NCBI GenBank assembly: GCA_963709585.1
Contig: CAVPXI010000014.1
Location: 352,001-416,000, forward strand
Direction: 5' to 3'
Length of the DNA stretch: 64,000 bases
Source of the DNA: Candidatus Dormiibacterota bacterium
GTDB lineage: Bacteria; Chloroflexota; Dormibacteria; Aeolococcales; Aeolococcaceae
Part shown: positions 1-64,000 of the stretch, in pieces
Numbering within the stretch: position 1 is the stretch's first letter
How the letters are laid out: each line of letters starts with the position of its first letter
The notes under the pieces: model-generated
The model's input: only the letters and a program-made list of their open reading frames with translations
What the model was told of the DNA's origin: nothing
The model's database searches: none
Translations under genes and position numbers: made by a program

Positions 1-2
1 CC

Positions 3-971
3 GCGCAGGCCTGGACCAGCCACGAAGCCACCAGCGCGCAGGCCGTGCCGCGGCGGTTGGTCATCATCGGCGGCGGTGTGGTCGCGTGCGAGATGGCCGA
101 CGCCTGGAGAACGCTCGGCAGCGAGGAGGTCACGGTCATCGTTCGCGAGGAGCGTCTCCTCGGCAACACCGAGGACTTCGCCGGCGAGGCAGTGCGCGCA
201 TCCTTCGAGCAGCGGGGCATCTCCGTTCTCTTCAAGAAACGCACCGACCGGGTCACGAGAGCCGGCGACGGCGAGGTCTCACTCGAGGTCGCGGACCTCG
301 ACGGCAGCAACCAGATGACCATCACCGGCGACCAGGTCCTGGTGGCCACCGGGAGGGCGCCGCGCACCGACGAGATCGGGCTCGACACCGTGGGGCTCCG
401 TCCCGGGTCGTGGCTCAACGTCGACGACACCTGCCGCGTCGAGGGTGGCGGTGACTGGCTCTACGCTGCCGGAGACCTCAACCATCGGTCATTGCTCACC
501 CATATGGGGAAATACCAGGCTCGTGCCTGTGGAGACGCGATCGTGGTACGAGCCAAGGGAGAGCTTTCGGGCGAGCCCGCAGCCTGGTCCAAATACGCCG
601 CGACCGCCGACCATGCCGCGGTGCCCCAGGTCGTGTTCACCGACCCGGAGGTGACGTCGGTGGGACTGACGCACGCCGGCGCGGTGGCGGCGGGACTCAA
701 CGTCCGGGCAGTCGATTACGAGATCGGCGATGTCTCCGGCGCAGGGTTGATCGCCGACGGGTACACCGGGCACGCCCGCATGGTGGTCGACCAGGACCGC
801 AAGGTGATCGTCGGCCTGACCTTCACCGGCCCGGGGGTCGGCGACCTCATCCACGCAGCGACGGTCGCGGTGGTCGGCGAGGTGCCCCTTGACCGCCTCT
901 GGCACGCCGTCCCGTCGTATCCGACGGTGAGCGAGATCTGGCTGCGCCTGCTCGAGACCTACGGCCTGTAG
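3..971 (+). CDS. Pyridine nucleotide-disulfide oxidoreductase (dihydrolipoamide dehydrogenase-like), 5' partial
   Basis: GGGVVACE dinucleotide motif, VLVATGRAP, YAAGD, VPQVVFTDPE and C-terminal HAVPSYPT dimerisation motif; frame is open to the window edge. Confidence 0.9.
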   Translation, partial: AQAWTSHEATSAQAVPRRLVIIGGGVVACEMADAWRTLGSEEVTVIVREERLLGNTEDFAGEAVRASFEQRGISVLFKKRTDRVTRAGDGEVSLEVADLDGSNQMTITGDQVLVATGRAPRTDEIGLDTVGLRPGSWLNVDDTCRVEGGGDWLYAAGDLNHRSLLTHMGKYQARACGDAIVVRAKGELSGEPAAWSKYAATADHAAVPQVVFTDPEVTSVGLTHAGAVAAGLNVRAVDYEIGDVSGAGLIADGYTGHARMVVDQDRKVIVGLTFTGPGVGDLIHAATVAVVGEVPLDRLWHAVPSYPTVSEIWLRLLETYGL

Positions 972-972
972 G

Positions 973-1938
973 TCAGTTGCCGATGTGGTTCGCGGGAACC
1001 GTGCCCATCTTGCCGGCCTGGTAGTCGGCGAGGGCCTGGGCGATCTCCGCGTGGGTGTTCATCACGAACGGGCCGTAATGGGCCACCCGCTCGCGGATCG
1101 GCCGGCCGCCGAGGATGAGCAGGTCCAGGTTGGGATGGCGGCTCTCCTGGTGGGTCCCGGCGGTTGCGGTGATCACGTCACCGTCGCCGAGCGCGGCGAG
1201 CTGTCCTGACTGAATCGGACGGCGCTCCTCACCGACTGTCCCGCTGCCCGCGAGCACGTAGACGAGCGCGTTGAAATCTCGCGGCCACGGCAACACCAGC
1301 CGAGCGCCGGGGCTCACGGACACGTGGGCCAGCGAGATCGGCGTGTGGGTGATCCCGGGTCCGCGATGGCCGGCGACCTCGCCGGCGATGACCCGCAGCA
1401 GCGCACCGCCGTCGTACGAGGTCAGCAGCGCGACGTTGCCGGCGCGGATGTCCTGATAGCGGGCGGGCGCCCACTTCTGGGCCGCGGGGAGGTTGACCCA
1501 CAACTGGAAACCGTGGAAGAGGCCGCCGCTGGCGATCAGCTCCTCGGGCGGGCGCTCGATGTGCAGGATGCCCGCACCGGCGGTCATCCACTGAGTGTCG
1601 CCATTGGTGATCAAGCCGCCGCCGCCGTTGGAGTCCTGATGCTGGAAGGTGCCGTCGATCATGTAGGTGACCGTTTCGAAGCCGCGATGCGGATGCCAGG
1701 GCGTTCCCTTGGGTTCGCCGGGCGCGTACTCCACCTCGCCCATCTGGTCCATGTGGATGAACGGGTCGATGAGCGCGGGATCGGTGCCGGCGAACGCGCG
1801 GCGCACCGGGAATCCTTCGCCCTCGAGCCCGTGCGGCGCGGTGGCCACGCTGATCACCGGGCGGAACGACGCCGCCGCGGGGTCCGGTTGGGGAATGTGC
1901 GGCAGAGCGGTGATGTCGTCAACGGTCACAGCAGGCAT
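973..1938 (-). CDS. Pirin family protein
   Basis: EGEGFPVRR, DPFIHMD, HPHRGFETVTY, QWMTAGAGILH, FQLWVNLP, GPFVMN motifs. Confidence 0.95.
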   Translation of the reverse strand: MPAVTVDDITALPHIPQPDPAAASFRPVISVATAPHGLEGEGFPVRRAFAGTDPALIDPFIHMDQMGEVEYAPGEPKGTPWHPHRGFETVTYMIDGTFQHQDSNGGGGLITNGDTQWMTAGAGILHIERPPEELIASGGLFHGFQLWVNLPAAQKWAPARYQDIRAGNVALLTSYDGGALLRVIAGEVAGHRGPGITHTPISLAHVSVSPGARLVLPWPRDFNALVYVLAGSGTVGEERRPIQSGQLAALGDGDVITATAGTHQESRHPNLDLLILGGRPIRERVAHYGPFVMNTHAEIAQALADYQAGKMGTVPANHIGN

Positions 1939-1949
1939 GGCGAAATTCC

Positions 1950-2408
1950 TTACAGAGCAAGCGCCTTCACGGGCGCCATCACATGTTCCAGGTCCCAGCT
2001 CACGCCGGGAACGTCAACGTACAGCTCGATCTCGTTGCCGTCGGGATCCAGGATGTACAGGCTGTGGCTGACGGTGTGGTCGCTGGTGCCCACGATATTC
2101 ACGCCCGCCTCCTGACAACGCCGGAGTGCCGCGCGCAACTCGTCGTCCGAGTCGCCCACCTTGAGGCCGAAGTGATAGAGGCCGACGTGCCGTCCGCGCG
2201 GCAGCGGCAGCGCATCCTCGCCCACCTCGATGAGCAGCAGCTCGTGGTGCGTCCGGCCGCTGCTGAAGAGCGCGACCGGCATCCTGCCCAGCGGACCGTC
2301 CTGGCTGGCTTTCAGCTGCTTCCATCCGAGGACATCGCCGTAGAACGCGGCAGATCGCTCGATGTTGTGTACGTACAGGACGAGGTGCCCCAGTTCCTTG
2401 ATCTCCAT
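1950..2408 (-). CDS. VOC/glyoxalase family protein (catechol 2,3-dioxygenase-like)
   Basis: LGHLVLYV...FYGDVLG, HHEL, GLYHFG, DH..SHSLY..DPDGNEIELY; ATG at 2408 preceded by TAAGCT-N7. Confidence 0.9.
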   Translation of the reverse strand: MEIKELGHLVLYVHNIERSAAFYGDVLGWKQLKASQDGPLGRMPVALFSSGRTHHELLLIEVGEDALPLPRGRHVGLYHFGLKVGDSDDELRAALRRCQEAGVNIVGTSDHTVSHSLYILDPDGNEIELYVDVPGVSWDLEHVMAPVKALAL

Positions 2409-2493
2409 GCGGTCAAGCTTACCCGCGAGCCCTCGAGCCAAACAGGGCGGCGTTCGGGGGCACCGCGCCGCGCCGCTGAGCGAGGATGGTTGG

Positions 2494-3915
2494 GTGCGCG
2501 GGCTGCAACTCTCATACCAGCAGATCATCGCGATGATCTACGTGGTCGCCATGTTCATGACCATCATGGATGCGACCATCGTGTACGTCGCCCTCCCGGC
2601 GATGGCTCGGAACTTCGACGTGAGCCCGGCGGCGACCGATGGGGTCGTGGTCGGGTACCTGGTGAGCCTCGCGGTCTGGATTCCCGCGTCGGGGTGGGTC
2701 GGTGATCGGTTCGGCACCAAGCGCACGTTCCTCGCCGCGGTGTCGCTGTTCACCATCGCCTCGGCGCTCTGCGGGCTGTCGCAGTCGGTGCTCGAGCTCG
2801 TCCTCTTCCGCATCCTGCAGGGCGCGGGCGGCGGCATGCTCACCCCGGTGGGCATGGCGATGCTGTACCGCGCCTATCCACCCGCGCAGCGAGCACGTGT
2901 GGCGCGCATCCTCGTGATCCCGACGGTGATGGCCCCGGCGCTGGGACCCCTCATCGGTGGCGCACTCGTCGACAGCCTGTCCTGGCGCTGGGTGTTCTTC
3001 GTAAACGTCCCGATCGGCCTGGCCGCGCTCGTCTTCAGCACGCTGAAGCTCACCGAGCACCGCGAGCGCGCCGGCGAGCGCTTCGACGTGGCCGGCTTCG
3101 TCCTGGCCGCCGCCGGCTTCGGGCTGTTCCTGTACGCGCTCAGCGAGGCGGCGACCCTCGGCTGGGCGTCACCGCTGATCGCCTCAACCGCCGCCGGCGG
3201 AGCGGCGCTCATCGCGATCCTGGTCTGGGTGGAGTTGCATGCCGATCAACCGATGATCGACTTCCGGCTGCTGCGCCACCGCCTGTTCGGGGTGGCCAAC
3301 CTCGCGTCACTGTTCGCCGCCGCGGGATTTCTCGGGCTGCTCTTCGTCGCGCCGATCTGGTTGCAGACCGGCCGCGGACTTTCCGCCCTCGTGTCCGGTT
3401 CGAGCACCGCTCCGGAGGCGCTCGGGGTGCTGGTCTCGTCGCAGCTGGTCGGGCGCCTCTACCCGCGCATCGGCCCTCGCCGCCTGATCAGCGGGGGCCT
3501 CATCGGCGTCACCGTCGCAACCTCCCTGCTCGCATTCCTGTTGAACGGAAACCTCTGGCTCTTCCGGGCGGTGATGTTCTTCGTCGGCGTGGGATGGGCG
3601 TATGTGGTGATCTCGATGAATGCCGGAGTCTTCGCGCAAATCTCACCACACGACACGGGGCGCGCCACAGCGCTCTACAACGCCCAGCGGCAGCTCGCAG
3701 CCGCGCTCGGCGTGGCGACACTCTCGACCATCATCGGCACCCAGAGCGGGACCGCAAGCCTCGCAGGCAACGTCACCGTGTTCCAAATCGCCTTCTTTGC
3801 CGCCGCCGGATTCACCCTGGTCGGCGCGATCATCGCCCTCGCCATCCGAGACCGAGACGCCAACTCAACTATGCGAAGAGCCGCCGCCACCCGAACGGCC
3901 GTCCCGGTCGCCTGA
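2494..3915 (+). CDS. MFS transporter, DHA2 (EmrB/QacA-like) efflux family
   Basis: MDATIVYVALP, GWVGDRFGTKR, FRILQGAGGG, LGPLIGG..WRWVFFVNVPIG; many TM helices; GTG start inferred. Confidence 0.93.
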   Translation: MRGLQLSYQQIIAMIYVVAMFMTIMDATIVYVALPAMARNFDVSPAATDGVVVGYLVSLAVWIPASGWVGDRFGTKRTFLAAVSLFTIASALCGLSQSVLELVLFRILQGAGGGMLTPVGMAMLYRAYPPAQRARVARILVIPTVMAPALGPLIGGALVDSLSWRWVFFVNVPIGLAALVFSTLKLTEHRERAGERFDVAGFVLAAAGFGLFLYALSEAATLGWASPLIASTAAGGAALIAILVWVELHADQPMIDFRLLRHRLFGVANLASLFAAAGFLGLLFVAPIWLQTGRGLSALVSGSSTAPEALGVLVSSQLVGRLYPRIGPRRLISGGLIGVTVATSLLAFLLNGNLWLFRAVMFFVGVGWAYVVISMNAGVFAQISPHDTGRATALYNAQRQLAAALGVATLSTIIGTQSGTASLAGNVTVFQIAFFAAAGFTLVGAIIALAIRDRDANSTMRRAAATRTAVPVA

Positions 3916-3936
3916 GGGTTCTCACCGACGAGCCAA

Positions 3937-3960
3937 GGTCTCCAAAGAAGGAGACCGTTT
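3937..3960 (+). terminator. Short hairpin, possible intrinsic terminator of the MFS gene
   Basis: GGTCTCC-aaagaa-GGAGACC 7-bp stem followed by GTTT, about 20 nt after the stop codon; U-tract is weak. Confidence 0.45.
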
Positions 3961-3961
3961 C

Positions 3962-4146
3962 GCCAGGTCGTCCTGACCGGCGGCTGATCGCCGAGGCGCC
4001 GGCTGGGCCGCCGAGATCAAGGAAGTGACAAGCCCGAGAGGGAGCGCATTCCAATGCGTGACCGAGCGAGGCGCAGTCGCTGACGCCGATATCGGCAAGT
4101 CCAGCCGGATGCAGCGGCGATCAGCCGCCGGTCAGGACTCCTTGGC
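3962..4146 (+). ncRNA. Unassigned structured RNA-like element: long rod with a multi-hairpin head
   Basis: Perfect 24-bp inverted repeat 3970-3993/4115-4138, extended on both sides by pairing with G.U wobbles; head contains CCC-GAGA-GGG, GCGCAT-TCCA-ATGCGT and AGCGA-N7-TCGCT hairpins. Confidence 0.55.
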
Positions 4147-4535
4147 TAGTGCGAGCAGGACTTGGCTTCGCCCGCCAAGTCGCCAGTTTGGAAAGAGTGG
4201 CCGCAACCGCAAGTCCTGACCGCATTCGGGTTGTGGATCGTGAATCCGCCACCCATCAGCTCATCGACGTAATCAATCTCGGCACCCTGGAGATACTGCG
4301 AGGAGTACGCGTCCACGTACACCTTGAGGCCTCCTTCGACGTCGACGACCTGGTCGTCTTCCTTGGGTGGATTCTCATCCAGGCCCATGCCGTACGAGAA
4401 GCCCGAGCATCCACCGGACTGAATGAAAACCCGAAGTCCGAGTGCGCGATCGGCCGGCTGGTCGGCAATGAGGCCCTTGAGCTGCTCACGGGCGGTGTCG
4501 GAGATCGTGACGATGGACGGGGAGGTGATTGCCAT
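4146..4535 (-). CDS. iscA: Iron-sulfur cluster assembly accessory protein (HesB/IscA/ErpA family)
   Basis: GLRVFIQSGGCSGFSY, IDY....GGFTIHNPNA..TCGCGHSF. Confidence 0.93.
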   Translation of the reverse strand: MAITSPSIVTISDTAREQLKGLIADQPADRALGLRVFIQSGGCSGFSYGMGLDENPPKEDDQVVDVEGGLKVYVDAYSSQYLQGAEIDYVDELMGGGFTIHNPNAVRTCGCGHSFQTGDLAGEAKSCSH

Positions 4536-4553
4536 GGTGCTGTCAATCATACG

Positions 4554-5444
4554 TCACGCTCCCGTCCGGGAAACCTCACCACTGGTCCGAGACCCCTCTG
4601 CGACCGGCATTCGACGCGCAATCCGCTCGCCGAGGAGACCGCGGGCGTCCGGCTCGCCGGCGTGCAGCCGGTTGGCGACGGCTCCGAGGAGGATGAACTC
4701 GGCGAGGAAGTACAGCCAGGCGGCGAGCAGAAAGACGAGCGCGAACACAGCGCCGTAGGTCGAGGCGCCCTTCGAGAAGTGCGTGTAGAACGGCCAGAGC
4801 AGGGTCAGCAGCTCCATGGCCGTCCCGGCGATGACCACCCCGGGCCAGAGCTCGCGCACTCGGTACGTGCGGTTGGGAACCAGACGGTAGATCGCGAGCA
4901 TGAACAGGCACCAGACCGCCAGCCCCACCGCCGGCTCGAAGCCCCAGATGATGCCCGGGAGTGCGATCAGCGAGTTGACACCAATCGTCGCCACCAGCGC
5001 CACCACGAAGAGGATGGTCATCACCAGCGCCATGGCTCGCTGGCGGAGGAAGCCGCGCTGCCGCACACCGACCACGACGCCGAGGGAAAACTCCATGCCG
5101 GTGAACAGGCTGCTTCCGCTCCAGAGCAGGCCGATGACGCTGACGATGCCGAGCAGGCCGGAGTTCTGCTGGATCGAGTTGAAGAGATCTTTTAGCGCGG
5201 TATGGGAGTCACCCGGGAAGAAGCCGAGGATGGCGGAGAGCGCGCTCGCCTTGGCGGCGGCCGACTGCGTGGCATAACCGAGCACCGACAGCAAACCCAG
5301 GATCAGCGGGAACATGCTGACAAACGCGTTGAATGCCAGGCCCGACGCGTAGTTGCTCGCCTGGCTCGAACCGAATGCGCCGATGAGCCGGGCGGGGTAG
5401 CTGTGCCCAGCCCAGGTGGCGATCGATGCGACGAGTCGCTTCAC
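4554..5444 (-). CDS. YihY/virulence factor BrkB family membrane protein
   Basis: ASGLAFNAFVSMFPL, LLWSGSSLF, YRLVP, YGAVF..WLYF...ILLGA. Confidence 0.88.
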   Translation of the reverse strand: MKRLVASIATWAGHSYPARLIGAFGSSQASNYASGLAFNAFVSMFPLILGLLSVLGYATQSAAAKASALSAILGFFPGDSHTALKDLFNSIQQNSGLLGIVSVIGLLWSGSSLFTGMEFSLGVVVGVRQRGFLRQRAMALVMTILFVVALVATIGVNSLIALPGIIWGFEPAVGLAVWCLFMLAIYRLVPNRTYRVRELWPGVVIAGTAMELLTLLWPFYTHFSKGASTYGAVFALVFLLAAWLYFLAEFILLGAVANRLHAGEPDARGLLGERIARRMPVAEGSRTSGEVSRTGA

Positions 5445-5503
5445 GACGTCAGATTGACATGCCGGACCAGGCGTCGCGATAGAGCCGCCCCGACCCCGGA
5501 CTC

Positions 5504-7087
5504 CTAGTCCGACGCCGAGGTTCCGGCGGCCTCGGCCGCGTATCGCGGGAGGTGGACGTCGTCCGACCCTGCGAAGCGCATCGCCCCGGCGACGAGGTGA
5601 TGTCCGGCGACTTCGTCGATGAGCCGGAGCATCTCCTGACAGATCTGCCGGTAGCTCGGATGCCCCTGCGGAGACGTGCGCAGCTCGATGAGATGCATGG
5701 CCTCGCGCGCATTGAGCTTGATCACGTATCGAACACGGTGGCCGAGCGTGACCAGATAGCCGGCCTGCTGCGGAAAGACGTCGACGATCTCGCGGTACGC
5801 GGCCTCCGCCTCCCGGACGGCGACGTGCCAGCGCTCCCCCAGTCCGGCGTCGACAACCGCGTCGGGGACCTCATACCCGAGCGACGGGGTCAACTCCTGC
5901 CACTGAATCGTGAGCATGCGGTGGCGTTGCAGATCGCGGAACGCGCCGTAGTCGGACACGACCTCGAAGGTGTAGTCGCAGTGCTCGAAGCCGCGTCCCG
6001 GCCGGTGGCGCCGGTTGCCCCGGTGCCCGACGGCCGCGGCGAAGAGCGCCGCCCGCCGAGGCGCCGAGAGCGGGCGCACCGCGGCGAGCAGCCGCTCCTG
6101 GGACGCGTGCGAGTAAGGGAAGAGCGCCGACGCGAGGATGCGATCCTCGCCGTCGCCATCCCACTCGACCAGGGTCACGCCCGTCGGCCCCCACTCGTTC
6201 TCGGGGGCGAGCAGGTCGGCATCGCGGGCGATGGCGGCCGCCGTCTCGCGCAGGTATTCGACCCAGACCCCGCCCCGATCCGGGCGATCCAGCCGGGTCA
6301 GGAACTCCGGGATCAGCCGCTGCAACTCGACGTTGACCAGCTCCGCGTACGCGCGCGCCTCGGGAAGCGGGTGGGCACGCAGACGGAGCACGAGCTGCTC
6401 GTACGCCTGTGGCGATGCGTACATCCCGACGTTGCTGACCGTCCCTGCCGGAAGCAGCCCGCGCATCAGGTCGAGCGCGAGCGCCCGGATCGCTCGCCGG
6501 CGCGCCCTCTCGTCGGCTTCGGGCGGCAGGGTCTCGTCGAGGTGCCGCGCGAGCGGCTCGCGCAACTCCGAATACGTGTCGAAGAGCAGGTCCATCGCCC
6601 GGACGTAGGTCGTCCCCAGCGGCGATGCGAGCAACTCCCGGTCGCGCAGATACCGGTAATGACCGTCGCGGCGATCCGTGTACGGGATGTATCGCGTCGA
6701 CTGCTCCAGGTACGCGGCGAGCCGCCCCCACTCGATTGCCTTGGCGAGCGGCTGGGAGACCTGCTCGCAGGCGAGATGCACACCCCCGAGCTGCGCCACC
6801 GAGTTGTCGCCGTACTCGGCGAGCACGCGTCCGAACAGATCCGAGGCACGCTCGCGTCCGGCGCCGGCATCAACCGCTGGATCGCGGGTGGCGCCGGCAA
6901 GAAACTCGTCGACCAGGAGCCGCCGAAGGCTCTTCGCGCTGCGGCTGTAGCGTGCGAAGAGGGCCGCCGCGGTCACCTGGGGCAGGTTGGTGAGGGCGAA
7001 CACGGGGCGATCGAGGTTGGTCACGTGGGGGGCGAGCAGCCGCTGCTCCTCCGCGGTGAAGGCCTCGACGTGGTAGTCCGCGATCAT
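5504..7087 (-). CDS. thyX: FAD-dependent thymidylate synthase, long two-domain form
   Basis: ALFARYSRS, YGD(D)SVAQL, YLEQSTRY, FRDLQRHR, NARE..HLIELRT..QGHPSYR. Confidence 0.9.
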   Translation of the reverse strand: MIADYHVEAFTAEEQRLLAPHVTNLDRPVFALTNLPQVTAAALFARYSRSAKSLRRLLVDEFLAGATRDPAVDAGAGRERASDLFGRVLAEYGDNSVAQLGGVHLACEQVSQPLAKAIEWGRLAAYLEQSTRYIPYTDRRDGHYRYLRDRELLASPLGTTYVRAMDLLFDTYSELREPLARHLDETLPPEADERARRRAIRALALDLMRGLLPAGTVSNVGMYASPQAYEQLVLRLRAHPLPEARAYAELVNVELQRLIPEFLTRLDRPDRGGVWVEYLRETAAAIARDADLLAPENEWGPTGVTLVEWDGDGEDRILASALFPYSHASQERLLAAVRPLSAPRRAALFAAAVGHRGNRRHRPGRGFEHCDYTFEVVSDYGAFRDLQRHRMLTIQWQELTPSLGYEVPDAVVDAGLGERWHVAVREAEAAYREIVDVFPQQAGYLVTLGHRVRYVIKLNAREAMHLIELRTSPQGHPSYRQICQEMLRLIDEVAGHHLVAGAMRFAGSDDVHLPRYAAEAAGTSASD

Positions 7088-7166
7088 CGACGCAACTCTA
7101 CGGATCGGCGCGGCGAGCCAGCACCCGGGTGGAGCGGTTTGCGATCTCGTCTACAATCCCGGCCCA

Positions 7167-8477
7167 ATGGCCGGCGTCGCCGTCCCGACCCCGCGCTTTC
7201 TCGCCGACGTCTACGAGGCGGCGAGCGAGTGCAACAAGTGCTCGCTGTGTCAGGCCACGTGCCCGGCATACGTCGTGAACCCGGTCGAATGGGAGACGGC
7301 TCGAGGACGCATCGCGCTGATCCGGGACGCGATGGAGGGTCGCCTCGAGTTGCGCGACATCGCCGACGGACCGCTCTCGAGCTGTCTGACCTGCGACAAC
7401 TGTGTCGCCGCCTGCGCTCCTCGCGTCCCGACCGGTCACATCGTCAGCCGCGCGCGCCAGGAGCTGCACGCGCAGGAAGGCTATCCCTGGGCGCAGTCCT
7501 TCGCGCTCCGCGGCGTGCTCCCGCGACCGGCCGCGCTCCGCGCCCTCCACGGATTCGCACGTTTCACACGGCGCACGGGGTTGTACGGCCTCGCGCGCCG
7601 CAGCGGTGTGCTGTCCTGGTTCGGGACCGTGGGTGCGCTGGCCGAGCAGGGCGGCCCGCCACCGGACCGAACCGTGTACCAGATGCTCGGCGACCTGCCG
7701 GCGCCCGCGCAGCCGTCGCGCGGAGACGTGGCGATGCTGGTGTGCTGCCTGGCGAATCTGACTGCGCCGGAGGCAACCGACGCGACCATCCGAGTGCTGC
7801 TCGCGTCCGGGTATGACGTCCACGTCCCGGTGCTGGGCTGCAGCGGACTGCCCGCGCGCACGCTCGGCGACCGCGATGCGATGGTGGACATGGCGATCAG
7901 GAACAGCGCGGTGTTGAGCCATATCGAAGTCGACGCGTACATCGGTGACACGGCGTCCTGCACGGAGCACTATCGCGAGTACGGGAGCATCGCCGGCGAT
8001 GATCGCCAGGTCGGCGCGCGCGCTCGCGAGGTGGGGCACCACACCGCCCTGGCAAGCGATTTCCTCGATCGCAACGGGGTACGCGGCGAGCTTGGTCCGC
8101 TGCGCTGGCGCGTGACCATCGACGAGCCGTGCGCTCTGCCGATCGACGGACCCGAGCGCGGCGCGATGCGGCGCCTGCTCGATCAGATCCCGCATCTCGA
8201 GGTCGTGCCGCTGCACGAGCGGGCGATGTGCTGCGGCGGCGCGGGCACCTACTTCGCGCGCCAACCCGAGCGCAGCGAGGCGATCCTCCAGCGCAAGTTC
8301 GACAACATCCGCGCCAGCGGGGCGGAGATCGTGGTCACCGAGAACATCTCCTGCCTGCTGCAGCTGCGCGCCGGTGCCGCGCGCTATGCATCCGACGTGA
8401 AGGTCATGCACGTCATGGAAGTGGTGCTCGCGTCCCTGCAGGGCGCCGAACGTCGACGCGCCGTGCTCGCAAGCTAA
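7167..8477 (+). CDS. Fe-S oxidoreductase, GlcF/glycolate oxidase iron-sulfur subunit family
   Basis: Two CxxCxxCxxxC motifs (CNKCSLCQATCP; CLTCDNCVAAC) and a CCG domain (MCCGGAG, TENISC). Confidence 0.88.
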   Translation: MAGVAVPTPRFLADVYEAASECNKCSLCQATCPAYVVNPVEWETARGRIALIRDAMEGRLELRDIADGPLSSCLTCDNCVAACAPRVPTGHIVSRARQELHAQEGYPWAQSFALRGVLPRPAALRALHGFARFTRRTGLYGLARRSGVLSWFGTVGALAEQGGPPPDRTVYQMLGDLPAPAQPSRGDVAMLVCCLANLTAPEATDATIRVLLASGYDVHVPVLGCSGLPARTLGDRDAMVDMAIRNSAVLSHIEVDAYIGDTASCTEHYREYGSIAGDDRQVGARAREVGHHTALASDFLDRNGVRGELGPLRWRVTIDEPCALPIDGPERGAMRRLLDQIPHLEVVPLHERAMCCGGAGTYFARQPERSEAILQRKFDNIRASGAEIVVTENISCLLQLRAGAARYASDVKVMHVMEVVLASLQGAERRRAVLAS

Positions 8478-9223
8478 CCGAGGGCGGACAGCGCCTCGTC
8501 GACATCCATGGCGATGCACGTGAACGACGGCACGTCGCGCACGGTGTGGGTGGATGCCTCGCTCGCTCGCATCTCGTGCACGAGGTCGAGGAAATCCGCA
8601 ACCGAATCGCTCTCGAAGGCCACGACGAACTCCTGGTCGTCAAGTCCGAACGAGTAGGTGGTGTTGATCTTCACCCCGGGGTACTTGTGGCCCATGGCGA
8701 TGTGCTCGCTCATCTGTCGCTGCCGCTCGTCGGCGCTCAGCCGGTACCACGCGCGGGTCTTCACGAAAGGATAAACGAAGAGGTAGCGACGCCCGGTGGG
8801 GGCGATAACCAGGCGGTTGCTCCTCCCCTCCTGGTTGTCGTGACGGTGCTTCTCGACGTACATGCTCTGCTTGGTCATCGAGAAATAGCTGTACGGCGAT
8901 TCGAGATACGCGGCGAGCCGGGTTCGGTTGAGGCGGGCGGCGAACTCGTGAAGATCGTCGAGACGCTCGCTGACGAGCCAGAGGAGGAAGTCCGCATCGC
9001 CACGCGTGCCAACCGTGCTGTACGAACGGATGAGCACGCCTTCACGGTCACCGATCTCACGAACCAGCGCGGCAACCTCCTCGCGATCAGCCGCTCGCTC
9101 GGTGGCGGGTCGGAGGCGCCACTCCGGGCGTACGCGGTAGAAGGCGAAACGGATGTGCTGACGCGCCATCGGCACCGGTGCGGTCGCATCCCGAACGGTC
9201 AACGGTGCGCTCACCTCGGACAT
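8474..9223 (-). CDS. Chlorite dismutase family protein, probable coproheme decarboxylase (ChdC/HemQ)
   Basis: YSTVGTRGDADFLLW, FVYPFVKTRAWY, EH..MGHKY, NTTYSFGLDDQEFVVAFE. Confidence 0.85.
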   Translation of the reverse strand: MSEVSAPLTVRDATAPVPMARQHIRFAFYRVRPEWRLRPATERAADREEVAALVREIGDREGVLIRSYSTVGTRGDADFLLWLVSERLDDLHEFAARLNRTRLAAYLESPYSYFSMTKQSMYVEKHRHDNQEGRSNRLVIAPTGRRYLFVYPFVKTRAWYRLSADERQRQMSEHIAMGHKYPGVKINTTYSFGLDDQEFVVAFESDSVADFLDLVHEMRASEASTHTVRDVPSFTCIAMDVDEALSALG

Positions 9224-9271
9224 GACGCGGTCATCGTACCCGAGGGGTTGCGCCGGGCGACAGGCGCCGCG

Positions 9272-9773
9272 TCACCGGTCCCCGCGCAGCGCCTCGGCGA
9301 GCGCGCGCTTGCGCAGCAGGCGCTGCTCCCGGCGCACCCGCGCCTCGGCCTGACGGCGACGCTCCTCCTCGGTCACCGCGATGACCTTGGCAACCTCGGC
9401 GGGTCTGCCGTCGCGATCGAGGCCCACGTAGACGAGATGCGCGCTGGCCACGTGCAGCTTCTCGCCGGACGGGATGCGCTCGACGTCGACGCGGACACTG
9501 ATCTCCATCGAGGTGTGGTGCGCGTCATTGACACGCGCATGCACGGTGAGCAGGTCGCCGATGTACACCGGAGCGAGAAAGCTCATCTCGTCCATCGTGG
9601 CGGTCACGACGCGGCGCCGAGCGTGCTTCACCGCAGCGATGCCCGCCGCCGTGTCGACGAGTTCGCATGATCGTGCCCCCGTGCACGTAGCCCGAGTTGT
9701 TGGCGTGCTCGATCTCCATGGCCACCGACAGCAGCGTCGCCGACTCCGACGTCGGCCGCGGTGTGAGATCCAC
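9272..9773 (-). CDS. Acyl-CoA thioesterase (hotdog fold); apparent 1-nt frameshift near 9660
   Basis: HANxxGYVHGGTIM in one frame continues as RLVDTAAGIAA..RRVVTATMD..F..PVYIGD after removing one base at GAGTTC 9659-9664. Confidence 0.85.
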
Positions 9774-9820
9774 GGTGCTGTACAGGTCGTTGCGATCCTC
9801 GCGTGAGCGGATGAAATCCA

Positions 9821-11014
9821 TCAGCCGAGCACGTCCAGGCCGGCGCGCACCAGGGTCTCGACCCCGACCGGAAGGGCGGCCTCGTCGATGTCGAAGTAGG
9901 CGCTGTGATGCGGCGGCACCGGGCCGCGCTCAGGATGGCCGGCCCCGACGAGAAAGTAGCAGCCGGGCGCGCGTTCGAGAAAGCACGCCACATCGTCGCC
10001 AACCGTGATCGGGACCGCGATGTCGACGTGGTCCTCGCCGACGGTTGCTGCGGCGGCCCGACGGACGAGGTCGGCGGTCGCGGTGTCGGAGACGACCGGC
10101 GGACAGCCGCTGCCCCGAACGAAGTGCGCCTCGGCGCCATAGCCGCTCGCCACCGCGGTGGCGATCTCCGCGACCCGGTTGAGGAGGCGCTCCCGCTCGC
10201 TCGCCTCGATCGCCCGCGTGGTGCCGAGCAGCTCCGCGGACTCGGCGATCACATTGAAGGCGGTCCCGGCGGTCACCCGACCGATGGTGATCACCGCCGG
10301 TGAGAACGGCGACGTCTCCCGGCTGATGATCGTCTGGATCGCCAGGATCACCTGCGCGGTCACCACCACCGGGTCGATGGCGGTGTGGGGCATGCCTCCG
10401 TGCCCCCCACGCCCTTGAATCGTGAGCGAGAAGCTGTCGGCACTCCCAAAGATAACGCCAGACTTGACTGCAACTCGTCCGGTTTCGAGCGGCGCCCAGA
10501 GGTGGATGCCGAGGACGCGGTCCACGCCGTCGGCGGCCCCGTCGTCAATCATCGGCATCGCCCCCGAGGCAGTCTCCTCGGCCGGCTGAAAGCAGAGCCG
10601 GAGGCGCCCCGACCAGCCGTCACGCAGCGCGACGAGCGCGCTCGCGGCCCCAAGTGTCATCGCCACGTGGCCGTCGTGCCCGCAGGCGTGCATCACCCCG
10701 TCGACTCCGGATGTGACCACGCGCCCCTCGCCGCGCTCGGCGATCGGCAGCGCATCCATGTCGGCACGCAGCATCAGGGTCGGACCGGGCCGGCCGCTGT
10801 CGAGATCGGCCAGCACCCCGGTCCCGCCCACACCGGTGCGAACCGTGAAGCCGAGGTCGGCGCTGCGCTGCGCAGCCAGGTCCGCGGTGTCGTGTTCCTC
10901 GAGCGACAGCTCGGGGTGCCGGTGCAGCACCCGCCTGGTCTCGATGACCTCTTCACGCGTCCGGTCGACCTCGGCGCTGATGCGAGCGTCGAGATCGACC
11001 GCGATGCCGCTCAC
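9821..11014 (-). CDS. M20 family amidohydrolase
   Basis: LHRHPELS.EE, LRADMDALP, MHACGHDGH, FQPAEE, GRGGHG, HHS..FDIDE. Confidence 0.93.
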   Translation of the reverse strand: MSGIAVDLDARISAEVDRTREEVIETRRVLHRHPELSLEEHDTADLAAQRSADLGFTVRTGVGGTGVLADLDSGRPGPTLMLRADMDALPIAERGEGRVVTSGVDGVMHACGHDGHVAMTLGAASALVALRDGWSGRLRLCFQPAEETASGAMPMIDDGAADGVDRVLGIHLWAPLETGRVAVKSGVIFGSADSFSLTIQGRGGHGGMPHTAIDPVVVTAQVILAIQTIISRETSPFSPAVITIGRVTAGTAFNVIAESAELLGTTRAIEASERERLLNRVAEIATAVASGYGAEAHFVRGSGCPPVVSDTATADLVRRAAAATVGEDHVDIAVPITVGDDVACFLERAPGCYFLVGAGHPERGPVPPHHSAYFDIDEAALPVGVETLVRAGLDVLG

Positions 11015-11364
11015 GACGCGCCGGCGGCGCCGAGGCCGGACCGCCGCAGCGCCACCGCCTGGATCGCGCCGTTGTTGACGACCCGGGTCGCACCCGACGC
11101 GCGTGCGCGGCGTCGCAGCTCGAGGTCGCCGTGATGCGAGAAACCGACGATCTCAAGGCCGGGGCGCTCGCCGCGCAAGCGCCCGATCAGCGCGAGACGC
11201 GGCTCGACGGCATCGTTGAGGTCCACGAACACCACGTCCACGTCCGGAACGGAATCGCCGGCCACGAGCACGGCGCTGCCACCGGCTCGTCGCATCGTGG
11301 TGCTGAGCCGGCTCGCGAACATGAGGTCGTCGGTGACCATCGCGACCGTGCCCGGTGACCCCAT
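11011..11364 (-). CDS. Single-domain receiver-like (REC) protein
   Basis: VTDDL, DVVFVDL, IVGFSHH, GATRV pattern; conserved Lys is absent; start set by TATGAT-N7-ATG. Confidence 0.7.
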   Translation of the reverse strand: MGSPGTVAMVTDDLMFASRLSTTMRRAGGSAVLVAGDSVPDVDVVFVDLNDAVEPRLALIGRLRGERPGLEIVGFSHHGDLELRRRARASGATRVVNNGAIQAVALRRSGLGAAGAS

Positions 11365-11479
11365 GCCGCCCATCATAGGTGCGCCGGCCGCCCGCCCTGG
11401 GGCAGACTGCGCACGCTGCTGGACGGCCGCTCTCGCAGCGACCGCTGCTCAGACCGCTGCCTCAAAGGAGTGTCAAACC

Positions 11480-12328
11480 ATGGAGATCGGGAGCGTGGGC
11501 ATCGTCGGCGCGGGGCTGATGGGTTCGGGGATCGCCGAGGTGTGTGCCCGCAACGGCATCCGAACCCTGGTCACCGAGGCGGGATCCGAGCAGCTGGCCG
11601 CCGGCCAGCGCCGGGTCAGCGCGTCGCTCGAGCGTGGGCGCCAGACCGGGAAGCTCAGCGATGACGACGTCGATCGGATCAATGGACTGCTGACCTTCAC
11701 AGAGCACCTCGAGGATTTCGCGGAGTGCGATTTCTGCGTCGAGGCGATCGTCGAGCAGCTGCCCGCAAAGGTCACCGTCTTCGAGCAGCTGGACCGCATC
11801 GTGTCCGAGGATGCGATCCTCGCCACCAACACCTCGGCGCTGCCGATCATCGAGATCGCGCGGGCAACCCGGCGGCCGGACCGGGTGATCGGCACGCACT
11901 TCTTCAACCCCGCCCCGGTGATGAAGTTGATCGAGGTGGTCCGGAGCATCGCCACCAGCGACGAGACCCTTGAGGAGACGCGCGCCCTCGGCGAGCGACT
12001 CGGCAAGCGCATCATCGTCGCCCAGGATCGGGGTGGCTTCATCGTCAACCTGCTGCTCATCCCATTCCTCACCCATGCGATCCGGCTCTACGAATCGGGT
12101 TTCGCCACCCGTGACGACATCGACGAGGGGATGCGGCTCGGCTGCGGCCATCCGATGGGACCGCTCCAGCTGCTCGACTACATCGGCCTGGACACCGCGA
12201 TGTTCGTGTGCGAATCGCTGTACGAGGAGTATGCGAACAGCGACTTCGCGCCTCCCCCACTGCTCCGCCGGATGGTGTCGGCCGGCTATCTCGGCAGGAA
12301 GAGCGGGCGCGGTTTTTACGAGTACTGA
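11480..12328 (+). CDS. 3-hydroxybutyryl/3-hydroxyacyl-CoA dehydrogenase
   Basis: GAGLMGSGIA, EAIVE, ATNTSAL, GTHFFNPAP, GHPMGPL.LLDYIGLD, GRKSGRGFY; AAGGAG RBS. Confidence 0.95.
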   Translation: MEIGSVGIVGAGLMGSGIAEVCARNGIRTLVTEAGSEQLAAGQRRVSASLERGRQTGKLSDDDVDRINGLLTFTEHLEDFAECDFCVEAIVEQLPAKVTVFEQLDRIVSEDAILATNTSALPIIEIARATRRPDRVIGTHFFNPAPVMKLIEVVRSIATSDETLEETRALGERLGKRIIVAQDRGGFIVNLLLIPFLTHAIRLYESGFATRDDIDEGMRLGCGHPMGPLQLLDYIGLDTAMFVCESLYEEYANSDFAPPPLLRRMVSAGYLGRKSGRGFYEY

Positions 12329-12341
12329 CCTGGGCGGAGGG

Positions 12342-12776
12342 TCAGTTCGGCCGGTCCCCGGGGACGGGCTCGGGCGCCTTGCGCTCCTCGACGTTGAGGT
12401 TGACAGCGCCGATCCGGTTCCCACCCGTCCAGAACTCGGTGGCGTACACGCCGGGCTCGCCGAACATCGGCTGGAGGATGGTCACCGTTGAGATGCTGAC
12501 CTCCTGCCCGGGAACCAGCCGCGGCCCGGCCGCCTGGAACTGCAGGGTAACCGGGGCCAGGACGAGCTTGCCCTGGGCGTCGGTGAGGCGAAGCTCGACC
12601 TGGTGCGCCTGGCCGACATCGGCGGCGCTGAAGCGAAAGCCGGCCACCACCGCGAACGCGGCACGCCCGGGAAGCGATGCCATCGAAAGGGCGCTGAAGC
12701 CACCGCCGAGCACGTACAGCTTGCCGTCAGGAGGAACCACGGCGCTGTCGGCGAAGAAGGCGAAGCTCAATTCCAT
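12342..12776 (-). CDS. Conserved hypothetical protein (DUF6941-like)
   Basis: FAFFADSA...DGKLYVLGGGF and F.EPGVY patterns. Confidence 0.7.
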   Translation of the reverse strand: MELSFAFFADSAVVPPDGKLYVLGGGFSALSMASLPGRAAFAVVAGFRFSAADVGQAHQVELRLTDAQGKLVLAPVTLQFQAAGPRLVPGQEVSISTVTILQPMFGEPGVYATEFWTGGNRIGAVNLNVEERKAPEPVPGDRPN

Positions 12777-12842
12777 CCTGGCGCTACTTTCGCACGCGAG
12801 CACAGGGCGGAGCCGCGCCCGGGTGGGCGACCATTGGGCGCG

Positions 12843-13178
12843 ATGATTGATCCGGCGCCTCGCAACCTGCACGTCTTCGTCTGCACCACGGTCGGGCGTC
12901 ACCACTGCGGCGGTCAGGGGTCGGAGCACGTCCTGCAACGGCTGCGCGACGAGGTGGAGCGGCTCGAGCTGACCTGGGTGCGCACCACCAGGATGGGCTG
13001 CAACCAGCAGCACCACCAGGGGCCGATCATGATCGTCTACCCCGACGGCGTCTGGTACGGCCGCCTCGAGGTCAGCGATGTCGACGTGATCATCGCCGAG
13101 CACCTGATCGCGGGGCGCCCCGTCGAGCGCTTGCGCATCGTGCCCGACGGCCCCTGGTCCGCGACGTCGCTGACCTGA
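12843..13178 (+). CDS. Thioredoxin-like [2Fe-2S] ferredoxin
   Basis: HVFVCT...C, GC...H..GP..IVYPDGVWYG, IIAEHL..GRPVERL. Confidence 0.85.
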   Translation: MIDPAPRNLHVFVCTTVGRHHCGGQGSEHVLQRLRDEVERLELTWVRTTRMGCNQQHHQGPIMIVYPDGVWYGRLEVSDVDVIIAEHLIAGRPVERLRIVPDGPWSATSLT

Positions 13179-13236
13179 AACGGTGCGGGAGTGTAGGGTG
13201 AATCCGAACGATCGAACTTCGACAGGAGGTGCCGGT

Positions 13237-13500
13237 ATGGGCTATATCCGCGGATTCATGCACGGAGCGGCGTTGGGGACCGTGGTCGGCCTCTGCATCG
13301 CGCCGCAGACCGGCGACAAGACACGCGCGCAACTCCGCCTCATGACCGCCGCCGCGCGCGAGGGTGCCATGACAACCGGACGCGCGCTGAGCAGGGCCAA
13401 GCCGGTGGCGACCGGTGCGGTGCACATGATGGCGACCGCGCGGCATCGCGGCGAGCACGCAGCCAACGGCACCGCGTCGGCGAGCGGCGCCGCCGTCTAG
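13237..13500 (+). CDS. YtxH-like domain protein
   Basis: GFMHGAALGTVVGLCIAPQTGDKTRAQL; AGGAGG RBS. Confidence 0.8.
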   Translation: MGYIRGFMHGAALGTVVGLCIAPQTGDKTRAQLRLMTAAAREGAMTTGRALSRAKPVATGAVHMMATARHRGEHAANGTASASGAAV

Positions 13501-13507
13501 GGTGCGC

Positions 13508-13924
13508 TCAGCCTGCGGCAGGCGCGGTCGCTGAGCCTCCCAGAGCACAGAGAACACCGAGCGCGCCGGTGATGAGGTCGAAGATGTTCATCACCAGCGT
13601 GAAGTGCACGCCGGCGATGCTGCGCGTCCCGGCGGCATTGTCCGGAGCGAGGAAACCGATCAGCGCCAGCAGCAGGAGCACGACGCCGACCGTGAGCACG
13701 ATCTCCTCGGCCATCGTCTCGCGGGCTCGAAATCCAGCGAACGCGAGCGCCGCACCGATGACCAGGTCGAGGACGTCTCTCACGTAGGTCAGGTGCAGCG
13801 CCATCGGTCCAAAATTGCCCTGCGGTTGGTGGTGGACCACGCTTCCCGCGTCGCCCGTCAGCAGGCCCCCGAGGCCGACCGCAAGGAAGACGACCGCGCC
13901 GAACTGGGCGTAAAGACGTGCCAT
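13508..13924 (-). CDS. Small membrane protein (DUF4383-like)
   Basis: Four hydrophobic segments; ARLYAQ.GAVVFL.VG N-terminus. Confidence 0.65.
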   Translation of the reverse strand: MARLYAQFGAVVFLAVGLGGLLTGDAGSVVHHQPQGNFGPMALHLTYVRDVLDLVIGAALAFAGFRARETMAEEIVLTVGVVLLLLALIGFLAPDNAAGTRSIAGVHFTLVMNIFDLITGALGVLCALGGSATAPAAG

Positions 13925-13930
13925 CGAGGG

Positions 13931-14717
13931 TCAGACGTTACCCGATGAAAGCGGGAGCCAGCGGGCCGCGACGATGGTCACGTTATCAGTCCCCCCGCCC
14001 GCCAGAGCGGCGTCACAGGCGCGGGTCAGCGCGACCCCGAGGGGGTCGGGCGTGGCCACGATCGCACCCAGGGCCTGATCCGAGAGCGGTTCCCAGAGGC
14101 CGTCCGAGCACAGCAGGAGGACGTCCCCCGCAGCCGCGTCGACGTCGAAGATGTCGGCTTCGACCGGGTCGCCCATCACCGCTCGCTCGATGAGATTGCG
14201 TTTCGGGTGATGGCGCGCCGCCTCCGCGTCGAGGGCACCGAGGCGGACCTGACCCGCGGCCCAGGAGTGATCTTCGGTGACCTGGGTCACCCCGGAGCTG
14301 CTGATCAGATACACACGGCTGTCGCCCACGTTGGCGACCGAGGCACGGCTGCCGCTGATGATCGCCAGGATCAAGGTCGTGCCCGGGTTGCCCCCGATCG
14401 ACTTCGCGGGCGAACGCCACCGCGTCGTTGGCGGCGGCGACAGCCCGGCGCAGCGCGCCCGCCGCGTCGCTGGCGGGCTCGGCGTCCAGCAGCGTCGCCA
14501 TCGCCGCCGTCACGGCCGCCTCGGCTGCCTCGAGGCCGCCTTTGTGACCGCCCATCCCGTCGGCGAGGGCGAGCAACGCCGTTCTCCCACCCGCCCTGAT
14601 GTGCGCATCCCAGACGTCCTGGTTCTGTGTGCGCACCGGGCCGCGGTCGGTGATCCCGGCGATCTCGAGTGCCTCACCCTCGCCGGCGATCGACCGCGCA
14701 GCGCGGTCGGCGGTCAC
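13931..14717 (-). CDS. PP2C-family Ser/Thr phosphatase; apparent frameshift near 14400
   Basis: TDRGPVR..NQD, ADGMGGH; then GTTL, NVGDSRVY, TEDHS, LLCSDGL, GGTDNVT after removing one base at GACTTC 14400-14405. Confidence 0.9.
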
Positions 14718-15428
14718 GCCCCCGCCCCGGCCTCGGCAGCGGCAGGATGACCGAGCAGGCGGCGCACCACCTCATCGGCGACGGCGACCGGGTCCAGGCA
14801 CTGGATCGTCTGCATGCCGAGGGCGTCCGCCGCCTCGACGTTGCAGAGCAGGTCGTCGATGAACAGACAGCGCTCCGGCCCCACGCCGAGCAGGCTGCAC
14901 GTCAACCGGTAGATCTCCGGATCCGGCTTGCGCATCCCGACCTTCGATGAGTTCGACCACCACGTCGAAGAGCTCGTCGACGGGGAACAGCTTGCTGAAG
15001 ATCGCCTCCCCCTCGCGTGAGATGTTGGTGAGCAGAGCCGTCCGGTATCCGGCGTCGCGGATCTGGCGGACGGCGTCCGCCATGGCGCCGCACGCGACCA
15101 TGCCGCGGCCGAAGACTGCCTGCTGCGCCTCGCGCGGATCCACCGGCTCGTTGCCGGCGGCGACGTAGCGGGCGGTCATCCGGTCGAAGAACTCGTCGTC
15201 CGAGATCTTGCCCATCTCTAGCAGGTGGAGGTCGTGGGCACCCGTGGTCAGGTGGTAGTGGTCGCGGAACTCGCCGAGAAAGAACGCGATCAGGCCGAAG
15301 TACTCGGGGGGCACATCGGTTCGGTGGTGGAAGAGGGGCTCGGTCATCACCCCGCCGAGATCAAAGATCACGGCGTCGAACTCGCGAGCGGAGGTGACCT
15401 GCTCAGAGGTTGTCTGCGGTTTTCTCAT
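14714..15428 (-). CDS. HAD family phosphatase; apparent frameshift near 14950
   Basis: VIFDLGGV, ALLTN, then RKPDPEIY and FIDD..NV..A..LGM in the next frame. Confidence 0.9.
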
Positions 15429-15466
15429 CGCCTCCATTGTGCCTAACCGTGCCAAGATGCCCGGTC

Positions 15467-16406
15467 ATGCTGGTTCTCAGCAGGCACGACGTCGAGGGTC
15501 TGCTCTCCGTGCCGGCGATGCTCGACGCCCTGGAGGCTGGATTTCTCGCCTACTCGACGGGTCGGGCGTCGGTGCCGCCGCGCACCGCGGCGCGTGCGCC
15601 GTCGGGCCTGCTCGGCGCGATGCCCGGCTGGGTTGCCGAGCGGGGCCTCGCGCTCAAGGCGGTCACCGTCTTCCCGGGCAACGGCGAACGCCGGCTTCCG
15701 ACCCATCAGGGGGTGATCACGCTCTTCGACGAGCAGGACGGCTCGCTGCTGAGCGTCATGGACGGCGAGCACATCACCGCGATGAGGACGGGTGGCGGCG
15801 CGGCCGTGTCGGTTCGGGCGCTCGCCCGATCCGATGCGAAGACGCTGACCATCCTCGGTGCCGGGGTGCAGGGCCACTCCCATCTCGCGACCGTGCCCCA
15901 GGTTCGAGACTTCACGAGCATCCGCATCTGCTCGCGTGACCCGGACCGCGCTGCGGCGCTGGCCGCCGCCGATCCGCGCTGCACGGTGCTGTCGGGGTTC
16001 GAGCAGGCGATCCGGGGCGCCGACGTCGTCTGCTGCTGCACCGACGCGAGGGAGCCGATCACCCGCTACGACTGGTTTGACGCCGGCACCGCATGTCACC
16101 TCGGTGGGAGGGACGTTCGGGCCCGAGGTCGATGCGGACACGGTCCGCCTCGCCCGCGTGTTCGTCGAGTGGAAGGGTGCCGCCGAGAGCGCGCCGCCGG
16201 CCGGTGCTCACGAGTTGCAGGGACGGGACGCGGCAACGATCACGGAGGTTGGTGAGGTGCTCGCCGGGCTGAAGCCGGGGCGGCAGAGTGACGCCGAGAT
16301 CACCCTGTACAAGTCGACCGGGAGCGGTTTTGAGGATGCCGTGGTGGCTCGGATCGTCTATGACGCCGCGGTCGCCGCAGGAGTGGGCACGGAAGTCGCG
16401 CTGTGA
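15467..16406 (+). CDS. Ornithine cyclodeaminase/mu-crystallin family protein; apparent frameshift near 16090
   Basis: MPG, LKAVTVFPGN, ITAMRTG, GAGVQG; HVTSVG and TLYKSTG..ED in the next frame. Confidence 0.9.
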
Positions 16407-17332
16407 CGGCGATCCAGGAAGTCGACGCGGCCCGCGTGCACGAGGTGGCGCGACTGCTGGCGCCGCACATCCGCCACACGCCCTTGATCCCGACCCCCGG
16501 CGGCGGGTTCCTCAAGCTCGAATCGCTGCAACCCACGGGAAGTTTCAAGGTTCGCGGCTTCTTCGCCGCCGCGCACGTTTTCGCTAGCGAGCGGGTGGCC
16601 CGCGGGCTGCTCACCGTGAGCGCCGGCAACGCGGCGCTGGCGTGCGCGTACGTCGCCCGCGAGCTCCGGGTTCCGTGTCGGGTGATGATGGTCGATACCG
16701 CGCCCGCGCTCAAGGTCGACGGAGTCCGCGAGCTCGGCGCGAACGCCGTGCTCATGCCCCGCGATCGCCTGCTCGAATGGATCGCGAACCGAGAGTGGGA
16801 GCGTGATCCTGAAGCGTTCATCCATCCGTTCGCCAACGAGGCGGTGATCGAGGGCCACTCGTCGATGGTGCCCGAGATCATGGCCGACCTTCCCGATGTC
16901 GAGCGAGCCTTCGTGCCCGTCGGTGGTGGCGGGCTGATCTGCGGCATCGCGCTGGGATTCGCCGCGCTCAAACCCGACGTCCAGGTGGTCGGCGTGCAGT
17001 CCGACGGATATCCCTTGTGGCAGCAGGCATTTGCGCTCAACGGCCCGCCCTCGCTCACGCCCGCCACGATCGCCGACGGAACCGCCGCGCCCTTCGATCC
17101 GGCGATGTTCGCGCGCCTGCGCTCGCTGGTCGGCGAGTGGGTCGTCGTGCCCGAGGCAACCGTGCGAAAGACGGTCGCGCGCCTGGCGACCGAGGTGAAG
17201 GTGGTCGCCGAGGGAGCCGGAGCCCTCGCCTACGCGGCGATGGTCGACAGCCGACCGACGCCGCACACCGTGGCAATCCTCAGCGCCGGCAACATCGATG
17301 CCTCGCTCCTCGCGGAGTTGCTCATCGAGTAG
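16403..17332 (+). CDS. PLP-dependent threonine/serine dehydratase family enzyme
   Basis: LKLESLQPTGSFKVRG, SAGN, PVGGGGL, TIADG, VAEGAGA, ILSAGNID. Confidence 0.9.
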   Translation: MTAIQEVDAARVHEVARLLAPHIRHTPLIPTPGGGFLKLESLQPTGSFKVRGFFAAAHVFASERVARGLLTVSAGNAALACAYVARELRVPCRVMMVDTAPALKVDGVRELGANAVLMPRDRLLEWIANREWERDPEAFIHPFANEAVIEGHSSMVPEIMADLPDVERAFVPVGGGGLICGIALGFAALKPDVQVVGVQSDGYPLWQQAFALNGPPSLTPATIADGTAAPFDPAMFARLRSLVGEWVVVPEATVRKTVARLATEVKVVAEGAGALAYAAMVDSRPTPHTVAILSAGNIDASLLAELLIE

Positions 17333-17441
17333 CCGGCCGCCCAGCCAAGCTGCCATGCTTGCGGCCCCACGGGAAGGGTCGATGGCGGAGCCGCCACCGG
17401 GCGTGCGACGTCCGTCGAGCGCAGCGAGAGTTTCGGGTGAG

Positions 17442-18227
17442 GTGGTGAGGGGGCTCGCGACAACAGTGTTGATCGGTTCGTGGCTGCTTGCGGCGACAGC
17501 GTGTGGCGCCACGGTGCCTCGGGATGGCATCGCGACGCCCTCGTCAGCCGCCGCCGCCACTCCGGGAGTGGCGGCCGGTCCGTGCGCGGCGGTCAAGGCG
17601 ACCACGGCGCTGACACAGGTCTCGATCGCGTGTCAGCAGCTCTGGTCGTCGCACGGTGTCACCGCCGTGCCGCCGGCAGACGAGCTTGTCCTGGAGCACG
17701 TGCCCGCGGTGCCGGCGGTCACCAACATGACCGGACGGGCGGTATCCGACGCCACCGCGCAGCACTGGGCTGACGCGAGCAACCGGGACAGCGGGTGGTG
17801 GAAGTGGGCGGAGAGCCACGACCAGCTTTTCGCGCTCCGCTTCCTCGTCGGGCCGGCGCTGATTCCGGCGGTCGAGGTCGAAGCGCTCCAGAACGGCGGA
17901 ACCGTTGACCAGCCGGATTGCAACCTGTATCCGCTGAGCTGGAAGCTCTTTCCGGTTGACGCCGCCGGCAGGGCGTACTTCGCGCGCAAGAACCTGCCCG
18001 CCGACGACTCCTATGTCTTCGTGGTCGTCTACTCCGGACCCTGCAGCGAGACCGTCCACGCGTCGAACGGGACGAGCGCGACCATCGTCGATTTCACCAA
18101 GGACACGACCATCTTCAGTCCGGGCGTCCTCCGCCATGACCCGGTGCTGGGCGATATCTGGTTCGCGGATGCCGGGGGAAATTGCCAGGATCCGAGCGGG
18201 CCGCCGGCGGCGTGGTGCAGCCGGTGA
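17442..18227 (+). CDS. Hypothetical secreted protein or lipoprotein, Cys-rich
   Basis: Hydrophobic leader ending LAATAC (lipobox-like), P/A/T-rich linker, several Cys; start uncertain. Confidence 0.65.
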   Translation: MVRGLATTVLIGSWLLAATACGATVPRDGIATPSSAAAATPGVAAGPCAAVKATTALTQVSIACQQLWSSHGVTAVPPADELVLEHVPAVPAVTNMTGRAVSDATAQHWADASNRDSGWWKWAESHDQLFALRFLVGPALIPAVEVEALQNGGTVDQPDCNLYPLSWKLFPVDAAGRAYFARKNLPADDSYVFVVVYSGPCSETVHASNGTSATIVDFTKDTTIFSPGVLRHDPVLGDIWFADAGGNCQDPSGPPAAWCSR

Positions 18228-19480
18228 CGCCACGCCGGCGTCGGGCGTGCGTCATCGGCGTGTTGATCGCGCTGATGCCGGGCGCGGCGGGCTTCGCCGC
18301 GGGCGGCGGGGGCGGCAGCGGCGGCGCCCAACCCGGACCGTCAAGCCAGGGCACCGGCGCCGTGACCGACGGCAAGCTTGTGGCCGGCGCAGGCGGAACG
18401 TATCTCCCGATCATCCCCGCCGACATCACCCCGACGGGGACCGAGCCCCCCAATCCACTCCAGATCCCGCCACCCGGAGCCAATCCCCAGGGAATGACCT
18501 GCCCGGATTCGCACCTCTTCCACGTCGGTCCGGGATCACCGTCACCGGGCGGTGGCATCGTCGCGGCAATCGCCATCCATCCCTTCTTCAGGAAGAATGC
18601 TGCGGGTGGCTACGACGGCTTCGAATCGGGGTTCGGATATGCGCTCCGAGGCGCGATCCCACCCGGCGGTAACCCCGCGGACACCGCGCCGGGCAGTCCC
18701 GCCACCGCCGCGAACGTCGCCGGTCATGTGATCGCCGTCACGGCGTTCCTGCGCACCCGCGGCACCTGGCAGGATGCGCAGACAGTGGCACCGTTCGGAG
18801 GGAGCTGCCAGGGCGCGACGTTCTGGTTCAGCGCTCCATACCTCGCGGGTGACGCTCCCCCTCCGGTCCCGCCGGTCAGCGTCCTGCAGACACCACCGTT
18901 TCCGATCGGAGCGGACCTGGTGGCGGCGCTGACGAAATCGTGGACGGTCGGAGGGATCGAGACACTTCCCGGCGGCTCCGGAACCTCGCGCAGCTTTGTG
19001 CACATCCCCACCTGCGCGTGGACCGACTCGACGGTTCCGACCGTCCCCGACCCGTACCACGCGCTGACCACGACGGTAGTGGACGGCTACACGCTCTTCC
19101 TGCTCTACGACGTCACGGTGACCCCGGGGCCGGTCGCATGGAGCTGGGGCGACGGTACGCGCACGATTGCGCCAGGCCCGGTCGAGCACCGACCCACGAG
19201 CCTGCCGAGCTACGACCCCACGACGCAGCGCTGGACCGATCCGTGCCCGGTGAGCCACGACTATGCCGACGTCTCGCCCGGGGCGACCATCACAGCGACC
19301 GAGACGTTCACGGTCACCATCACGGTCAGCTGGAGCGACGGTGTCGCGATTCACACCGAGCCGGTGGCGTGCGCTTCCGGCGGTGGCGCCTGCCGCCCGA
19401 CCCTCGGTCCCGGCGATGGATGGCAGAGCGGGCCACATCCCATCGACCAGATCGAGCCGGTTCCCTACCAACCACAGTAG
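18224..19480 (+). CDS. Hypothetical secreted protein with PKD-like C-terminal domain
   Basis: Signal peptide, Gly/Pro-rich region, WSWGDG...C..SHDY...ITAT..FTV.ITVSW; GTGA overlap with the upstream gene. Confidence 0.7.
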   Translation: MTPRRRRACVIGVLIALMPGAAGFAAGGGGGSGGAQPGPSSQGTGAVTDGKLVAGAGGTYLPIIPADITPTGTEPPNPLQIPPPGANPQGMTCPDSHLFHVGPGSPSPGGGIVAAIAIHPFFRKNAAGGYDGFESGFGYALRGAIPPGGNPADTAPGSPATAANVAGHVIAVTAFLRTRGTWQDAQTVAPFGGSCQGATFWFSAPYLAGDAPPPVPPVSVLQTPPFPIGADLVAALTKSWTVGGIETLPGGSGTSRSFVHIPTCAWTDSTVPTVPDPYHALTTTVVDGYTLFLLYDVTVTPGPVAWSWGDGTRTIAPGPVEHRPTSLPSYDPTTQRWTDPCPVSHDYADVSPGATITATETFTVTITVSWSDGVAIHTEPVACASGGGACRPTLGPGDGWQSGPHPIDQIEPVPYQPQ

Positions 19481-19491
19481 CCGGCGCGCGG

Positions 19492-21027
19492 TCACGGGCC
19501 GAGCAGCGACCTGCCGGTCATCGCGGCCGGTACCGGGAGTCCCATCGCATCCAGCACGGTGGGGGCGACGTCGCGCAATCCCCCACCCTCGCGAAGCGGC
19601 AGATTGCCGGCGCCGCACAGGATCACCGGCACGGGACTGGTGGTGTGCGCGGTGAGGACCGAACCGTCGCGGCGATCGATCTTGTACTCCGCGTTGCCGT
19701 GGTCGGCGGTGACGAGCAGACCCCCGGTACACCCGTCGACAGCGCGCGCCAGGCGGCCCAGGCACGCGTCGATGCACTCGACGGCACGCACGGTGGCGTC
19801 GAAGTCGCCGGTGTGCCCGACCATGTCCGCGTTGGCGTAGTTGGCGATGATCAGCGCGTCTTCGCCATGTTCGAGCCGGGCGATCACCGCATCGGTGACG
19901 CCCGCCGCGCTCATCTCCGGCACCGTGTCGTAGGTGGCGACCCGGGGCGATGGAACGAGCACGCGCTCCTCTCCGTCGAACGCGGTCTCGCGGCCGCCGT
20001 TGATGAAGTACGTGACATGCGCGTATTTCTCGGTCTCCGCGACGTGGAACTGGCGCAGCCCGGCGGCGCTCACCTCGTCGGCGAGCGTGTGCCGGACGTC
20101 CTCGCGCGGGAACGCAACGCGCGCATCGAGGTCCCGCTCGTACTCGGTGAAGGTGACCACGTCGACGTCGCGGAGCACCCTCGAACGTGAGAACCACTCG
20201 AAATCCGCGTCGACGAGCGCATGGCACAGCTGACGAGCACGATCCGGGCGGAAGTTGAAGAAGACGATCGAGTCGCCATCCTCGATCCGGACGCGCCTCC
20301 CCGCCTGCAGGATCGACACCGGGGCCACGAATTCGTCGGTGACCCCCGCTGCGTACGCCGCCTCGATGGCGGCGATCGGGTCGGCGGCGGTGCCGTCGCC
20401 GGCGCCGGCGATCACCTCGTACGCCTGCTGGGTGCGGTCCCAGCGCCGATCCCGGTCCATCGCGTAGTAGCGACCGCTCACCGATGCGACGGCGCCCGCG
20501 CCGACCCGCTGCAGTCCTTCGAGGAACGTGCGAACGAAGCCCGCGGCGCTCGTCGGCGGCTCGTCTCGGCCGTCGAGAAACGCGTGAAACCACACGGCGT
20601 CCAAGCCCCGGCGTCGCGCCAGCTCGGCGAGGGCGACCGCATGATCCTGGTGGCTGTGCACCCCTCCCGGCGAGATCAACCCGAGACAGTGCAACGCCAC
20701 GCCGCGATCGCGCGCGCGATCGACCACCTCGCACAGCGCGGCGTTCTCGTAGAAGCTGCCGTCCTCGATCGCACGATTGATGCGCGACAGGGGCTGGTAG
20801 ATGAGCCGTCCCGCGCCGATGGTGAGATGACCGACCTCTGAGTTTCCCTGCTGACCCGGCGGCAGCCCCACGGCCTCACCGCTCGCGTCCACCTGCGTAT
20901 GCGGCCACAGTGTCTCGAGCACGTCGAACTCGGGCGTGCGCGCGGCCGCGATCGCGTTCCCGTATGGATCCGGACTGCATCCCCACCCGTCGAGGATGAC
21001 GAGCACGAAGGGTCGCACCCCGCTCAT
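19492..21027 (-). CDS. gpmI: 2,3-bisphosphoglycerate-independent phosphoglycerate mutase
   Basis: [57 protein letters not shown]. Confidence 0.97.
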
Positions 21028-21033
21028 GCGGCG

Positions 21034-21837
21034 CTAGGCGCCGTCACGAGTGCCGGGGCCTGCTCCGGCGGCGGCGGCAACGATGACGCCGAACTCCTCG
21101 GCACGCAGGCTCACGCCGCCCACGAGCGCGCCATCGATATCCGGTTCGGCGAACAGCGACGCGGCGTTGGCAGCGGTGACGCTGCCGCCGTAGAGCACGC
21201 GCGGCGAACCGTCGAGGAACCTGGCTCGCACGTGCTGTTTGATGTGGGCGATCACCTCCTGCGCCTGCGCCGGGGTCGCGGTGCGACCGGTGCCGATCGC
21301 CCACACGGGTTCGTACGCGATCACCCAGTCGTCAACGGCGGGCAGGCTTTCCAGCTCGGCGAAGACCGCGTCGAGCTGGCGGTCCACGACATCAAACGTG
21401 CGGCCGTCGTCGCGCTCTTCGCCGGTCTCCCCCACCGCCAGGATCACCTCCAGACCGTGCGCGAGCGACGCGATGAACTTCTTGCCAACCTCGTGGTCGC
21501 GCTCGCCGAAGAGATGGCGACGCTCGGAGTGCCCGACGAGCGCGAGGTCGCACCACCCGGCCAGCATCGCGGGCGAGATCTCCCCGGTGAAAGCGCCTGC
21601 GTCCTTCCAGAAGACGTCCTGCGCACCGAGCCGTACGCCGGTCCCCTCGAGGACTGCGTGGACCGCCCACAGATGCGTGAACGGAGGAAGCACGGCAACG
21701 TCGACGCCCGGCGTCGGCGACACCGCAACACACACCGCGCGCGCCAGGGCCACGCCCTCGTCCACGGTCGTGTTCATCTTCCAGTTCCCGGCCACCATCC
21801 GTCGCGACGCCGCGGCCCCCCGGGGTCCTGCCGTCAA
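21034..21837 (-). CDS. tpiA: Triosephosphate isomerase
   Basis: [44 protein letters not shown]. Confidence 0.97.
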
Positions 21838-23041
21838 CGCCGGGCGACCTCGCGGTCACGGAGAGCGGCGACCCCTGGGAGCGTCCTCCCCTCGAGGAAT
21901 TCGAGGGTGGCGCCGCCGCCGGTGCTGATAAAGCCGATCTTGTCAGCAACGCCCGCGTCCTGGACGGCGGCGGCGAGGTCGCCCCCGCCGATCACGGTGG
22001 TCGCCTTGGAGGCCGCCACTGCGCGCGCCACCTCACGTGTGCCCGCGGCGAAAGCCGGAATCTCGTAGATGCCCAGCGGCCCGTTCCAGATGATCGTCCC
22101 GGCACCGGCACAGTCGGCGGCGATGCGCGCCACCGTGTCCGGCCCGGCGTCGACCACCATCCAGCCCTCGGGGATCGCCTTCCAGGCGACGACCTGCGTC
22201 GGTGAGCCGGCGGCGGCTCGCTCCGCGACGACCCCGTCGACCGGGAGACGGAGGTCGGCGCGGCGTCCTTGCGCCGAGTTCGAGAAGACGGCGTGCTGTG
22301 GCCACCTGCTCCTCTTCCACGAGCGAGGTGCCGGTGCTCTCCCCGAGCGCGCGGTAGAACGTGCACGCCATCGCGCCACCGACCCAGAGCACATCGACGC
22401 GATCGAGGAGGTGGTCGAGCACGCCAACCTTGGTCGAGATCTTCGAGCCGCCGACGATGGCCACGACCGGGGTGCGCGGGTTGTCCATGACACCACCGAG
22501 CATCTCGAGCTCGCGAGCCATCAGCCTGCCGGCGACCGCCGGCAGCAGGTGGGCAACGCCCTCAGTGGAGGCGTGGGCGCGGTGGGCTGTCCCGAAGGCG
22601 TCGTTCACGAAAACATCCCCAAACGCGGCGAGCTGCTTCGCGAACTCCGGATCGTTCGCCTCCTCGCCCGGCTCGAAACGGACGTTCTCGAGCATGCCGA
22701 CATCGCCGTCACGCAGCGAGTTCGACCATGCTCCACGCGCTGTCGCCCACGACATCCGAGGCGAGACGGACATCGGCGCCGAGCAGGTCGCTCAGGCGCG
22801 CCGCGATCGGCCCGAGGCGAGCACTGTCGTCGATCCTGCCCTTGGGGCGCCCCAGATGCGCGACCACGATCACCCGCGCGCTTCTGTATCGGAGCGCTTC
22901 GATGGTGGGGATCGCCTCTCGGATTCGGCGATCGTCGCTGATGGCGCCGTCGCGCATCGGCACGTTGAGGTCCTCGCGCAGGAGGACCCGCTTGCCGTGC
23001 ACGTCGATGTCGTCGATGGTTGCCTTCGACACCGATGCCAC
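21834..23041 (-). CDS. pgk: Phosphoglycerate kinase; two apparent frameshifts (near 22720 and 22278)
   Basis: DLNVP, HLGRPKG / [27 protein letters not shown] / [23 protein letters not shown] over three frames, joined by removing single bases at two GAGTTC sites. Confidence 0.95.
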
Positions 23042-23050
23042 CGAGGTCCC

Positions 23051-24076
<1,026 letters not shown>

Positions 24077-24956
24077 TCAGGTGATTCGGCGCCGCTCGGG
24101 GCGCGCTCTCACCCTATCACCGCCCTCACCCGCCGCGGCGATCAGACGGTGGAAGCGGCCGGCCATCGCGGGACGGCTGCAGCCGGCGCGTTCCGCCAGC
24201 TGCGCCAGGTCGTCGTCCGGATGGCGGGCACGAAGCGCCGCCGCCTCCCGCAGCGCCGGCGGCAGCGCGAGCCAGCGCGCGGGATCCGCCTCCAGGACGG
24301 TGATCGAACTCGACCTGGCGGACGCCGGCCACGGCGCTCCTGCGCAGGTTCGCCGTCTCGGCGTTGAGCCGGCGGTTGACCCCGCTGCGGACCTCGCGGA
24401 TCACCCGCCCCGACTCGAAAGTGAGGCGGCCGGCCTGCGCTCCGATGGAGCTCAGCGCCGCCCCTACCGCGGCGCCGGAGCGCACCGTCACGACCCACCT
24501 CCCGCGACGCAGCCGCATCTGCGCGCCGATGCCCAGAGTTGCGAAGTCGGCGACCAACTGGACGGCGGCATCCTCGTCCGCGCAGCCGACTTCGAGATAC
24601 GGCTCTCCATCGGGCCGAACCAGCCGTCCCGCACCCAGAAAGGCCCCCCGGAGGCGGCTCCGCGTGCAGCACGTGCGGGTGGACCGCGTCTGCACCACCT
24701 CGGGTTCGATACCGACCAGGACGTATTGCGTGCGCCGCGCCGCTCCGACCCTCGATACGTGCGCGGTGATCCGCTCGGCATGCAGCGCCTGCATCGCGGC
24801 TCGCACTGCGGCGGGACGCGTGGTGGCGATGGCGCCTGGCGTCGAAGTCACCAGCGCCAGTCCGTCGACGAGAGCGCGCCGGCAGCATGGGAGGAGCGGC
24901 GTGTGTGGGGCAAGCTCCGCGACGACGCGATTCGTGAAGGATTGGGCCGCATCCAT
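24077..24956 (-). CDS. whiA: DNA-binding protein WhiA; apparent frameshift near 24308
   Basis: CC..S.LRGAFL.AG, VNRRLNAETANL.RS; C-terminal HTH (LPPALREAA.LR..HPD..L.QLA) in the shifted frame ending at TGA 24077; position upstream of gap. Confidence 0.88.
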
Positions 24957-24996
24957 GGACGTTGTCAGCCCGGCGGTCCAGAGGGCACCGGAGCGC

Positions 24997-27900
24997 TCAC
25001 GCCGGACGCCTCTCATTCCATCCGGCAACCAGCTCCAGCGCGTGGATCACGCATGCGGGTGCTCCCTTCTGCTCGTAGCAGTCGACGGCGCGCCGGGTTT
25101 CGGCTTCAAACTCGTCGAGCTTCCCGGCGAGATACAGGACCTCCGCCATCGTGAGCGCGGCATCACCTTGCACCAGCGGTGCCTGCGTCGATCTGGCCAG
25201 CTGGTCAGCCTGCTTCGCAAGGCTGAGCGCCGCGCCGCTTTGGCCGCGCCGCGCGAGCAGCTTGGCGCGAAGCTGCAAGCCCATCGTCTGAGTCAGCACA
25301 TCATCAGTGCCGCCGTGCTCGAGGCCAAGCGTCGCCCAGCGCTCCGCCTCCTCAAACCGGCCCAGCGCATACATCGTCTCACCGAGCTGGCACTCCTGGG
25401 TTGAGAGCCAGGCGCGCTCGCCGAGTTGTTCGAGCTGTTCGATGCCCGATAGCGCGACCCGCTCCGCGCCTGCGAAGTCACCCGCGAGGGTTTCGATCCG
25501 CCACCCCGTCTGCATCGAAATCGCGGCCAACGTCACCATTCCTCGTTCACGCACCTGCTCAACCGTGGCATCGAAGAGGGATCGGGCGTCCTCGTACTGC
25601 CCACAGGACGCGAGGATATCCGCCATCCACACGCCGTGCAGGGGTTGATAGATGGGGCTCGCCGCATCCGTCGTCTCCAGCCAGAGCAGCGCTTCAGCGG
25701 CCGGAAGTCGGCCCATTCGCGACCGCTGCCGCCGCCACCCCCTGAGCATTGCGTGCCAACCAGAGCTTCCCCGCATTCGTTGCGTACGTAATCGAGCGCG
25801 TCAGCGACTCCAGCGAGACCTCGAAGCGGCAGCAGTAGTGATCGACAAATCCGGCCGCCAGCTCGAGCATTGCCAGGGAACCATCGTCGCCGCTGCGCTC
25901 GATCTCCGGTCGAGCCTCCGCCACCAACTCCCCGAGAGCGCTGTCATTTCCGGTGGGATCGAGGTTGGTCCGCCATATCGCACCGATCAGCTGTATCTGG
26001 AGCTGGCCGATGCGATCACCGGTTGCGGCAAGCGCATCAGCTGCCGTCTCCGAGCGTGCGACTGCCTCGTTCAGCCTGCCGGACATGGCGAGCCCCTGAA
26101 TGAGCGACTCTTCCAACGCCACGTCGATCGTGTGCACCGGCCGAAGCACTTCGGCCCGCTCCAGAAGGTTCACCGCCGCTGTCGTATCGCCACGGTCGAG
26201 CGCCCGGCGACCCGCGGCCTCGAGGTGGATTGCGGCGGCTCTGCCCAGAGCCCGCGCCTGCTCGTCCGCCGGACCGAGCTCGGTGCGGTAGCGGAACGCT
26301 TGCTCGAGGTGGTAGCCCGCGATCTCGTCGAGCTCCTCGAGATCGCGCCCGCGTTGCTCGAGCCACCCGGCAAAGCTGGCATGCAGCTCGGCTCTGTTCG
26401 CTTTCGGCAGCGAGTCGTATGCGGCGTCGCGAATGAGCAGGTGCCGGAAGGCGAAGGCGTCCTCGCCGGCGAACACCGGTCGGTCGGGGCGCAGGAGATC
26501 CTTGCGCACCAACGTCATAAGCTGTCCCGCCACGTCGGGCGCATCGGGCGCCATGACCTCGACCGCACCGCGATGAAAGGACTGGCCCTCGACCGAACCG
26601 CGCTCCAGCACGCCGCGTTCCTCCGGTCGCAGCTGATCGAACCGAGCCGCCAGCAACGCTTTGATGGTCGGCGGCACGATGACGTCGTGGCTGCTCGACT
26701 CGCGGACCATGGCGACGATCTCCTCCAGGAACAGCGGATTCCCCGCAGCCGTGGTGCGAATCCGTACGCGAAGTTGCGGATCGAAGGAGCCCGCCGGCCG
26801 GCAGCAACTCGTCGATCAATGCCTCGGTTTCGTCGGCGTTGAGCGGCTCCAGGAGCACCGTGGTGGCGTTGAGCTTGCCGCCCCCCCAGCCTGGCCGGCG
26901 ATCGAGGAGCTCGGCCGGCCGAGACAGAGCACGAGGATTGGGGTGCCGCGACTCAGATCCCCGATGTGCTCGATGAGGTCGAAGAGAGTCGGCTCGCCCC
27001 AGTGCACGTCGTCGAAGACGACGACGAGCGGATTGCTGTCCGCAGCGCACTCGAGCAGCTTGCGAACGGCCCACGCGATCTCGGTCGATGATATGGCCGC
27101 GATATGCTCGCCGAGCAGCGTTCGGATCGCCGCCGAGACGTTTCCGTCTCGCTCCATCAACTCGGCGGCTGCCGATCCCTCCGACGCCGCCAGCAACTGT
27201 CTCACGATAGTGATCACCGGCCAGTACGTGATGCCCTCGCCGTACGAGAGACAGCGGCCGCGCAGCACGGTGGCATCGACGCCGCGCAGGAACTCGGCGG
27301 TCAAGCGCGATTTCCCGACGCCCGCGGCGCCGAGGACGGTGAACAGGCTGCACGACCTGCCGTCGATGACGTTGGCGAACGCGTCGCGAAGCATCCGCAG
27401 CGGTGTGCCGCGCCCGACCATCGGGGTCTCGACCCGGGGCGATGTGGCCGAGCGTCGACGCCAATGTGCAGCAGCCTGTACGCGGGCACCGGCTCACTCT
27501 TTCCCTTGAGCTCGAGCGGTGCCAGCGGCTCCACGGTCACCGCGTCGCGCACCAGTCGCCACGTCTCCGGACCGATGACGATCTCCCCCGGCGCAGCAGC
27601 CTGCTCGAGGCGCGCGGCGACGTTGACGGCGTCCCCGGTCGCGAGGCGTTCCTCGGTTCCGGTGACGACCGGACCAGTGTTCACGCCGGTGCGCACCGTG
27701 ACCGTGGTTCCGTAGTCGCGTGCGAGCTCGCTGTTCAAGTCGGCGAGGGCATCACGCAGTCCGACAGCCGCGCGGACGGCGCGCAACGCATCATCCTCGT
27801 GCAGAACGGGCACGCCGAACACCGCCATGACCGCATCGCCGATGAACTTCTCCACGGTCCCGCCATGCTGCTCGATGACCTTTCGCGCGGCGTCGAAGTA

Positions 27901-28094
27901 GCGGCGCATCACCTGGCGGAGGCTCTCCGGGTCCAGCCGCTCCCCCATCGCGGTCGATCCCGTGACGTCGCAGAAGAGCACCGTGACGGTCTTGCGCTGT
28001 GCCCTCGGCGCCTGTGCCGTTGTCAGCGGTGAGCCGCAGCCGTTGCAGAAGCCCGCGTCCGCGGGGTTCTCCCTGCCGCAGTTGGCGCAGGTGT

Positions 28095-28098
<4 letters not shown>
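24997..28098 (-). CDS. Zinc-ribbon + class III adenylate/guanylate cyclase + AAA/STAND ATPase + TPR protein; four apparent frameshifts
   Basis: CxxC..CxxCG, TVLFCDVTGST, EKFIGDAVMAVFG, GDAVNVAARLEQ, GAAGVGKSRL (Walker A), VVFDDVHW, GNPLFL, FRHLLIRDAAY, TPR-like helices. Confidence 0.88.
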
Positions 28099-35884
<7,786 letters not shown>

Positions 35885-35888
<4 letters not shown>

Positions 35889-36760
35889 GCGTGCGCCCCG
35901 GTCGCGGGCGCCGCGCGCCCGGCCGACGCACGATATGCATCGGGGCGCCGATCGGTGTGCAGATGGTTGCGCGGCGTACGACGCCGCGCCTGCTCGACGG
36001 AGTCGAGGTCGACGTCGGCGATGAGCAATTCCTCCTGATCCTTGCTCGCCGGGCCGGACACCGGCCAGCCATCGGCGCCGACGATGATCGACGCGCCGAT
36101 GAATGTCACGCCGCGTTCAACTCCCACCCGATCCGCACAGGCCATGACAACCCCGTTCTGCGCCGCCGTGGCCATCGCCACGTAGTCACCCTGGCAGTAG
36201 CCTCGGTCGTCCCAGACGGTGCGCTTGAACGAGGCCACCCAGTTGGTCGGCACCGCGATGATCTCCGCACCGGCCAGGGCGAGCACTCGGGCGGGCTCGG
36301 GGAACCACAGGTCGAAGCAGATGATCATGCCGACCCGCCCGAACGGGAGGTCGACGATCGGCAAGTCGTCGCCGGGCTCGAACCACGACCGCTCGTCGTA
36401 ATACAGGTGCAGCTTGCGATAGGTGGCCAGACGTCCCGACGCACCGATCAGCACCGCGCTGTTGTGCCTGCAGTCGCCGTCCCGCTCGCTGATGCCGGCC
36501 ACGATGTGACACCCATGCATGGCGCACACCTCGCGCAGCACCCGGACGGTCGGTCCGTCATCGGGATCCTCGGCGGAACGCTGCGCCTCGGCCTCGTCGC
36601 CGAAAACGTACCCGCTCGAAGCCAGCTCTGGAAGCACGATCAGCTGCGCCCCCTGGCTGGCCGCCGACGTCGCCCAGAGCACCGCCTGTGACCGGTTCTG
36701 CTCGAGCTCCCCGACGTGCGGCTCGTACTGGGCGACAGCGATCCGTACCGGCCGGCTCAT
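35885..36760 (-). CDS. Nitrilase/carbon-nitrogen hydrolase family amidase
   Basis: LPEL..SGY, YRKLHL, ICFDLWFPE (E-K-C triad). Confidence 0.92.
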
Positions 36761-36764
36761 ACCC

Positions 36765-37901
36765 TCACGGTAGCGCAGCAGGCGTGGCCGCAGGATGGCG
36801 CGGGATACCCTCGGAGATGCCGCAGAGGATCTCGTGCGGCAACGTGCCGACGAGCTCGCCCACCTCGTCCGCGCCGATGCGAATCCCGGCGTGTGACCCG
36901 ATGAACATCGCGCTGTCTCCAACCACTACACCGTCCACGTCAGACACGTCCACGCCGACCTGATCCATGCTCACGATCCCGACAATTGGGCACCGCCCGC
37001 CGCGAATCCCCAGGTGTCCGCGGTTGGAGAGCGCCCGCGGCAGACCCTGCCCGTATCCGAGCGTGGCGGTGGCGATCCGGCGCGTGGTTTCGGCTCGCCA
37101 CGTCCGTCCGTAACCGACGCTCTCGCCGCGGGCGACGGTCCGCAGCTGTGCGACGCGGCAGAACACATTCATCGCCGGCCGGAGCGACGCCGGACCGGGC
37201 ACCGGTGGGTAACCGTACAACGCGATGCCGGCGCGCACCAGGTCGTGGTGCATCGCGGGATGCGCCAGGATGGCGGCGCTGCCCGACGTGTGCAGCAGTG
37301 CATCCGGCGCGACCGGGCGGAGCGCCTGGACGGCCTCGAGGAAACGGCCGTGCTGGGTGATCGTGAAAGCGGGATCCTCGCCCGCATCCGCGAAGTGGGT
37401 GAACACGCCGGCGACCTCGACGCGGTCCCAGGCCTCGCGCACCGCTGCGATCAGCGTGTCGACGGTCTCGGGAAGCGCGCCGAGCCGGTGCAGGCCGGTG
37501 TCGATCTTGAGGTGGACGCGAGCTCTGTGCCCCTGCGCGGACGCCGCCACCGCCACCGCACGGATTCCCTCGGCGTCGAGCACGCTGACGTCCACGCCCC
37601 CGGCGATCAGGTCCCCGAGCGTCGCCGGCGGACTCCACCCCACCACCAGGATCGGCGCCTCGAACCCGTCCGCGCGCAGTCCGAGTGCCTCCTGCGGCGT
37701 GTAGACGCCGAGCCACTCGGCCCCGCCGTCGAGCGCCGCCCTCGCAGCGATCCGGATGCCGTGCCCGTAGCCGTTCGACTTGACCATGGCCATCACCGTC
37801 GCGGGCCGGACCAGCGCCGCGATCACCTCGGCGTTGCCCGCCAGGGCTGCGACGTCGATCTCAGCCCAGCGGAGGGCGCCGTTCCCTCGCGCCGTGCTCA
37901 C
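36765..37901 (-). CDS. alr: Alanine racemase
   Basis: MVKSNGYGHG, HLKIDTGLHRLG, THFA.A, VRAGIALYG, VGYG, G.VSMDQ. Confidence 0.95.
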   Translation of the reverse strand: MSTARGNGALRWAEIDVAALAGNAEVIAALVRPATVMAMVKSNGYGHGIRIAARAALDGGAEWLGVYTPQEALGLRADGFEAPILVVGWSPPATLGDLIAGGVDVSVLDAEGIRAVAVAASAQGHRARVHLKIDTGLHRLGALPETVDTLIAAVREAWDRVEVAGVFTHFADAGEDPAFTITQHGRFLEAVQALRPVAPDALLHTSGSAAILAHPAMHHDLVRAGIALYGYPPVPGPASLRPAMNVFCRVAQLRTVARGESVGYGRTWRAETTRRIATATLGYGQGLPRALSNRGHLGIRGGRCPIVGIVSMDQVGVDVSDVDGVVVGDSAMFIGSHAGIRIGADEVGELVGTLPHEILCGISEGIPRHPAATPAALP

Positions 37902-40570
37902 GCCCCGACCGGTACGGGCTCCGGCGCGGGCGCCGCGACCTCCCTCGGCGCGACCCGGCGCACCAGACCGAACGGCGTCTGCTCGTCCGACTGCCCCAGC
38001 GGGTTGTCGGCAACCATGGCCAGAACAGACTGGGGGTCGATACCGACCGCGGCGAAGACCTCGGCGGCCATGTCGTTGGCGTCGATGATCGCAACCGCGA
38101 TCCGGCGTCCGGTGCGCCGGCGCACGTCGGCCGCGATGCTGAGCGCCGCACCCGACGGATCGAGTGGCGATTTGGTCGCCCAGGTGTCGTAGGGAGGGAT
38201 GTTGAGCGACGAGGGTCCATCGATGGCGTTGACCCCGTGGCCTGCCACGCGATAGAAGACGCCGCGCATTCCCAGCGGCTTGGTGGCGGCGGCGGCAACC
38301 GCGGCGAGGAGAATCCGCGACGCACCCGCCTCGTCGATGGCCAGTTGCATGGTGGTGGGATGGGCGAGGCCGACCCCGGTGGGCTCGTGGCTCACGTACC
38401 GGGACAGCACGCGGGCCGTCCGGGAGACGGCGATCTCGCCGATCGGGTAAGAACGTCCCTGGCTGATCGCCAGAGCCTTCTCGCTCACCAGCAGGATGTC
38501 TCCGTCCTCGACGTCGATGCCGTCGCCGCGCAGCCGTTCGAGGCTGCCGGCAATCGCCTCGAGGAGATCATCGCCGGGTTTGATCAGCGTCGACCGCAGC
38601 GGGAAGCGCGCCCAGATCCGGCCCCTGTCCTCAAGAAAGAGATGACGCCCCCAATTGAGCCGCGCTCCGTCGAGCAGGGCCTCGCCTCCGGCCAGCTTGC
38701 TCGCGGTCGCGCGATCTCCACGGCGAACGAAGCCGCCCTGGTAGCTGTTCTTGTCGAGCGCTCGCGTCTTGCCGTCGATGTAGACACGGAGCCACACCTC
38801 GGCGTTGACGGCGCGCCAGAAGAACATCAACTCCTCGACCTCGCCGGCGCACGCTCGCCGGAAGTTCTCGGCCACCGCGGCGGCCTTCCAGTACGGTCGC
38901 GCGCGGAACGACGGCGAGCGCATCAGGCTCTGGAGCACCGCGCGCTGGCGGCGGTACCAGCGGAATTCGGGCGTGGTGAAGCCGATCTTCTTGCGGCGTG
39001 CCTCCACCAAAGGGGGGAGGACGCCGTGGAGGGAGCGGCGGACGATGGCCCGCGTCCATCCGTTGTGGATGATCGCGCGCCGGGGCAGCGTGAGGATGTA
39101 ATCCACGAGCTCCTGGTCGAGGAAGGGCAATCGTGCCTCGAGCGAATGCGCCATGGAGGCCCGATCCTCATAACGCAGCAGCGGCGGCAGGCTGTAGGTG
39201 CGGAAGTCCTGGAGCAGGCGGCGCTTGAGATCGTCGGCCACGCGGTCGTCGTCGGGCGGCTTGCGTCCACGCGTGAACGATGGCGACAGCATCCCCGCGA
39301 CATCGACGCGTTGACCGCGCTCACGCAGGCGGCGGCGGACCAGCGGGCTGACGATGTCGCGGAGCAGCCACGCCTCACGAGCGAATTCGCCATAGCGGCG
39401 CTCGCGCAGCAGCTGGCGGAGCAGCACGTATGGATAGTGGTCGTACCCGGCCAGCAACTCGTCGCCCGCCTGGCCGTCGAGCGTGACCGTGACCTGGCGC
39501 CTCGCCAGCCGCATCACCATCCACATGGCGAAGGGTGCCGACGACACCATCGGCTCCTCCATGTGCCAGACCCACGCTTCGAGCTCGCGGATGAAGTCCT
39601 GGTCGGTGGGTTGCACCGCGCTGTTGTCCGCACCGGTCGCCTCGAGGACGCTGTCGATGTAGGTGCTCTCGTCGATGCGGTCGCCTGGGAACACCGCGGA
39701 GAACGTCTTGAGGCGGTCACCGAGCGACTCGGTGTCGCGAACGTGATCGCGCAACTGCTGGGCCATCACCGTGCAGATCGACGACGAATCGAGGCCGCCA
39801 CTCAGGCAGATGCCGACAGGGACGTCAGCGACGAGACGGCGCTGCACTGCGCGTTCGAACACGGCGCGAAACGCCTCGGGGCTCGCGTCGCCATCCTCGG
39901 ACAGCCGCGGAGTCCAGTACACGGTCTCCGAGATGGTGCCTCCTTCGACGACTGCGAACGCTGCCGCGGGCACCTGGCGTATCCCGCGGAAGAACGTGCC
40001 GTCGTTGTGGTCGAAGAGACCGAAGCGAAGGTACTCGTACATCTGCTGCTCGTCGACCTCGCGCGGGAAGGTGTCGTCCTGCAGGATCGCCTTGATCTCG
40101 GAGGCGAACACGACCCGGCCACGGTGGCGCGCGTAGAAGAGCGGCTTGATGCCAAAGTGGTCGCGCGCAAGCACCAGCCTGGCGGTCGGGGCACGCTCAT
40201 CGAGAATCGCGAGCCCCCACATGCCGTTGAAACGGCGGAAGCAGTCGTTGCCCCACTGCGCGTAGGCATGCAACACGACCTCGGTGTCGCAGGTCGTGTT
40301 GAACGTGTGCTCCAGCGCCTCGAGCTCCGCGCGCAGCTCGCGAAAGTTGTAGACCTCACCGTTGTAGACCATCTGCAGCCGGCCCCCGTCCATCGACACC
40401 GGCTGGCTGCCGTGCTCGAGGTCGATGATGCTGAGGCGGCGGAATCCCAGCGATGCGACGGCGTCCTCGAAGTACCCGTCATCGTCCGGACCGCGATGCC
40501 GGAGCGACTCGGTCATCGCCTCGAGCAACGCCCGGTCGGGTGGCCCCCAGAAGCCCGCTATCCCGCACAC
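37898..40570 (-). CDS. asnB: AsnB-like glutamine-dependent amidotransferase fused to a C-terminal CofE-like (F420-0:gamma-glutamyl ligase family) domain
   Basis: N-terminal CGIAG, HRGPD, NGEVYN, LSGGLDSS, GQAGDELLAGY, EARLPFLD; the last ~230 aa contain P.RS.LI..GDD, DILLVSEKALAISQGR, IDG, IIDAND, DNPLGQ.DEQTP. Confidence 0.9.
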   Translation of the reverse strand: MCGIAGFWGPPDRALLEAMTESLRHRGPDDDGYFEDAVASLGFRRLSIIDLEHGSQPVSMDGGRLQMVYNGEVYNFRELRAELEALEHTFNTTCDTEVVLHAYAQWGNDCFRRFNGMWGLAILDERAPTARLVLARDHFGIKPLFYARHRGRVVFASEIKAILQDDTFPREVDEQQMYEYLRFGLFDHNDGTFFRGIRQVPAAAFAVVEGGTISETVYWTPRLSEDGDASPEAFRAVFERAVQRRLVADVPVGICLSGGLDSSSICTVMAQQLRDHVRDTESLGDRLKTFSAVFPGDRIDESTYIDSVLEATGADNSAVQPTDQDFIRELEAWVWHMEEPMVSSAPFAMWMVMRLARRQVTVTLDGQAGDELLAGYDHYPYVLLRQLLRERRYGEFAREAWLLRDIVSPLVRRRLRERGQRVDVAGMLSPSFTRGRKPPDDDRVADDLKRRLLQDFRTYSLPPLLRYEDRASMAHSLEARLPFLDQELVDYILTLPRRAIIHNGWTRAIVRRSLHGVLPPLVEARRKKIGFTTPEFRWYRRQRAVLQSLMRSPSFRARPYWKAAAVAENFRRACAGEVEELMFFWRAVNAEVWLRVYIDGKTRALDKNSYQGGFVRRGDRATASKLAGGEALLDGARLNWGRHLFLEDRGRIWARFPLRSTLIKPGDDLLEAIAGSLERLRGDGIDVEDGDILLVSEKALAISQGRSYPIGEIAVSRTARVLSRYVSHEPTGVGLAHPTTMQLAIDEAGASRILLAAVAAAATKPLGMRGVFYRVAGHGVNAIDGPSSLNIPPYDTWATKSPLDPSGAALSIAADVRRRTGRRIAVAIIDANDMAAEVFAAVGIDPQSVLAMVADNPLGQSDEQTPFGLVRRVAPREVAAPAPEPVPVGA

Positions 40571-40684
40571 GTCAGCGCTTCGCCGGCGTCAGTGGTGGTC
40601 GGTGCATGACCATCGCAACGGTACGACACCGGTCGAGGTCACGGACGCACGCGGCCCTGGGATGGCCAGATGGTCTGCGCGAGG

Positions 40685-42337
<1,653 letters not shown>

Positions 42338-42343
42338 TCCTGC

Positions 42344-42658
42344 CTAGCTCTTCTTGCCGTTCTTCTCGACGACGGCGAGGATGTCCTTCTCCCCGAGGAT
42401 CAGGTACTCGGTGTCGTCGATCTTGACCTCGCTGCCGGCGTACTTCGCGTACATGACGCGGTCGCCAACCTTCACGTCGAGCGCGATGCGAACGCCGGTC
42501 TGCTCGTTGTAGCGACCGTTGCCGACCGCCTCGATGATGCCTTCCTGAGGCTTCTCCTTGGCGGTGTCGGGCAGCACGATCCCGCTCTTGGTCATCTCAT
42601 CGCGTTCGACCGGTTTGACGACGACGCGATCGGCGAGGGGGCGCAGCTTGAGGGACAT
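42344..42658 (-). CDS. groS: Co-chaperonin GroES
   Basis: [34 protein letters not shown]; AGGAGG RBS. Confidence 0.98.
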
Positions 42659-42674
42659 GGGACCTCCTGGGTTC

Positions 42675-42724
42675 TTAGCACTCTGGGTGGGTGACTGCTA
42701 ACACTCTACCTAACCGAGTGCCAG
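42675..42724 (-). promoter_or_regulatory. Two overlapping CIRCE (HrcA) operators with the groES promoter
   Basis: TTAGCACTC-N9-GACTGCTAA (42675-42701) and CTAACACTC-N9-GAGTGCCAG (42698-42724); minus-strand TTGCAT-N18-TAGAGT. Confidence 0.88.
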
Positions 42725-42759
42725 CCATGCAAGCCCGGCGCCCCGGAATCAGGAGATTG

Positions 42760-43607
42760 TCAGACCGCGGCCGCGGGCGCGGACGGCGGGCTCGAGACGC
42801 GCCGCCGCACCGGGCGCAGGAAGAGCGTCAGCCCCACCCCGAGGAAGGCCGCCCAGAGGATCGCCTGGAGTACCGTCGGCGCGGCGCTGTAGCCGACCAA
42901 CCCGTGCAGTACGTCGCCGATCCCGGTGTTGTCGGGAAGTGTCCCGCTCATGTTCCAGAGGGTCATCGAGCCGCCCGGAAGGACCCCGAGCCCCTGGAGG
43001 ATCTGCACGGCGTCCGCGAGCAGGCCGGCGGCGACCACCATCAGCAGGCTGCCGACGACGGCGAAGAAGCGGCCGAGGTTGACGCGCACGCCGACGCGAT
43101 ATATCGCGAAGCTCACCGAGAGCGCGATGGCGAGACCGATCACCGCACCGATCACGAGTTGGAGCGGCGAGCTCTGGTATGCGATGGCGATCAGAAAGAT
43201 CACCGTCTCGACCGCCTCGCGCCCGACGGTCACGAACGCGATGAGACCGAGAGCGATGCCGGAGCCGCCACGCACCGCCTCGGAGACGCGCTCGCGCAGC
43301 TCTCGCCCCATGTTCCGGCTGTTGCGCCGCATCCAGAAGGTCATGTAGGTGAGCACGCCGACGGCGACCGCGAAGACGCCGGTCTCGAACCAGGCCTGCG
43401 GGGTCGAGTCTTGACGAACGCATCGCCGCTGGCGATCCAGAGCACGATCCCGGCCGCCGTGGCCAGCACGACGGCGGCGCCCGCACCGAGAAACACGTAC
43501 CGGAAGAGCTCGCGATGCCCCGCTGCGGCGAGGCAGGTCAGCAGGATCGAGCAGATCAGGGTGCCCTCGAGCCCCTCTCTCGCAAAGATCAGCAGGCTTC
43601 CGACCAC
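42760..43607 (-). CDS. FTR1/EfeU family iron permease; apparent frameshift near 43410
   Basis: Two RExxE motifs (AREGLEG; GREAVET) and a multi-TM pattern across two frames. Confidence 0.9.
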
Positions 43608-43650
43608 GAACTCGTCCCTTTGGACAGATGGATGGCGCCGCAGCGGCGCG

Positions 43651-43669
43651 TTAGCTTAGCCTAACCTAA
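43651..43669. promoter_or_regulatory. DtxR/IdeR operator box
   Basis: TTAGCTTAGCCTAACCTAA, one mismatch to the palindromic consensus TTAGGTTAGSCTAACCTAA, about 45 nt upstream of FTR1. Confidence 0.88.
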
Positions 43670-44358
43670 CGGTCCGCGGGTGCCTCGACCCAGATCGCCC
43701 GGGCGGCCGCCGAGTCGACGGCCACGTGCACGTCTGCGGCGGTGAGCTCCCACCCGCCCGGCGAGTGAGCGACGATCCCGACTTCGATCCCCGGGACGAT
43801 TCCCCGCTCATCGAGGAGGTGGAGCAGCTGCGGCGCCTCGTGCTCGGCGACTTCCGAGATCCGCGCGACCCGGGCTCGATCGCCGTCCTCGAGCTCCACG
43901 AGCCGCACCAGCCGTCCGCCCTCCGGGGGCGTCCGTCCCGGGATCACATTCCCGTGCGGACACGTGGTCGGCCTGCCGAGCAACTCGTCGATCCGGTCGA
44001 GAACCGTCGCCGACATGCCGTGGGTCAGCGACTGCGCCTCGAGGTCGGCGGTGGCCCAGTCGAACCCGAGGACGTCGGTGAGCCACCGCTCCACGATGCG
44101 ATGGCGGCGTACGATCGTCGCGGCGGCCGCGGCACCGCCATCGGTGAGCTCGACCGACCGATCGCCCGCGATCCGGATCAGCCCATCACGCGCGAGGCGC
44201 TGGAGCGAGACGGTGACCGTCGGCGCGCTGACGCCGAGCCACTCGGCGAGCCGGCCGGGACGTGGTACCTCGCCCTCGTGCTCGATGTAATAGATCGCCT
44301 CGAGATAGCGCTCGGTGGCTTCCGAGCGCTGCAGGATCGGGTCGCCGGCGGCGCTCAT
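43666..44358 (-). CDS. DtxR/IdeR family metal-dependent regulator with FeoA/SH3 domain
   Basis: ERYLEAIY, LGVSAPTV, RRHRIVERWL, CPHGNVIPG, C-terminal FeoA-like domain. Confidence 0.93.
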   Translation of the reverse strand: MSAAGDPILQRSEATERYLEAIYYIEHEGEVPRPGRLAEWLGVSAPTVTVSLQRLARDGLIRIAGDRSVELTDGGAAAAATIVRRHRIVERWLTDVLGFDWATADLEAQSLTHGMSATVLDRIDELLGRPTTCPHGNVIPGRTPPEGGRLVRLVELEDGDRARVARISEVAEHEAPQLLHLLDERGIVPGIEVGIVAHSPGGWELTAADVHVAVDSAAARAIWVEAPADR

Positions 44359-44369
44359 GCGGATGGAAT

Positions 44370-45386
44370 CTACGCGCACTCCGCCAGCGACGGATCCACG
44401 TCGAACCCCGGAGCATCCGGACCGTGGAGCCGGAGCCGCTGCCACCCGGCTGCCGCGATCATCGCGGCGTTGTCGGTGCAGAGGTCGAAGGGCGGCACCA
44501 CGACACGCAGCCTGCTGAATCGCGCTCCAACCGCGTCGCGCAGCGCCTGGTTGGCCGCCACCCCGCCGACCACGGCCACGGTGCTCGCCCCGGTGCGATC
44601 CGCCGCGGCTGCCAGGCCCGACACCAGCTGATCCACCGCGGCCGACTGAAAGCTCGCCGCGAGGTCGGCAACCACCTGCGGATCGGCGGGGACGCCTGAA
44701 TCGGTGAGCGATCCGGATCCGAGGTCACGCACCATGTAGCGGACGGCGGTCTTTAAGCCGCTGAACGAGAATGCCCCGTCGAGCCGGGTGCGGGGCAGCG
44801 GGAACCGGCGCGCATCGCCCGAGCGAGCGACCCGCTGGATCGCGGGGCCGCCCGGATACTCCAGGCCGAGCAGGCGGGCAACCTTGTCGAAGGCCTCGCC
44901 GGCGGCGTCATCGCGGGTCGCGGCAAGCCGCTCGGCGACGCCGTGCTCACGGAGTACGACGCACTCGGTGTGCCCGCCGCTGACCAGCAACGCGAGGTAT
45001 GGGGGCTCGAGCTCGGGGTCGGCGAGCCACGCGCTGTACACATGCCCGGCGAGATGCGAGACCCCGACGATCGGCACGCCGCGGGCGATGGCGGCGCTCG
45101 ACGCGTACATCGTGCCGACGATCAGGCATCCTGCCAGCCCCGGACCGCGAGTGACCGCGATGGCGTCGACGGCGTCCCAGCCGCCGGGTATGGGCGCGAG
45201 TGCGGCGTCGACGACGGTCGCGAGACCCTCGAGATGGGCACGCGCGGCGAGCTCGGGAACGACGCCACCGTGGACGGCATGCAGGGCAATCTGCGACGAC
45301 ACCACCGAGGAACGCACCTCGCGTCCGTCGGACAGCACCGCCGCCGCGGTCTCGTCGCAGGAGGTCTCGATCGCGAGGACGTTCAG
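44370..45386 (-). CDS. tsaD: tRNA threonylcarbamoyltransferase TsaD; probable CTG start
   Basis: LAIETSCDET, GGVVPELAARAH, H..GH, LVSGGHT, DDAAGEAFDK, FSFSGLKT, TDNAAMIA. Confidence 0.95.
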   Translation of the reverse strand: MNVLAIETSCDETAAAVLSDGREVRSSVVSSQIALHAVHGGVVPELAARAHLEGLATVVDAALAPIPGGWDAVDAIAVTRGPGLAGCLIVGTMYASSAAIARGVPIVGVSHLAGHVYSAWLADPELEPPYLALLVSGGHTECVVLREHGVAERLAATRDDAAGEAFDKVARLLGLEYPGGPAIQRVARSGDARRFPLPRTRLDGAFSFSGLKTAVRYMVRDLGSGSLTDSGVPADPQVVADLAASFQSAAVDQLVSGLAAAADRTGASTVAVVGGVAANQALRDAVGARFSRLRVVVPPFDLCTDNAAMIAAAGWQRLRLHGPDAPGFDVDPSLAECA

Positions 45387-45937
45387 GCGGACGGGTACTC
45401 CATCGAGGGTCCGCCCCCGACCCCGGCCACGTCGAGGCCGCTGAGGATCGCGTTGAATCCCCGCTTGAACGCCGGGGCATGGATGCTGTCGCTCCACATG
45501 ATCACGGCGTCCTCGCCGTTGTCGGTGTAGTACCCGCGCCGGCGACCGATCGCCTTGAACCCGAATCGTTCATAGAGGCGGATGGCGTGGTCGTTGGTGT
45601 CGCGCACCTCGAGCGTGATCCACCGCGCCCCGAGCGCGTAGGCGCGCTGCACGAGGGCTGCGAAGAGCACGGTGCCGTAGCCCTTGGAGTGATCACCGGC
45701 GCGGACGCCGATGGTGGTCACGTGGGCCTCGAGCGCGACCCGCCAGAGCCCCGCGTATCCGACGATGCCACCGTCCTGGCGGAGCACGATGTACGACGCC
45801 TGGCGGTTCTGGGACAGCTCGCTCGCGTACGCATTCTTCGGCCACGGCGACGCGAAGACCTGACGCTCGATTGCCTGCACGGCGGCGATGTCCTCGTAGC
45901 GCATCGGCTCGACGGAGAGACGAGGGACGACCTGCAT
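45383..45937 (-). CDS. rimI: Ribosomal protein S18 alanine N-acetyltransferase
   Basis: IE..VF..PW, GYAG, LEVR.TN..AIRLY..FGF..GRRRGYY..GEDA.IM. Confidence 0.92.
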   Translation of the reverse strand: MQVVPRLSVEPMRYEDIAAVQAIERQVFASPWPKNAYASELSQNRQASYIVLRQDGGIVGYAGLWRVALEAHVTTIGVRAGDHSKGYGTVLFAALVQRAYALGARWITLEVRDTNDHAIRLYERFGFKAIGRRRGYYTDNGEDAVIMWSDSIHAPAFKRGFNAILSGLDVAGVGGGPSMEYPSA

Positions 45938-46028
45938 GAACACCCTGAAAATCAATGGTGGAGTCGGTATCTGCATCATAACCGCGGCAAACGGAGACGG
46001 CAGTCGCGATAACGACACCTTTAGTCGA

Positions 46029-46589
46029 CTAGTCGAAGTAGCGGGCGGTGAGGCCGGCGCGCTCGAGTGCCGGTCGTGAGAGTGCAAGCGGGACCGCGCG
46101 GGCCAGCGCCCGTGCCGGGTCGACCAGGATGACGCCGGCGATCGCGCCGCCGTCACTGCTGACTACTCGTGCGCCGACTGCGTCGAAGTCGGCCTGACGG
46201 ATGCGCGACGGGTTGGCGGCATCGCCCACATGGGCCACGTACAGCGCGCCCCGCCCGGCGTCGCTGACCACCCAGTCACCAGGCGCAGCATCCGGATCGC
46301 CGCTCGCCACCACCTCGAGCGAGCCGATGCCGTGCAGCGGCAGCCGGCGCACATGGGCGACGCCGAGCGCGGCCGCCATCCCGGCGCGGACGCCGGTGTA
46401 CGTCCCCGGGCCGGTGACCACCACGACGGCGCGGTCGACCGTCGCGAGCATCCGCGCGAGCGCCGGAGGCAGCGAGACGGCGACCGGCTGGTCGCGGATC
46501 ACCTCCGATTCGAGCAGGTCGCCGTCCGCCGTCGTCAGCACGCAGACGAGCCGCGACCGCGACGAGGTGTCGATGGCGAGCACGCTCAC
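46029..46589 (-). CDS. tsaB: tRNA threonylcarbamoyladenosine biosynthesis protein TsaB
   Basis: LAIDTS, GPGTYTGVR.G, DA.RG; operon context. Confidence 0.9.
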   Translation of the reverse strand: MSVLAIDTSSRSRLVCVLTTADGDLLESEVIRDQPVAVSLPPALARMLATVDRAVVVVTGPGTYTGVRAGMAAALGVAHVRRLPLHGIGSLEVVASGDPDAAPGDWVVSDAGRGALYVAHVGDAANPSRIRQADFDAVGARVVSSDGGAIAGVILVDPARALARAVPLALSRPALERAGLTARYFD

Positions 46590-47068
46590 GCCCGGCCTCC
46601 TTGGTTCCACGCGTCGCCGATCCGTCGGGGCGCGCCCGGCAGCAGGGTGATCAGACGCGAGCCGTCGTCGTCGATGTCGATGCTGATGCTGATGCCGGCA
46701 ATTGCGCGCTCGTCGCGCGCCGCATGATCACCCCACTCGACGACCACGACACCGCCGGACTCGAGCATCTCGTCGATGTCGAGCAGGCGGATGTCGGCGC
46801 TCGGCCCGAGGCGGTACAGGTCGAGGTGGTGCAGGACCTTCGCCCCGGCGCGGTACACGTGGTGCAGGACGAATGTCGGGGAACGCACCAGGGCCGGGTC
46901 GATGCCCATACCCGTCGCGATGCCGCGCACCAGCACCGTCTTCCCTGCGCCCAACTCGCCGCTCAGGAGGATGAGGTCGCCGGGTTCGACCCGGGTGCCG
47001 ATCCGCTCTCCGAGAGCGAGCGTCGCCGTCTCGGTCGAGCATCGTGCGGCTGCCCCCGAGTTGCTCAC
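46586..47068 (-). CDS. tsaE: tRNA threonylcarbamoyladenosine ATPase TsaE
   Basis: GELGAGKT, SPTF, HLDLYRL, VVEWG. Confidence 0.95.
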   Translation of the reverse strand: MSNSGAAARCSTETATLALGERIGTRVEPGDLILLSGELGAGKTVLVRGIATGMGIDPALVRSPTFVLHHVYRAGAKVLHHLDLYRLGPSADIRLLDIDEMLESGGVVVVEWGDHAARDERAIAGISISIDIDDDGSRLITLLPGAPRRIGDAWNQGGRA

Positions 47069-48108
47069 GCGAAGTGCCGCGAGCTCGTGCGCGGTCGCGG
47101 CACCCGCGCTCCTCCTTCCCGATCGAGGACGACGATACCGGTGCCCGCGCCGAGGGCTCCGACGACTGCGAGCGGGGCCAGCGCGTCGGGCCAGGATTCG
47201 AGCAGGGCGCCGACCGCCGCGCGCGGCAGGATCGCGACCAGCTCGAAATCCTCCCCGCCGCCGAGCGCGAGGTCCGGCCACGAGGCGCCGAAGTCCGCCA
47301 CGAGTGCAGGTTCGACTGGGACCCGATCGAGCCAGATCTCTGCGCCGCAGCCGGACATGTCGGTGATCCGCTCCAGCTCGACGAACAGCCCGTCGCTGAT
47401 GTCACCGCCGCAGCGCACCCCCGCCTCGATCAGCTGGAGGCCCTCGGCAATCCGGGCCACCGGCGAGAGCTGGGCCTCGACCCAGGCTCGCTCCTGCTCG
47501 GACAGCTCGGCGCCTCCGTCGAGGAGCAGTCGCAGTCCTGCGGCCGCTCGGCCCAGCGTTCCCGTGACCACGATCACGTCGCCGGGACTGCCGCGATCGC
47601 GCCGCAACGCCGCGCCGGCCGCAAGCGTCCCCCCGACCGAGACGTCGATCACCAGTGGCCCGTCGATTGCGCTGACGTCGCCTCCGGCGACCGCGCACCC
47701 CGAGGCGGCTGCGGCGGCGCAGAGTCCCCGTTGGATGTCAAGGACGTCCTCGAGGCGAGTGCTCGCCGGGGCGCAGAGCGTCGCCGCGCACCACACCGGT
47801 CGGGCGCCCATCCCGGCCAGGTCCGAGAGCGCGACGGCAAGCGCGCGAGCGCCGAGCCCGCGCGGGCTGATCCAGGATCGGTGGAAATCGACGCCCTCGA
47901 CCAGGGCATCCTGGCTGATCGCAAGGTCGCGCCCGGGCTCCGGAGCCCAGACGGCGGCGTCGTCACCGGCGCCGATGACCAGGGGCGGCGACGACGCTCG
48001 CGCAATCCCGGTGAGCGCCTTCAAAAGCGCCTGCTCGCCCACGTCGGCAAGCGTCGGCCCCGCTTCGTCGAAGGCTCGGTCGGCCTGTTGATGTCGCTCC
48101 AACGTCAC
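47065..48108 (-). CDS. thiL: Thiamine-monophosphate kinase
   Basis: GE..L, GDDAA, D.LVEGVDF, SDLAGMGA.P, GGD, DISDGL, GGEDFEL. Confidence 0.95.
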   Translation of the reverse strand: MTLERHQQADRAFDEAGPTLADVGEQALLKALTGIARASSPPLVIGAGDDAAVWAPEPGRDLAISQDALVEGVDFHRSWISPRGLGARALAVALSDLAGMGARPVWCAATLCAPASTRLEDVLDIQRGLCAAAAASGCAVAGGDVSAIDGPLVIDVSVGGTLAAGAALRRDRGSPGDVIVVTGTLGRAAAGLRLLLDGGAELSEQERAWVEAQLSPVARIAEGLQLIEAGVRCGGDISDGLFVELERITDMSGCGAEIWLDRVPVEPALVADFGASWPDLALGGGEDFELVAILPRAAVGALLESWPDALAPLAVVGALGAGTGIVVLDREGGARVPRPRTSSRHFA

Positions 48109-48163
48109 ACGTCCGCAATATACGTGGCCTGCGCGCGCGGTACTGTGGCGCCCGGTGTCCGGC

Positions 48164-48193
48164 TTGCACTTGGACCATCAAGGTCGCTATGGT
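48164..48193 (+). promoter_or_regulatory. Putative sigma70-type promoter for the CHAP hydrolase gene
   Basis: TTGCAC-N18-TATGGT upstream of a short leader containing a TGCCC-gttta-GGGCA hairpin. Confidence 0.4.
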
Positions 48194-48250
48194 GCCGCGG
48201 GGACCAACCGAGCGATGCCCGTTTAGGGCACCGGCGGCCGATGATGGAGG

Positions 48251-49345
48251 ATGTCTATTTTGACGTGGAGCCGGAAGGTGGCCCTGACCGTCGCAGGTGT
48301 CATCACCCTTCTGGCCACCGGTATCGGAGCCATCCCGAACAGTCAGGCAAACGGTTCGCAGGCGCCGAGCTCCGCCATCGCAGCGCTGCAACACCGGCGC
48401 GCGCAACTCATCGCAGAGCTCGCCGCGTTGCAACCCAGCATCAGCGCCGCAGGTGGATCCGTCGGTTCGGCGGAGGCGATGTTCAACGCGCAGCAGACCA
48501 AGGTGTTGAACCAGCGCAACCAGCTCGCACAGCTGAACGCAAAACTGCTGGCGCTGAGCAGTCAGTTGAACAGCAACAACGCGACCGCTGCGCAGGACAA
48601 GGCACAACTGGCCGGAATCACGCGCGCAACGTACGAGACCAGCGGCGGCAACCAGGTGCTGGCGGCGGTGCTGAGCGCGCAGTCGTTCAACCAGGCGATT
48701 GACGAGTTGAAGGCCGCGAACCAGGTGTCGCAACAGGTTCTCGACCTTGTCGAGCGTCTCGCCGCGTCCAACCATGCCATCGTCGCGGAGCAGACATCGA
48801 TCCGTTCCGACGCCGCCTCAGCGCAGAGCCTCGAAGGCCAACTCGCCGCCCAGAGCGACCGCCTGCTGACCATCCTCGAAGACCGCAACACGCTGTTCGC
48901 GGGACTCAACGGACCGGCGCGCGCGATCGCCGCACAGATCGCCAGCATCGACAACCAGATCGCATTTCTCGAGGCCGGACCGCACGTCGGATCGGGGGCG
49001 TGCGGCAATCACTTCGCGTACGGGTTCTGCACGTACTACGTCGCGACGCGGCGCTGCGTCCCGTGGCTCGGCAACGCCGGGAGCTGGTACATCGCGGCGG
49101 CACAGATGGGATTCAAGGAAGGCCGGCTGCCGGTCGCGGGCGCGATCGTGGTGTTCCGGCCGGGCGTCGATGGTGTGAGCCCCGAGGGTCACGTCGCCTA
49201 CGTCGAGGCGGTGGGACCGGCCGCGGGGATCCCGGCGGGTGCTTTCAAGCTCTCGGAGATGAACTTCGCCGGATGGAACCGGGTCGACTACCGGGTGATC
49301 AGCGACACGAGCGCGGACATCATGGGGTTCATCTACGGGCAGTAG
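48251..49345 (+). CDS. Secreted coiled-coil + CHAP domain peptidoglycan hydrolase (PcsB/CwlO-like)
   Basis: Signal peptide, long heptad region, F..G.CT.YV, WLGNA..W, GHVAYVEAV, SEMN. Confidence 0.9.
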   Translation: MSILTWSRKVALTVAGVITLLATGIGAIPNSQANGSQAPSSAIAALQHRRAQLIAELAALQPSISAAGGSVGSAEAMFNAQQTKVLNQRNQLAQLNAKLLALSSQLNSNNATAAQDKAQLAGITRATYETSGGNQVLAAVLSAQSFNQAIDELKAANQVSQQVLDLVERLAASNHAIVAEQTSIRSDAASAQSLEGQLAAQSDRLLTILEDRNTLFAGLNGPARAIAAQIASIDNQIAFLEAGPHVGSGACGNHFAYGFCTYYVATRRCVPWLGNAGSWYIAAAQMGFKEGRLPVAGAIVVFRPGVDGVSPEGHVAYVEAVGPAAGIPAGAFKLSEMNFAGWNRVDYRVISDTSADIMGFIYGQ

Positions 49346-50570
49346 CCGCCTCGAGCGCCGCTCTGAGGAGCTCCTGGGCCGCGGGCAGGGTGTCGATCAC
49401 GTCTGAGGCGAGCGCCCCCGCGCGTCCCCGGCGAGCCTGGACCATCAGACCGGCCTGAGCATGGATGGACACGCCGGCCACCGCGGCGTCGCGAGGTCCG
49501 AGCCCCTGGGCGAGCATGGAGCCGATCAGGCCGGCGAGCACATCGCCGGTCCCGCCGGTCGCCAGGGCGACGATGCGGTGGCGATCGACATGGGTGGGGA
49601 AGCTCGATGCCGCCACCACCGTGTCGGCGCCTTTGAGAACGACCACGACCCCATGCTCCCGCGCGTAGCGCTCGGCGGTGCCGAGCCGGTCCGCCTGCAC
49701 CGCCTCGGTGGCCATGTCCGCGAGCCTGCCCATCTCCGCGGGGTGTGGGGTCACGACGATGGTCTGCCCGGTCGATCTCCAGTCGAATCCTGAGGCCGCG
49801 ATGATGTTCAGGGCGTCGGCGTCGACCACGGCCGGGCACGGCAGCCCGACCAGGATCTCGACGAGTGCTCGGACCGTGTCCGGCGACTGCCCGAGTCCGG
49901 GTCCGACCACCAGCGCATCCGCGCCGCGGAGCCGCTCGCGCACGGTGGGAACAGCGTCGAGGTGCAGCGTGCCGGTACCGGCGTCCGGGAGCGGTGTGGG
50001 CATCACCTCGAGGCAGCCGGCGGCGACGATCGCGTGGATTGCCTCGGGGATGCCGACTTCGACCAGCCCGGCGCCTCCCCGTGCGGCGCCCATCGCGGCC
50101 AGCCGCGGCGCGCCGGTAAAAGCCTTCGATCCCGCGATCACGAGCACGCGACCGAAGGTGCCCTTGTGCCCGTCCTCGGGTCGATCGGCGAGCACCAGCC
50201 CATCGGGAGGAGCCGGCAGCGTCCGGCGGCGCGGGCCGCGGTCGACCGCGACGGCGATGGCGAGCCCCCCGTCGTGGGTCAGCGACAGAGCGATATCGGT
50301 CGGCTCGCCGCGAACGTGCACCTGGGGAGCTCCACCGCGGCGGCGGACCACCTCGATGTCCTTGTACGCCGGCATGCGTTCGCCGATCGAACCATAGAGT
50401 TTCTTGACCGCCTCCTTGGCGGCCCACCTGCTCGCCCATCGCTCGGGCTTGGCGGCGGCGTACCGCTGCTCACTGTCGGTGTAGATGCGCTGGGCAAAGC
50501 GCGGGTGGCGGGCCAGCGCCGCGGCGATGCGATCCACGACGGTCACATCGACCCCGACAACCATCGTCAT
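49329..50570 (-). CDS. Fusion of holo-ACP synthase (AcpS) and ADP-dependent NAD(P)H-hydrate dehydratase (NnrD)
   Basis: N-terminal GVD...RWAAKEAVKK...SLTHD; C-terminal HKGTFGRV..IAGS, VGPGLG, DADALN, TPHPAEM, LATGGTGDVLAG. Confidence 0.9.
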   Translation of the reverse strand: MTMVVGVDVTVVDRIAAALARHPRFAQRIYTDSEQRYAAAKPERWASRWAAKEAVKKLYGSIGERMPAYKDIEVVRRRGGAPQVHVRGEPTDIALSLTHDGGLAIAVAVDRGPRRRTLPAPPDGLVLADRPEDGHKGTFGRVLVIAGSKAFTGAPRLAAMGAARGGAGLVEVGIPEAIHAIVAAGCLEVMPTPLPDAGTGTLHLDAVPTVRERLRGADALVVGPGLGQSPDTVRALVEILVGLPCPAVVDADALNIIAASGFDWRSTGQTIVVTPHPAEMGRLADMATEAVQADRLGTAERYAREHGVVVVLKGADTVVAASSFPTHVDRHRIVALATGGTGDVLAGLIGSMLAQGLGPRDAAVAGVSIHAQAGLMVQARRGRAGALASDVIDTLPAAQELLRAALEAATARR

Positions 50571-50577
50571 GCGACGA

Positions 50578-52409
50578 CTATTCCACAGTCACCGATTTCG
50601 CGAGGTTGCGCGGCTGGTCGACGTCGCATCCCCGCTGCACGGCGACGTGATACGCGAAGAGCTGCAGCGGGATGACGTTGATCAGCGGCGAGAACACCTC
50701 CGAGCAGGCGGGCACCGGCACCGTGGTCGCGAACCCGGCGTCGAACGGATCCTCGCCCTCGGTGACGAGCGCGATCACCGGCGCATCGCGCGAATGCACC
50801 TCCTGCACGTTGCTCACCATCTTCGGGAGCGTCGCCGAGCGAGTGGCGATGGCGATCACCGGGACGTCGGGCTCGAGCAGCGCGATCGGTCCGTGCTTCA
50901 GCTCGCCCGCCGCGTATCCCTCCGCGTGCACGTAGGAGATCTCCTTGAGCTTGAGCGCGCCCTCCATCGCGATCGGGAAGTTGATACCCCTGCCGATGTA
51001 CAGCGCGCTGTGCGTGTGCGCGAACCGCTGGCCGAGCTCGACGAGCATCGGTTCGAGCTCCAGGGTCCGCGCCAGGAGGGGGGCAGGCTCTGCAACTCCG
51101 CGACCAGTCGCTGATGCTCGCCGACATCCAGCGTCCCGCGTGCATCACCGAGACGAAGTGCGAGCAGCAGACCGCACACCATCTGAGTCATGAAGGTCTT
51201 GGTGCCGGCGACGGAGATCTCCGGTCCGGCCTGCATGTAGAGCGCGCCGTCGGCCTCGAGTGGCAATGCACTCCCGACAACATTCGTGATTGCGATGACC
51301 TTGGCGCCGGCCCGATGCGCCTGCCGCACTGCCGCAAGCGTGTCGGCAGTCTCACCCGACTGCGACACCGCGATCACCAGTGAATGCGCATCGACGAGCG
51401 CTTCGCCATACCGGAACTCGCTCGCCGCCTCGACCTTGCAGCGAATCTTTGCCAGATGCTCGATTGCGTAGCCGGCGACCATCGCCGCATACCAGGCCGA
51501 TCCGCACGCAACCAGGACCACCTCATGCACCTCCGCGAGCTGGTCGTCATCCATCCCCAACTCGGGCAGCACGACCATCCCCATGTCATCGATGCGGCCG
51601 CGAAGCGCGTTGCGCACCGCCTCGGGCTGCTCGTGAATCTCCTTCAGCAGGAAGTGCGGAAAGCCGTTCTTCTGCGCCTGCTCCGCCTCCCAGTCGACGG
51701 TGACGATGCGCGCCTCGACGGCGGTGCCGTCGAGCTGTTGCACAGTGATCCCCAGAGGGGTGGCGGTGACGATCTCCCCTTCGCCGAGCAGCGCGATCCG
51801 CTTGGTGTACGGGATCAAGGCGGTGATGTCGCTGCTCACGAAGACCTCGCCGCGTCCGAGTCCGACCACGAGCGGGGCGTTCATCCGTGCGCCCACCACG
51901 CGGTCGGGCTGATCCGCGGAGATGACCACCAGGGCGCACGCACCCTGCATGCGGTTGAGCGCACTCCGAACGGCGCTCGCGAGATCGCCGTGGAAGGCGT
52001 CTTCGATGAGATGGGGAACGACCTCGGTGTCGGTCTCGCTCAGGAACTCGTGCCCGCGCGACATCAGCTCGGCCCGCAGCTCGCGATAGTTCTCGACGAT
52101 GCCGTTGTGAATGACGTGAATGCGCCCGGTGCAATCCTGGTGCGGATGCGCGTTCTCGAGCGACGGACGGCCGTGCGTCGCCCAGCGCGTGTGCCCGATG
52201 CCGACGGTGCCGGACGGCGTCCCCTCGGCTTCGACCTGGCGGGCGAGGTCAGCGACCTTGTTGGTGTTCTTGACCGTCGCGACGTCGCCGTCCGCATCGA
52301 TGATCGCGATCCCGGCCGAGTCGTAGCCTCGATACTCGAGACGGCGAAGGCTGTCGAGCAGCACGGGCGCCGCGGGGCGGGGGCCGGTGTAGCCGATGAT
52401 GCCGCACAT
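50578..52409 (-). CDS. glmS: Glutamine-fructose-6-phosphate transaminase; apparent frameshift at a C homopolymer near 51080
   Basis: MCGIIG, LEYRGYDSAG, GHTRWATHG, SQSGETADT; EGALKLKEISY and DQPRNLAKSVTVE in the next frame. Confidence 0.96.
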
Positions 52410-52443
52410 GGGACCTCTCTGGAACGGACCGCGTGAGAAGGGG

Positions 52444-53418
52444 TTACGTGGGTGACGGCGACGGTGTCGGTGTCGGTGTCGGCGGCGGCGGCGGGACGGT
52501 GCCCATCTCGATCGTCACCGTGGCCTTGCTCTGTGACAGGGTCACGCCCGCCGGCGCGGTGATCGTGACCGAGACCGTGTAAAGGCCGAAGATGCCGTTC
52601 AGCGGGATCGGTGCGGTCGATACCGAGTCGAGCGTGTTGAGCAGATCCTGGGACCCGGTCGCGATCACGGTGATCGGGCTGACAAGGATCCCGGTCAGGT
52701 AGTGACCGGGAGACGGGCTCCCCTCGGTGCGCGTAAGAACAGCCACGACCTTCGTGGTGATGACCGCCTTGATCGCGATGCTGACGCTGACGTAGGAGGG
52801 GATGGGTTCGACGTTGTTCAGTCGAACTTTGTTCGAGTAGACGAGGACGGGCAGCGGTGCCTGGAAGTTGGCCTTCTGGCTGCCGAGGTTGACGGTCACG
52901 AGCGCTTCGAGCCCGACGAGCTCGTGCGCGGGACCGCGGACCATCACCGTCGAGGGGGTCGCCTGTGGGCTGCCGCTTACGAAGCCGACCGGGGTCGGGT
53001 TGGTGATCTGAATCGTGACCGAAACAGACTTTGACGCGTACGAATCCAGGTCGACCTGCACCGACGTTGGGGGGTTGATCAACTCGATGCTCGGATCGGT
53101 GTTCACAATCGAGATGGGGATCGAATAGGTGCCCGCGTGGTTCGCCGCCGACCAGTCGACGCTGACGGTGAGCACGGCGGAATTGAGCGCATCCAGGGTG
53201 TTCTGATCGCCACCGACCCGGACCTGCACGGGGTCCACCGCGTGCACGAGCACATAGGAGGGCGGGATGCTCGCCGTGCTCTGGGGGACCGATAGGGACA
53301 CGACCTTGGTCTCGGGTGGATTGCCCGCATAGACCACGCCAACCCAGGTGAAGAACGCGATGACGCAGCACCCCACCTTGAGCTTCCAGTTGCGCCGGAT
53401 GAAGCCCGGGATGCTCAC
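52444..53418 (-). CDS. cdaR: CdaA regulator CdaR (YbbR domains)
   Basis: N-terminal TM (NWKLK..), repeated P..V.V.G YbbR-like units, PT-rich tail; follows cdaA. Confidence 0.85.
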   Translation of the reverse strand: MSIPGFIRRNWKLKVGCCVIAFFTWVGVVYAGNPPETKVVSLSVPQSTASIPPSYVLVHAVDPVQVRVGGDQNTLDALNSAVLTVSVDWSAANHAGTYSIPISIVNTDPSIELINPPTSVQVDLDSYASKSVSVTIQITNPTPVGFVSGSPQATPSTVMVRGPAHELVGLEALVTVNLGSQKANFQAPLPVLVYSNKVRLNNVEPIPSYVSVSIAIKAVITTKVVAVLTRTEGSPSPGHYLTGILVSPITVIATGSQDLLNTLDSVSTAPIPLNGIFGLYTVSVTITAPAGVTLSQSKATVTIEMGTVPPPPPTPTPTPSPSPT

Positions 53419-54284
53419 GGATGCGAGCGACGCCCCAGGGTGCGCAGCGTGCCGACTCGCGCCAGCGGGCGGAGCATCGCCGCACGTCCGGATCCACCCT
53501 CCTTGGCGAGCAGGGTGACCAGCATCTCGTGGAGCTTGGCCTGGTCGAGACCGCGATAGAGCTTGCCGTCGTGGGCGATGCTGATCAGGCCGGTCTCCTC
53601 GCTCACGATCAGCACCACGGCGTCGCTCTGCATGGTGAGGCCGAGGGCGGCGCGATGCCTCGTGCCCATGCGTCCGACGCCGGGAAGCGTCTCGGCAAGG
53701 GGCAGGACGCAGCCGGCTGCGATGATCCGGCTCTCCCGGATGATCACCGCGCCGTCGTGCAGCGGCGAACCCGGGACGAAGATGGTGGCCAGCATCTCCC
53801 CGGTCACGTCGCCGTTGACATGGACGCCGGTTGCCGCGAGGTTCTCGAGCCCGGTCTCACGTTCGAACACGATCAGGGCGCCGACCTTGCGTTCCGCCAG
53901 CGAGCCGGCGGCGCGCAGTACCTCGTCCACGGTGCGGGCGTAGGCCAGCTCCGGCTGGCGTCCGAGCACCGCGCGAACGGTGCCGAGCCGGCCCACCTGG
54001 TCGAGGGCGCGGCGCAGCTCGGGTTGGAACAGGACGATCGCGGCGATCACGATCGCCTGGGTTCCGTTGTTGAAGATGAATTCGAGCAGGCGGAGGTGCA
54101 GAAGCTGAGCCGTCCAGCCGACCACGAAGATGACGCCGAGGCCGAGCAGCAGCTGCACCGCCTGCGTGCCCCTGATCAACTTCAGGAGCTGATAGAGGAG
54201 GAAGGCGACCACGATGACGTCGAGCCCGTCGCGCCAGCTCAGGCTCTGCAGAAAGAAGTGCGCATTGCGCAGCAGGTCGCTCAC
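53415..54284 (-). CDS. cdaA: Diadenylate cyclase CdaA
   Basis: Three N-terminal TMs, FQPELRRAL, PLHDGA, GTRHRAALG, VSEETG. Confidence 0.96.
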   Translation of the reverse strand: MSDLLRNAHFFLQSLSWRDGLDVIVVAFLLYQLLKLIRGTQAVQLLLGLGVIFVVGWTAQLLHLRLLEFIFNNGTQAIVIAAIVLFQPELRRALDQVGRLGTVRAVLGRQPELAYARTVDEVLRAAGSLAERKVGALIVFERETGLENLAATGVHVNGDVTGEMLATIFVPGSPLHDGAVIIRESRIIAAGCVLPLAETLPGVGRMGTRHRAALGLTMQSDAVVLIVSEETGLISIAHDGKLYRGLDQAKLHEMLVTLLAKEGGSGRAAMLRPLARVGTLRTLGRRSHP

Positions 54285-55228
54285 GCGGCGACCTCGAGGC
54301 CGTTGCCCGCGTAGATGAGGGCGAGGAGAGCCTGCTGGACCCAGAGGCGGTTCTCCGCCTGGTCGAACACGACCGAGTGAGGGCCGTCGATCACCGCGTC
54401 GGTGATCTCCTCACCGCGGTGCGCCGGGAGGCAGTGCATCACCCGGACCCCCGGCGGCGCGAGCGCAACCAGGCGGTCATTCACCTGCAGAAAGGCGAAG
54501 TCCTCGCGCCGGCGCTGCTGCTCGGTTTCCTGGCCCATGCTGGTCCAAACGTCGGTGTAGATGATTTCGGTATCGCGCAGGGCCGGTGCCGCGTCGTGGG
54601 TGATGTCGAAGCCGGTCCCCGGCGCCCGCATGCCGGCGGCCCTCTCGACAACGGCGGGTGGCGGCTCATAGCCGCGTGGGCAGATCACCCGGAGGTGCAC
54701 CCCGAGCAGCGCCGCGGCATAGATCCAGGACGTGCAGACATTGTTCCCATCACCGATGTACGCGACCGTGGCGCCCGCGAGCCGCCCGGTGGTCGATCGC
54801 ACGGTCATGCAGTCGGCAAGCACCTGGCATGGGTGCTCGGCGTCGGTCAGCGCGTTGATCACCGGAGCCGCAGCCGCGCCGGCGATGGCGACCAGATCCC
54901 GGTGCGAGACCACCCGCGCGACGATGCCGTCCGCGTAGCGGTCGAGGATCCGGCTGATGTCCGCAGCCAACTCGCGCTCGCCGAGCTGCACCTCGGGGTT
55001 GAAGAGCGCGATCGGGTGACCGCCGAGACGGTGGATCGCCACCTCGAAGGACACCCGGGTCCGGTTGCTCGGGCGCTGAAAGATAAGCGCGAGCGATCGG
55101 CCCGCGAGCGGGCTGCCGAGATCCCGGCCCGACTTGGCTTCGTCGGCCAGATCGAGGACCGCGATGATCTCGTCGGCGGTGAGGTCCGCGATGCTGAGAA
55201 GGTCGCGGCCGGCGAGAGAAGGGCTCAT
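54281..55228 (-). CDS. argF: Ornithine carbamoyltransferase
   Basis: PSNRTRVSF, HPCQ.LAD, GDGNNV, YTDVWTSMG, HCLPAHRGEE, QAENR. Confidence 0.95.
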   Translation of the reverse strand: MSPSLAGRDLLSIADLTADEIIAVLDLADEAKSGRDLGSPLAGRSLALIFQRPSNRTRVSFEVAIHRLGGHPIALFNPEVQLGERELAADISRILDRYADGIVARVVSHRDLVAIAGAAAAPVINALTDAEHPCQVLADCMTVRSTTGRLAGATVAYIGDGNNVCTSWIYAAALLGVHLRVICPRGYEPPPAVVERAAGMRAPGTGFDITHDAAPALRDTEIIYTDVWTSMGQETEQQRRREDFAFLQVNDRLVALAPPGVRVMHCLPAHRGEEITDAVIDGPHSVVFDQAENRLWVQQALLALIYAGNGLEVAA

Positions 55229-55314
55229 CCGCCCATATGGTTGCACCGCGGCGTCAATCGCGCGCCTCACGCGCAATCCCGCGCGCGAAGCGTCACACGC
55301 TATACCGTGCGCGA

Positions 55315-56319
55315 GTGGATATCGCGGTGGTGGTGAACGGCGGAATGGCCGAAACCCTGCAGTCGACACCGCTCCTGCGCACCCTGCGCGCCGGCTACCC
55401 CACCGCCCGGATCGTGCTGGTCTGCCCGTCGACAGCAGTCGACCTCGCCGACGGCATTCCGCCGGTTGACCGGGTCGTCCCGCTGCCCGGGCTCCGGGGC
55501 AGGAGCACCGGCGGACTGCGACTGTGGGCGGCGCTGAGGGGCATGCGTCTCAACTCCGTGTTCCTGTGCACGTCGGGCGTCGCCGCGCCGACGGCGGCGT
55601 ACTTCGCCGGCATCCCGCAGCGCAGTGGGGTCGGCGGCGGCGCCGGCCTGCTGCTCACCGGCCGCGTCAAGCCGCGCCGGGCGGAGAACCAGGCCGAGAC
55701 CTGGCTGCGCCTCGCCGAGGTCGCCGGCGTCCATCAGCAACTCCACACTCCGGTGTTCGAGCCGGGTCCCGAAGCTCGGCGCCGAGCCGAGCAGGTGCTG
55801 CATGGCACCGGGCTCGGTGACGGACGCCTCCTGGTCGCGATCGCACCCGGCTCCGGGTACGCCGAGAGCTTCGCCGCGCCGGCGGCGGCGACCGTCTGGG
55901 ACCCCGAACGCTGGGCACATCTGGCCAACCTGCTCGCCCAGCGTCACGGCGCCGGGATCCTCATCGTCGGCTCGCCGCACGACCGCTATGCCGCGGAACG
56001 GACCAAGATCGACCTCCGCGCGGCCGCGACCGACCTGGTCGGCGAGATCGACCTGGCGACCCTCGCCGGAGTCGTGGCCCGCTGCGACCTTCTGGTCGGC
56101 AGCGACACCCCGCTCCTCCAGCTTGCCGCTGCGATGGGCACGCCGACCGTTGGACTGTTCGGACCCACCGACGGCGCACGTGGCGGTGCCTACGGTCCCG
56201 CTCACCGCGTGATCCAGGCGCTGGCACCCCCCCGTTTCGAGGATGGTGTCGCCAACCAGGCGAGCATGGACCAGATCCGGGTGGAGGATGTTCTCGCCGG
56301 CATCGAGGCGACGCTCTGA
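55315..56319 (+). CDS. Glycosyltransferase family 9 (heptosyltransferase-like)
   Basis: TPLLRTLR..YP.A, APG, W..ERW, LVG...L..L, D....LAAAMGTPTVGLFGPT. Confidence 0.88.
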   Translation: MDIAVVVNGGMAETLQSTPLLRTLRAGYPTARIVLVCPSTAVDLADGIPPVDRVVPLPGLRGRSTGGLRLWAALRGMRLNSVFLCTSGVAAPTAAYFAGIPQRSGVGGGAGLLLTGRVKPRRAENQAETWLRLAEVAGVHQQLHTPVFEPGPEARRRAEQVLHGTGLGDGRLLVAIAPGSGYAESFAAPAAATVWDPERWAHLANLLAQRHGAGILIVGSPHDRYAAERTKIDLRAAATDLVGEIDLATLAGVVARCDLLVGSDTPLLQLAAAMGTPTVGLFGPTDGARGGAYGPAHRVIQALAPPRFEDGVANQASMDQIRVEDVLAGIEATL

Positions 56320-56328
56320 GCTTCGGTC

Positions 56329-57327
56329 CTACCGGATGTACATGAGTGCGCGCTTGAGAACGTCGAGGTTGTCGAGGGCGTAGCCGGTCCCGCGGACGGC
56401 GCAGAGCTCCGGCTGGGTGTCGCGATGGACGTCGATGCCGGTGGCGGCGGCGATGGCGCTGTCGAGCCCCTCGAGGCGGGCGCCGCCCCCGCAGAGCAGG
56501 ATGCCCTCGCGCCGGATGTCGCTGATCAACCGCCCCGGAGTGTCGTCGAGGACGGCGGTGAGCGCCGTCAGGATCGGTCGCACGTGTGCTTCGAGGCACG
56601 CGTTCATCTCGGTCGAGGTGATCGTCAATCGCTCCTCGCCTCTCTCGCTGCGACCCATGACCTCGAGCCGGCGCTCCTCGTGCGGTCCCACCCTGGCGAG
56701 CGAGGCGACCACCTCCTCGACGGTTGCCGCCTCGAGCGTCACCCCATGTTCCAGGCGGACATGGTCGGCAACGCACCCATGGAGACGCATGCCGCCGTGT
56801 CCGCTGAGGCAGCGACCGCTCACGGTGCCCTCGAGCGCCAGGGTTGCGATGTCGGTCTTGCCGGCGCCGATATCGACGACGAGATGGCCGTTGGGTCCGC
56901 TGAGGCGGACGCCCGCGCCCATCGCCGCGGCGAGCGGGGCGTCGAGCAGGTAGGCGGTCCGTGCGCCGGCGAGCGCGGCCGCCTCGAGCAGCGTGCGCCG
57001 CTGCCCGCCGGGCAGGGACGACATCACCGCGATCACGACGTCCGGCTTGAAGATCCGCTGCCGCCCGGCGGCGCGGATCATCGCGTGGCTGACGAGCCAC
57101 CGCGCCGACGCAGCGTCGACGATCTCGCCCCCGGCGACGGGTCTCCGGAGCTGGAACTCCGCATCTCCGGCCGCCGTCTCGAGTGCCGCCTCACCGAAGA
57201 CCGCCGCCTGGGTGCCGCCGTCGCGGATCGCCACCGCGGTCGGCTCGGTGGCGATCATGCCCTCGCCCTTGACGATGATCCTCGTCATCGTCGTACCGAG
57301 ATCGATGCCGACCTTCTTGCCCAGCAC
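56329..57327 (-). CDS. Divergent MreB/Mbl-like actin homolog
   Basis: GIDLGT, EPT.VA, RP..GG.I.D, P.AAAMGAG, VDIGAG.TD, GI.LCGGGA.L.GL. Confidence 0.85.
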   Translation of the reverse strand: MLGKKVGIDLGTTMTRIIVKGEGMIATEPTAVAIRDGGTQAAVFGEAALETAAGDAEFQLRRPVAGGEIVDAASARWLVSHAMIRAAGRQRIFKPDVVIAVMSSLPGGQRRTLLEAAALAGARTAYLLDAPLAAAMGAGVRLSGPNGHLVVDIGAGKTDIATLALEGTVSGRCLSGHGGMRLHGCVADHVRLEHGVTLEAATVEEVVASLARVGPHEERRLEVMGRSERGEERLTITSTEMNACLEAHVRPILTALTAVLDDTPGRLISDIRREGILLCGGGARLEGLDSAIAAATGIDVHRDTQPELCAVRGTGYALDNLDVLKRALMYIR

Positions 57328-57339
57328 TGGTCGGGTGCC

Positions 57340-58644
57340 TCAGTCGCCGACTACGCCGGTGAGATCGCGCACCTCGGTGCCGGGCTCGTCGGTGGTGAGA
57401 CGCTCGATGTCGGCGCCCAGACCGGCGAGCTTCATCTCGAGGTCGTCGTAGCCGCGTTCGAGATGGAACACGTTGTCGAGCTCGGTGATGCCGGCGGCGC
57501 AGAGGCCCGCGATCACCAGCGCGGCGCCACTGCGGATGTCGGGGATGCTCATCCTCGTCCCGTGGAGTCGCGCGGGCCCGTTGATGACCGCGCTGCGACC
57601 GTCGATGGCGATGCGCGCGCCCATCTGCTGCAGGAAGGCGACGTGGCGAAAGCGGTTCTCGTACAACGCTTCGCTGATCACGCTCGGCCCGGTCGCCTGG
57701 GTCATGAGGGCGCAGAACTGAGGTTGCATGTCGGTGGCAAAACCCGGGTGCGGCCAGGTGGTCATGTCGACCCCACGCAGGTGTGAGCAGGTGACGCGCA
57801 CATGGTGCGCACCTTCGACGATGTCGCATCCCGCCGAGCGAAGTTTCATGAACAGCCAGCGCAGGTCGCTGGGTCGCATGTGCTCGACGACGACGTCGCC
57901 GTAGGTGGCGGCGGCCGCGATCATGTAGGTCCCGGCCTCGATGTAGTCGGCGGTGATGTTGTGCGTGGTCCCGTGCAACAGCCCGCCGCTGCCCTCGATC
58001 ACGATCAACTCGGTGCCCACTCCGGTGATGTGCGCACCCATGCCGATGAGGCAGCGAGCGAGGTCGTAGACGTGCGGCTCGCGCGCGGCGTTGCTGATCA
58101 CGGTGATGCCCTCGGCGAGCACCGCCGCCATCATCAGGTTCTCGGTCCCGGTCACGGTCGGCATGTCGAGCGAGATGCGCGCACCGTGGAGGCGGCGGGC
58201 GCGAGCCACGTACCCGCCCTCGTGCTCCTCCACCTCAGCGCCCATGAGGCGCAGTCCTTCGAGGTGCTGCTCCACCCGGCGCATCCCGATGTCGTCGCCT
58301 CCGGGCTTGGCGATGCTCGCCTCACCGGCGCGTGCCACGAGCGCGCCGAGAAGGAGGAACGAGCCACGCATCCTCCTGCTCAGGTTGGGATCGACCTCGG
58401 TGGTGCGCAGCGCGGCGGCGTGCAGACGCCAGGTGTGCGTGTCCGGATGCTCCACTCGCACGCCAACGTGCTCGAGCATCTGCGCCATGGTCGAGATGTC
58501 CTCGATGTCGGGGACGTTCCCCAACTCCACCTCCTGGTCGGTGAGCAGCGCCGCGGCCATGACCGGCAGGGAGGCGTTCTTGCTCCCCGAGATCGCGACG
58601 CTCCCTTCGAGCCGGCGCCCGCCTCGGATGCGAAGGAGTTCCAT
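57340..58644 (-). CDS. murA: UDP-N-acetylglucosamine 1-carboxyvinyltransferase (Asp-type)
   Basis: [60 protein letters not shown]. Confidence 0.96.
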
Positions 58645-58752
58645 CTCCGCCTACCGTACCCGACGGCCCCGCTGACCGGGTGGATACCGTGCCGACCGCG
58701 TAGATTAGAGAGTGGCATCGAGAGGGATCGCCAACACGCATCGGGAGACACC

Positions 58753-59830
58753 ATGGCAACCGCAACCCTTCCCGCCACCGAAACCGTGGAGCAGTTGCTC
58801 GGCGACGAGGCCTCGTCCCTGCTCGAGCACCAGTGCGAGACGGTGCCGAACACGATGCTGCATCTTCCGGGGCCGGATTTCGTCGACCGCATCTGGACCG
58901 GGACCGATCGCTCGAACCAGGTCCTCCGCAACCTGAGCAGCATCTACGCCCACGGCCGTCTGGGTGGCACCGGGTACGTCTCGATTCTCCCGGTGGACCA
59001 GGGCATCGAGCATTCCGCAGGGGCATCCTTTGCACCCAACCCCGAGTATTTCGACCCCGGAAAGATCGTCGAGCTCGCGGTCGAGGGGGGCTGCAACGCG
59101 GTGGCCTCGACCTTCGGCGTGCTCGGCGCGGTGTCGAGGCGGTGGGCACATCGCATCCCGTTCATCGTCAAGCTCAACCACAACGAGCTGCTCACCTACC
59201 CAAACGGCGCGGACCAGATCCTGTTCGGCACCGTCAAAGAAGCCTGGAATCTGGGAGCCGCCGCGGTCGGCGCCACCATCTACTTCGGCTCGGACGGGGC
59301 TGACCGGCAGATCGTGGAGATCTCGCGGATGTTCCACGAGGCGCACGAGCTCGGCATGGCCACGATCCTCTGGTGCTACCTCCGCAACCCGGCCTTCAAG
59401 AAGGACGGTGTCGACTACGCACTCGCAGCTGATCTCACCGGCCAGGCGAACCACCTCGGGGTCACCATCGAGGCCGACATCATCAAGCAAAAGCTGCCGA
59501 CCACCAACGGCGGATTCACGGCGCTGAAATTCGGCAGGACCGCGGATGCCGTCTACACGAAGTCTGACGTCTGATCATCCGATCGATCTCTGTCGCTACC
59601 AGGTGCTCAACTGCTACTCCGGACGGGTCGGGCTCATCAACTCCGGCGGCGAGTCCAACGGGGCGGCCGACCTGGCTGAAGCCGTGCGTACCGCCGTGAT
59701 CAACAAGAGGGCGGGCGGGACCGGGTTGATCACTGGTCGCAAGGCATTCCAGCGACCGATGCGCGACGGCGTGCATCTGCTCACCGCGGTTCAGGACGTC
59801 TACCTGAACCAGAAGGTCACGATCGCCTAG
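58753..59830 (+). CDS. fbaB: Class I fructose-bisphosphate aldolase (DhnA/FbaB); apparent frameshift near 59560
   Basis: [30 protein letters not shown]; DHPIDL.RYQV and NKRAGG.GLI.GRKAFQ in the next frame. Confidence 0.93.
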
Positions 59831-59844
59831 CCGCGCCGACGGAC

Positions 59845-60345
59845 GTGGATTACGACGAGATTCCCCGCACCGGCGACGAGCGCTCGACGCTGCTCGCCTT
59901 CCTCGAGTGGCAACGCGCCACGCTGGCCAGGAAGTGCGCGGGTCTGGAGCCGGATCAGTTGCGCATCCGGTCGGCGGAGCCGTCATCGCTGTCGCTGCTG
60001 GGGTTGGTGCGCCACATGGCGGACGTCGAGCGCGGCTGGTTCTGGCGCACGCTCGGGGGCGAGGACGTGCAAGACCGCTACTCGTCGGAGGACGACCGCG
60101 ACGGCGATTTCGACAATGTCGATACCGCGGACGTCGACGAAGCCTTCGCGAGCTGGCACGAGGAATGTGCGCGCGCCGACGACATCATCTCGCGGCGCGC
60201 GCTGGATGCTACGGGGCTGCAGAGGACCGGACGGGAAGTCTCGATGCGCTGGATCCTGGTGCACATGATCGACGAGTACTCGCGTCACAACGGCCACGCG
60301 GACCTGCTCCGCGAGAGGATCGACGGGGCCACCGGCTACGACTGA
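59845..60345 (+). CDS. DinB family protein (DUF664-like)
   Basis: LLGLVRHMADVE..WF, RWILVHMIDEYSRHNGHADLLRERIDG. Confidence 0.92.
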   Translation: MDYDEIPRTGDERSTLLAFLEWQRATLARKCAGLEPDQLRIRSAEPSSLSLLGLVRHMADVERGWFWRTLGGEDVQDRYSSEDDRDGDFDNVDTADVDEAFASWHEECARADDIISRRALDATGLQRTGREVSMRWILVHMIDEYSRHNGHADLLRERIDGATGYD

Positions 60346-60357
60346 GCCCGCGCAAAG

Positions 60358-60792
60358 TCAGCCCGCGATTCGCGCCGATTCCAGGAATGACGATGAGGCG
60401 GGATCGAGGTGGGCGAGCCCGGCAACGCGCGCAAAGGCTCGGTCAGCGGATGCAAGCGACCAGCCGCGCCTGCGTGCCGTCTCAGCGAGCACTGCATCGA
60501 ACGAACCCAAGGAGGTGATACGCCGGAACAGTTCGAGGCCGCCAAGAAGATCCTCGAGTTCCGGTTGCGCCAGGGGACTCAAACCAATCGCGTAGTTGCG
60601 CCCAAGCGCCGTCGCGTCGGCTCGCGTTCGGCGGAGTGCCCTGATGTGGGTGAACTCCTGGATCACTTCGAGGGTCGTGGTCGCTCGAACAGAACCCTCC
60701 GCGACCAATTCAAGGAGTTGCGCGCAGGGACTTCGCAGCGAATGGTTCACCCCAACCGCATAGACGAGGATCGTCGTGTCCAGCAGGATCAC
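60358..60792 (-). CDS. vapC: VapC-type PIN domain toxin
   Basis: LLDTTILVY, EVIQEF, DA..A, SAD..F acidic PIN residues. Confidence 0.9.
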   Translation of the reverse strand: MILLDTTILVYAVGVNHSLRSPCAQLLELVAEGSVRATTTLEVIQEFTHIRALRRTRADATALGRNYAIGLSPLAQPELEDLLGGLELFRRITSLGSFDAVLAETARRRGWSLASADRAFARVAGLAHLDPASSSFLESARIAG

Positions 60793-61037
60793 AGGGCACG
60801 TCTGGCCCTGATCGCGTCGCGCTCCCGACGCAGCACCCGAGGCGATGGCACCTCCATCAGCGGCGCCCGCAACACTGCACCGAGAGCCGCTCGCCGCTTT
60901 GCGGAGCTGCCGGGATAGCGGTCATCGATCGCCTCGCGCACGAGCGTGCTGACCGAGACACTCCGACGCTCAGCTTCGCGCTCGAGCCGCGCCCAGAGGC
61001 TTTGATCGATCAGAACCTGAAGGCGGCGATCCAACAT
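60789..61037 (-). CDS. RHH/CopG-type antitoxin (VapB)
   Basis: RRLQVLID..L..EA.RR.VSV..LVREAID; GTGA overlap with the PIN gene. Confidence 0.85.
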   Translation of the reverse strand: MLDRRLQVLIDQSLWARLEREAERRSVSVSTLVREAIDDRYPGSSAKRRAALGAVLRAPLMEVPSPRVLRRERDAIRARRAL

Positions 61038-61055
61038 GCTCATACATTAGCATGT
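61034..61055 (-). promoter_or_regulatory. Operator inverted repeat over an extended -10 promoter of the TA operon
   Basis: ACATGCT-N8-AGCATGT covering TGcTAATGT and the ATG at 61037. Confidence 0.7.
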
Positions 61056-61127
61056 CGCCGCAAGAGCGGCCCGTGTGCAGGGTGGCGGCCGTTACTTCGG
61101 CCCACACCGACGAAGCGCTGGTGGCGC

Positions 61128-61558
61128 CTATTTCGCTCCGGTCACGGGAGTCAACAATCCACGCTCCTGCACCCATAGCGCCAGTTCGGCCCGAAGTCGA
61201 TGGTCAGCTTGTTGTATATGTGCTGAACGTGGTTGTCGATGGTGCGTTCCGAGTTGAACAGCCGGCTTGCGATCTCCTTGTTGGTCTTGCCCTGGGCAAC
61301 CAGGATTGCCACCTCGACCTCCTTCCGGGTCAGCGGGTAGACCCCCGGACGTCCCGGTTCTGCATCCGTTGCCGGGAGCTGAACCGCTGCCGGCGGACGC
61401 GCGTGCAACAGTCGCGGCGACAGCTCACCGAACAACAGGACCGCCCCGCCTGCGAGCAACGCAAGTGACCAAGCCACGCCCAGCGCGAGGTTTGCCAGCA
61501 CCGTCACCGCTGCGATTGCGGGGACGGCGACGCGGCCAAGCGCCGGAGGGGACGACAT
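61128..61558 (-). CDS. Membrane-anchored LuxR-type HTH regulator (2 TM + GerE HTH); apparent frameshift near 61195
   Basis: Two hydrophobic helices, LTRKEVEVA.LVAQG.TNKEIA..L..SERTIDNHV; the canonical SRAELALW tail is restored by adding one base. Confidence 0.82.
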
Positions 61559-63228
61559 CAGAAGTTGGAGATGGCGTCGTTGAGGAAATGGCTCGCCGCC
61601 CCAGGTTCATAGAACGTCCCGTCGGCGACGAGCGCAATCGTTCTCAATAGGTCGCTGGTCGGGCCGACTGTGAACACCCGCACAAGCGGCGCCTCTGTCG
61701 CCAGGAATCCCGTGTCCGCCGCTTGTCTCCCAGGGGAGAGTTCGAGCACAACCACAGCATTGATCGCAGTCGGGTCGTAATTCGCGATCATCTGTGTCAC
61801 CGCATCATCGAGCGCGCTTGCAAGGTCAGAAGAACCCTTCACCGGTTTGACGCCGGCGAGCGTGGCACCCAGCGATCCCGCGTTCCCGGTAACGTCGCGC
61901 AGCACGGTGTGCGATGCCGGCTGACCTCCGGACGAGGGGAATGTCCAGACGCCAACCTTGTCCTGGAGTTCGAAACCCGAGGCGGCGCCGGCCAGGTTTC
62001 TGGTCGCATCGGTGAGTGTGCCGGGGGCGACTGCGGCATCGATCAGGATCAGTACGCGCGCCGCCTTTCGCACCCGTTCCCAGCCTTCGATCATGGTCCG
62101 CAGAACATCGCCGTCAGGCGGCTGCAAGGTCACCAGCGCAGGGAGCTGAGCGTATGGGTAAACCAACCTGTTCAGCGCTGCGGTGGGAGCGTAATCGACT
62201 CTGAAATGACGCGCCTCAATCGTGTTCGTCTGTTGCCCGATAAAATTCTCGAAATCGCGCGCTGCCGCCTTCTGTCCTTCGGTCGACCAGCCCAGGACGA
62301 CATAGGGATGGTCGGCGACGGGAGTGCCCCCGGACGGATAGATGGCGACCAGCTTGACGCGCGGCGGGGAGTGCTGGATTCCGGCCACGAGACCGGCGTT
62401 GTAATCGGCGAGCTCCTGCTCCTCGACTGCGATGGCTGAGATATAGCGGAGCGGGGCATCCCCTCCTTGATCGTCCTTGTAGCGCAAGTTCTGAAGGAAG
62501 TCGGTGGCGGTCTGTCCGTAGTGGACGACGCTCGCCTCGATCTCGCGGACGAAGGCCTCGACGGGGGCCGATGTGACCGTGGGGACTGTCAGGGCGCCGC
62601 CTCCCGGAGCAGCGTAGTACGCCCCGATCAGGGCATGAAGGCCGGACGTGGAGATCGTCGGGTTGGTCTTGCCCAGCTTGAACTTGCCCCACAGCGGACG
62701 ACCATAACGGGCCCAGCCCTGGGGGTCCTGCGCCAGCTTGAGAATGAGCGCCCAGCCGATCGGCGTTGTCGGGTAGCCGAGCAGGGTTGCCATCGGCGCT
62801 GGCATCCCGATGACGAGTGGTGACTGGAACAGGCTCTCCCTCTCCCAGCCGGCCGGAAGGAGTCGCGCAGCAACCGCGGGCGCCTGCGCAGTGAGCAGCT
62901 TGACCCAGGCCGAACTGGCGGGTGACCAGACCTCAGGTCGCGTCGACCCGGCCCAACCGTTCGCCAGGGTCAGCTCGGCGTCACCTGAGTCGACTTTCTC
63001 GACGCTCACGGTCACGCAGCGTCCGCCTACCTGCGGCCGCTCAGCGTCGTAGGAAACGGCGAAGCCCTGCAGCATGCTCGCCTTCTCCTGGGAGGAGGCG
63101 ATCAACACCTGCTCGCACGCCTCGGCCGTCCCGGTGAGCCTGGTCGCGGCGGCGAGTCCGCCGGTGATCAGGACGGCGAAGACCAGCGTGGCGGCGAGCT
63201 GCCGACGGGTCGACGCCCAAGCGTTCAC
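61558..63228 (-). CDS. Extracellular solute-binding protein (SBP_bac_11-like) with degenerate vWA domain
   Basis: Signal/TM, SSQEK, WSPASS.W, SPLVI.MP, KTNP..STSG, AIYP..GT..DHPY; C-terminal vWA-like fold without DxSxS. Confidence 0.82.
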   Translation of the reverse strand: MNAWASTRRQLAATLVFAVLITGGLAAATRLTGTAEACEQVLIASSQEKASMLQGFAVSYDAERPQVGGRCVTVSVEKVDSGDAELTLANGWAGSTRPEVWSPASSAWVKLLTAQAPAVAARLLPAGWERESLFQSPLVIGMPAPMATLLGYPTTPIGWALILKLAQDPQGWARYGRPLWGKFKLGKTNPTISTSGLHALIGAYYAAPGGGALTVPTVTSAPVEAFVREIEASVVHYGQTATDFLQNLRYKDDQGGDAPLRYISAIAVEEQELADYNAGLVAGIQHSPPRVKLVAIYPSGGTPVADHPYVVLGWSTEGQKAAARDFENFIGQQTNTIEARHFRVDYAPTAALNRLVYPYAQLPALVTLQPPDGDVLRTMIEGWERVRKAARVLILIDAAVAPGTLTDATRNLAGAASGFELQDKVGVWTFPSSGGQPASHTVLRDVTGNAGSLGATLAGVKPVKGSSDLASALDDAVTQMIANYDPTAINAVVVLELSPGRQAADTGFLATEAPLVRVFTVGPTSDLLRTIALVADGTFYEPGAASHFLNDAISNF

Positions 63229-63347
63229 CGGCTCGGAGTCTACAGCCCTGGCAAACACCCAAACCCAAATGAGCACCGGAAATGAGTACCCGAGTGAGCC
63301 TTTCCCCCGATGGCGACATCAACGCACGCGCCATAGAGTTCACGCTC

Positions 63348-64000
63348 ATGCAGCCACCCGCACCACCCCTTCCGCCGGCTCCGACGCCGCCCGCGTTCCC
63401 GGCAACGCTCCCCGCCAGGCGGAGCCGCCGCCGCTGGTGGCTCTTCGGTTGTGGAGGGTGCGGCGCGATCGCGCTGATCGTCGTTCTCGTGGTCGTGGTT
63501 GTGCTTATCAAGGGCTTCAGCAACAGCCCGTTGCGCCAATTCCCCACCGAGGCGGGCGCGTCAACCGTGTCCGACAACTTCCTTGTTGGCACGGGAGGGC
63601 AGAGCAGCGAGACACTCGTAATCGACGACCCTCATTCACTGACGGATGTGGAGACGTTCTACGAGAGTGCGCTGGGCACCAATGGATGGACGGTCCAGGC
63701 CACCGACCCTTCTCAGGCGGTGAGCGGCGACAGCTGGCAGTTCAGCCGGACCGGGTCATCAGCGCAATTCGGGGTCACCTTTGTGACCATGGGCGCGATC
63801 ACCGAGATCACCGTCCAGTATGCAACGGGCGCCCCGGCGTCATCTCCGACCCCGACGTCGCAACGTGTGGATTCATCCGTGACAGCGCTCATGCTGACCG
63901 CCTCTGAGGTTTCGGGCGCCGTCAGTGGCGCGCTGCCCCTCAGCCAGTTCACCGACGCGGAAATCGGCGGACAGGCCGGAACAGACATGCGCTCCTTCAT
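63348..64000 (+). CDS. Hypothetical membrane-anchored protein, 3' partial (not in the ORF track)
   Basis: Open frame MQPPAPP...RRRWWLFGCGGCGAIALIVVLVVVVVLIKG... running to the window end; TAGAGT-N8-ATG upstream. Confidence 0.7.
   Translation, partial: MQPPAPPLPPAPTPPAFPATLPARRSRRRWWLFGCGGCGAIALIVVLVVVVVLIKGFSNSPLRQFPTEAGASTVSDNFLVGTGGQSSETLVIDDPHSLTDVETFYESALGTNGWTVQATDPSQAVSGDSWQFSRTGSSAQFGVTFVTMGAITEITVQYATGAPASSPTPTSQRVDSSVTALMLTASEVSGAVSGALPLSQFTDAEIGGQAGTDMRSF

Follow-up and report, generated by a model that had tools for sequence, protein, structure and literature searches.

Between a gene for an MFS transporter and a convergent gene for an ErpA/IscA-type Fe-S cluster protein, the 64,000-nucleotide stretch of DNA analysed here (the window) carries a palindrome at 3962-4146. 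An earlier note on this DNA had taken it for a novel noncoding RNA and had named three candidates: a 6S/Ms1-like RNA, a retron RNA and a MITE-derived RNA. The question is whether this locus holds an RNA gene in its own right or a copy of a repeat. The parts of the element and its two neighbors are as follows.

2362-3915, + strand: MFS transporter gene (MFS_1, E 1.2e-48), the upstream neighbor
3962-4146, + as the best-folding strand: whole palindromic element, read as a probable fossil MITE from the inverted repeat, the folds and family membership
3962-3993, + strand: 5' arm of outer stem P1, the terminal-inverted-repeat part of the window's subfamily (31-nt arms in the copy alignment, row L051)
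3990-4123, + strand: conserved core (covariance model R1, 129.4 bits)
3996-4008, + strand: 5' strand of P2, pairing with 4099-4112 with A4109 bulged (helix 1; double changes in 12/12 pairs)
4010-4018, + strand: 5' strand of P3, pairing with 4088-4096, with a conserved G.A mismatch at 4015/4091 (helices 2 and 3)
4019-4023, + strand: purine loop AAGGA, opposite GACGCC at 4082-4087 (invariant or near-invariant columns, kept in other genera)
4024-4029, + strand: 5' strand of P4, pairing with 4076-4081 (helix 4; A-U/G-C covariation, 39 versus 58)
4032-4072, + strand: apical part, with P6, an AGA/GAG purine loop, GG/CC pairs with a tandem G.A, and P5 (helices 5 and 6)
4032-4036 with 4067-4072, + strand: P6 (alignment read by eye, unscored)
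4044-4049 with 4054-4059, + strand: P5 hairpin, loop UCCA (helices 5 and 6)
4115-4146, + strand: 3' arm of P1, ending in a base shared with the complement of the erpA/iscA stop codon (CTA, 4146-4148)
4146-4550, - strand: ErpA/IscA-type Fe-S cluster protein gene (TIGR00049, 116.6 bits; Fe-S_biosyn), convergent, with its stop codon abutting the element

A repeat finder returned inverted-repeat arms of 32 nt (3962-3993 and 4115-4146) that are 91% complementary, and the inner 24 nt, described earlier as a perfect inverted repeat, are indeed fully complementary (3970-3993/4115-4138). As + strand RNA, the region 3950-4160 folds into one long rod with a minimum free energy (MFE) of -140.3 kcal/mol. 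The mean of 200 dinucleotide shuffles was -89.1 kcal/mol (sd 4.67), and none of them folded as well (z -10.96). The - strand of the same region folds more weakly (-118.7 kcal/mol, z -7.2). Thus, the long irregular rod is real, and so are the G.U pairs and the tandem A.G/G.A mismatch noted on its + strand; the pairing proposed to extend it outward (3962-3967/4141-4146) and inward is also present in the MFE structure. From the outside in, the fold passes from a variable P1 through P2, P3, the AAGGA/GACGCC loop, P4, P6 and purine-purine loops to a tip hairpin, GCGCAY/RUGCGU. This tip (GCGCAU-UCCA-AUGCGU, 4044-4059), one of three hairpins that had been read in the head, is supported by relatives. 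The other two, CCC-GAGA-GGG and AGCGA-N7-UCGCU, are absent from the MFE structure, and in relatives their bases pair elsewhere: by eye, the alignment places 4032-4036 with 4067-4072 and 4024-4029 with 4076-4081. Because longer-range pairs replace the two hairpins, the head is a continuation of one irregular hairpin and not a multihairpin junction. The observation itself, an inverted repeat with a structured hairpin, is confirmed.

The element measures 185 bp, under the size of about 300 bp expected of a MITE. Only short ORFs of 58 to 64 aa overlap it, and they look unconserved. Its + strand is likely part of the 3' untranslated region of the MFS gene. Behind erpA/iscA lie genes for BrkB and ThyX (Thy1). 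The ThyX-like ORF (window 5504-7087, - strand) is long, at 527 aa, and its Thy1 domain falls in two stretches, the better one at residues 306-494; a duplication or fusion may have given rise to it.

Known RNA families did not account for the hairpin, in agreement with the earlier failure to match it by eye. Scanned permissively against Rfam, 3700-4400 returned five matches (E values of 0.67 to 9), all far below the gathering scores; the best reached 15.6 bits where the gathering score is 50. No Rfam match at E <= 0.1 came from five loci with other copies. For 6S and Ms1 there was no Rfam match in 3700-4400 up to E 10, and the 6S model RF00013, which is insensitive and finds 6S in 5 of 14 control genomes, found nothing in the whole genome. 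We considered a divergent SRP RNA and rejected it because an ordinary SRP RNA lies elsewhere in the genome (77.6 bits). No sigma-70-like promoter or intrinsic terminator was found in 3700-4400. Structure and distribution likewise lend no support to the proposal of a 6S/Ms1-like RNA. The rod has only small internal loops in both the MFE and the centroid structure, and the large central open bubble of 6S and Ms1 is absent. The number of copies ranges from 0 to 22 per genome, which is at odds with one conserved housekeeping copy; relatives carry several, and in several genomes of the same genus the element is eroded or was not found.

We then turned to the copies elsewhere. BLASTN detected the element in 34 of 61 related genomes, the window's own included. 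A covariance model (R1; 30 pairs) was built with the written structure on 22 aligned copies (A1), and the collection assembled with it (A3) holds 105 matches, corresponding to 104 distinct copies at 96 loci. In the genus sample, R1 matched 32 of 42 genomes, with one to four copies each, some in tandem. In the order sample it matched 61 of 151 genomes, namely 60 of 106 in family f1 and 0 of 44 in family f2, with the highest counts in G066 (22 matches in a 1.5-Mb genome), G151 (14), G109 (13) and G086 (10); the order-sample tally, like that of the ndk locus below, includes two unpublished genomes (G073 and G076), on neither of which any particular claim depends. Thirteen of the 151 genomes in the phylum sample matched, among them three other families of the class, with 19 matches in G250 and four matching genomes outside the class context of the order, one of them with a weak match. 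A scan of 185,579 species genomes for an exact pattern returned 12 loci, labeled Candidatus Dormibacterota or Dormibacteria (8), "bacterium" (2), "Chloroflexi bacterium" (1) and "Candidatus Acidiferrales" (1). The copy on the contig with the last label (L115) could be a binning error or a transfer. In those portions of the literature on noncoding RNAs and repeats of Dormibacterota, on IS1182 MITEs and targets and on REP sequences near stop codons that were available, we met nothing bearing on the repeat family. As far as those portions go, this family of the uncultured soil lineage Dormibacteria is undescribed.

The structural conservation in homologs that the earlier note had wanted checked by covariation is present across the 104 copies, with changes on both sides in 28 of the 30 model pairs. 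Standard pairs fill 92.1% of the cells in A3, against 72.9% in shuffles and 30 to 37% with the partners slid, figures that lean towards the structure because the alignment was fitted to the model, the slid controls being nevertheless far lower. The covariation score is 0.532 against 0.190 and was reached by 0 of 500 shuffles.

Some copies are duplicated in tandem: L058 (G005:C3), at about 1300-1640, and copies on G013:C172, G012:C2, G004:C4, G126:C38 and G151:C128. L058 has three units of about 109 nt, with the 3' strand of P2 kept only in the last. Tandem duplication occurs at the locus of a 174-aa gene described below and at a few others, and partial core fragments lie upstream of some copies.

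The ends of the copies resemble those of transposons in part of the family. Extended inverted termini of about 20 to 25 nt, flanked by CTAG, CTA or TA, are found in about 30 of the 104 copies, the window's copy among them with its 31-nt arms. About 70 of the 104 ("class A") stop at the base of the core hairpin, without visible inverted termini or a duplication. One 19-nt terminus recurs 22 times in G081, for the most part in inverted pairs spaced 163 to 181 nt apart, and many contig ends of G066 carry a related terminus. Many G066 contigs stop about 100 to 140 nt into the repeat, which thus fragments the assembly. A complete insertion sequence of about 1.5 kb (G066:C32:1-1486, L157) has CTAG on both sides, and its first and last bases are those of the termini of the small G066 copies. 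It encodes a 422-aa protein with DUF772 and a DDE transposase domain that scores 365 bits against NF033551 (IS1182 family, cutoff 270). By eye, its interior holds no counterpart of the structured core. A second IS1182-type element, in G250, also has CTAG flanks (transposase, 291.8 bits against NF033551). On another G250 contig (L168, G250:C154, 1-180), a core copy directly adjoins the left end of an IS1182-type element inserted at CTAG.

The copy behind ndk in G081 is an insertion polymorphism: of 30 orthologous loci retrieved, 29 were scanned and one was set aside, and the copy is present at 1 of the 29. CTAG flanks it on both sides, and the ndk stop codon lies within the first of the two. 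We infer from the shared ends only that an IS1182-type transposase would move the family. A search of 5 genomes, three of them high-copy and all in assemblies 82 to 97% complete, yielded no Y1/RAYT transposase (PF01797); among 14 known genomes, the control search found it in 6.

At the window's own locus the copy is single and worn. R1 finds one real copy in this genome (129.4 bits; the only other match has 20.6 bits, E 0.37), and BLASTN of the element against the same genome gave only short chance matches, the three inspected lying inside coding regions. Thus, the dispersed copies with target-site duplications that the earlier note would have taken as the mark of a MITE or REP occur in the family as a whole but not in this genome, which has one copy. 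No target duplication is recognizable around it. At the same locus in L062 and L109, the alignment read by eye shows CCTTAG direct repeats outside the arms; the equivalents in the window are mutated and now extend the hairpin. Other genomes have lost more of the element: G019 and G001 keep only its 3' half at this locus, and G017 only the outer stem. A contig from RNA library X7, which differs from the window by 0 to 3 letters, joins 3968 to 4118 and skips 3969-4117 (149 bases), so that an environmental population is polymorphic for the presence of the core. These losses indicate that the core is dispensable at the window locus. In the runs that are clearly RNA (X5, X6 and X7), no contig spans the intact core, and assembled contigs cannot give strand, ends or level. 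The one contig that spans it comes from X1, whose status as RNA is a guess.

In the five genus genomes searched, the window type of terminus occurs with up to two mismatches only at orthologous loci, matches with three mismatches are at control level, and no insertion sequence matching the window's subfamily was found. The G066 transposase has no match in the window's genome. Because the copy is single, with no recognizable duplication and no transposase in its own genome, its membership among MITEs rests on homology of the core and on its relatives.

The placement of the copies relative to genes is strongly biased. Where a neighbor lies within 60 nt on the 3' side, it is convergent for 68 copies and codirectional for 5; with orthologous loci collapsed, it is convergent at 42 of 47 distinct loci (42 versus 5, p = 2.5e-8). 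The stop codon of the convergent gene lies inside the duplicated target or 0 to 3 nt from the base of the hairpin. Where the element separates tandem genes, it runs antisense to them at 16 distinct loci and sense at 3. The convergent genes are mostly housekeeping genes, including those for ribosomal proteins S4, S10, S13, S17, L27 and L28, GroEL, FtsZ, GyrB, Ndk, PPDK, ClpX, SufB, LeuRS and others; 33 of the 41 proteins scanned had a family hit. For copies with ends, stop-codon abutment arises because the target contains TAG. However, a TAG-containing target leaves the orientation bias and the roughly 70 copies without visible ends unexplained. Most simply, the orientation bias would reflect selection against the stabler, Shine-Dalgarno-like (AAGGAGG) + strand RNA inside host transcripts.

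In three genera, copies occupy the same locus behind a conserved 174-aa gene, with the start codon of the neighboring gene 13 to 87 nt from the core. The 174-aa gene (L060:982-1506, + strand; orthologues in L055, L130, L148 and L137) encodes 160 to 181 aa that mostly end in ...FWREFRLHP, had no Pfam or NCBIfam match, and is followed by a gene for an alpha/beta hydrolase resembling S33 aminopeptidases. In G250, two copies (L165, G250:C1, local 1501-1634 and 2800-2933) lie just upstream of likely ribosomal protein genes, which we take, from the likeness of their N-terminal sequences, to be rplB and rplV (L2 and L22). There the terminal repeat places a GGAGG roughly 9 nt before each start codon; on the mRNA strand, this terminus would pair with the other terminus, beside the upstream stop codon.

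The fold favors one strand throughout the family. Over the 30 model pairs in 104 copies, G.U occurs 305 times and A.C 55 times, and in 100 of the 104 copies the + strand folds more stably (means, -68.9 versus -55.5 kcal/mol). The G.U excess is the same in every gene context and neighbor orientation, and the skew at four-fold sites in the window's genes is small (GC skew, -0.063). We therefore rejected mutation bias as its main cause, and transcription-linked mutation in particular is unlikely. Within the genus, single-sided stem changes at one locus show no bias (G.U 14, A.C 11), so most of the excess resides in old wobble pairs at specific positions. What the class conserves is the core with its purine-rich loops, whereas the termini differ between subfamilies. 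This conserved interior with variable termini is the reverse of the usual MITE pattern.

We conclude, with a probability of roughly 0.8, that 3962-4146 is an old, eroding copy of a class-wide Dormibacteria family of palindromic MITE-type repeats and not an independent small-RNA gene. The novel RNA gene proposed earlier thus gives way to a fossil MITE of a new class-wide family, and of the three candidates named then, a MITE derivative is the only one that fits. The family would consist of palindromic MITE-type repeats of about 125 to 185 bp spread through the class Dormibacteria, whose full members have terminal inverted repeats beside a CTAG/TA-type target duplication and enclose a conserved irregular hairpin core. 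An IS1182-family insertion sequence that shares termini with at least one subfamily presumably moves that subfamily, and insertions would land on stop codons in these GC-rich genomes because the target contains TAG or TA. The window's copy would have landed behind the erpA/iscA stop codon in an ancestor of the genus and then lost its target duplication; it now appears to stand without a sister copy or a cognate transposase in its own genome. Its transcription is most likely passive, as part of the convergent MFS (+) and erpA/iscA (-) transcripts, whose 3' untranslated ends it would form, and at most it may be a hairpin that ends or protects both.

Several points speak against a MITE: the single copy in this genome, the class A copies, for which a transposase-based origin is at most conjectural, the internal conservation, the strand-specific fold, the orientation bias and the loci shared by three genera. 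Together they indicate selection that a purely selfish DNA transposon leaves unexplained. One possibility, which we think has a minor chance of being correct, is that the core is a strand-specific functional module of RNA or single-stranded DNA, as old as the class, that is provided with interchangeable IS1182-type ends and kept antisense behind housekeeping stop codons. If so, it would represent a new type of domesticated structured repeat, marked by G.U pairs at specific positions and by purine-rich loops (AAGGA/GACGC, tandem G.A). It might be a protein-recognized hairpin controlling the transposase or the ends of neighboring transcripts, or the substrate of an unrecognized route of mobilization.

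Somewhat better placed, though still short of probable, is that hosts keep the element as a cis-acting RNA module, a 3'-end or intercistronic hairpin that would stabilize or terminate the transcript or couple translation; this is compatible with a MITE origin. A 3' end that abuts a convergent stop codon at 42 of 47 distinct loci, neighbors that are mostly housekeeping genes (33 of 41 scanned proteins with a family hit), copies kept at the 174-aa-gene locus in three genera, strong covariation, and G250 termini that supply GGAGG before the putative rplB and rplV starts would all suit such a module. However, the RNA that is sense to those genes is the weaker-folding strand, with A.C where the other strand has G.U and with pyrimidine-rich loops. 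The hairpin lacks a terminator-like U tract, the window locus tolerates loss of the core, and single-sided stem changes within the genus are unbiased (14 G.U, 11 A.C). The strand specificity could point instead to a single-strand-DNA hairpin element with an active + strand, moved as REP/REPIN are with RAYT or as IS200/IS605 elements are, and the G.T wobbles conserved at particular positions, the fixed orientation and the many copies without a target duplication are in line with this. It is nevertheless quite improbable, since the Y1 transposase (PF01797) is found in 0 of 5 genomes, three of them high-copy, against 6 of 14 controls, and the copies with ends resemble a DDE-type MITE. By textbook geometry, moreover, genes co-oriented with replication would make the folding strand the leading-strand template and not the lagging one.

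An independent trans-acting + strand small-RNA gene, either 6S/Ms1-like or an antisense transposase regulator like RNA-OUT of IS10, has in its favor the rod-like fold of the + strand, its purine-rich internal loops and tandem G.A pairs, the strong covariation, and the absence of 6S from the genome by an Rfam model that is insensitive (5 of 14 controls). Against it are 0 to 22 copies per genome, a core deleted in close relatives and copies antisense inside putative ribosomal protein operons. No promoter-like site was found in 3700-4400, the 174-aa-gene locus has no room for a promoter because the start codon lies 13 to 87 nt from the core, and the RNA-library contigs, a poor measure of level, have no high depth over the element compared with erpA/iscA. 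We give this explanation very little weight. For a retron-type msr/msd RNA, closed by a1/a2 repeats and served by a reverse transcriptase encoded elsewhere, only the long closing inverted repeat speaks, and this reading is extremely unlikely: the neighbors are MFS, ErpA/IscA, BrkB and ThyX genes with no adjoining reverse transcriptase, dozens of copies are dispersed behind unrelated genes, and copies have transposon-type ends.

Thus, the window's hairpin is real and its folding is conserved, yet it is a lone, eroding copy of a repeat and not a new RNA gene. Strong folding and covariation do not by themselves prove an RNA gene; copy number across a family and the structure of the ends need to be checked as well. 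The repeat family both breaks assemblies and marks gene ends. Three of its features are unusual among MITEs: the structured core is conserved class-wide while the termini vary, the fold favors the strand antisense to the adjacent gene, and abutment on the stop codons of core genes is nearly exclusive. Should these features reflect function, the family would offer a tractable example of mobile hairpins joining operon architecture.

Several known systems resemble the family in part. ERIC or IRU elements of enterobacteria are imperfect intergenic palindromes of about 127 bp that vary in copy number, are transcribed near gene ends and form long RNA hairpins. The Dormibacteria repeats are likewise imperfect intergenic palindromes with variable copy number and a long hairpin. 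However, the two have no sequence similarity, the Dormibacteria family has a strong orientation bias and stop-codon abutment, and one of its subfamilies shares termini with an IS1182-family element, whereas we know of no transposase for ERIC. Correia elements (NEMIS, in Neisseria) and RUP (in Streptococcus pneumoniae) are MITEs of about 100 to 155 bp; they have terminal inverted repeats, duplicate a TA-containing target and are often cotranscribed with their neighbors as hairpin RNA. Their termini are the conserved part, whereas the Dormibacteria family conserves an internal purine-loop core across the class and varies its termini by subfamily. The bcr1 repeat of the Bacillus cereus group, about 155 bp long, is a small mobile repeat whose predicted RNA structure is kept by compensatory changes. 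It is comparable as a small mobile repeat with a conserved structure but differs in lineage, target and ends, and to our knowledge it does not abut stop codons. REP and REPIN sequences with RAYT are extragenic palindromes near stop codons that form strand-specific hairpins in many copies without target duplication. The Dormibacteria unit, in contrast, is a single hairpin of 125 to 185 nt and not a 20- to 40-nt REP or a doublet, RAYT (PF01797) was found in 0 of 5 genomes, and some copies have DDE-type ends. The IS1182 family offers the likeness in ends, since the autonomous element in G066 has the terminal bases and CTAG flanks of the G066 MITE copies. It differs in that the structured MITE core has no counterpart in the G066 insertion sequence and that the window's subfamily has no such partner in the five genus genomes.

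Follow-up and report, generated by a model that had tools for sequence, protein, structure and literature searches.

Introduction

Systematic consensus errors at short methylated words are an artefact already known from Oxford Nanopore assemblies. GATC and GANTC are error motifs in nanopore assemblies of pathogens (PMC12392509), and the available part of an agrobacterial study names GANTC, an m6A motif, together with short palindromes, as error motifs of nanopore assemblies, where three basecalling models gave 359, 159 and 104 GANTC error occurrences for a single strain (PMC12710330, Table S5). In the available part of a preprint, G-to-A is the most raised substitution around methylated motifs on R10 (10.64898/2026.01.14.699587). 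The errors that we describe here resemble these cases in that they pile up at one short word genome-wide, depend on lineage, include G>A/C>T calls and are missing from other kinds of assembly. However, they are mainly one-base insertions rather than substitutions, they affect only the GASTC half (GAGTC/GACTC) of GANTC and spare the other half, GAWTC, and their host is uncultured and Dormibacterota-like rather than a proteobacterium, with the modification deduced from the assembly.

Among the CcrM/M.HinfI N6-adenine methylases of GANTC, drift in middle-base specificity is known, with GAWTC, GADTC and GAHTC variants in marine Alphaproteobacteria, and a GASTC-only specificity was not found in the available part of that source, where GASTC is the unmethylated half (PMC8919816). 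The candidate enzyme of the present lineage, MT2, is like these enzymes a solitary beta-class methylase kept through a whole lineage, with GA.TC as the core word. It is nevertheless no orthologue of CcrM (76.9 bits against a cut-off of 830), is without the C-terminal part, has DPAY rather than DPPY as motif IV, and carries a longer loop after that motif. The Type IIS GAGTC systems (PleI, MlyI, N.BstNBI) recognise the same word, GAGTC/GACTC, for which both strands would need methylation; unlike in those systems, no nuclease gene was found among the inspected neighbours of MT2 or of a second methylase, MT1. What is new here is the GASTC-only motif, the Dormibacterota-like lineage and the candidate enzyme. 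The practical consequence is that many seemingly broken genes of an uncultured soil bacterium should be read as intact, the word at which they break being most likely chemically marked.

Materials and methods

The window is the whole stretch of DNA analysed, 64,000 nucleotides of genome G000, probably a nanopore-only assembly; other G numbers denote relatives. Frameshifts were checked against the syntenic DNA of four congeners (G004, G007, G010 and G011) and by Pfam matches on the gene pieces. Few-contig relatives served as a proxy for long-read assemblies, the technology of each assembly being judged from contig number alone. Genome-wide, 267 candidate frameshifts were compared with 586 ordinary gene junctions, a word being scored as near when it lay no more than 30 nt away.

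Results and discussion

Frameshifts and substitutions in the window

An initial annotation had reported about 16 apparent frameshifts in the window, 11 of them at GASTC, and four substitutions. Its quoted letters matched at all 15 coordinates, and our recount agreed with the total. Eight of the 11 proved to be clean one-base A/T doublings inside GASTC, and those at 43406, 59559 and 61193 were non-canonical.

9659..9664, minus strand: GAGTTC, one surplus T/A, 4HBT-type thioesterase gene; +1 against 4/4 congeners, with a frame switch and Pfam 4HBT on the downstream piece
14400..14405, minus strand: GACTTC, one surplus T/A, PP2C phosphatase gene; +1 against 4/4 congeners, PP2C_2 profile divided between two pieces (9-73 / 95-181)
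14949..14954, minus strand: GAGTTC, one surplus T/A, HAD hydrolase gene; +1 against G007 and G004 (GAGTC there), Hydrolase profile divided between two pieces (2-146 / 151-191)
22276..22281, minus strand: GAGTTC, one surplus T/A, second break in pgk; GAGTC in G007, G010, G011 and the metagenome contig L152, PGK profile 103-238 / 247-379 on two pieces
22718..22723, minus strand: GAGTTC, one surplus T/A, first break in pgk; +1 against 4/4 congeners, GAGTC in L152, PGK profile 1-98 / 103-238 on two pieces
24306..24311, minus strand: GAACTC, one surplus A/T, whiA; GACTC in G004, G007 and G010, the same GAACTC in G011, WhiA domains divided between the pieces
25704..25709, minus strand: GAAGTC, one surplus A/T, TPR-repeat protein gene; +1 against 4/4 congeners, no Pfam family common to both pieces among their Pfam matches
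31064..31069, minus strand: GAACTC, one surplus A/T, ligA; +1 against 4/4 congeners (GACTC in 3), adenylation, OB and ZBD domains on one piece, HHH_2 and BRCT on the other
43406..43413, minus strand: GAGTCTTG, two surplus bases just after an intact GAGTC, FTR1 iron permease gene, non-canonical; +2 against G004, G010 and G011, FTR1 profile 2-60 / 73-268 on two pieces
59559..59564, plus strand: GAAGTC, one surplus base, DeoC/LacD-family aldolase gene, non-canonical; +1 against 4/4 congeners, DeoC profile 2-169 / 191-229 on two pieces; because all four congeners read AAG-CTG, the surplus base may be T, and GAGTC was not necessarily the original word
61193..61198, minus strand: GAAGTC, a -1-type (or +2) break with no simple doubled A/T, near the 3' end of a LuxR-family gene; three-frame reading, GerE profile ending at 46 of 57, no congener aligned there

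At 14949, 22276, 24306 and 31064, relatives thus carry the intact GAGTC or GACTC at the exact place. By Pfam, pgk lies in three consecutive pieces, and ligA, whiA and four other genes lie in two pieces each. Five further breaks are off-motif.

13928: +1 break
16089..16091: +1 frameshift, no GASTC word; one base fewer in 3 to 4 of 4 congeners
26913..26916: -1 frameshift, no GASTC word; one base more in 4/4 congeners
near 27440-69: break of ambiguous type
51079..51082: -1 frameshift in a G run; one base more in 4/4 congeners

Three of the four substitutions, at 6801, 35768 and 54969, were supported outright by the relatives and the fourth, at 38829, in part; a fifth, at 32409, is absent from the initial annotation.

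6801..6805, minus strand: GAGTT against GAGTC in 4/4 congeners, Asp to Asn in a ThyX-domain protein (a weak thyX match)
32409..32413: AACTC against GACTC in 3 congeners, Ser to Leu in ligA
35768..35772: AAGTC (GACTT on the minus strand), Cys where Arg is expected after GSGKT in pcrA; Arg encoded in 4/4 congeners
38829..38833: AACTC, Ser to Leu in an asparagine synthase gene, the least certain; GACTC in 2/4 congeners (G010 and G004), GATTC in G007, the window's AACTC in G011
54969..54973: AACTC against GACTC in 4/4 congeners, Ser to Leu in argF (ornithine carbamoyltransferase)

Genome-wide enrichment and proposed mechanism

The genome-wide comparison of GASTC with GAWTC that had been suggested gave a clear result. 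In an unbiased k-mer test of the whole genome, GAGTTC/GAACTC lay within 30 nt of 114 of the 267 candidate frameshifts (10.3 expected) and GACTTC/GAAGTC within that distance of 30 (8.2 expected); among the 586 ordinary gene junctions, 23 and 13 lay near these words, respectively. The direction was nearly uniform, with one surplus base in 112 of the 114 candidates and the other direction in 2, and the motif-free candidates split 60 to 68. Counted per occurrence over the whole genome, 119 of 2519 GAGTTC and 31 of 1993 GACTTC were near a +1 candidate, and for seventeen other words the proportion was 0.12-0.85%. The words derived from GAWTC stood at background near +1 candidates genome-wide (GAATTC 1/439, GATTTC 3/896), in keeping with the earlier remark that GAATC/GATTC are spared, and the remark that most sites are followed by G held as well (82 of 118 cases, against a background of 47%). 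The errors were indifferent to gene strand, the word lying on the same strand as the gene in 63 and on the opposite strand in 55 of 118 occurrences, and the approximately 155 events were evenly distributed over the genome (47 bins of 64 kb, mean 3.0, variance 2.8).

We propose that these are long-read (nanopore-type) consensus errors arising at double-stranded GAGTC/GACTC, where a modification particular to the lineage would alter the signal that this k-mer produces. In the assembly, either the A:T pair of motif position 2/4 is doubled, giving GAGTTC or GACTTC, or the outer C:G pair is called as T:A, giving GAGTT or GACTT. The likeliest mark would be N6-methyladenine at the A of GASTC on both strands, and its likeliest writer the candidate enzyme MT2. 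We consider this explanation as a whole to be probable.

Proposed modified base and candidate enzyme

We infer the modification of the site, the modified base and the writing enzyme from the pattern of errors and from the methylase genes. The assembled sequence cannot itself tell which base is modified, because the two strands describe each event differently: an additional T ahead of the final C corresponds, on the complement, to doubling of the A at position 2, and a C>T call to G>A beside that A. Given a modification, we favour m6A as the mark; m4C is an unlikely choice, and any other mark somewhat more so.

The initial annotation had placed the mark on the terminal C of GASTC on both strands, as 4mC, 5mC or another modification, unlike the usual m6A. 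In the available part of the preprint, the strongest R10 G-to-A enrichment is indeed at a 4mC-associated motif (10.64898/2026.01.14.699587). That C is also the base substituted (C>T at 6801, with the complementary G>A at 32409 and 54969) and the extra T lies directly before it, but the other strand reads a doubled A with an adjacent G>A, so that the position of the errors favours neither base. Likewise, the beta class PF01555 includes N4-cytosine methylases and two PF01555 enzymes are present; yet these two shared enzymes, MT1 and MT2, are beta-class amino-methylases whose motif IV is Asp-first (DPPF and DPAY). To our knowledge, an Asp-first versus a Ser-first motif IV separates adenine from N4-cytosine methylases as a general rule. 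The N4-cytosine enzyme N4CMT has the Ser-first SPPY and CcrM has DPPY, in the available part of PMC10406627, and the GANTC-type methylases in that of PMC8919816 are all m6A. The only Dcm-type (5mC) methylase occurs in 1 of 12 congeners and was not found in the error-bearing G004, G010 and G011, and the type I system was found in 0 of 20 relatives. Both the Asp-first motifs and the distribution of the Dcm-type gene thus tell against a mark on the terminal C, which we regard as unlikely.

The preferred mark, m6A, is the one to which the distribution of MT2 (G000:C7:586185-586976, solitary, beta-class, motif IV DPAY) points, since the footprint follows this enzyme, which is kept across the family: 65 of the 76 family genomes carry it, against 0 of 44 in the sister family, and 9 of 9 orthologues with a correct frame retain DPAY. 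MT1 is also present in G027 and G022, which are event-free, and therefore does not track the errors. That MT2 is the responsible enzyme has, in our judgement, an even chance. The MT1 and MT2 genes stay at one place throughout the genus, like housekeeping genes, with AhpC-TSA_2, acyl-CoA dehydrogenase, Methyltransf_11 and MMPL genes as neighbours. The DPAY of MT2 is a non-canonical motif IV. A mark of m6A on every GANTC word, as in CcrM hosts, would leave the silence at GAWTC to be explained by the basecaller.

Lineage dependence of the errors

If the basecaller or polisher handled (C)GAGTC(G) poorly, errors would arise with no need of DNA modification. The strong dependence on the flanks, with an error rate of 8.1% at CGAGTCG, the commonest context, against approximately 0.7% at GGAGTCN, is typical of k-mer-specific miscalls, and the doubled base makes a two-base homopolymer. 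Against this, 28 long-read-style MAG loci of other lineages, of similar G+C (246.5 kb, 383 GASTC sites, 108 of them CGASTCG), contained 0 events, a comparison that assumes shared technology. On the same assumption, there were 0 events in 366 kb (493 GASTC sites) of the two few-contig members of the same family without MT2, G027 (182 kb) and G022 (184 kb). These two genomes, which as relatives are not independent, are poor in frameshift candidates of any kind (3 in G027 and 2 in G022), so that a less error-prone technology could account for their silence, in which case the MT2 comparison would carry no weight. In four other genera, few-contig members with MT2 had 2 (G030), 6 (G101), 3 (G102) and 5 (G042) events per 100 kb. 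The errors are thus specific to a lineage and not a general habit of the basecaller, which makes a basecaller weakness on its own improbable. We therefore retain modification of GASTC, which had been suggested before and which would be lineage-specific, as the best explanation and a likely cause of the errors.

Artefact versus real gene breaks

The breaks might also be real, for example through a mutational hot spot at GAGTC (such as nicking and mis-repair) in a decaying genome; the surplus bases are, after all, present in the deposited assembly, and the completeness of G000 is just 88.8%. However, pgk would be broken twice and ligA and whiA as well, and the events occur evenly throughout the genome. 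Moreover, each few-contig congener has its own private events, alike in form but placed elsewhere (2, 5 and 4 events in 72 kb each of G004, G011 and G010; 3 and 12 in 200 kb each of G003 and G006), and the many-contig congeners, which carry the same methylases, have none (G007 in 64 kb, G001 in 200 kb and G009 in 90 kb, 354 kb in total; MT2 is present in all three), so that the errors go with the type of assembly as judged from contig number. Both pgk insertions are absent from the public, conspecific metagenome contig L152, which represents another strain of a 96%-identical population and includes 2 of the 11 sites: over 925 columns (96.1% identity), the only 2 gap columns were the surplus T at 22279 and 22721, and the PGK frame of L152 was unbroken, its profile matching in one stretch (17-323). 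Real mutation is accordingly very improbable, and the apparent gene breaks are almost certainly assembly artefacts, as the initial annotation had held. It is the insertion or miscalling of a single letter at GAGTC/GACTC in the assembly that makes the genes look broken, and they should therefore be read as intact.

Programmed +1 ribosomal frameshifting or other recoding at GAGTTC would agree with the near-uniform direction of the shifts (112 to 2). It has a negligible probability, given that the surplus base is lacking from the genes for the same proteins in relatives, and is refuted by the strand count of 63 on the gene strand to 55 opposite.

Genome-wide distribution of frame breaks

The initial annotation had proposed that frameshifts in the window cluster at GAGTC and GACTC (together GASTC). 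We examined the entire source genome, G000 (GCA_963709585.1; 3.52 Mb in 24 contigs, about 67-68% G+C, 88.8% estimated completeness; 8000 bases of contig C23 stood as N in the sequence analysed), in which the window is C14:352001-416000, using a codon model trained on 497 long high-GC3 frames and a seven-state Viterbi path, which gave 909 same-strand frame switches. A switch was termed a frameshift candidate when the upstream frame remained open for more than 30 nt beyond it (n = 267), and an ordinary gene junction when it fell at a stop codon (n = 586); in a comparison of longest open frames with one base removed, spurious long frames were plentiful at 68% G+C. When all 5-mers and 6-mers around the candidates were tested, the top-ranked word was GAGTTC/GAACTC, which had 114 of the 267 candidates within 30 nt of it (10.3 expected) but just 23 of the 586 junctions. 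For GACTTC/GAAGTC, 30 of the 267 candidates were nearby (8.2 expected). Shifts in the GAGTTC class were +1 in 112 cases and -1 in 2, and in the GACTTC-only class they were +1 in 23 and -1 in 2; the motif-free class was divided into 60 +1 and 68 -1. The clustering at GASTC was therefore upheld across the genome, as was its distinction from GAATC and GATTC (together GAWTC).

Occurrences of words near a +1 candidate in G000
GAGTTC: 119 of 2519 (4.7%)
GACTTC: 31 of 1993 (1.6%)
GAATTC: 1 of 439 (0.2%)
GATTTC: 3 of 896 (0.3%)
17 further words: 0.12-0.85%

The flanking bases influenced the error rate, with 74 events against 845 intact sites at CGAGTCG (8.1%) and a rate of about 0.7% at GGAGTCN. Motif-linked +1 events at any distance to a stop numbered 155, and their even distribution (47 bins of 64 kb, mean 3.0, variance 2.8) ruled out an origin confined to one region, for instance an island or a stretch of low coverage. 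No second error motif emerged among the 128 motif-free candidates, where enrichments did not exceed about 3.6-fold and counts were small; many of them probably represent random indels or junctions between genes.

Comparison of the window with congeners

All of the letters quoted in the initial annotation are present in the window at their assigned coordinates. The window shares synteny with four congeners (members of the same genus; G004, G011, G010 and G007), at 78-85% identity. Relative to them, the window has one additional base at 9662, 14403, 14952, 22279, 22720-22721, 24307, 25705, 31064 and 59563, and two at 43408; GAGTC or GACTC is intact in the relatives at 14952, 22279, 24307 and 31064. 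The pieces that flank the breaks match consecutive stretches of one Pfam family, as follows.

Profile matches on either side of breaks in the window
PGK: profile positions 1-98, 103-238 and 247-379
Ligase: catalytic domains, then HHH_2 and BRCT
WhiA: the pieces on either side of the break match WhiA
PP2C_2: 9-73 and 95-181
HAD: 2-146 and 151-191
FTR1: 2-60 and 73-268
DeoC: 2-169 and 191-229

Eleven frameshift sites had been assigned to GASTC, and at eight of these the simple form, with a doubled A or T, was observed. The other three deviate from it: at 43406 an intact GAGTC is followed by two extra bases; at 59559 the reading in each of the four relatives is AAG-CTG, and the surplus base may thus be a T; and at 61193 a LuxR-type helix continues only with one more base or two fewer. 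Motif-free breaks in the window are those at 16089-91, 26913, 51079-82 (a G run), near 27440-69, and 13928. Four substitutions had also been attributed to the motif, three of which are backed by all four relatives and the last by only two.

Substitutions in the window
6801: GAGTC in 4/4 relatives; Asp to Asn in a ThyX-domain protein
54969: GACTC in 4/4 relatives; Ser to Leu in argF
35768: Arg codon in 4/4 relatives; Arg to Cys in pcrA
38829: GACTC in 2/4 relatives, with G011 having the same form as the window; Ser to Leu in an asparagine synthase

GASTC was common to at least three of the four congeners at 17 places in the window. Eight of these conserved places are intact in the window, three carry insertions, three carry an outer C>T or G>A change (including an additional one at 32409 in ligA) and three carry other changes, so that the insertions and outer changes affect 6 of the 17. 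Four control words, with 12 to 100 conserved places, had no insertions and one outer change altogether.

The pcrA gene (window 32577-35927, minus strand) encodes 1117 residues, of which residues 615-636 match the intein C-terminal splicing motif TIGR01443, and the match to the PcrA profile restarts with residue 634, at position 246 of the profile, which suggests that the helicase carries an intein insertion.

Frame breaks as a probable assembly artefact

Programmed ribosomal frameshifting or recoding would require a signal on the sense strand, and is excluded by the occurrence of the motif 63 times on the gene's strand and 55 times on the opposite one. The breaks also cannot all be real mutations in a living cell, since pgk is broken twice and both ligA and whiA are broken. 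When few contigs were taken as a proxy for long-read assembly, events in the congeners followed the type of assembly.

Events in congeners by assembly type
G004, few contigs: 2 in 72 kb examined
G011, few contigs: 5 in 72 kb
G010, few contigs: 4 in 72 kb
G003, few contigs: 3 in 200 kb
G006, few contigs: 12 in 200 kb
G007, many contigs: 0 in 64 kb
G001, many contigs: 0 in 200 kb
G009, many contigs: 0 in 90 kb

The many-contig congeners together had no events in 354 kb, and those of the few-contig congeners were at private sites of their own. Furthermore, a public metagenome contig over pgk (L152) matched the window at 96.1% identity across 925 columns, and the sole length difference between the two was the window's additional T at 22279 and at 22720-22721; both of the insertions that it covers are absent from it, and its PGK frame is unbroken. 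The lack of strand bias, the splitting of pgk, ligA and whiA, the association with assembly type and this insertion-free contig all agree with the earlier view of the breaks as assembly errors, and, judged from the assembled sequences, the frame breaks at GASTC are very probably an artefact.

The 200 kb stretch of the two-contig congener G006 (G006:C2:700001-900000; loci L121-L130) contained 59 frameshift candidates; 50 were +1, and just 12 lay at GASTC-derived words. ACGTTC/GAACGT was raised there too (7 events, about 4-fold), and this genome suffers from either low coverage or a second source of error.

Base modification and basecaller habit

Errors of this kind could reflect a basecaller's plain dislike of CGAGTCG. 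However, the GASTC footprint (frameshifts at the motif) was found at none of the 14 frameshift candidates in 28 long-read-style MAG loci of other lineages (246.5 kb, 69% G+C, 383 GASTC, 108 CGASTCG), and few-contig genomes G027 (182 kb) and G022 (184 kb) of the same family had no events. Provided that these assemblies share a common technology, their lack of such errors disfavours a simple basecaller effect, and the case that a modification would be needed, beyond basecaller habit alone, is good but not closed.

The MAG relatives nearest to one G000 protein (83-86% identity) are labelled Candidatus Dormibacteraeota or Dormiibacterota and carry 'MFD' labels; G000 would accordingly belong to an uncultured, Dormibacterota-like lineage from soil. 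In the literature, MAGs from MFD samples are described as nanopore-only Flye assemblies with one Medaka round (PMC12313526), GANTC is an error motif in nanopore assemblies (PMC12710330; PMC12392509), and the substitution most raised around methylated motifs on R10 is G-to-A (preprint 10.64898/2026.01.14.699587). This type of artefact is already known; what is new in detail is its motif, its form as an insertion, the lineage in which it occurs and the enzyme that is a candidate for it.

Three named long-read-style Solirubrobacterales MAG loci (L061, L077 and L079) held 11 of the 14 candidates in the 28 loci, none of them at GASTC-derived words; these MAGs may therefore be subject to other, private error motifs.

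Extent of misreading

We compared observed word counts with those expected from a third-order Markov model.

Observed/expected counts
GASTC: G000 0.75; few-contig congeners 0.80; many-contig congeners 0.91
GAWTC: G000 1.02; few-contig congeners 0.97; many-contig congeners 0.99

GAGTT and GACTT increased in step with the decrease in GASTC. This between-species comparison is only suggestive, and would put the misread fraction at about one fifth to one sixth of the GASTC sites in G000; it also hints that most misread sites would be substitutions, invisible to frame tests. Assembly type confounds any reading of the depletion as selection against a methylated word, since the depletion deepens from the many-contig congeners through the few-contig ones to G000.

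At least about 155 genes of the 3.5-Mb G000 assembly are falsely split, and the misread sites include silent-looking missense changes (Ser to Leu, Arg to Cys, Asp to Asn) that frameshift filters miss. As nine further few-contig members of the family have the footprint too, this lineage's completeness estimates, pseudogene counts and protein catalogues are biased, although correctably.

Candidate methylases

A search of five Pfam families identified four DNA methylase genes in G000; it found no D12-class methylase there, and an Eco57I-type match was below the cut-off.

DNA methylase genes of G000 (the presence/absence tallies, and these only, include the unpublished genomes G015, G020, G028, G034 and G105)
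MT1, C7:583318-584193: beta class, motif IV DPPF; 12/12 congeners
MT2, C7:586185-586976: beta class, motif IV DPAY; 12/12 congeners, 65/76 in the family, 0/44 in the sister family
Dcm-type 5mC methylase, C4:347709-348701: Vsr-domain gene adjoining, beside an integrase; 1/12 congeners
Type I HsdM, C10: type I; 0/20 relatives

As writers of the mark, we rejected the Type I HsdMSR on C10, present in none of 20 relatives; the Dcm-type methylase, not found in the error-bearing G004, G010 and G011; and MT1, present in the footprint-free G027 and G022. Around MT1 homologues of other lineages (80 loci, 637.5 kb), none of 16 frameshift candidates was at the GASTC motif. MT2 is absent from G027 and G022, and all genomes with the footprint carry it. 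Among few-contig genomes, which are few and mutually related and for which contig number stands in for sequencing technology, the footprint was observed in all 10 that have MT2 and in neither of the 2 that lack it. Few-contig genomes of four other genera with MT2 had 2 (G030), 6 (G101), 3 (G102) and 5 (G042) events per 100 kb. Errors of this kind reveal a probable methylation motif at no extra cost and, combined with gene presence and absence, point to a candidate enzyme in an uncultured phylum.

The DPAY motif of MT2 is conserved in 9 of 9 correctly framed orthologues, to about 60% identity (alignment of 13 rows; G030, G101, G102 and G026 were left out of this count because of a wrong frame). 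The best solved relatives of MT2 are adenine methylases, CcrM among them, and matches to PDB 6pbd had E values of 6e-18 for MT1 and 7e-17 for MT2. The motif order of both is that of the beta class, with motif IV before FxGxG. They are not CcrM orthologues, since NF050803 scores them at 75.0 and 76.9 bits, respectively, against a cut-off of 830. Motif IV is DPPY in CcrM, unlike the DPPF of MT1 and the DPAY of MT2, and MT2 (264 residues, with the alignment ending at CcrM residue 269 of 366) lacks the C-terminal DNA-binding extension of about 80 residues found in CcrM. Of the four words of GANTC, errors are seen here only at those of GASTC (GAATTC 1/439, GATTTC 3/896); as errors reveal only basecaller-sensitive sites, GAWTC may be methylated as well. 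No nuclease gene of a Type II GAGTC system was found beside MT1 and MT2, whose four flanking genes are AhpC-TSA_2, acyl-CoA dehydrogenase, Methyltransf_11 and MMPL.

The initial annotation placed the mark on the terminal cytosine. An artefact at a probably modified word was borne out, but the assignment to cytosine was not, as the error position fits the A or the C of either strand and the error-bearing G004, G010 and G011 have no Dcm-type gene. Where one strand gains a T ahead of the final C, its complement shows a doubled A at motif position 2, and C>T on one strand is G>A beside the position-2 A on the other; these readings are equivalent, so the assembled sequence cannot separate A from C. 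To our knowledge, an Asp-first motif IV denotes an adenine methylase as a general rule. In PMC10406627, motif IV is DPPY in CcrM and SPPY in the N4-cytosine enzyme N4CMT. In the passages of PMC8919816 considered, the GANTC-type methylases whose middle base has changed (GAWTC, GADTC, GAHTC) are all m6A enzymes, and a GASTC-only specificity is absent from the variants described there. Adenine methylation by MT2 would be a better bet than a cytosine mark. We propose only tentatively, and with some doubt, that MT2 might write m6A at GASTC only, as a Dam/CcrM-like epigenetic mark that mirrors the GAWTC variants of CcrM homologues. If true, MT2 would represent an epigenetic mark of an uncultured phylum, first noticed through its nanopore assembly errors. 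We know of no cultured, methylome-typed members of this phylum.

The MT1 and MT2 genes (L013) are both solitary methylase genes, 2 kb apart in housekeeping surroundings, MT2 being unusual in its DPAY motif, and their places match in the seven congeners compared. MT1 homologues of about 60% identity are common in Solirubrobacterales and Microbacteriaceae. In the few-contig congeners G006 and G008, the MT2 gene matches as two overlapping pieces (G006:C1:105962-106694 and G008:C1:969756-970524) and is probably split by an assembly frameshift. At the C4 locus (L014, 5710-8001), the Dcm-type gene is followed by a 430-residue ORF with a C-terminal Vsr mismatch endonuclease, and a tyrosine recombinase gene lies upstream; the locus is probably a mobile element, and G006 is the sole congener of the 12 with this Dcm-type gene. 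On C10 (G000:C10:3600-11200; L205), an Mrr-type nuclease gene precedes hsdM-hsdS-hsdR in an arrangement private to G000, where the hsdR frame stops after 484 residues inside the ATPase domain and so may be another assembly break.

What the first reader, a model, noticed from the sequence alone, without database searches (positions are those of the whole stretch)
37898..40570. AsnB amidotransferase fused to a CofE-like ligase and coupled to alr: candidate peptidoglycan stem/bridge tailoring enzyme
Seen in sequence: one uninterrupted 890-aa ORF. A complete Ntn-AsnB (about 630 aa) is followed by a ~230-aa domain with CofE-family motifs (GDD, SEK..AISQGR, IDG, DAND, NPLGQ..EQTP). Its stop overlaps the alr start (GTGA), and a nitrilase-family amidase follows. 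No F420 genes are in the window. Established: AsnB paralogs (LtsA, AsnH, B. subtilis AsnB) amidate peptidoglycan carboxylates, and CofE forms amide bonds with glutamate using GTP. Inference: a bifunctional ligase/amidotransferase that adds an acidic amino acid or amine to a cell-wall precursor and amidates it. That would be a route to interpeptide bridges that uses neither Fem nor ATP-grasp enzymes.
Basis: partly seen in the sequence, partly recalled or inferred. Interest (0 to 1): 0.75.

Follow-up and report, generated by a model that had tools for sequence, protein, structure and literature searches.

The report
Candidate peptidoglycan D-glutamate capping enzyme
This gene joins an asparagine-synthetase-type amidotransferase to a distant cousin of the cofactor-F420 glutamate ligase, and it is probably the unidentified enzyme that caps the free carboxyl of D-glutamate in the cell wall with glycine or D-alanine (amide), in place of the usual MurT/GatD amidation.

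Summary
The 890-aa ORF is real: a complete AsnB (Ntn glutaminase plus PP-loop synthetase) fused to a divergent CofE-fold domain. It overlaps alr by GTGA, and a nitrilase-family gene follows. The scan had already noted this fusion in two other genomes.

The fusion is conserved in Dormibacteria, many Actinobacteria and Patescibacteria. Split and stand-alone forms of the ligase domain also exist. It is not tied to F420: CofD passed its cut-off in only 1 of 5 carrier genomes. The alr coupling is lineage-specific (4 of 4 close relatives, 0 of 17 other loci).

New here: the ligase domain and MurT almost never share a genome. Overlap was 0 of 42, 0 of 11, 1 of 20, 0 of 15 and 0 of 23 carriers in five genome samples, while 30-89% of non-carriers hold MurT.

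Intrasporangium calvum carries the fusion, and a paper reports glycine on its D-Glu alpha-carboxyl. Micrococcus keeps the ligase domain but has lost the AsnB part.

Best reading (about 0.55): the ligase adds Gly or D-Ala to the D-Glu alpha-carboxyl of a peptidoglycan precursor, and AsnB amidates the added residue. No member has been tested in the laboratory.

The parts
37898..40570 (-). Whole fusion gene, 890 aa (P0001)
   Evidence: ORF list and translation; Pfam and NCBIfam domains; full-length AlphaFold model with mean pLDDT 80.7 and pTM 0.86
40001..40570 (-). N-terminal Ntn (class II) glutaminase domain, residues 1-190, with nucleophile Cys2
   Evidence: GATase_7 at 150.8 bits and GATase_6 at 128.8 bits; C2-G3 invariant in 8 of 8 fusions from four phyla
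38786..39871 (-). Asn_synthase (PP-loop adenylating) domain, residues 234-595; PP-loop SGGLDSS at residues 257-263 (39782-39802)
   Evidence: PF00733 253.4 bits over profile 2-354 of 354; TIGR01536 440.8 bits against a cut-off of 267.1; L256-S262 invariant
38651..38785 (-). Linker, residues 596-640, variable in length between lineages
   Evidence: Gapped, poorly conserved columns 601-690 of alignment A1
37946..38650 (-). Divergent CofE-fold ligase domain, residues 641-875. Invariant: S696 E697, Q704 G705 R706, I783 D784 G785, D830 N832, D855 N856 P857 G859 Q860, T865 P866
   Evidence: PF01996 56.6 bits; domain model pLDDT 82.3; Foldseek finds only CofE (2phn, 2g9i, 7uld) at E 1e-10 to 1e-11, TM 0.55-0.59; invariants hold in fused, split, stand-alone and Micrococcus forms
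36765..37901 (-). Alanine racemase (alr), translationally coupled (GTGA overlap)
   Evidence: Pfam Ala_racemase_N and _C; TIGR00492 277.7 bits; junction sequence. The same arrangement is in L007, L008 and L102
35885..36760 (-). Nitrilase-superfamily C-N hydrolase of unassigned specificity, start 4 nt after the alr stop
   Evidence: PF00795 178 bits; no NCBIfam model reaches its cut-off, the best being nitrile_Arch at 188.3 against 500; junction sequence; also present after alr in L102

Best explanation
The protein is a two-step tailoring enzyme for the peptidoglycan stem peptide. The C-terminal CofE-fold domain is an NTP-dependent ligase. By analogy with CofE it would activate a carboxylate as an acyl phosphate, here the alpha-carboxyl of D-Glu at position 2 of lipid II or a nucleotide precursor. 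It would then join a free small amino acid to it: glycine, or D-alanine, which would make sense of the coupled alr. The AsnB half then adenylates the carboxyl of the added residue and amidates it with ammonia from its own glutaminase domain. The product is D-Glu(alpha)-Gly-NH2 or D-Glu(alpha)-D-Ala-NH2. This neutralises the same carboxylate that MurT/GatD neutralise by plain amidation, so a genome needs one system or the other. Shown: domain architecture, conservation, distribution, exclusion with MurT, and loss of the AsnB half in Micrococcus. Inferred: substrate, site, amino acid, nucleotide, and the order of the two steps.
For: (1) Both halves are under purifying selection across phyla: Cys2, the PP-loop and the CofE-like motifs are invariant in 8 of 8 fusions from Dormibacteria, Micrococcaceae, Intrasporangiaceae, Saccharibacteria and other Patescibacteria.

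(2) Gene fission and fusion link the halves. Overlapping AsnB (609-713 aa) and CofE-like (233-235 aa) genes occur in L099 and L100.

(3) The ligase domain also works alone. Stand-alone 226-292-aa forms occur. Asn_synthase is found nowhere in 5 of 5 such genomes tested.

(4) Exclusion with MurT_C (PF08353), given as genomes with both out of carriers, then MurT among non-carriers:
- Micrococcaceae sample of 151: 0 of 42; 52 of 109.
- Own phylum sample of 151: 0 of 11; 93 of 140.
- Own class sample of 101: 1 of 20; 72 of 81.
- Patescibacteria sample of 201: 0 of 15; 56 of 186.
- Order of Sinomonas, sample of 251: 0 of 23; 79 of 228.
The switch recurs inside families f1, f3, f7, f12 and f34, and in f7 inside one genus, g48. 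The own genome has 5 Mur_ligase_M genes and no MurT_C.

(5) Chemistry. Intrasporangium calvum carries an intact fusion (P0190, P0199). [quoted passage not shown]

(6) Micrococcus luteus proteins (P0508 and others) keep a fully conserved ligase domain. They align only to residues 572-896 of the Sinomonas fusion, and Pfam finds no GATase or Asn_synthase domain in them. As I recall from Schleifer and Kandler 1972, not seen here, M. luteus carries un-amidated Gly on that carboxyl. From the same recalled literature, Arthrobacter atrocyaneus (now Sinomonas) carries glycine amide and Renibacterium carries D-alanine amide. Both genera carry the intact fusion.

(7) Asparagine for translation probably does not need this enzyme. 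AsnRS was not found (best 73.3 bits against a cut-off of 342.6), and GatB is present (377.5 bits).
Against: - No member has been assayed.
- Only one of the four chemotaxonomic links was seen in print. The M. luteus, Sinomonas and Renibacterium statements are recalled, and my searches did not find them (ids not held).
- The I. calvum paper says 'glycine', not glycine amide, although that species' AsnB half is intact.
- One genome, G820, has both the fusion and a MurT_C protein.
- Related genomes are not independent, so the hypergeometric P values overstate the case.
- Outside Dormibacteria the neighbours are not cell-wall genes. In 4 of 6 Patescibacteria loci the gene sits just upstream of gatCAB.
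- The AsnB half passes the asparagine-synthase model TIGR01536 and is the only full Asn_synthase in an 88.8%-complete genome, so asparagine synthesis is not excluded.
- The ligase domain matches only the first 155 of 218 CofE profile positions.
- The amino acid, the nucleotide and whether the substrate is lipid II are guesses.
Confidence: 0.55

Rival explanations
1. It replaces MurT/GatD by doing the same reaction. The CofE-like domain activates the D-Glu alpha-carboxyl, and ammonia from the AsnB glutaminase converts it directly to D-isoglutamine, with no amino acid added.
For: The exclusion with MurT in five samples (87/88, 100/101) fits this equally well. AsnB-type glutaminases deliver ammonia through a tunnel (established for the family; recalled).
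Against: Stand-alone ligase domains exist in genomes with no Asn_synthase at all (0 of 5). The adenylating PP-loop of the AsnB half is invariant, which would be superfluous. I. calvum has glycine, not a plain amide, on that carboxyl. Micrococcus has lost the AsnB half, glutaminase included, but keeps the ligase.
Confidence: 0.15
2. One reading: the enzyme adds an acidic amino acid or amine as an interpeptide bridge or side branch and amidates it, as AsnH amidates D-Asp bridges.
For: The two-step logic is the same. AsnB paralogues do amidate peptidoglycan carboxylates; LtsA and asnH papers were seen as listings only. alr is coupled in the window.
Against: As far as I recall their wall types, carriers span lineages with very different bridges: Lys-type Micrococcaceae and LL-DAP-Gly Intrasporangiaceae (LL-DAP and triglycine seen for I. 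calvum), plus Patescibacteria and Dormibacteria, whose wall types I do not know. The exclusion is specifically with MurT, which acts at position 2. alr coupling is absent in 17 of 17 loci outside the close relatives.
Confidence: 0.1
3. It is the housekeeping asparagine synthetase, and the C-terminal domain is an accessory or regulatory appendage.
For: TIGR01536 scores 440.8 bits against a cut-off of 267.1. It is the only full Asn_synthase in the genome. It is adjacent to gatCAB in 4 of 6 Patescibacteria loci.
Against: AsnRS was not found and GatB is present, so Asn-tRNA can be made on the tRNA. The C-domain keeps catalytic-looking invariant motifs and persists where the AsnB half is lost or absent. 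This reading does not explain the exclusion with MurT.
Confidence: 0.08
4. It makes a soluble small molecule, for example a dipeptide-amide osmolyte in the manner of the NAGGN pathway, rather than modifying the wall.
For: The N-acetylglutaminylglutamine amidotransferase model TIGR03104 scores 318 bits. Neighbourhoods are mostly housekeeping genes.
Against: That score is far below the 570.1 cut-off. The protein is present in tiny Patescibacteria genomes of 0.5-1.2 Mb. This reading gives no explanation for the exclusion with MurT.
Confidence: 0.07
5. It modifies cofactor F420, for example by adding and amidating tail glutamates.
For: Pfam PF01996 hit. The fold matches only CofE. This genome has cofE and cofD.
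Against: The CofE equivalog TIGR01916 scores 24.5 bits against a cut-off of 180.65. hhalign against the genome's own CofE gives only 78.9% probability and 25% identity. CofD passes its cut-off in only 1 of 5 carriers, and not in the Sinomonas, Micrococcus-like or two Patescibacteria genomes.
Confidence: 0.03

Closest known systems
CofE / FbiB N-domain (F420-0:gamma-glutamyl ligase, PF01996; PDB 2PHN, 2G9I, 7ULD)
   Same: Same fold and the only structural match (E 1e-10 to 1e-11, TM 0.55-0.59). The N-terminal motifs and the Asp of the metal-site segment align. It is presumably an NTP-dependent amide-bond ligase.
   Different: About 20% identity. Only profile positions 2-155 of 218 match. The equivalog models fail. 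It has its own invariant motifs (QGRS, AIDGP, DANDxG, DNPxGQ..TP). It occurs mostly in genomes without CofD. It is fused, or adjacent, to AsnB.
AsnB-family peptidoglycan amidotransferases (LtsA of Corynebacterium, AsnB of B. subtilis, AsnH of Lactococcus/Lactobacillus)
   Same: Ntn glutaminase plus PP-loop synthetase. These enzymes amidate a carboxylate of the stem peptide or bridge (function as recalled; papers seen as listings only).
   Different: As I recall, those enzymes are about 630-650 aa with no ligase domain and act on mDAP or D-Asp.
MurT/GatD (lipid II D-Glu alpha-carboxyl amidation)
   Same: Proposed to act on the same carboxylate through the same chemistry: carboxyl activation followed by nitrogen transfer from glutamine (MurT/GatD passages read in PMC3266927). 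The two have complementary distributions (87/88, 100/101).
   Different: Not homologous: MurT is a Mur-ligase fold and GatD a class I glutaminase. MurT/GatD add only ammonia. This system would add an amino acid and then ammonia.
FemXAB and ATP-grasp branch ligases
   Same: They add amino acids to the stem peptide.
   Different: Unrelated folds. As I recall, Fem enzymes use aminoacyl-tRNA. Those enzymes act on position 3, not on the D-Glu alpha-carboxyl.

Membership tests
Class II (Ntn) glutamine amidotransferase / asparagine synthetase B family | N-terminal Cys nucleophile directly after the initiator Met | tested here: met
   The sequence begins (M)CGIAG. C2 is nearly invariant in A1, where one row is truncated, and invariant in 8 of 8 rows of A4.
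Class II (Ntn) glutamine amidotransferase / asparagine synthetase B family | PP-loop SGGxDS and a full Asn_synthase domain | tested here: met
   SGGLDSS at residues 257-263. PF00733 covers 2-354 of 354 at 253.4 bits. TIGR01536 scores 440.8 against 267.1.
Class II (Ntn) glutamine amidotransferase / asparagine synthetase B family | Makes asparagine from aspartate | not testable with these tools
   Context only: no AsnRS found and GatB present.
CofE (F420-0:L-glutamate ligase) | Passes the curated family and equivalog models over the full length | tested here: not met
   PF01996 scores 56.6 bits, above its cut-off of 25, but covers only profile 2-155 of 218. TIGR01916 scores 24.5 against 180.65 and NF009809 scores 18.7 against 274.
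CofE (F420-0:L-glutamate ligase) | CofE fold | tested here: met
   Foldseek finds 2phn, 2g9i and 7uld at E 1.4e-11 to 5.9e-10 with TM 0.55-0.59. The next hit has E 0.43.
CofE (F420-0:L-glutamate ligase) | Occurs with the rest of the F420 pathway (CofD) | tested here: not met
   CofD is over its cut-off in 1 of 5 carrier genomes. The own genome has a separate canonical cofE-cofD pair.
CofE (F420-0:L-glutamate ligase) | Metal- and nucleotide-binding residues of the solved enzyme | tested here: inconclusive
   phmmer aligns the ..IITDTNG.. segment of 2phn with ..AIIDANDM.., so the Asp and Asn are kept and the Thr becomes Ala. The C-terminal half does not align, and residue roles are recalled rather than checked.
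MurT/GatD | Mur-ligase central domain plus MurT_C (DUF1727) | tested here: not met
   Neither Pfam domain is in P0001. It is a functional analogue at most.
LtsA/AsnB-type peptidoglycan amidotransferase clade | Groups with characterised LtsA, AsnB or AsnH in a tree | not tested
   No characterised reference sequences could be obtained.

The most novel reading that the evidence does not exclude
This CofE-like family is the unidentified enzyme that attaches free glycine or D-alanine to the alpha-carboxyl of D-Glu in peptidoglycan. As I recall, that reaction was described biochemically in Micrococcus in the 1960s and never assigned to a gene. Fused, split or stand-alone, with AsnB adding the terminal amide, it would be a third widespread way of masking that carboxylate, an alternative to MurT/GatD in Actinobacteria, Dormibacteria/Chloroflexota and Patescibacteria. 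It might also seed the D-Glu-alpha-linked bridges of B-type walls.
Probability: 0.45. Interest if true: 0.85.

Novelty: new variant of a known kind. Interest (0 to 1): 0.78.

Why it matters
Masking the D-Glu alpha-carboxyl is needed for cross-linking in the organisms where MurT/GatD have been studied, and MurT/GatD are regarded as antibiotic targets. The abstracts or passages of PMC3266927 and PMC10484409 say as much.

If a second, unrelated system does this job in large parts of the Actinobacteria, Chloroflexota and Patescibacteria, three things follow:
- It assigns genes to peptidoglycan variants (Gly, Gly-NH2 or D-Ala-NH2 on D-Glu) that have been used in taxonomy for decades without a known enzyme.
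- It gives the CofE fold a second function unrelated to F420.
- It corrects hundreds of 'asparagine synthase' and 'F420 ligase' annotations.

The prediction can be tested directly in harmless cultured bacteria.

Tried and rejected
- **Gene neighbourhood as a guide to function.** This led nowhere beyond the close relatives. I scanned neighbours of 17 fused loci outside Dormibacteria and found no shared partner. Four of six Patescibacteria loci have LemA-M48-fusion-gatCAB, Sinomonas has pdxT and an M3 peptidase, and L010 and L011 have GGDEF/EAL in place of alr.
- **Sequence search of the PDB.** It gave only marginal CofE hits, E about 1e-4.
- **Literature.** Ten full-text searches found no paper on an AsnB-CofE fusion or on a gene for Gly addition to D-Glu. 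They also did not find the classical statements on M. luteus, A. atrocyaneus or Renibacterium walls. Two PMC ids I tried are not held. Four other papers I opened held nothing useful on these points.
- **Nitrilase-family gene.** It could not be assigned; no NCBIfam cut-off was reached.
- **Weak matches dropped.** In the phylum sample I dropped 8 of the 19 profile matches (E 4e-5 to 1e-3, frames of 252-312 aa) as canonical CofE. With them included, 5 of 19 matching genomes also hold MurT.
- **Not run.** No binding prediction and no read mapping were run.


Full report
**Observation.** The window holds one uninterrupted 890-codon frame on the minus strand, 37898-40570.
- It starts GTG-TGC, so the mature protein would begin with Cys, as Ntn amidotransferases do.
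- Pfam finds a glutaminase domain (GATase_7, residues 44-164), a full Asn_synthase domain (234-595, 253.4 bits) and F420_ligase PF01996 (658-837, 56.6 bits, covering only profile positions 2-155 of 218).
- NCBIfam puts the N-terminal 530 residues above the cut-off of the asparagine-synthase model TIGR01536 (440.8 against 267.1). The CofE equivalog reaches only 24.5 of the 180.65 bits it needs.
- The stop overlaps the alr start as GTGA. A nitrilase-superfamily gene starts 4 nt after the alr stop.
- All neighbours lie on the same strand: thiL, tsaE, tsaB, rimI, tsaD, a DtxR-type regulator, groES, groEL, the fusion, alr, the C-N hydrolase, then uvrD/pcrA.

**Is the fusion real?** Yes.
- A search with the C-terminal 251 residues, restricted to proteins of 489-1558 aa, returned 358 matches. 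Nearly all of the 120 listed are 850-930 aa and carry both Pfam sets, down to 48% identity. Where named, most are Candidatus Dormibacterota MAGs.
- A scan of species-representative genomes found whole-length matches in several groups: Dormibacteria, Thermoleophilia, Acidimicrobiales and other Actinomycetes MAGs; the cultured Tersicoccus mangrovi, Sinomonas humi and S. notoginsengisoli; a Stackebrandtia MAG; and Patescibacteria, including a Saccharibacteria MAG.
- A second search from the Sinomonas protein named further carriers: Renibacterium salmoninarum, Tersicoccus phoenicis, Psychromicrobium, Acaricomes, Arthrobacter castelli, Intrasporangium calvum and I. oryzae, Terrabacter tumescens, Knoellia, Humibacillus and others.
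- In an alignment of 8 fusions from these lineages, Cys2, the PP-loop LSGGLDS and a set of C-domain residues are invariant: SEK, QGRS, IDG, DxND, DNPxGQ..TP.
- The earlier scan notes e1-1469438 and e1-1473638 describe the same fusion on two other genomes and lean towards a cell-wall role.

**What is the C-terminal domain?**
- Modelled alone from an 18-row alignment (pLDDT 82.3, pTM 0.78), it matches only CofE structures in the PDB (E 1.4e-11 to 5.9e-10, TM 0.55-0.59, about 20% identity). The next hit has E 0.43.
- It is a distant paralogue of CofE, not an orthologue. The genome has a canonical cofE (235 bits) beside cofD (262.9 bits) on contig 7. A profile of the fused domain aligns to that CofE with only 78.9% probability and 25% identity.
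- CofD passes its cut-off in only 1 of 5 other carrier genomes. It does not pass in the Sinomonas humi genome, the Micrococcus-like genome or the two Patescibacteria genomes. An F420 role is therefore unlikely.
- A profile search of 1.84 billion representatives found 290 clusters at E <= 1e-30. They include fused proteins (about 850-950 aa) and stand-alone proteins (about 225-300 aa).

**Neighbourhood.**
- The alr and C-N hydrolase coupling is found in the window, L007, L008 and L102, that is in 4 of 4 close relatives examined.
- Relatives at about 62% identity have groES-groEL-fusion-GGDEF/EAL-uvrD instead (L010, L011).
- None of the 17 fused loci outside the close relatives has alr among the neighbours I scanned.
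- Four of six Patescibacteria loci read LemA-M48 peptidase-fusion-gatC-gatA-gatB.

Context therefore does not identify the function, and the alr coupling is a weak, lineage-specific hint.

**Split, stand-alone and decayed forms.**
- In two Chloroflexota genomes an AsnB gene (609 and 713 aa) overlaps a 235- or 233-aa CofE-like gene (L100, L099). This supports a functional link between the halves.
- Another family (f12) has 258-292-aa stand-alone genes. Stand-alone forms also dominate in Patescibacteria, at 13 of 15 carriers.
- Asn_synthase was found nowhere in 5 of 5 such genomes tested: four f12 genomes and G084.
- Micrococcus luteus proteins (P0412, P0508 of 509 aa, P0515) carry a fully conserved ligase domain, 50-55% identical to that of Sinomonas. 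They align only to Sinomonas residues 572-896. The glutaminase domain and the PP-loop core are gone, and Pfam sees neither.
- The corresponding gene in the Micrococcus-like genome G084 is L108:7764-9320.

So the ligase domain can act alone, and the AsnB half is an optional second step.

**Complementary distribution with MurT.** I searched the same genome samples with the C-domain profile (A2) and with MurT_C (PF08353).

| Sample | Genomes | Carriers | MurT | Both |
|---|---|---|---|---|
| Family of Sinomonas humi | 151 | 42 | 52 | 0 |
| Own phylum (carriers = matches at E <= 2.2e-37) | 151 | 11 | 93 | 0 |
| Own class | 101 | 20 | 73 | 1 (G820) |
| Patescibacteria | 201 | 15 | 56 | 0 |
| Order of Sinomonas | 251 | 23 | 79 | 0 |

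- In the own class only 9 of 101 genomes have neither system.
- In the phylum sample I set aside 8 weak matches (E 4e-5 to 1e-3) as canonical CofE. Five of those 8 genomes hold MurT.
- The family and order samples share some genomes, as do the phylum and class samples.
- Chance probabilities of zero overlap are 4e-10, 1e-5, 6e-3 and 1e-4 for four of the samples. Related genomes are not independent, so these are overstated.
- More telling, the switch recurs inside families f1, f3, f7, f12 and f34, and in f7 inside one genus, g48: G205 has the ligase and G289 has MurT.
- MurT_C is also missing from the window's genome and from 5 of 5 named carriers. The window's genome has 5 Mur-ligase genes.
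- Nine genomes flagged unpublished are in these counts: G134, G191, G298, G457, G753, G769, G803, G813, G824. Removing them changes no overlap.

**Link to known wall chemistry.**
- MurT/GatD amidate the alpha-carboxyl of D-Glu at stem position 2 (passages of PMC3266927).
[quoted passage not shown] I. calvum carries an intact fusion (P0190, P0199).
- From memory of Schleifer and Kandler 1972 and related papers, which I could not retrieve: M. luteus has un-amidated glycine at that site, Arthrobacter atrocyaneus (now Sinomonas atrocyanea) has glycine amide, and Renibacterium salmoninarum has D-alanine amide. I also recall that glycine addition in Micrococcus uses free glycine and ATP at the lipid stage.
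- If these recollections hold, gene content tracks chemistry. Ligase only goes with Gly (Micrococcus). Ligase plus AsnB goes with the amino-acid amide (Sinomonas, Renibacterium).

**Mechanism proposed.**
- The CofE-fold domain activates the D-Glu alpha-carboxyl of a peptidoglycan precursor with a nucleoside triphosphate and ligates Gly or D-Ala.
- The AsnB half adenylates the new terminal carboxyl and amidates it with glutamine-derived ammonia.
- For this Dormibacteria genome the coupled alr hints at D-Ala, but that is speculative.
- The order of the steps could be reversed, with the free amino acid amidated first and then ligated.
- The role of the C-N hydrolase is unexplained.
- The full-length model is confident overall (pLDDT 80.7, pTM 0.86), which fits one integrated enzyme. 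I had no coordinates with which to examine it further.

**Asparagine synthesis.** This is not excluded, because the protein is the only full Asn_synthase in an 88.8%-complete genome. It is not required for translation if, as it appears, AsnRS is absent (best 73.3 bits against 342.6) and GatB is present.

**Weaknesses.**
- Nothing has been assayed.
- Three of the four chemistry links are recalled rather than read.
- The I. calvum text says glycine, not glycine amide.
- G820 holds both systems.
- Many genomes hold neither.
- The gatCAB adjacency in Patescibacteria would suit an amino-acid or tRNA context.

**Verdict.** I put the D-Glu-capping reading at about 0.55.

No paper in the searched library links CofE-like proteins to peptidoglycan. 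Subscription-journal literature was not searchable.

Noticed in passing
window 28502-32662 (-): One 1386-aa ORF carries LigA domains (adenylation, OB, Zn finger) and then UvrC domains. In the translation the LigA part turns into an Arg-rich, out-of-frame-looking stretch after about residue 555 and runs on into uvrC, which seems to start near residue 723. This is probably a frameshift in ligA, real or an assembly error, rather than a true LigA-UvrC fusion.
   Followed up: partly
window 32571-35765 (-): The UvrD/PcrA helicase is 1064 aa, with an insertion at residues 262-581 that matches Intein_splicing at 35.1 bits, just under the 35.8 cut-off. The orthologues in L010 and L102 are 735 and 717 aa and show no intein match.
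   Followed up: no
window 43666-44445 (-): A DtxR/IdeR-type metal-dependent repressor with a FeoA domain sits between tsaD and groES in an otherwise housekeeping block.
   Followed up: no
genomes G742, G754, G820, G199, G259 and others: MurT_C matches fall into two kinds: profile positions 1-110 at about 100-130 bits, and positions 2-108 at about 77-93 bits. Some genomes hold both kinds. The single genome with both the fusion and MurT_C (G820) has the second kind, which may be a paralogue with another function.
   Followed up: no
P0246 (402 aa, Candidatus Saccharimonadales): The same CofE-like domain is fused to an N-terminal AhpC/TSA-redoxin domain instead of AsnB.
   Followed up: no
L095 2446-6177 and L098 3783-5938: Stretches of 2-3.7 kb with hardly any long ORFs lie beside the stand-alone CofE-like genes of Chloroflexota family f12. 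I did not check them for RNA genes.
   Followed up: no
own genome G000: cofE and cofD are present, but the FO-synthase model cofH (TIGR03551) found nothing in this 88.8%-complete genome.
   Followed up: no
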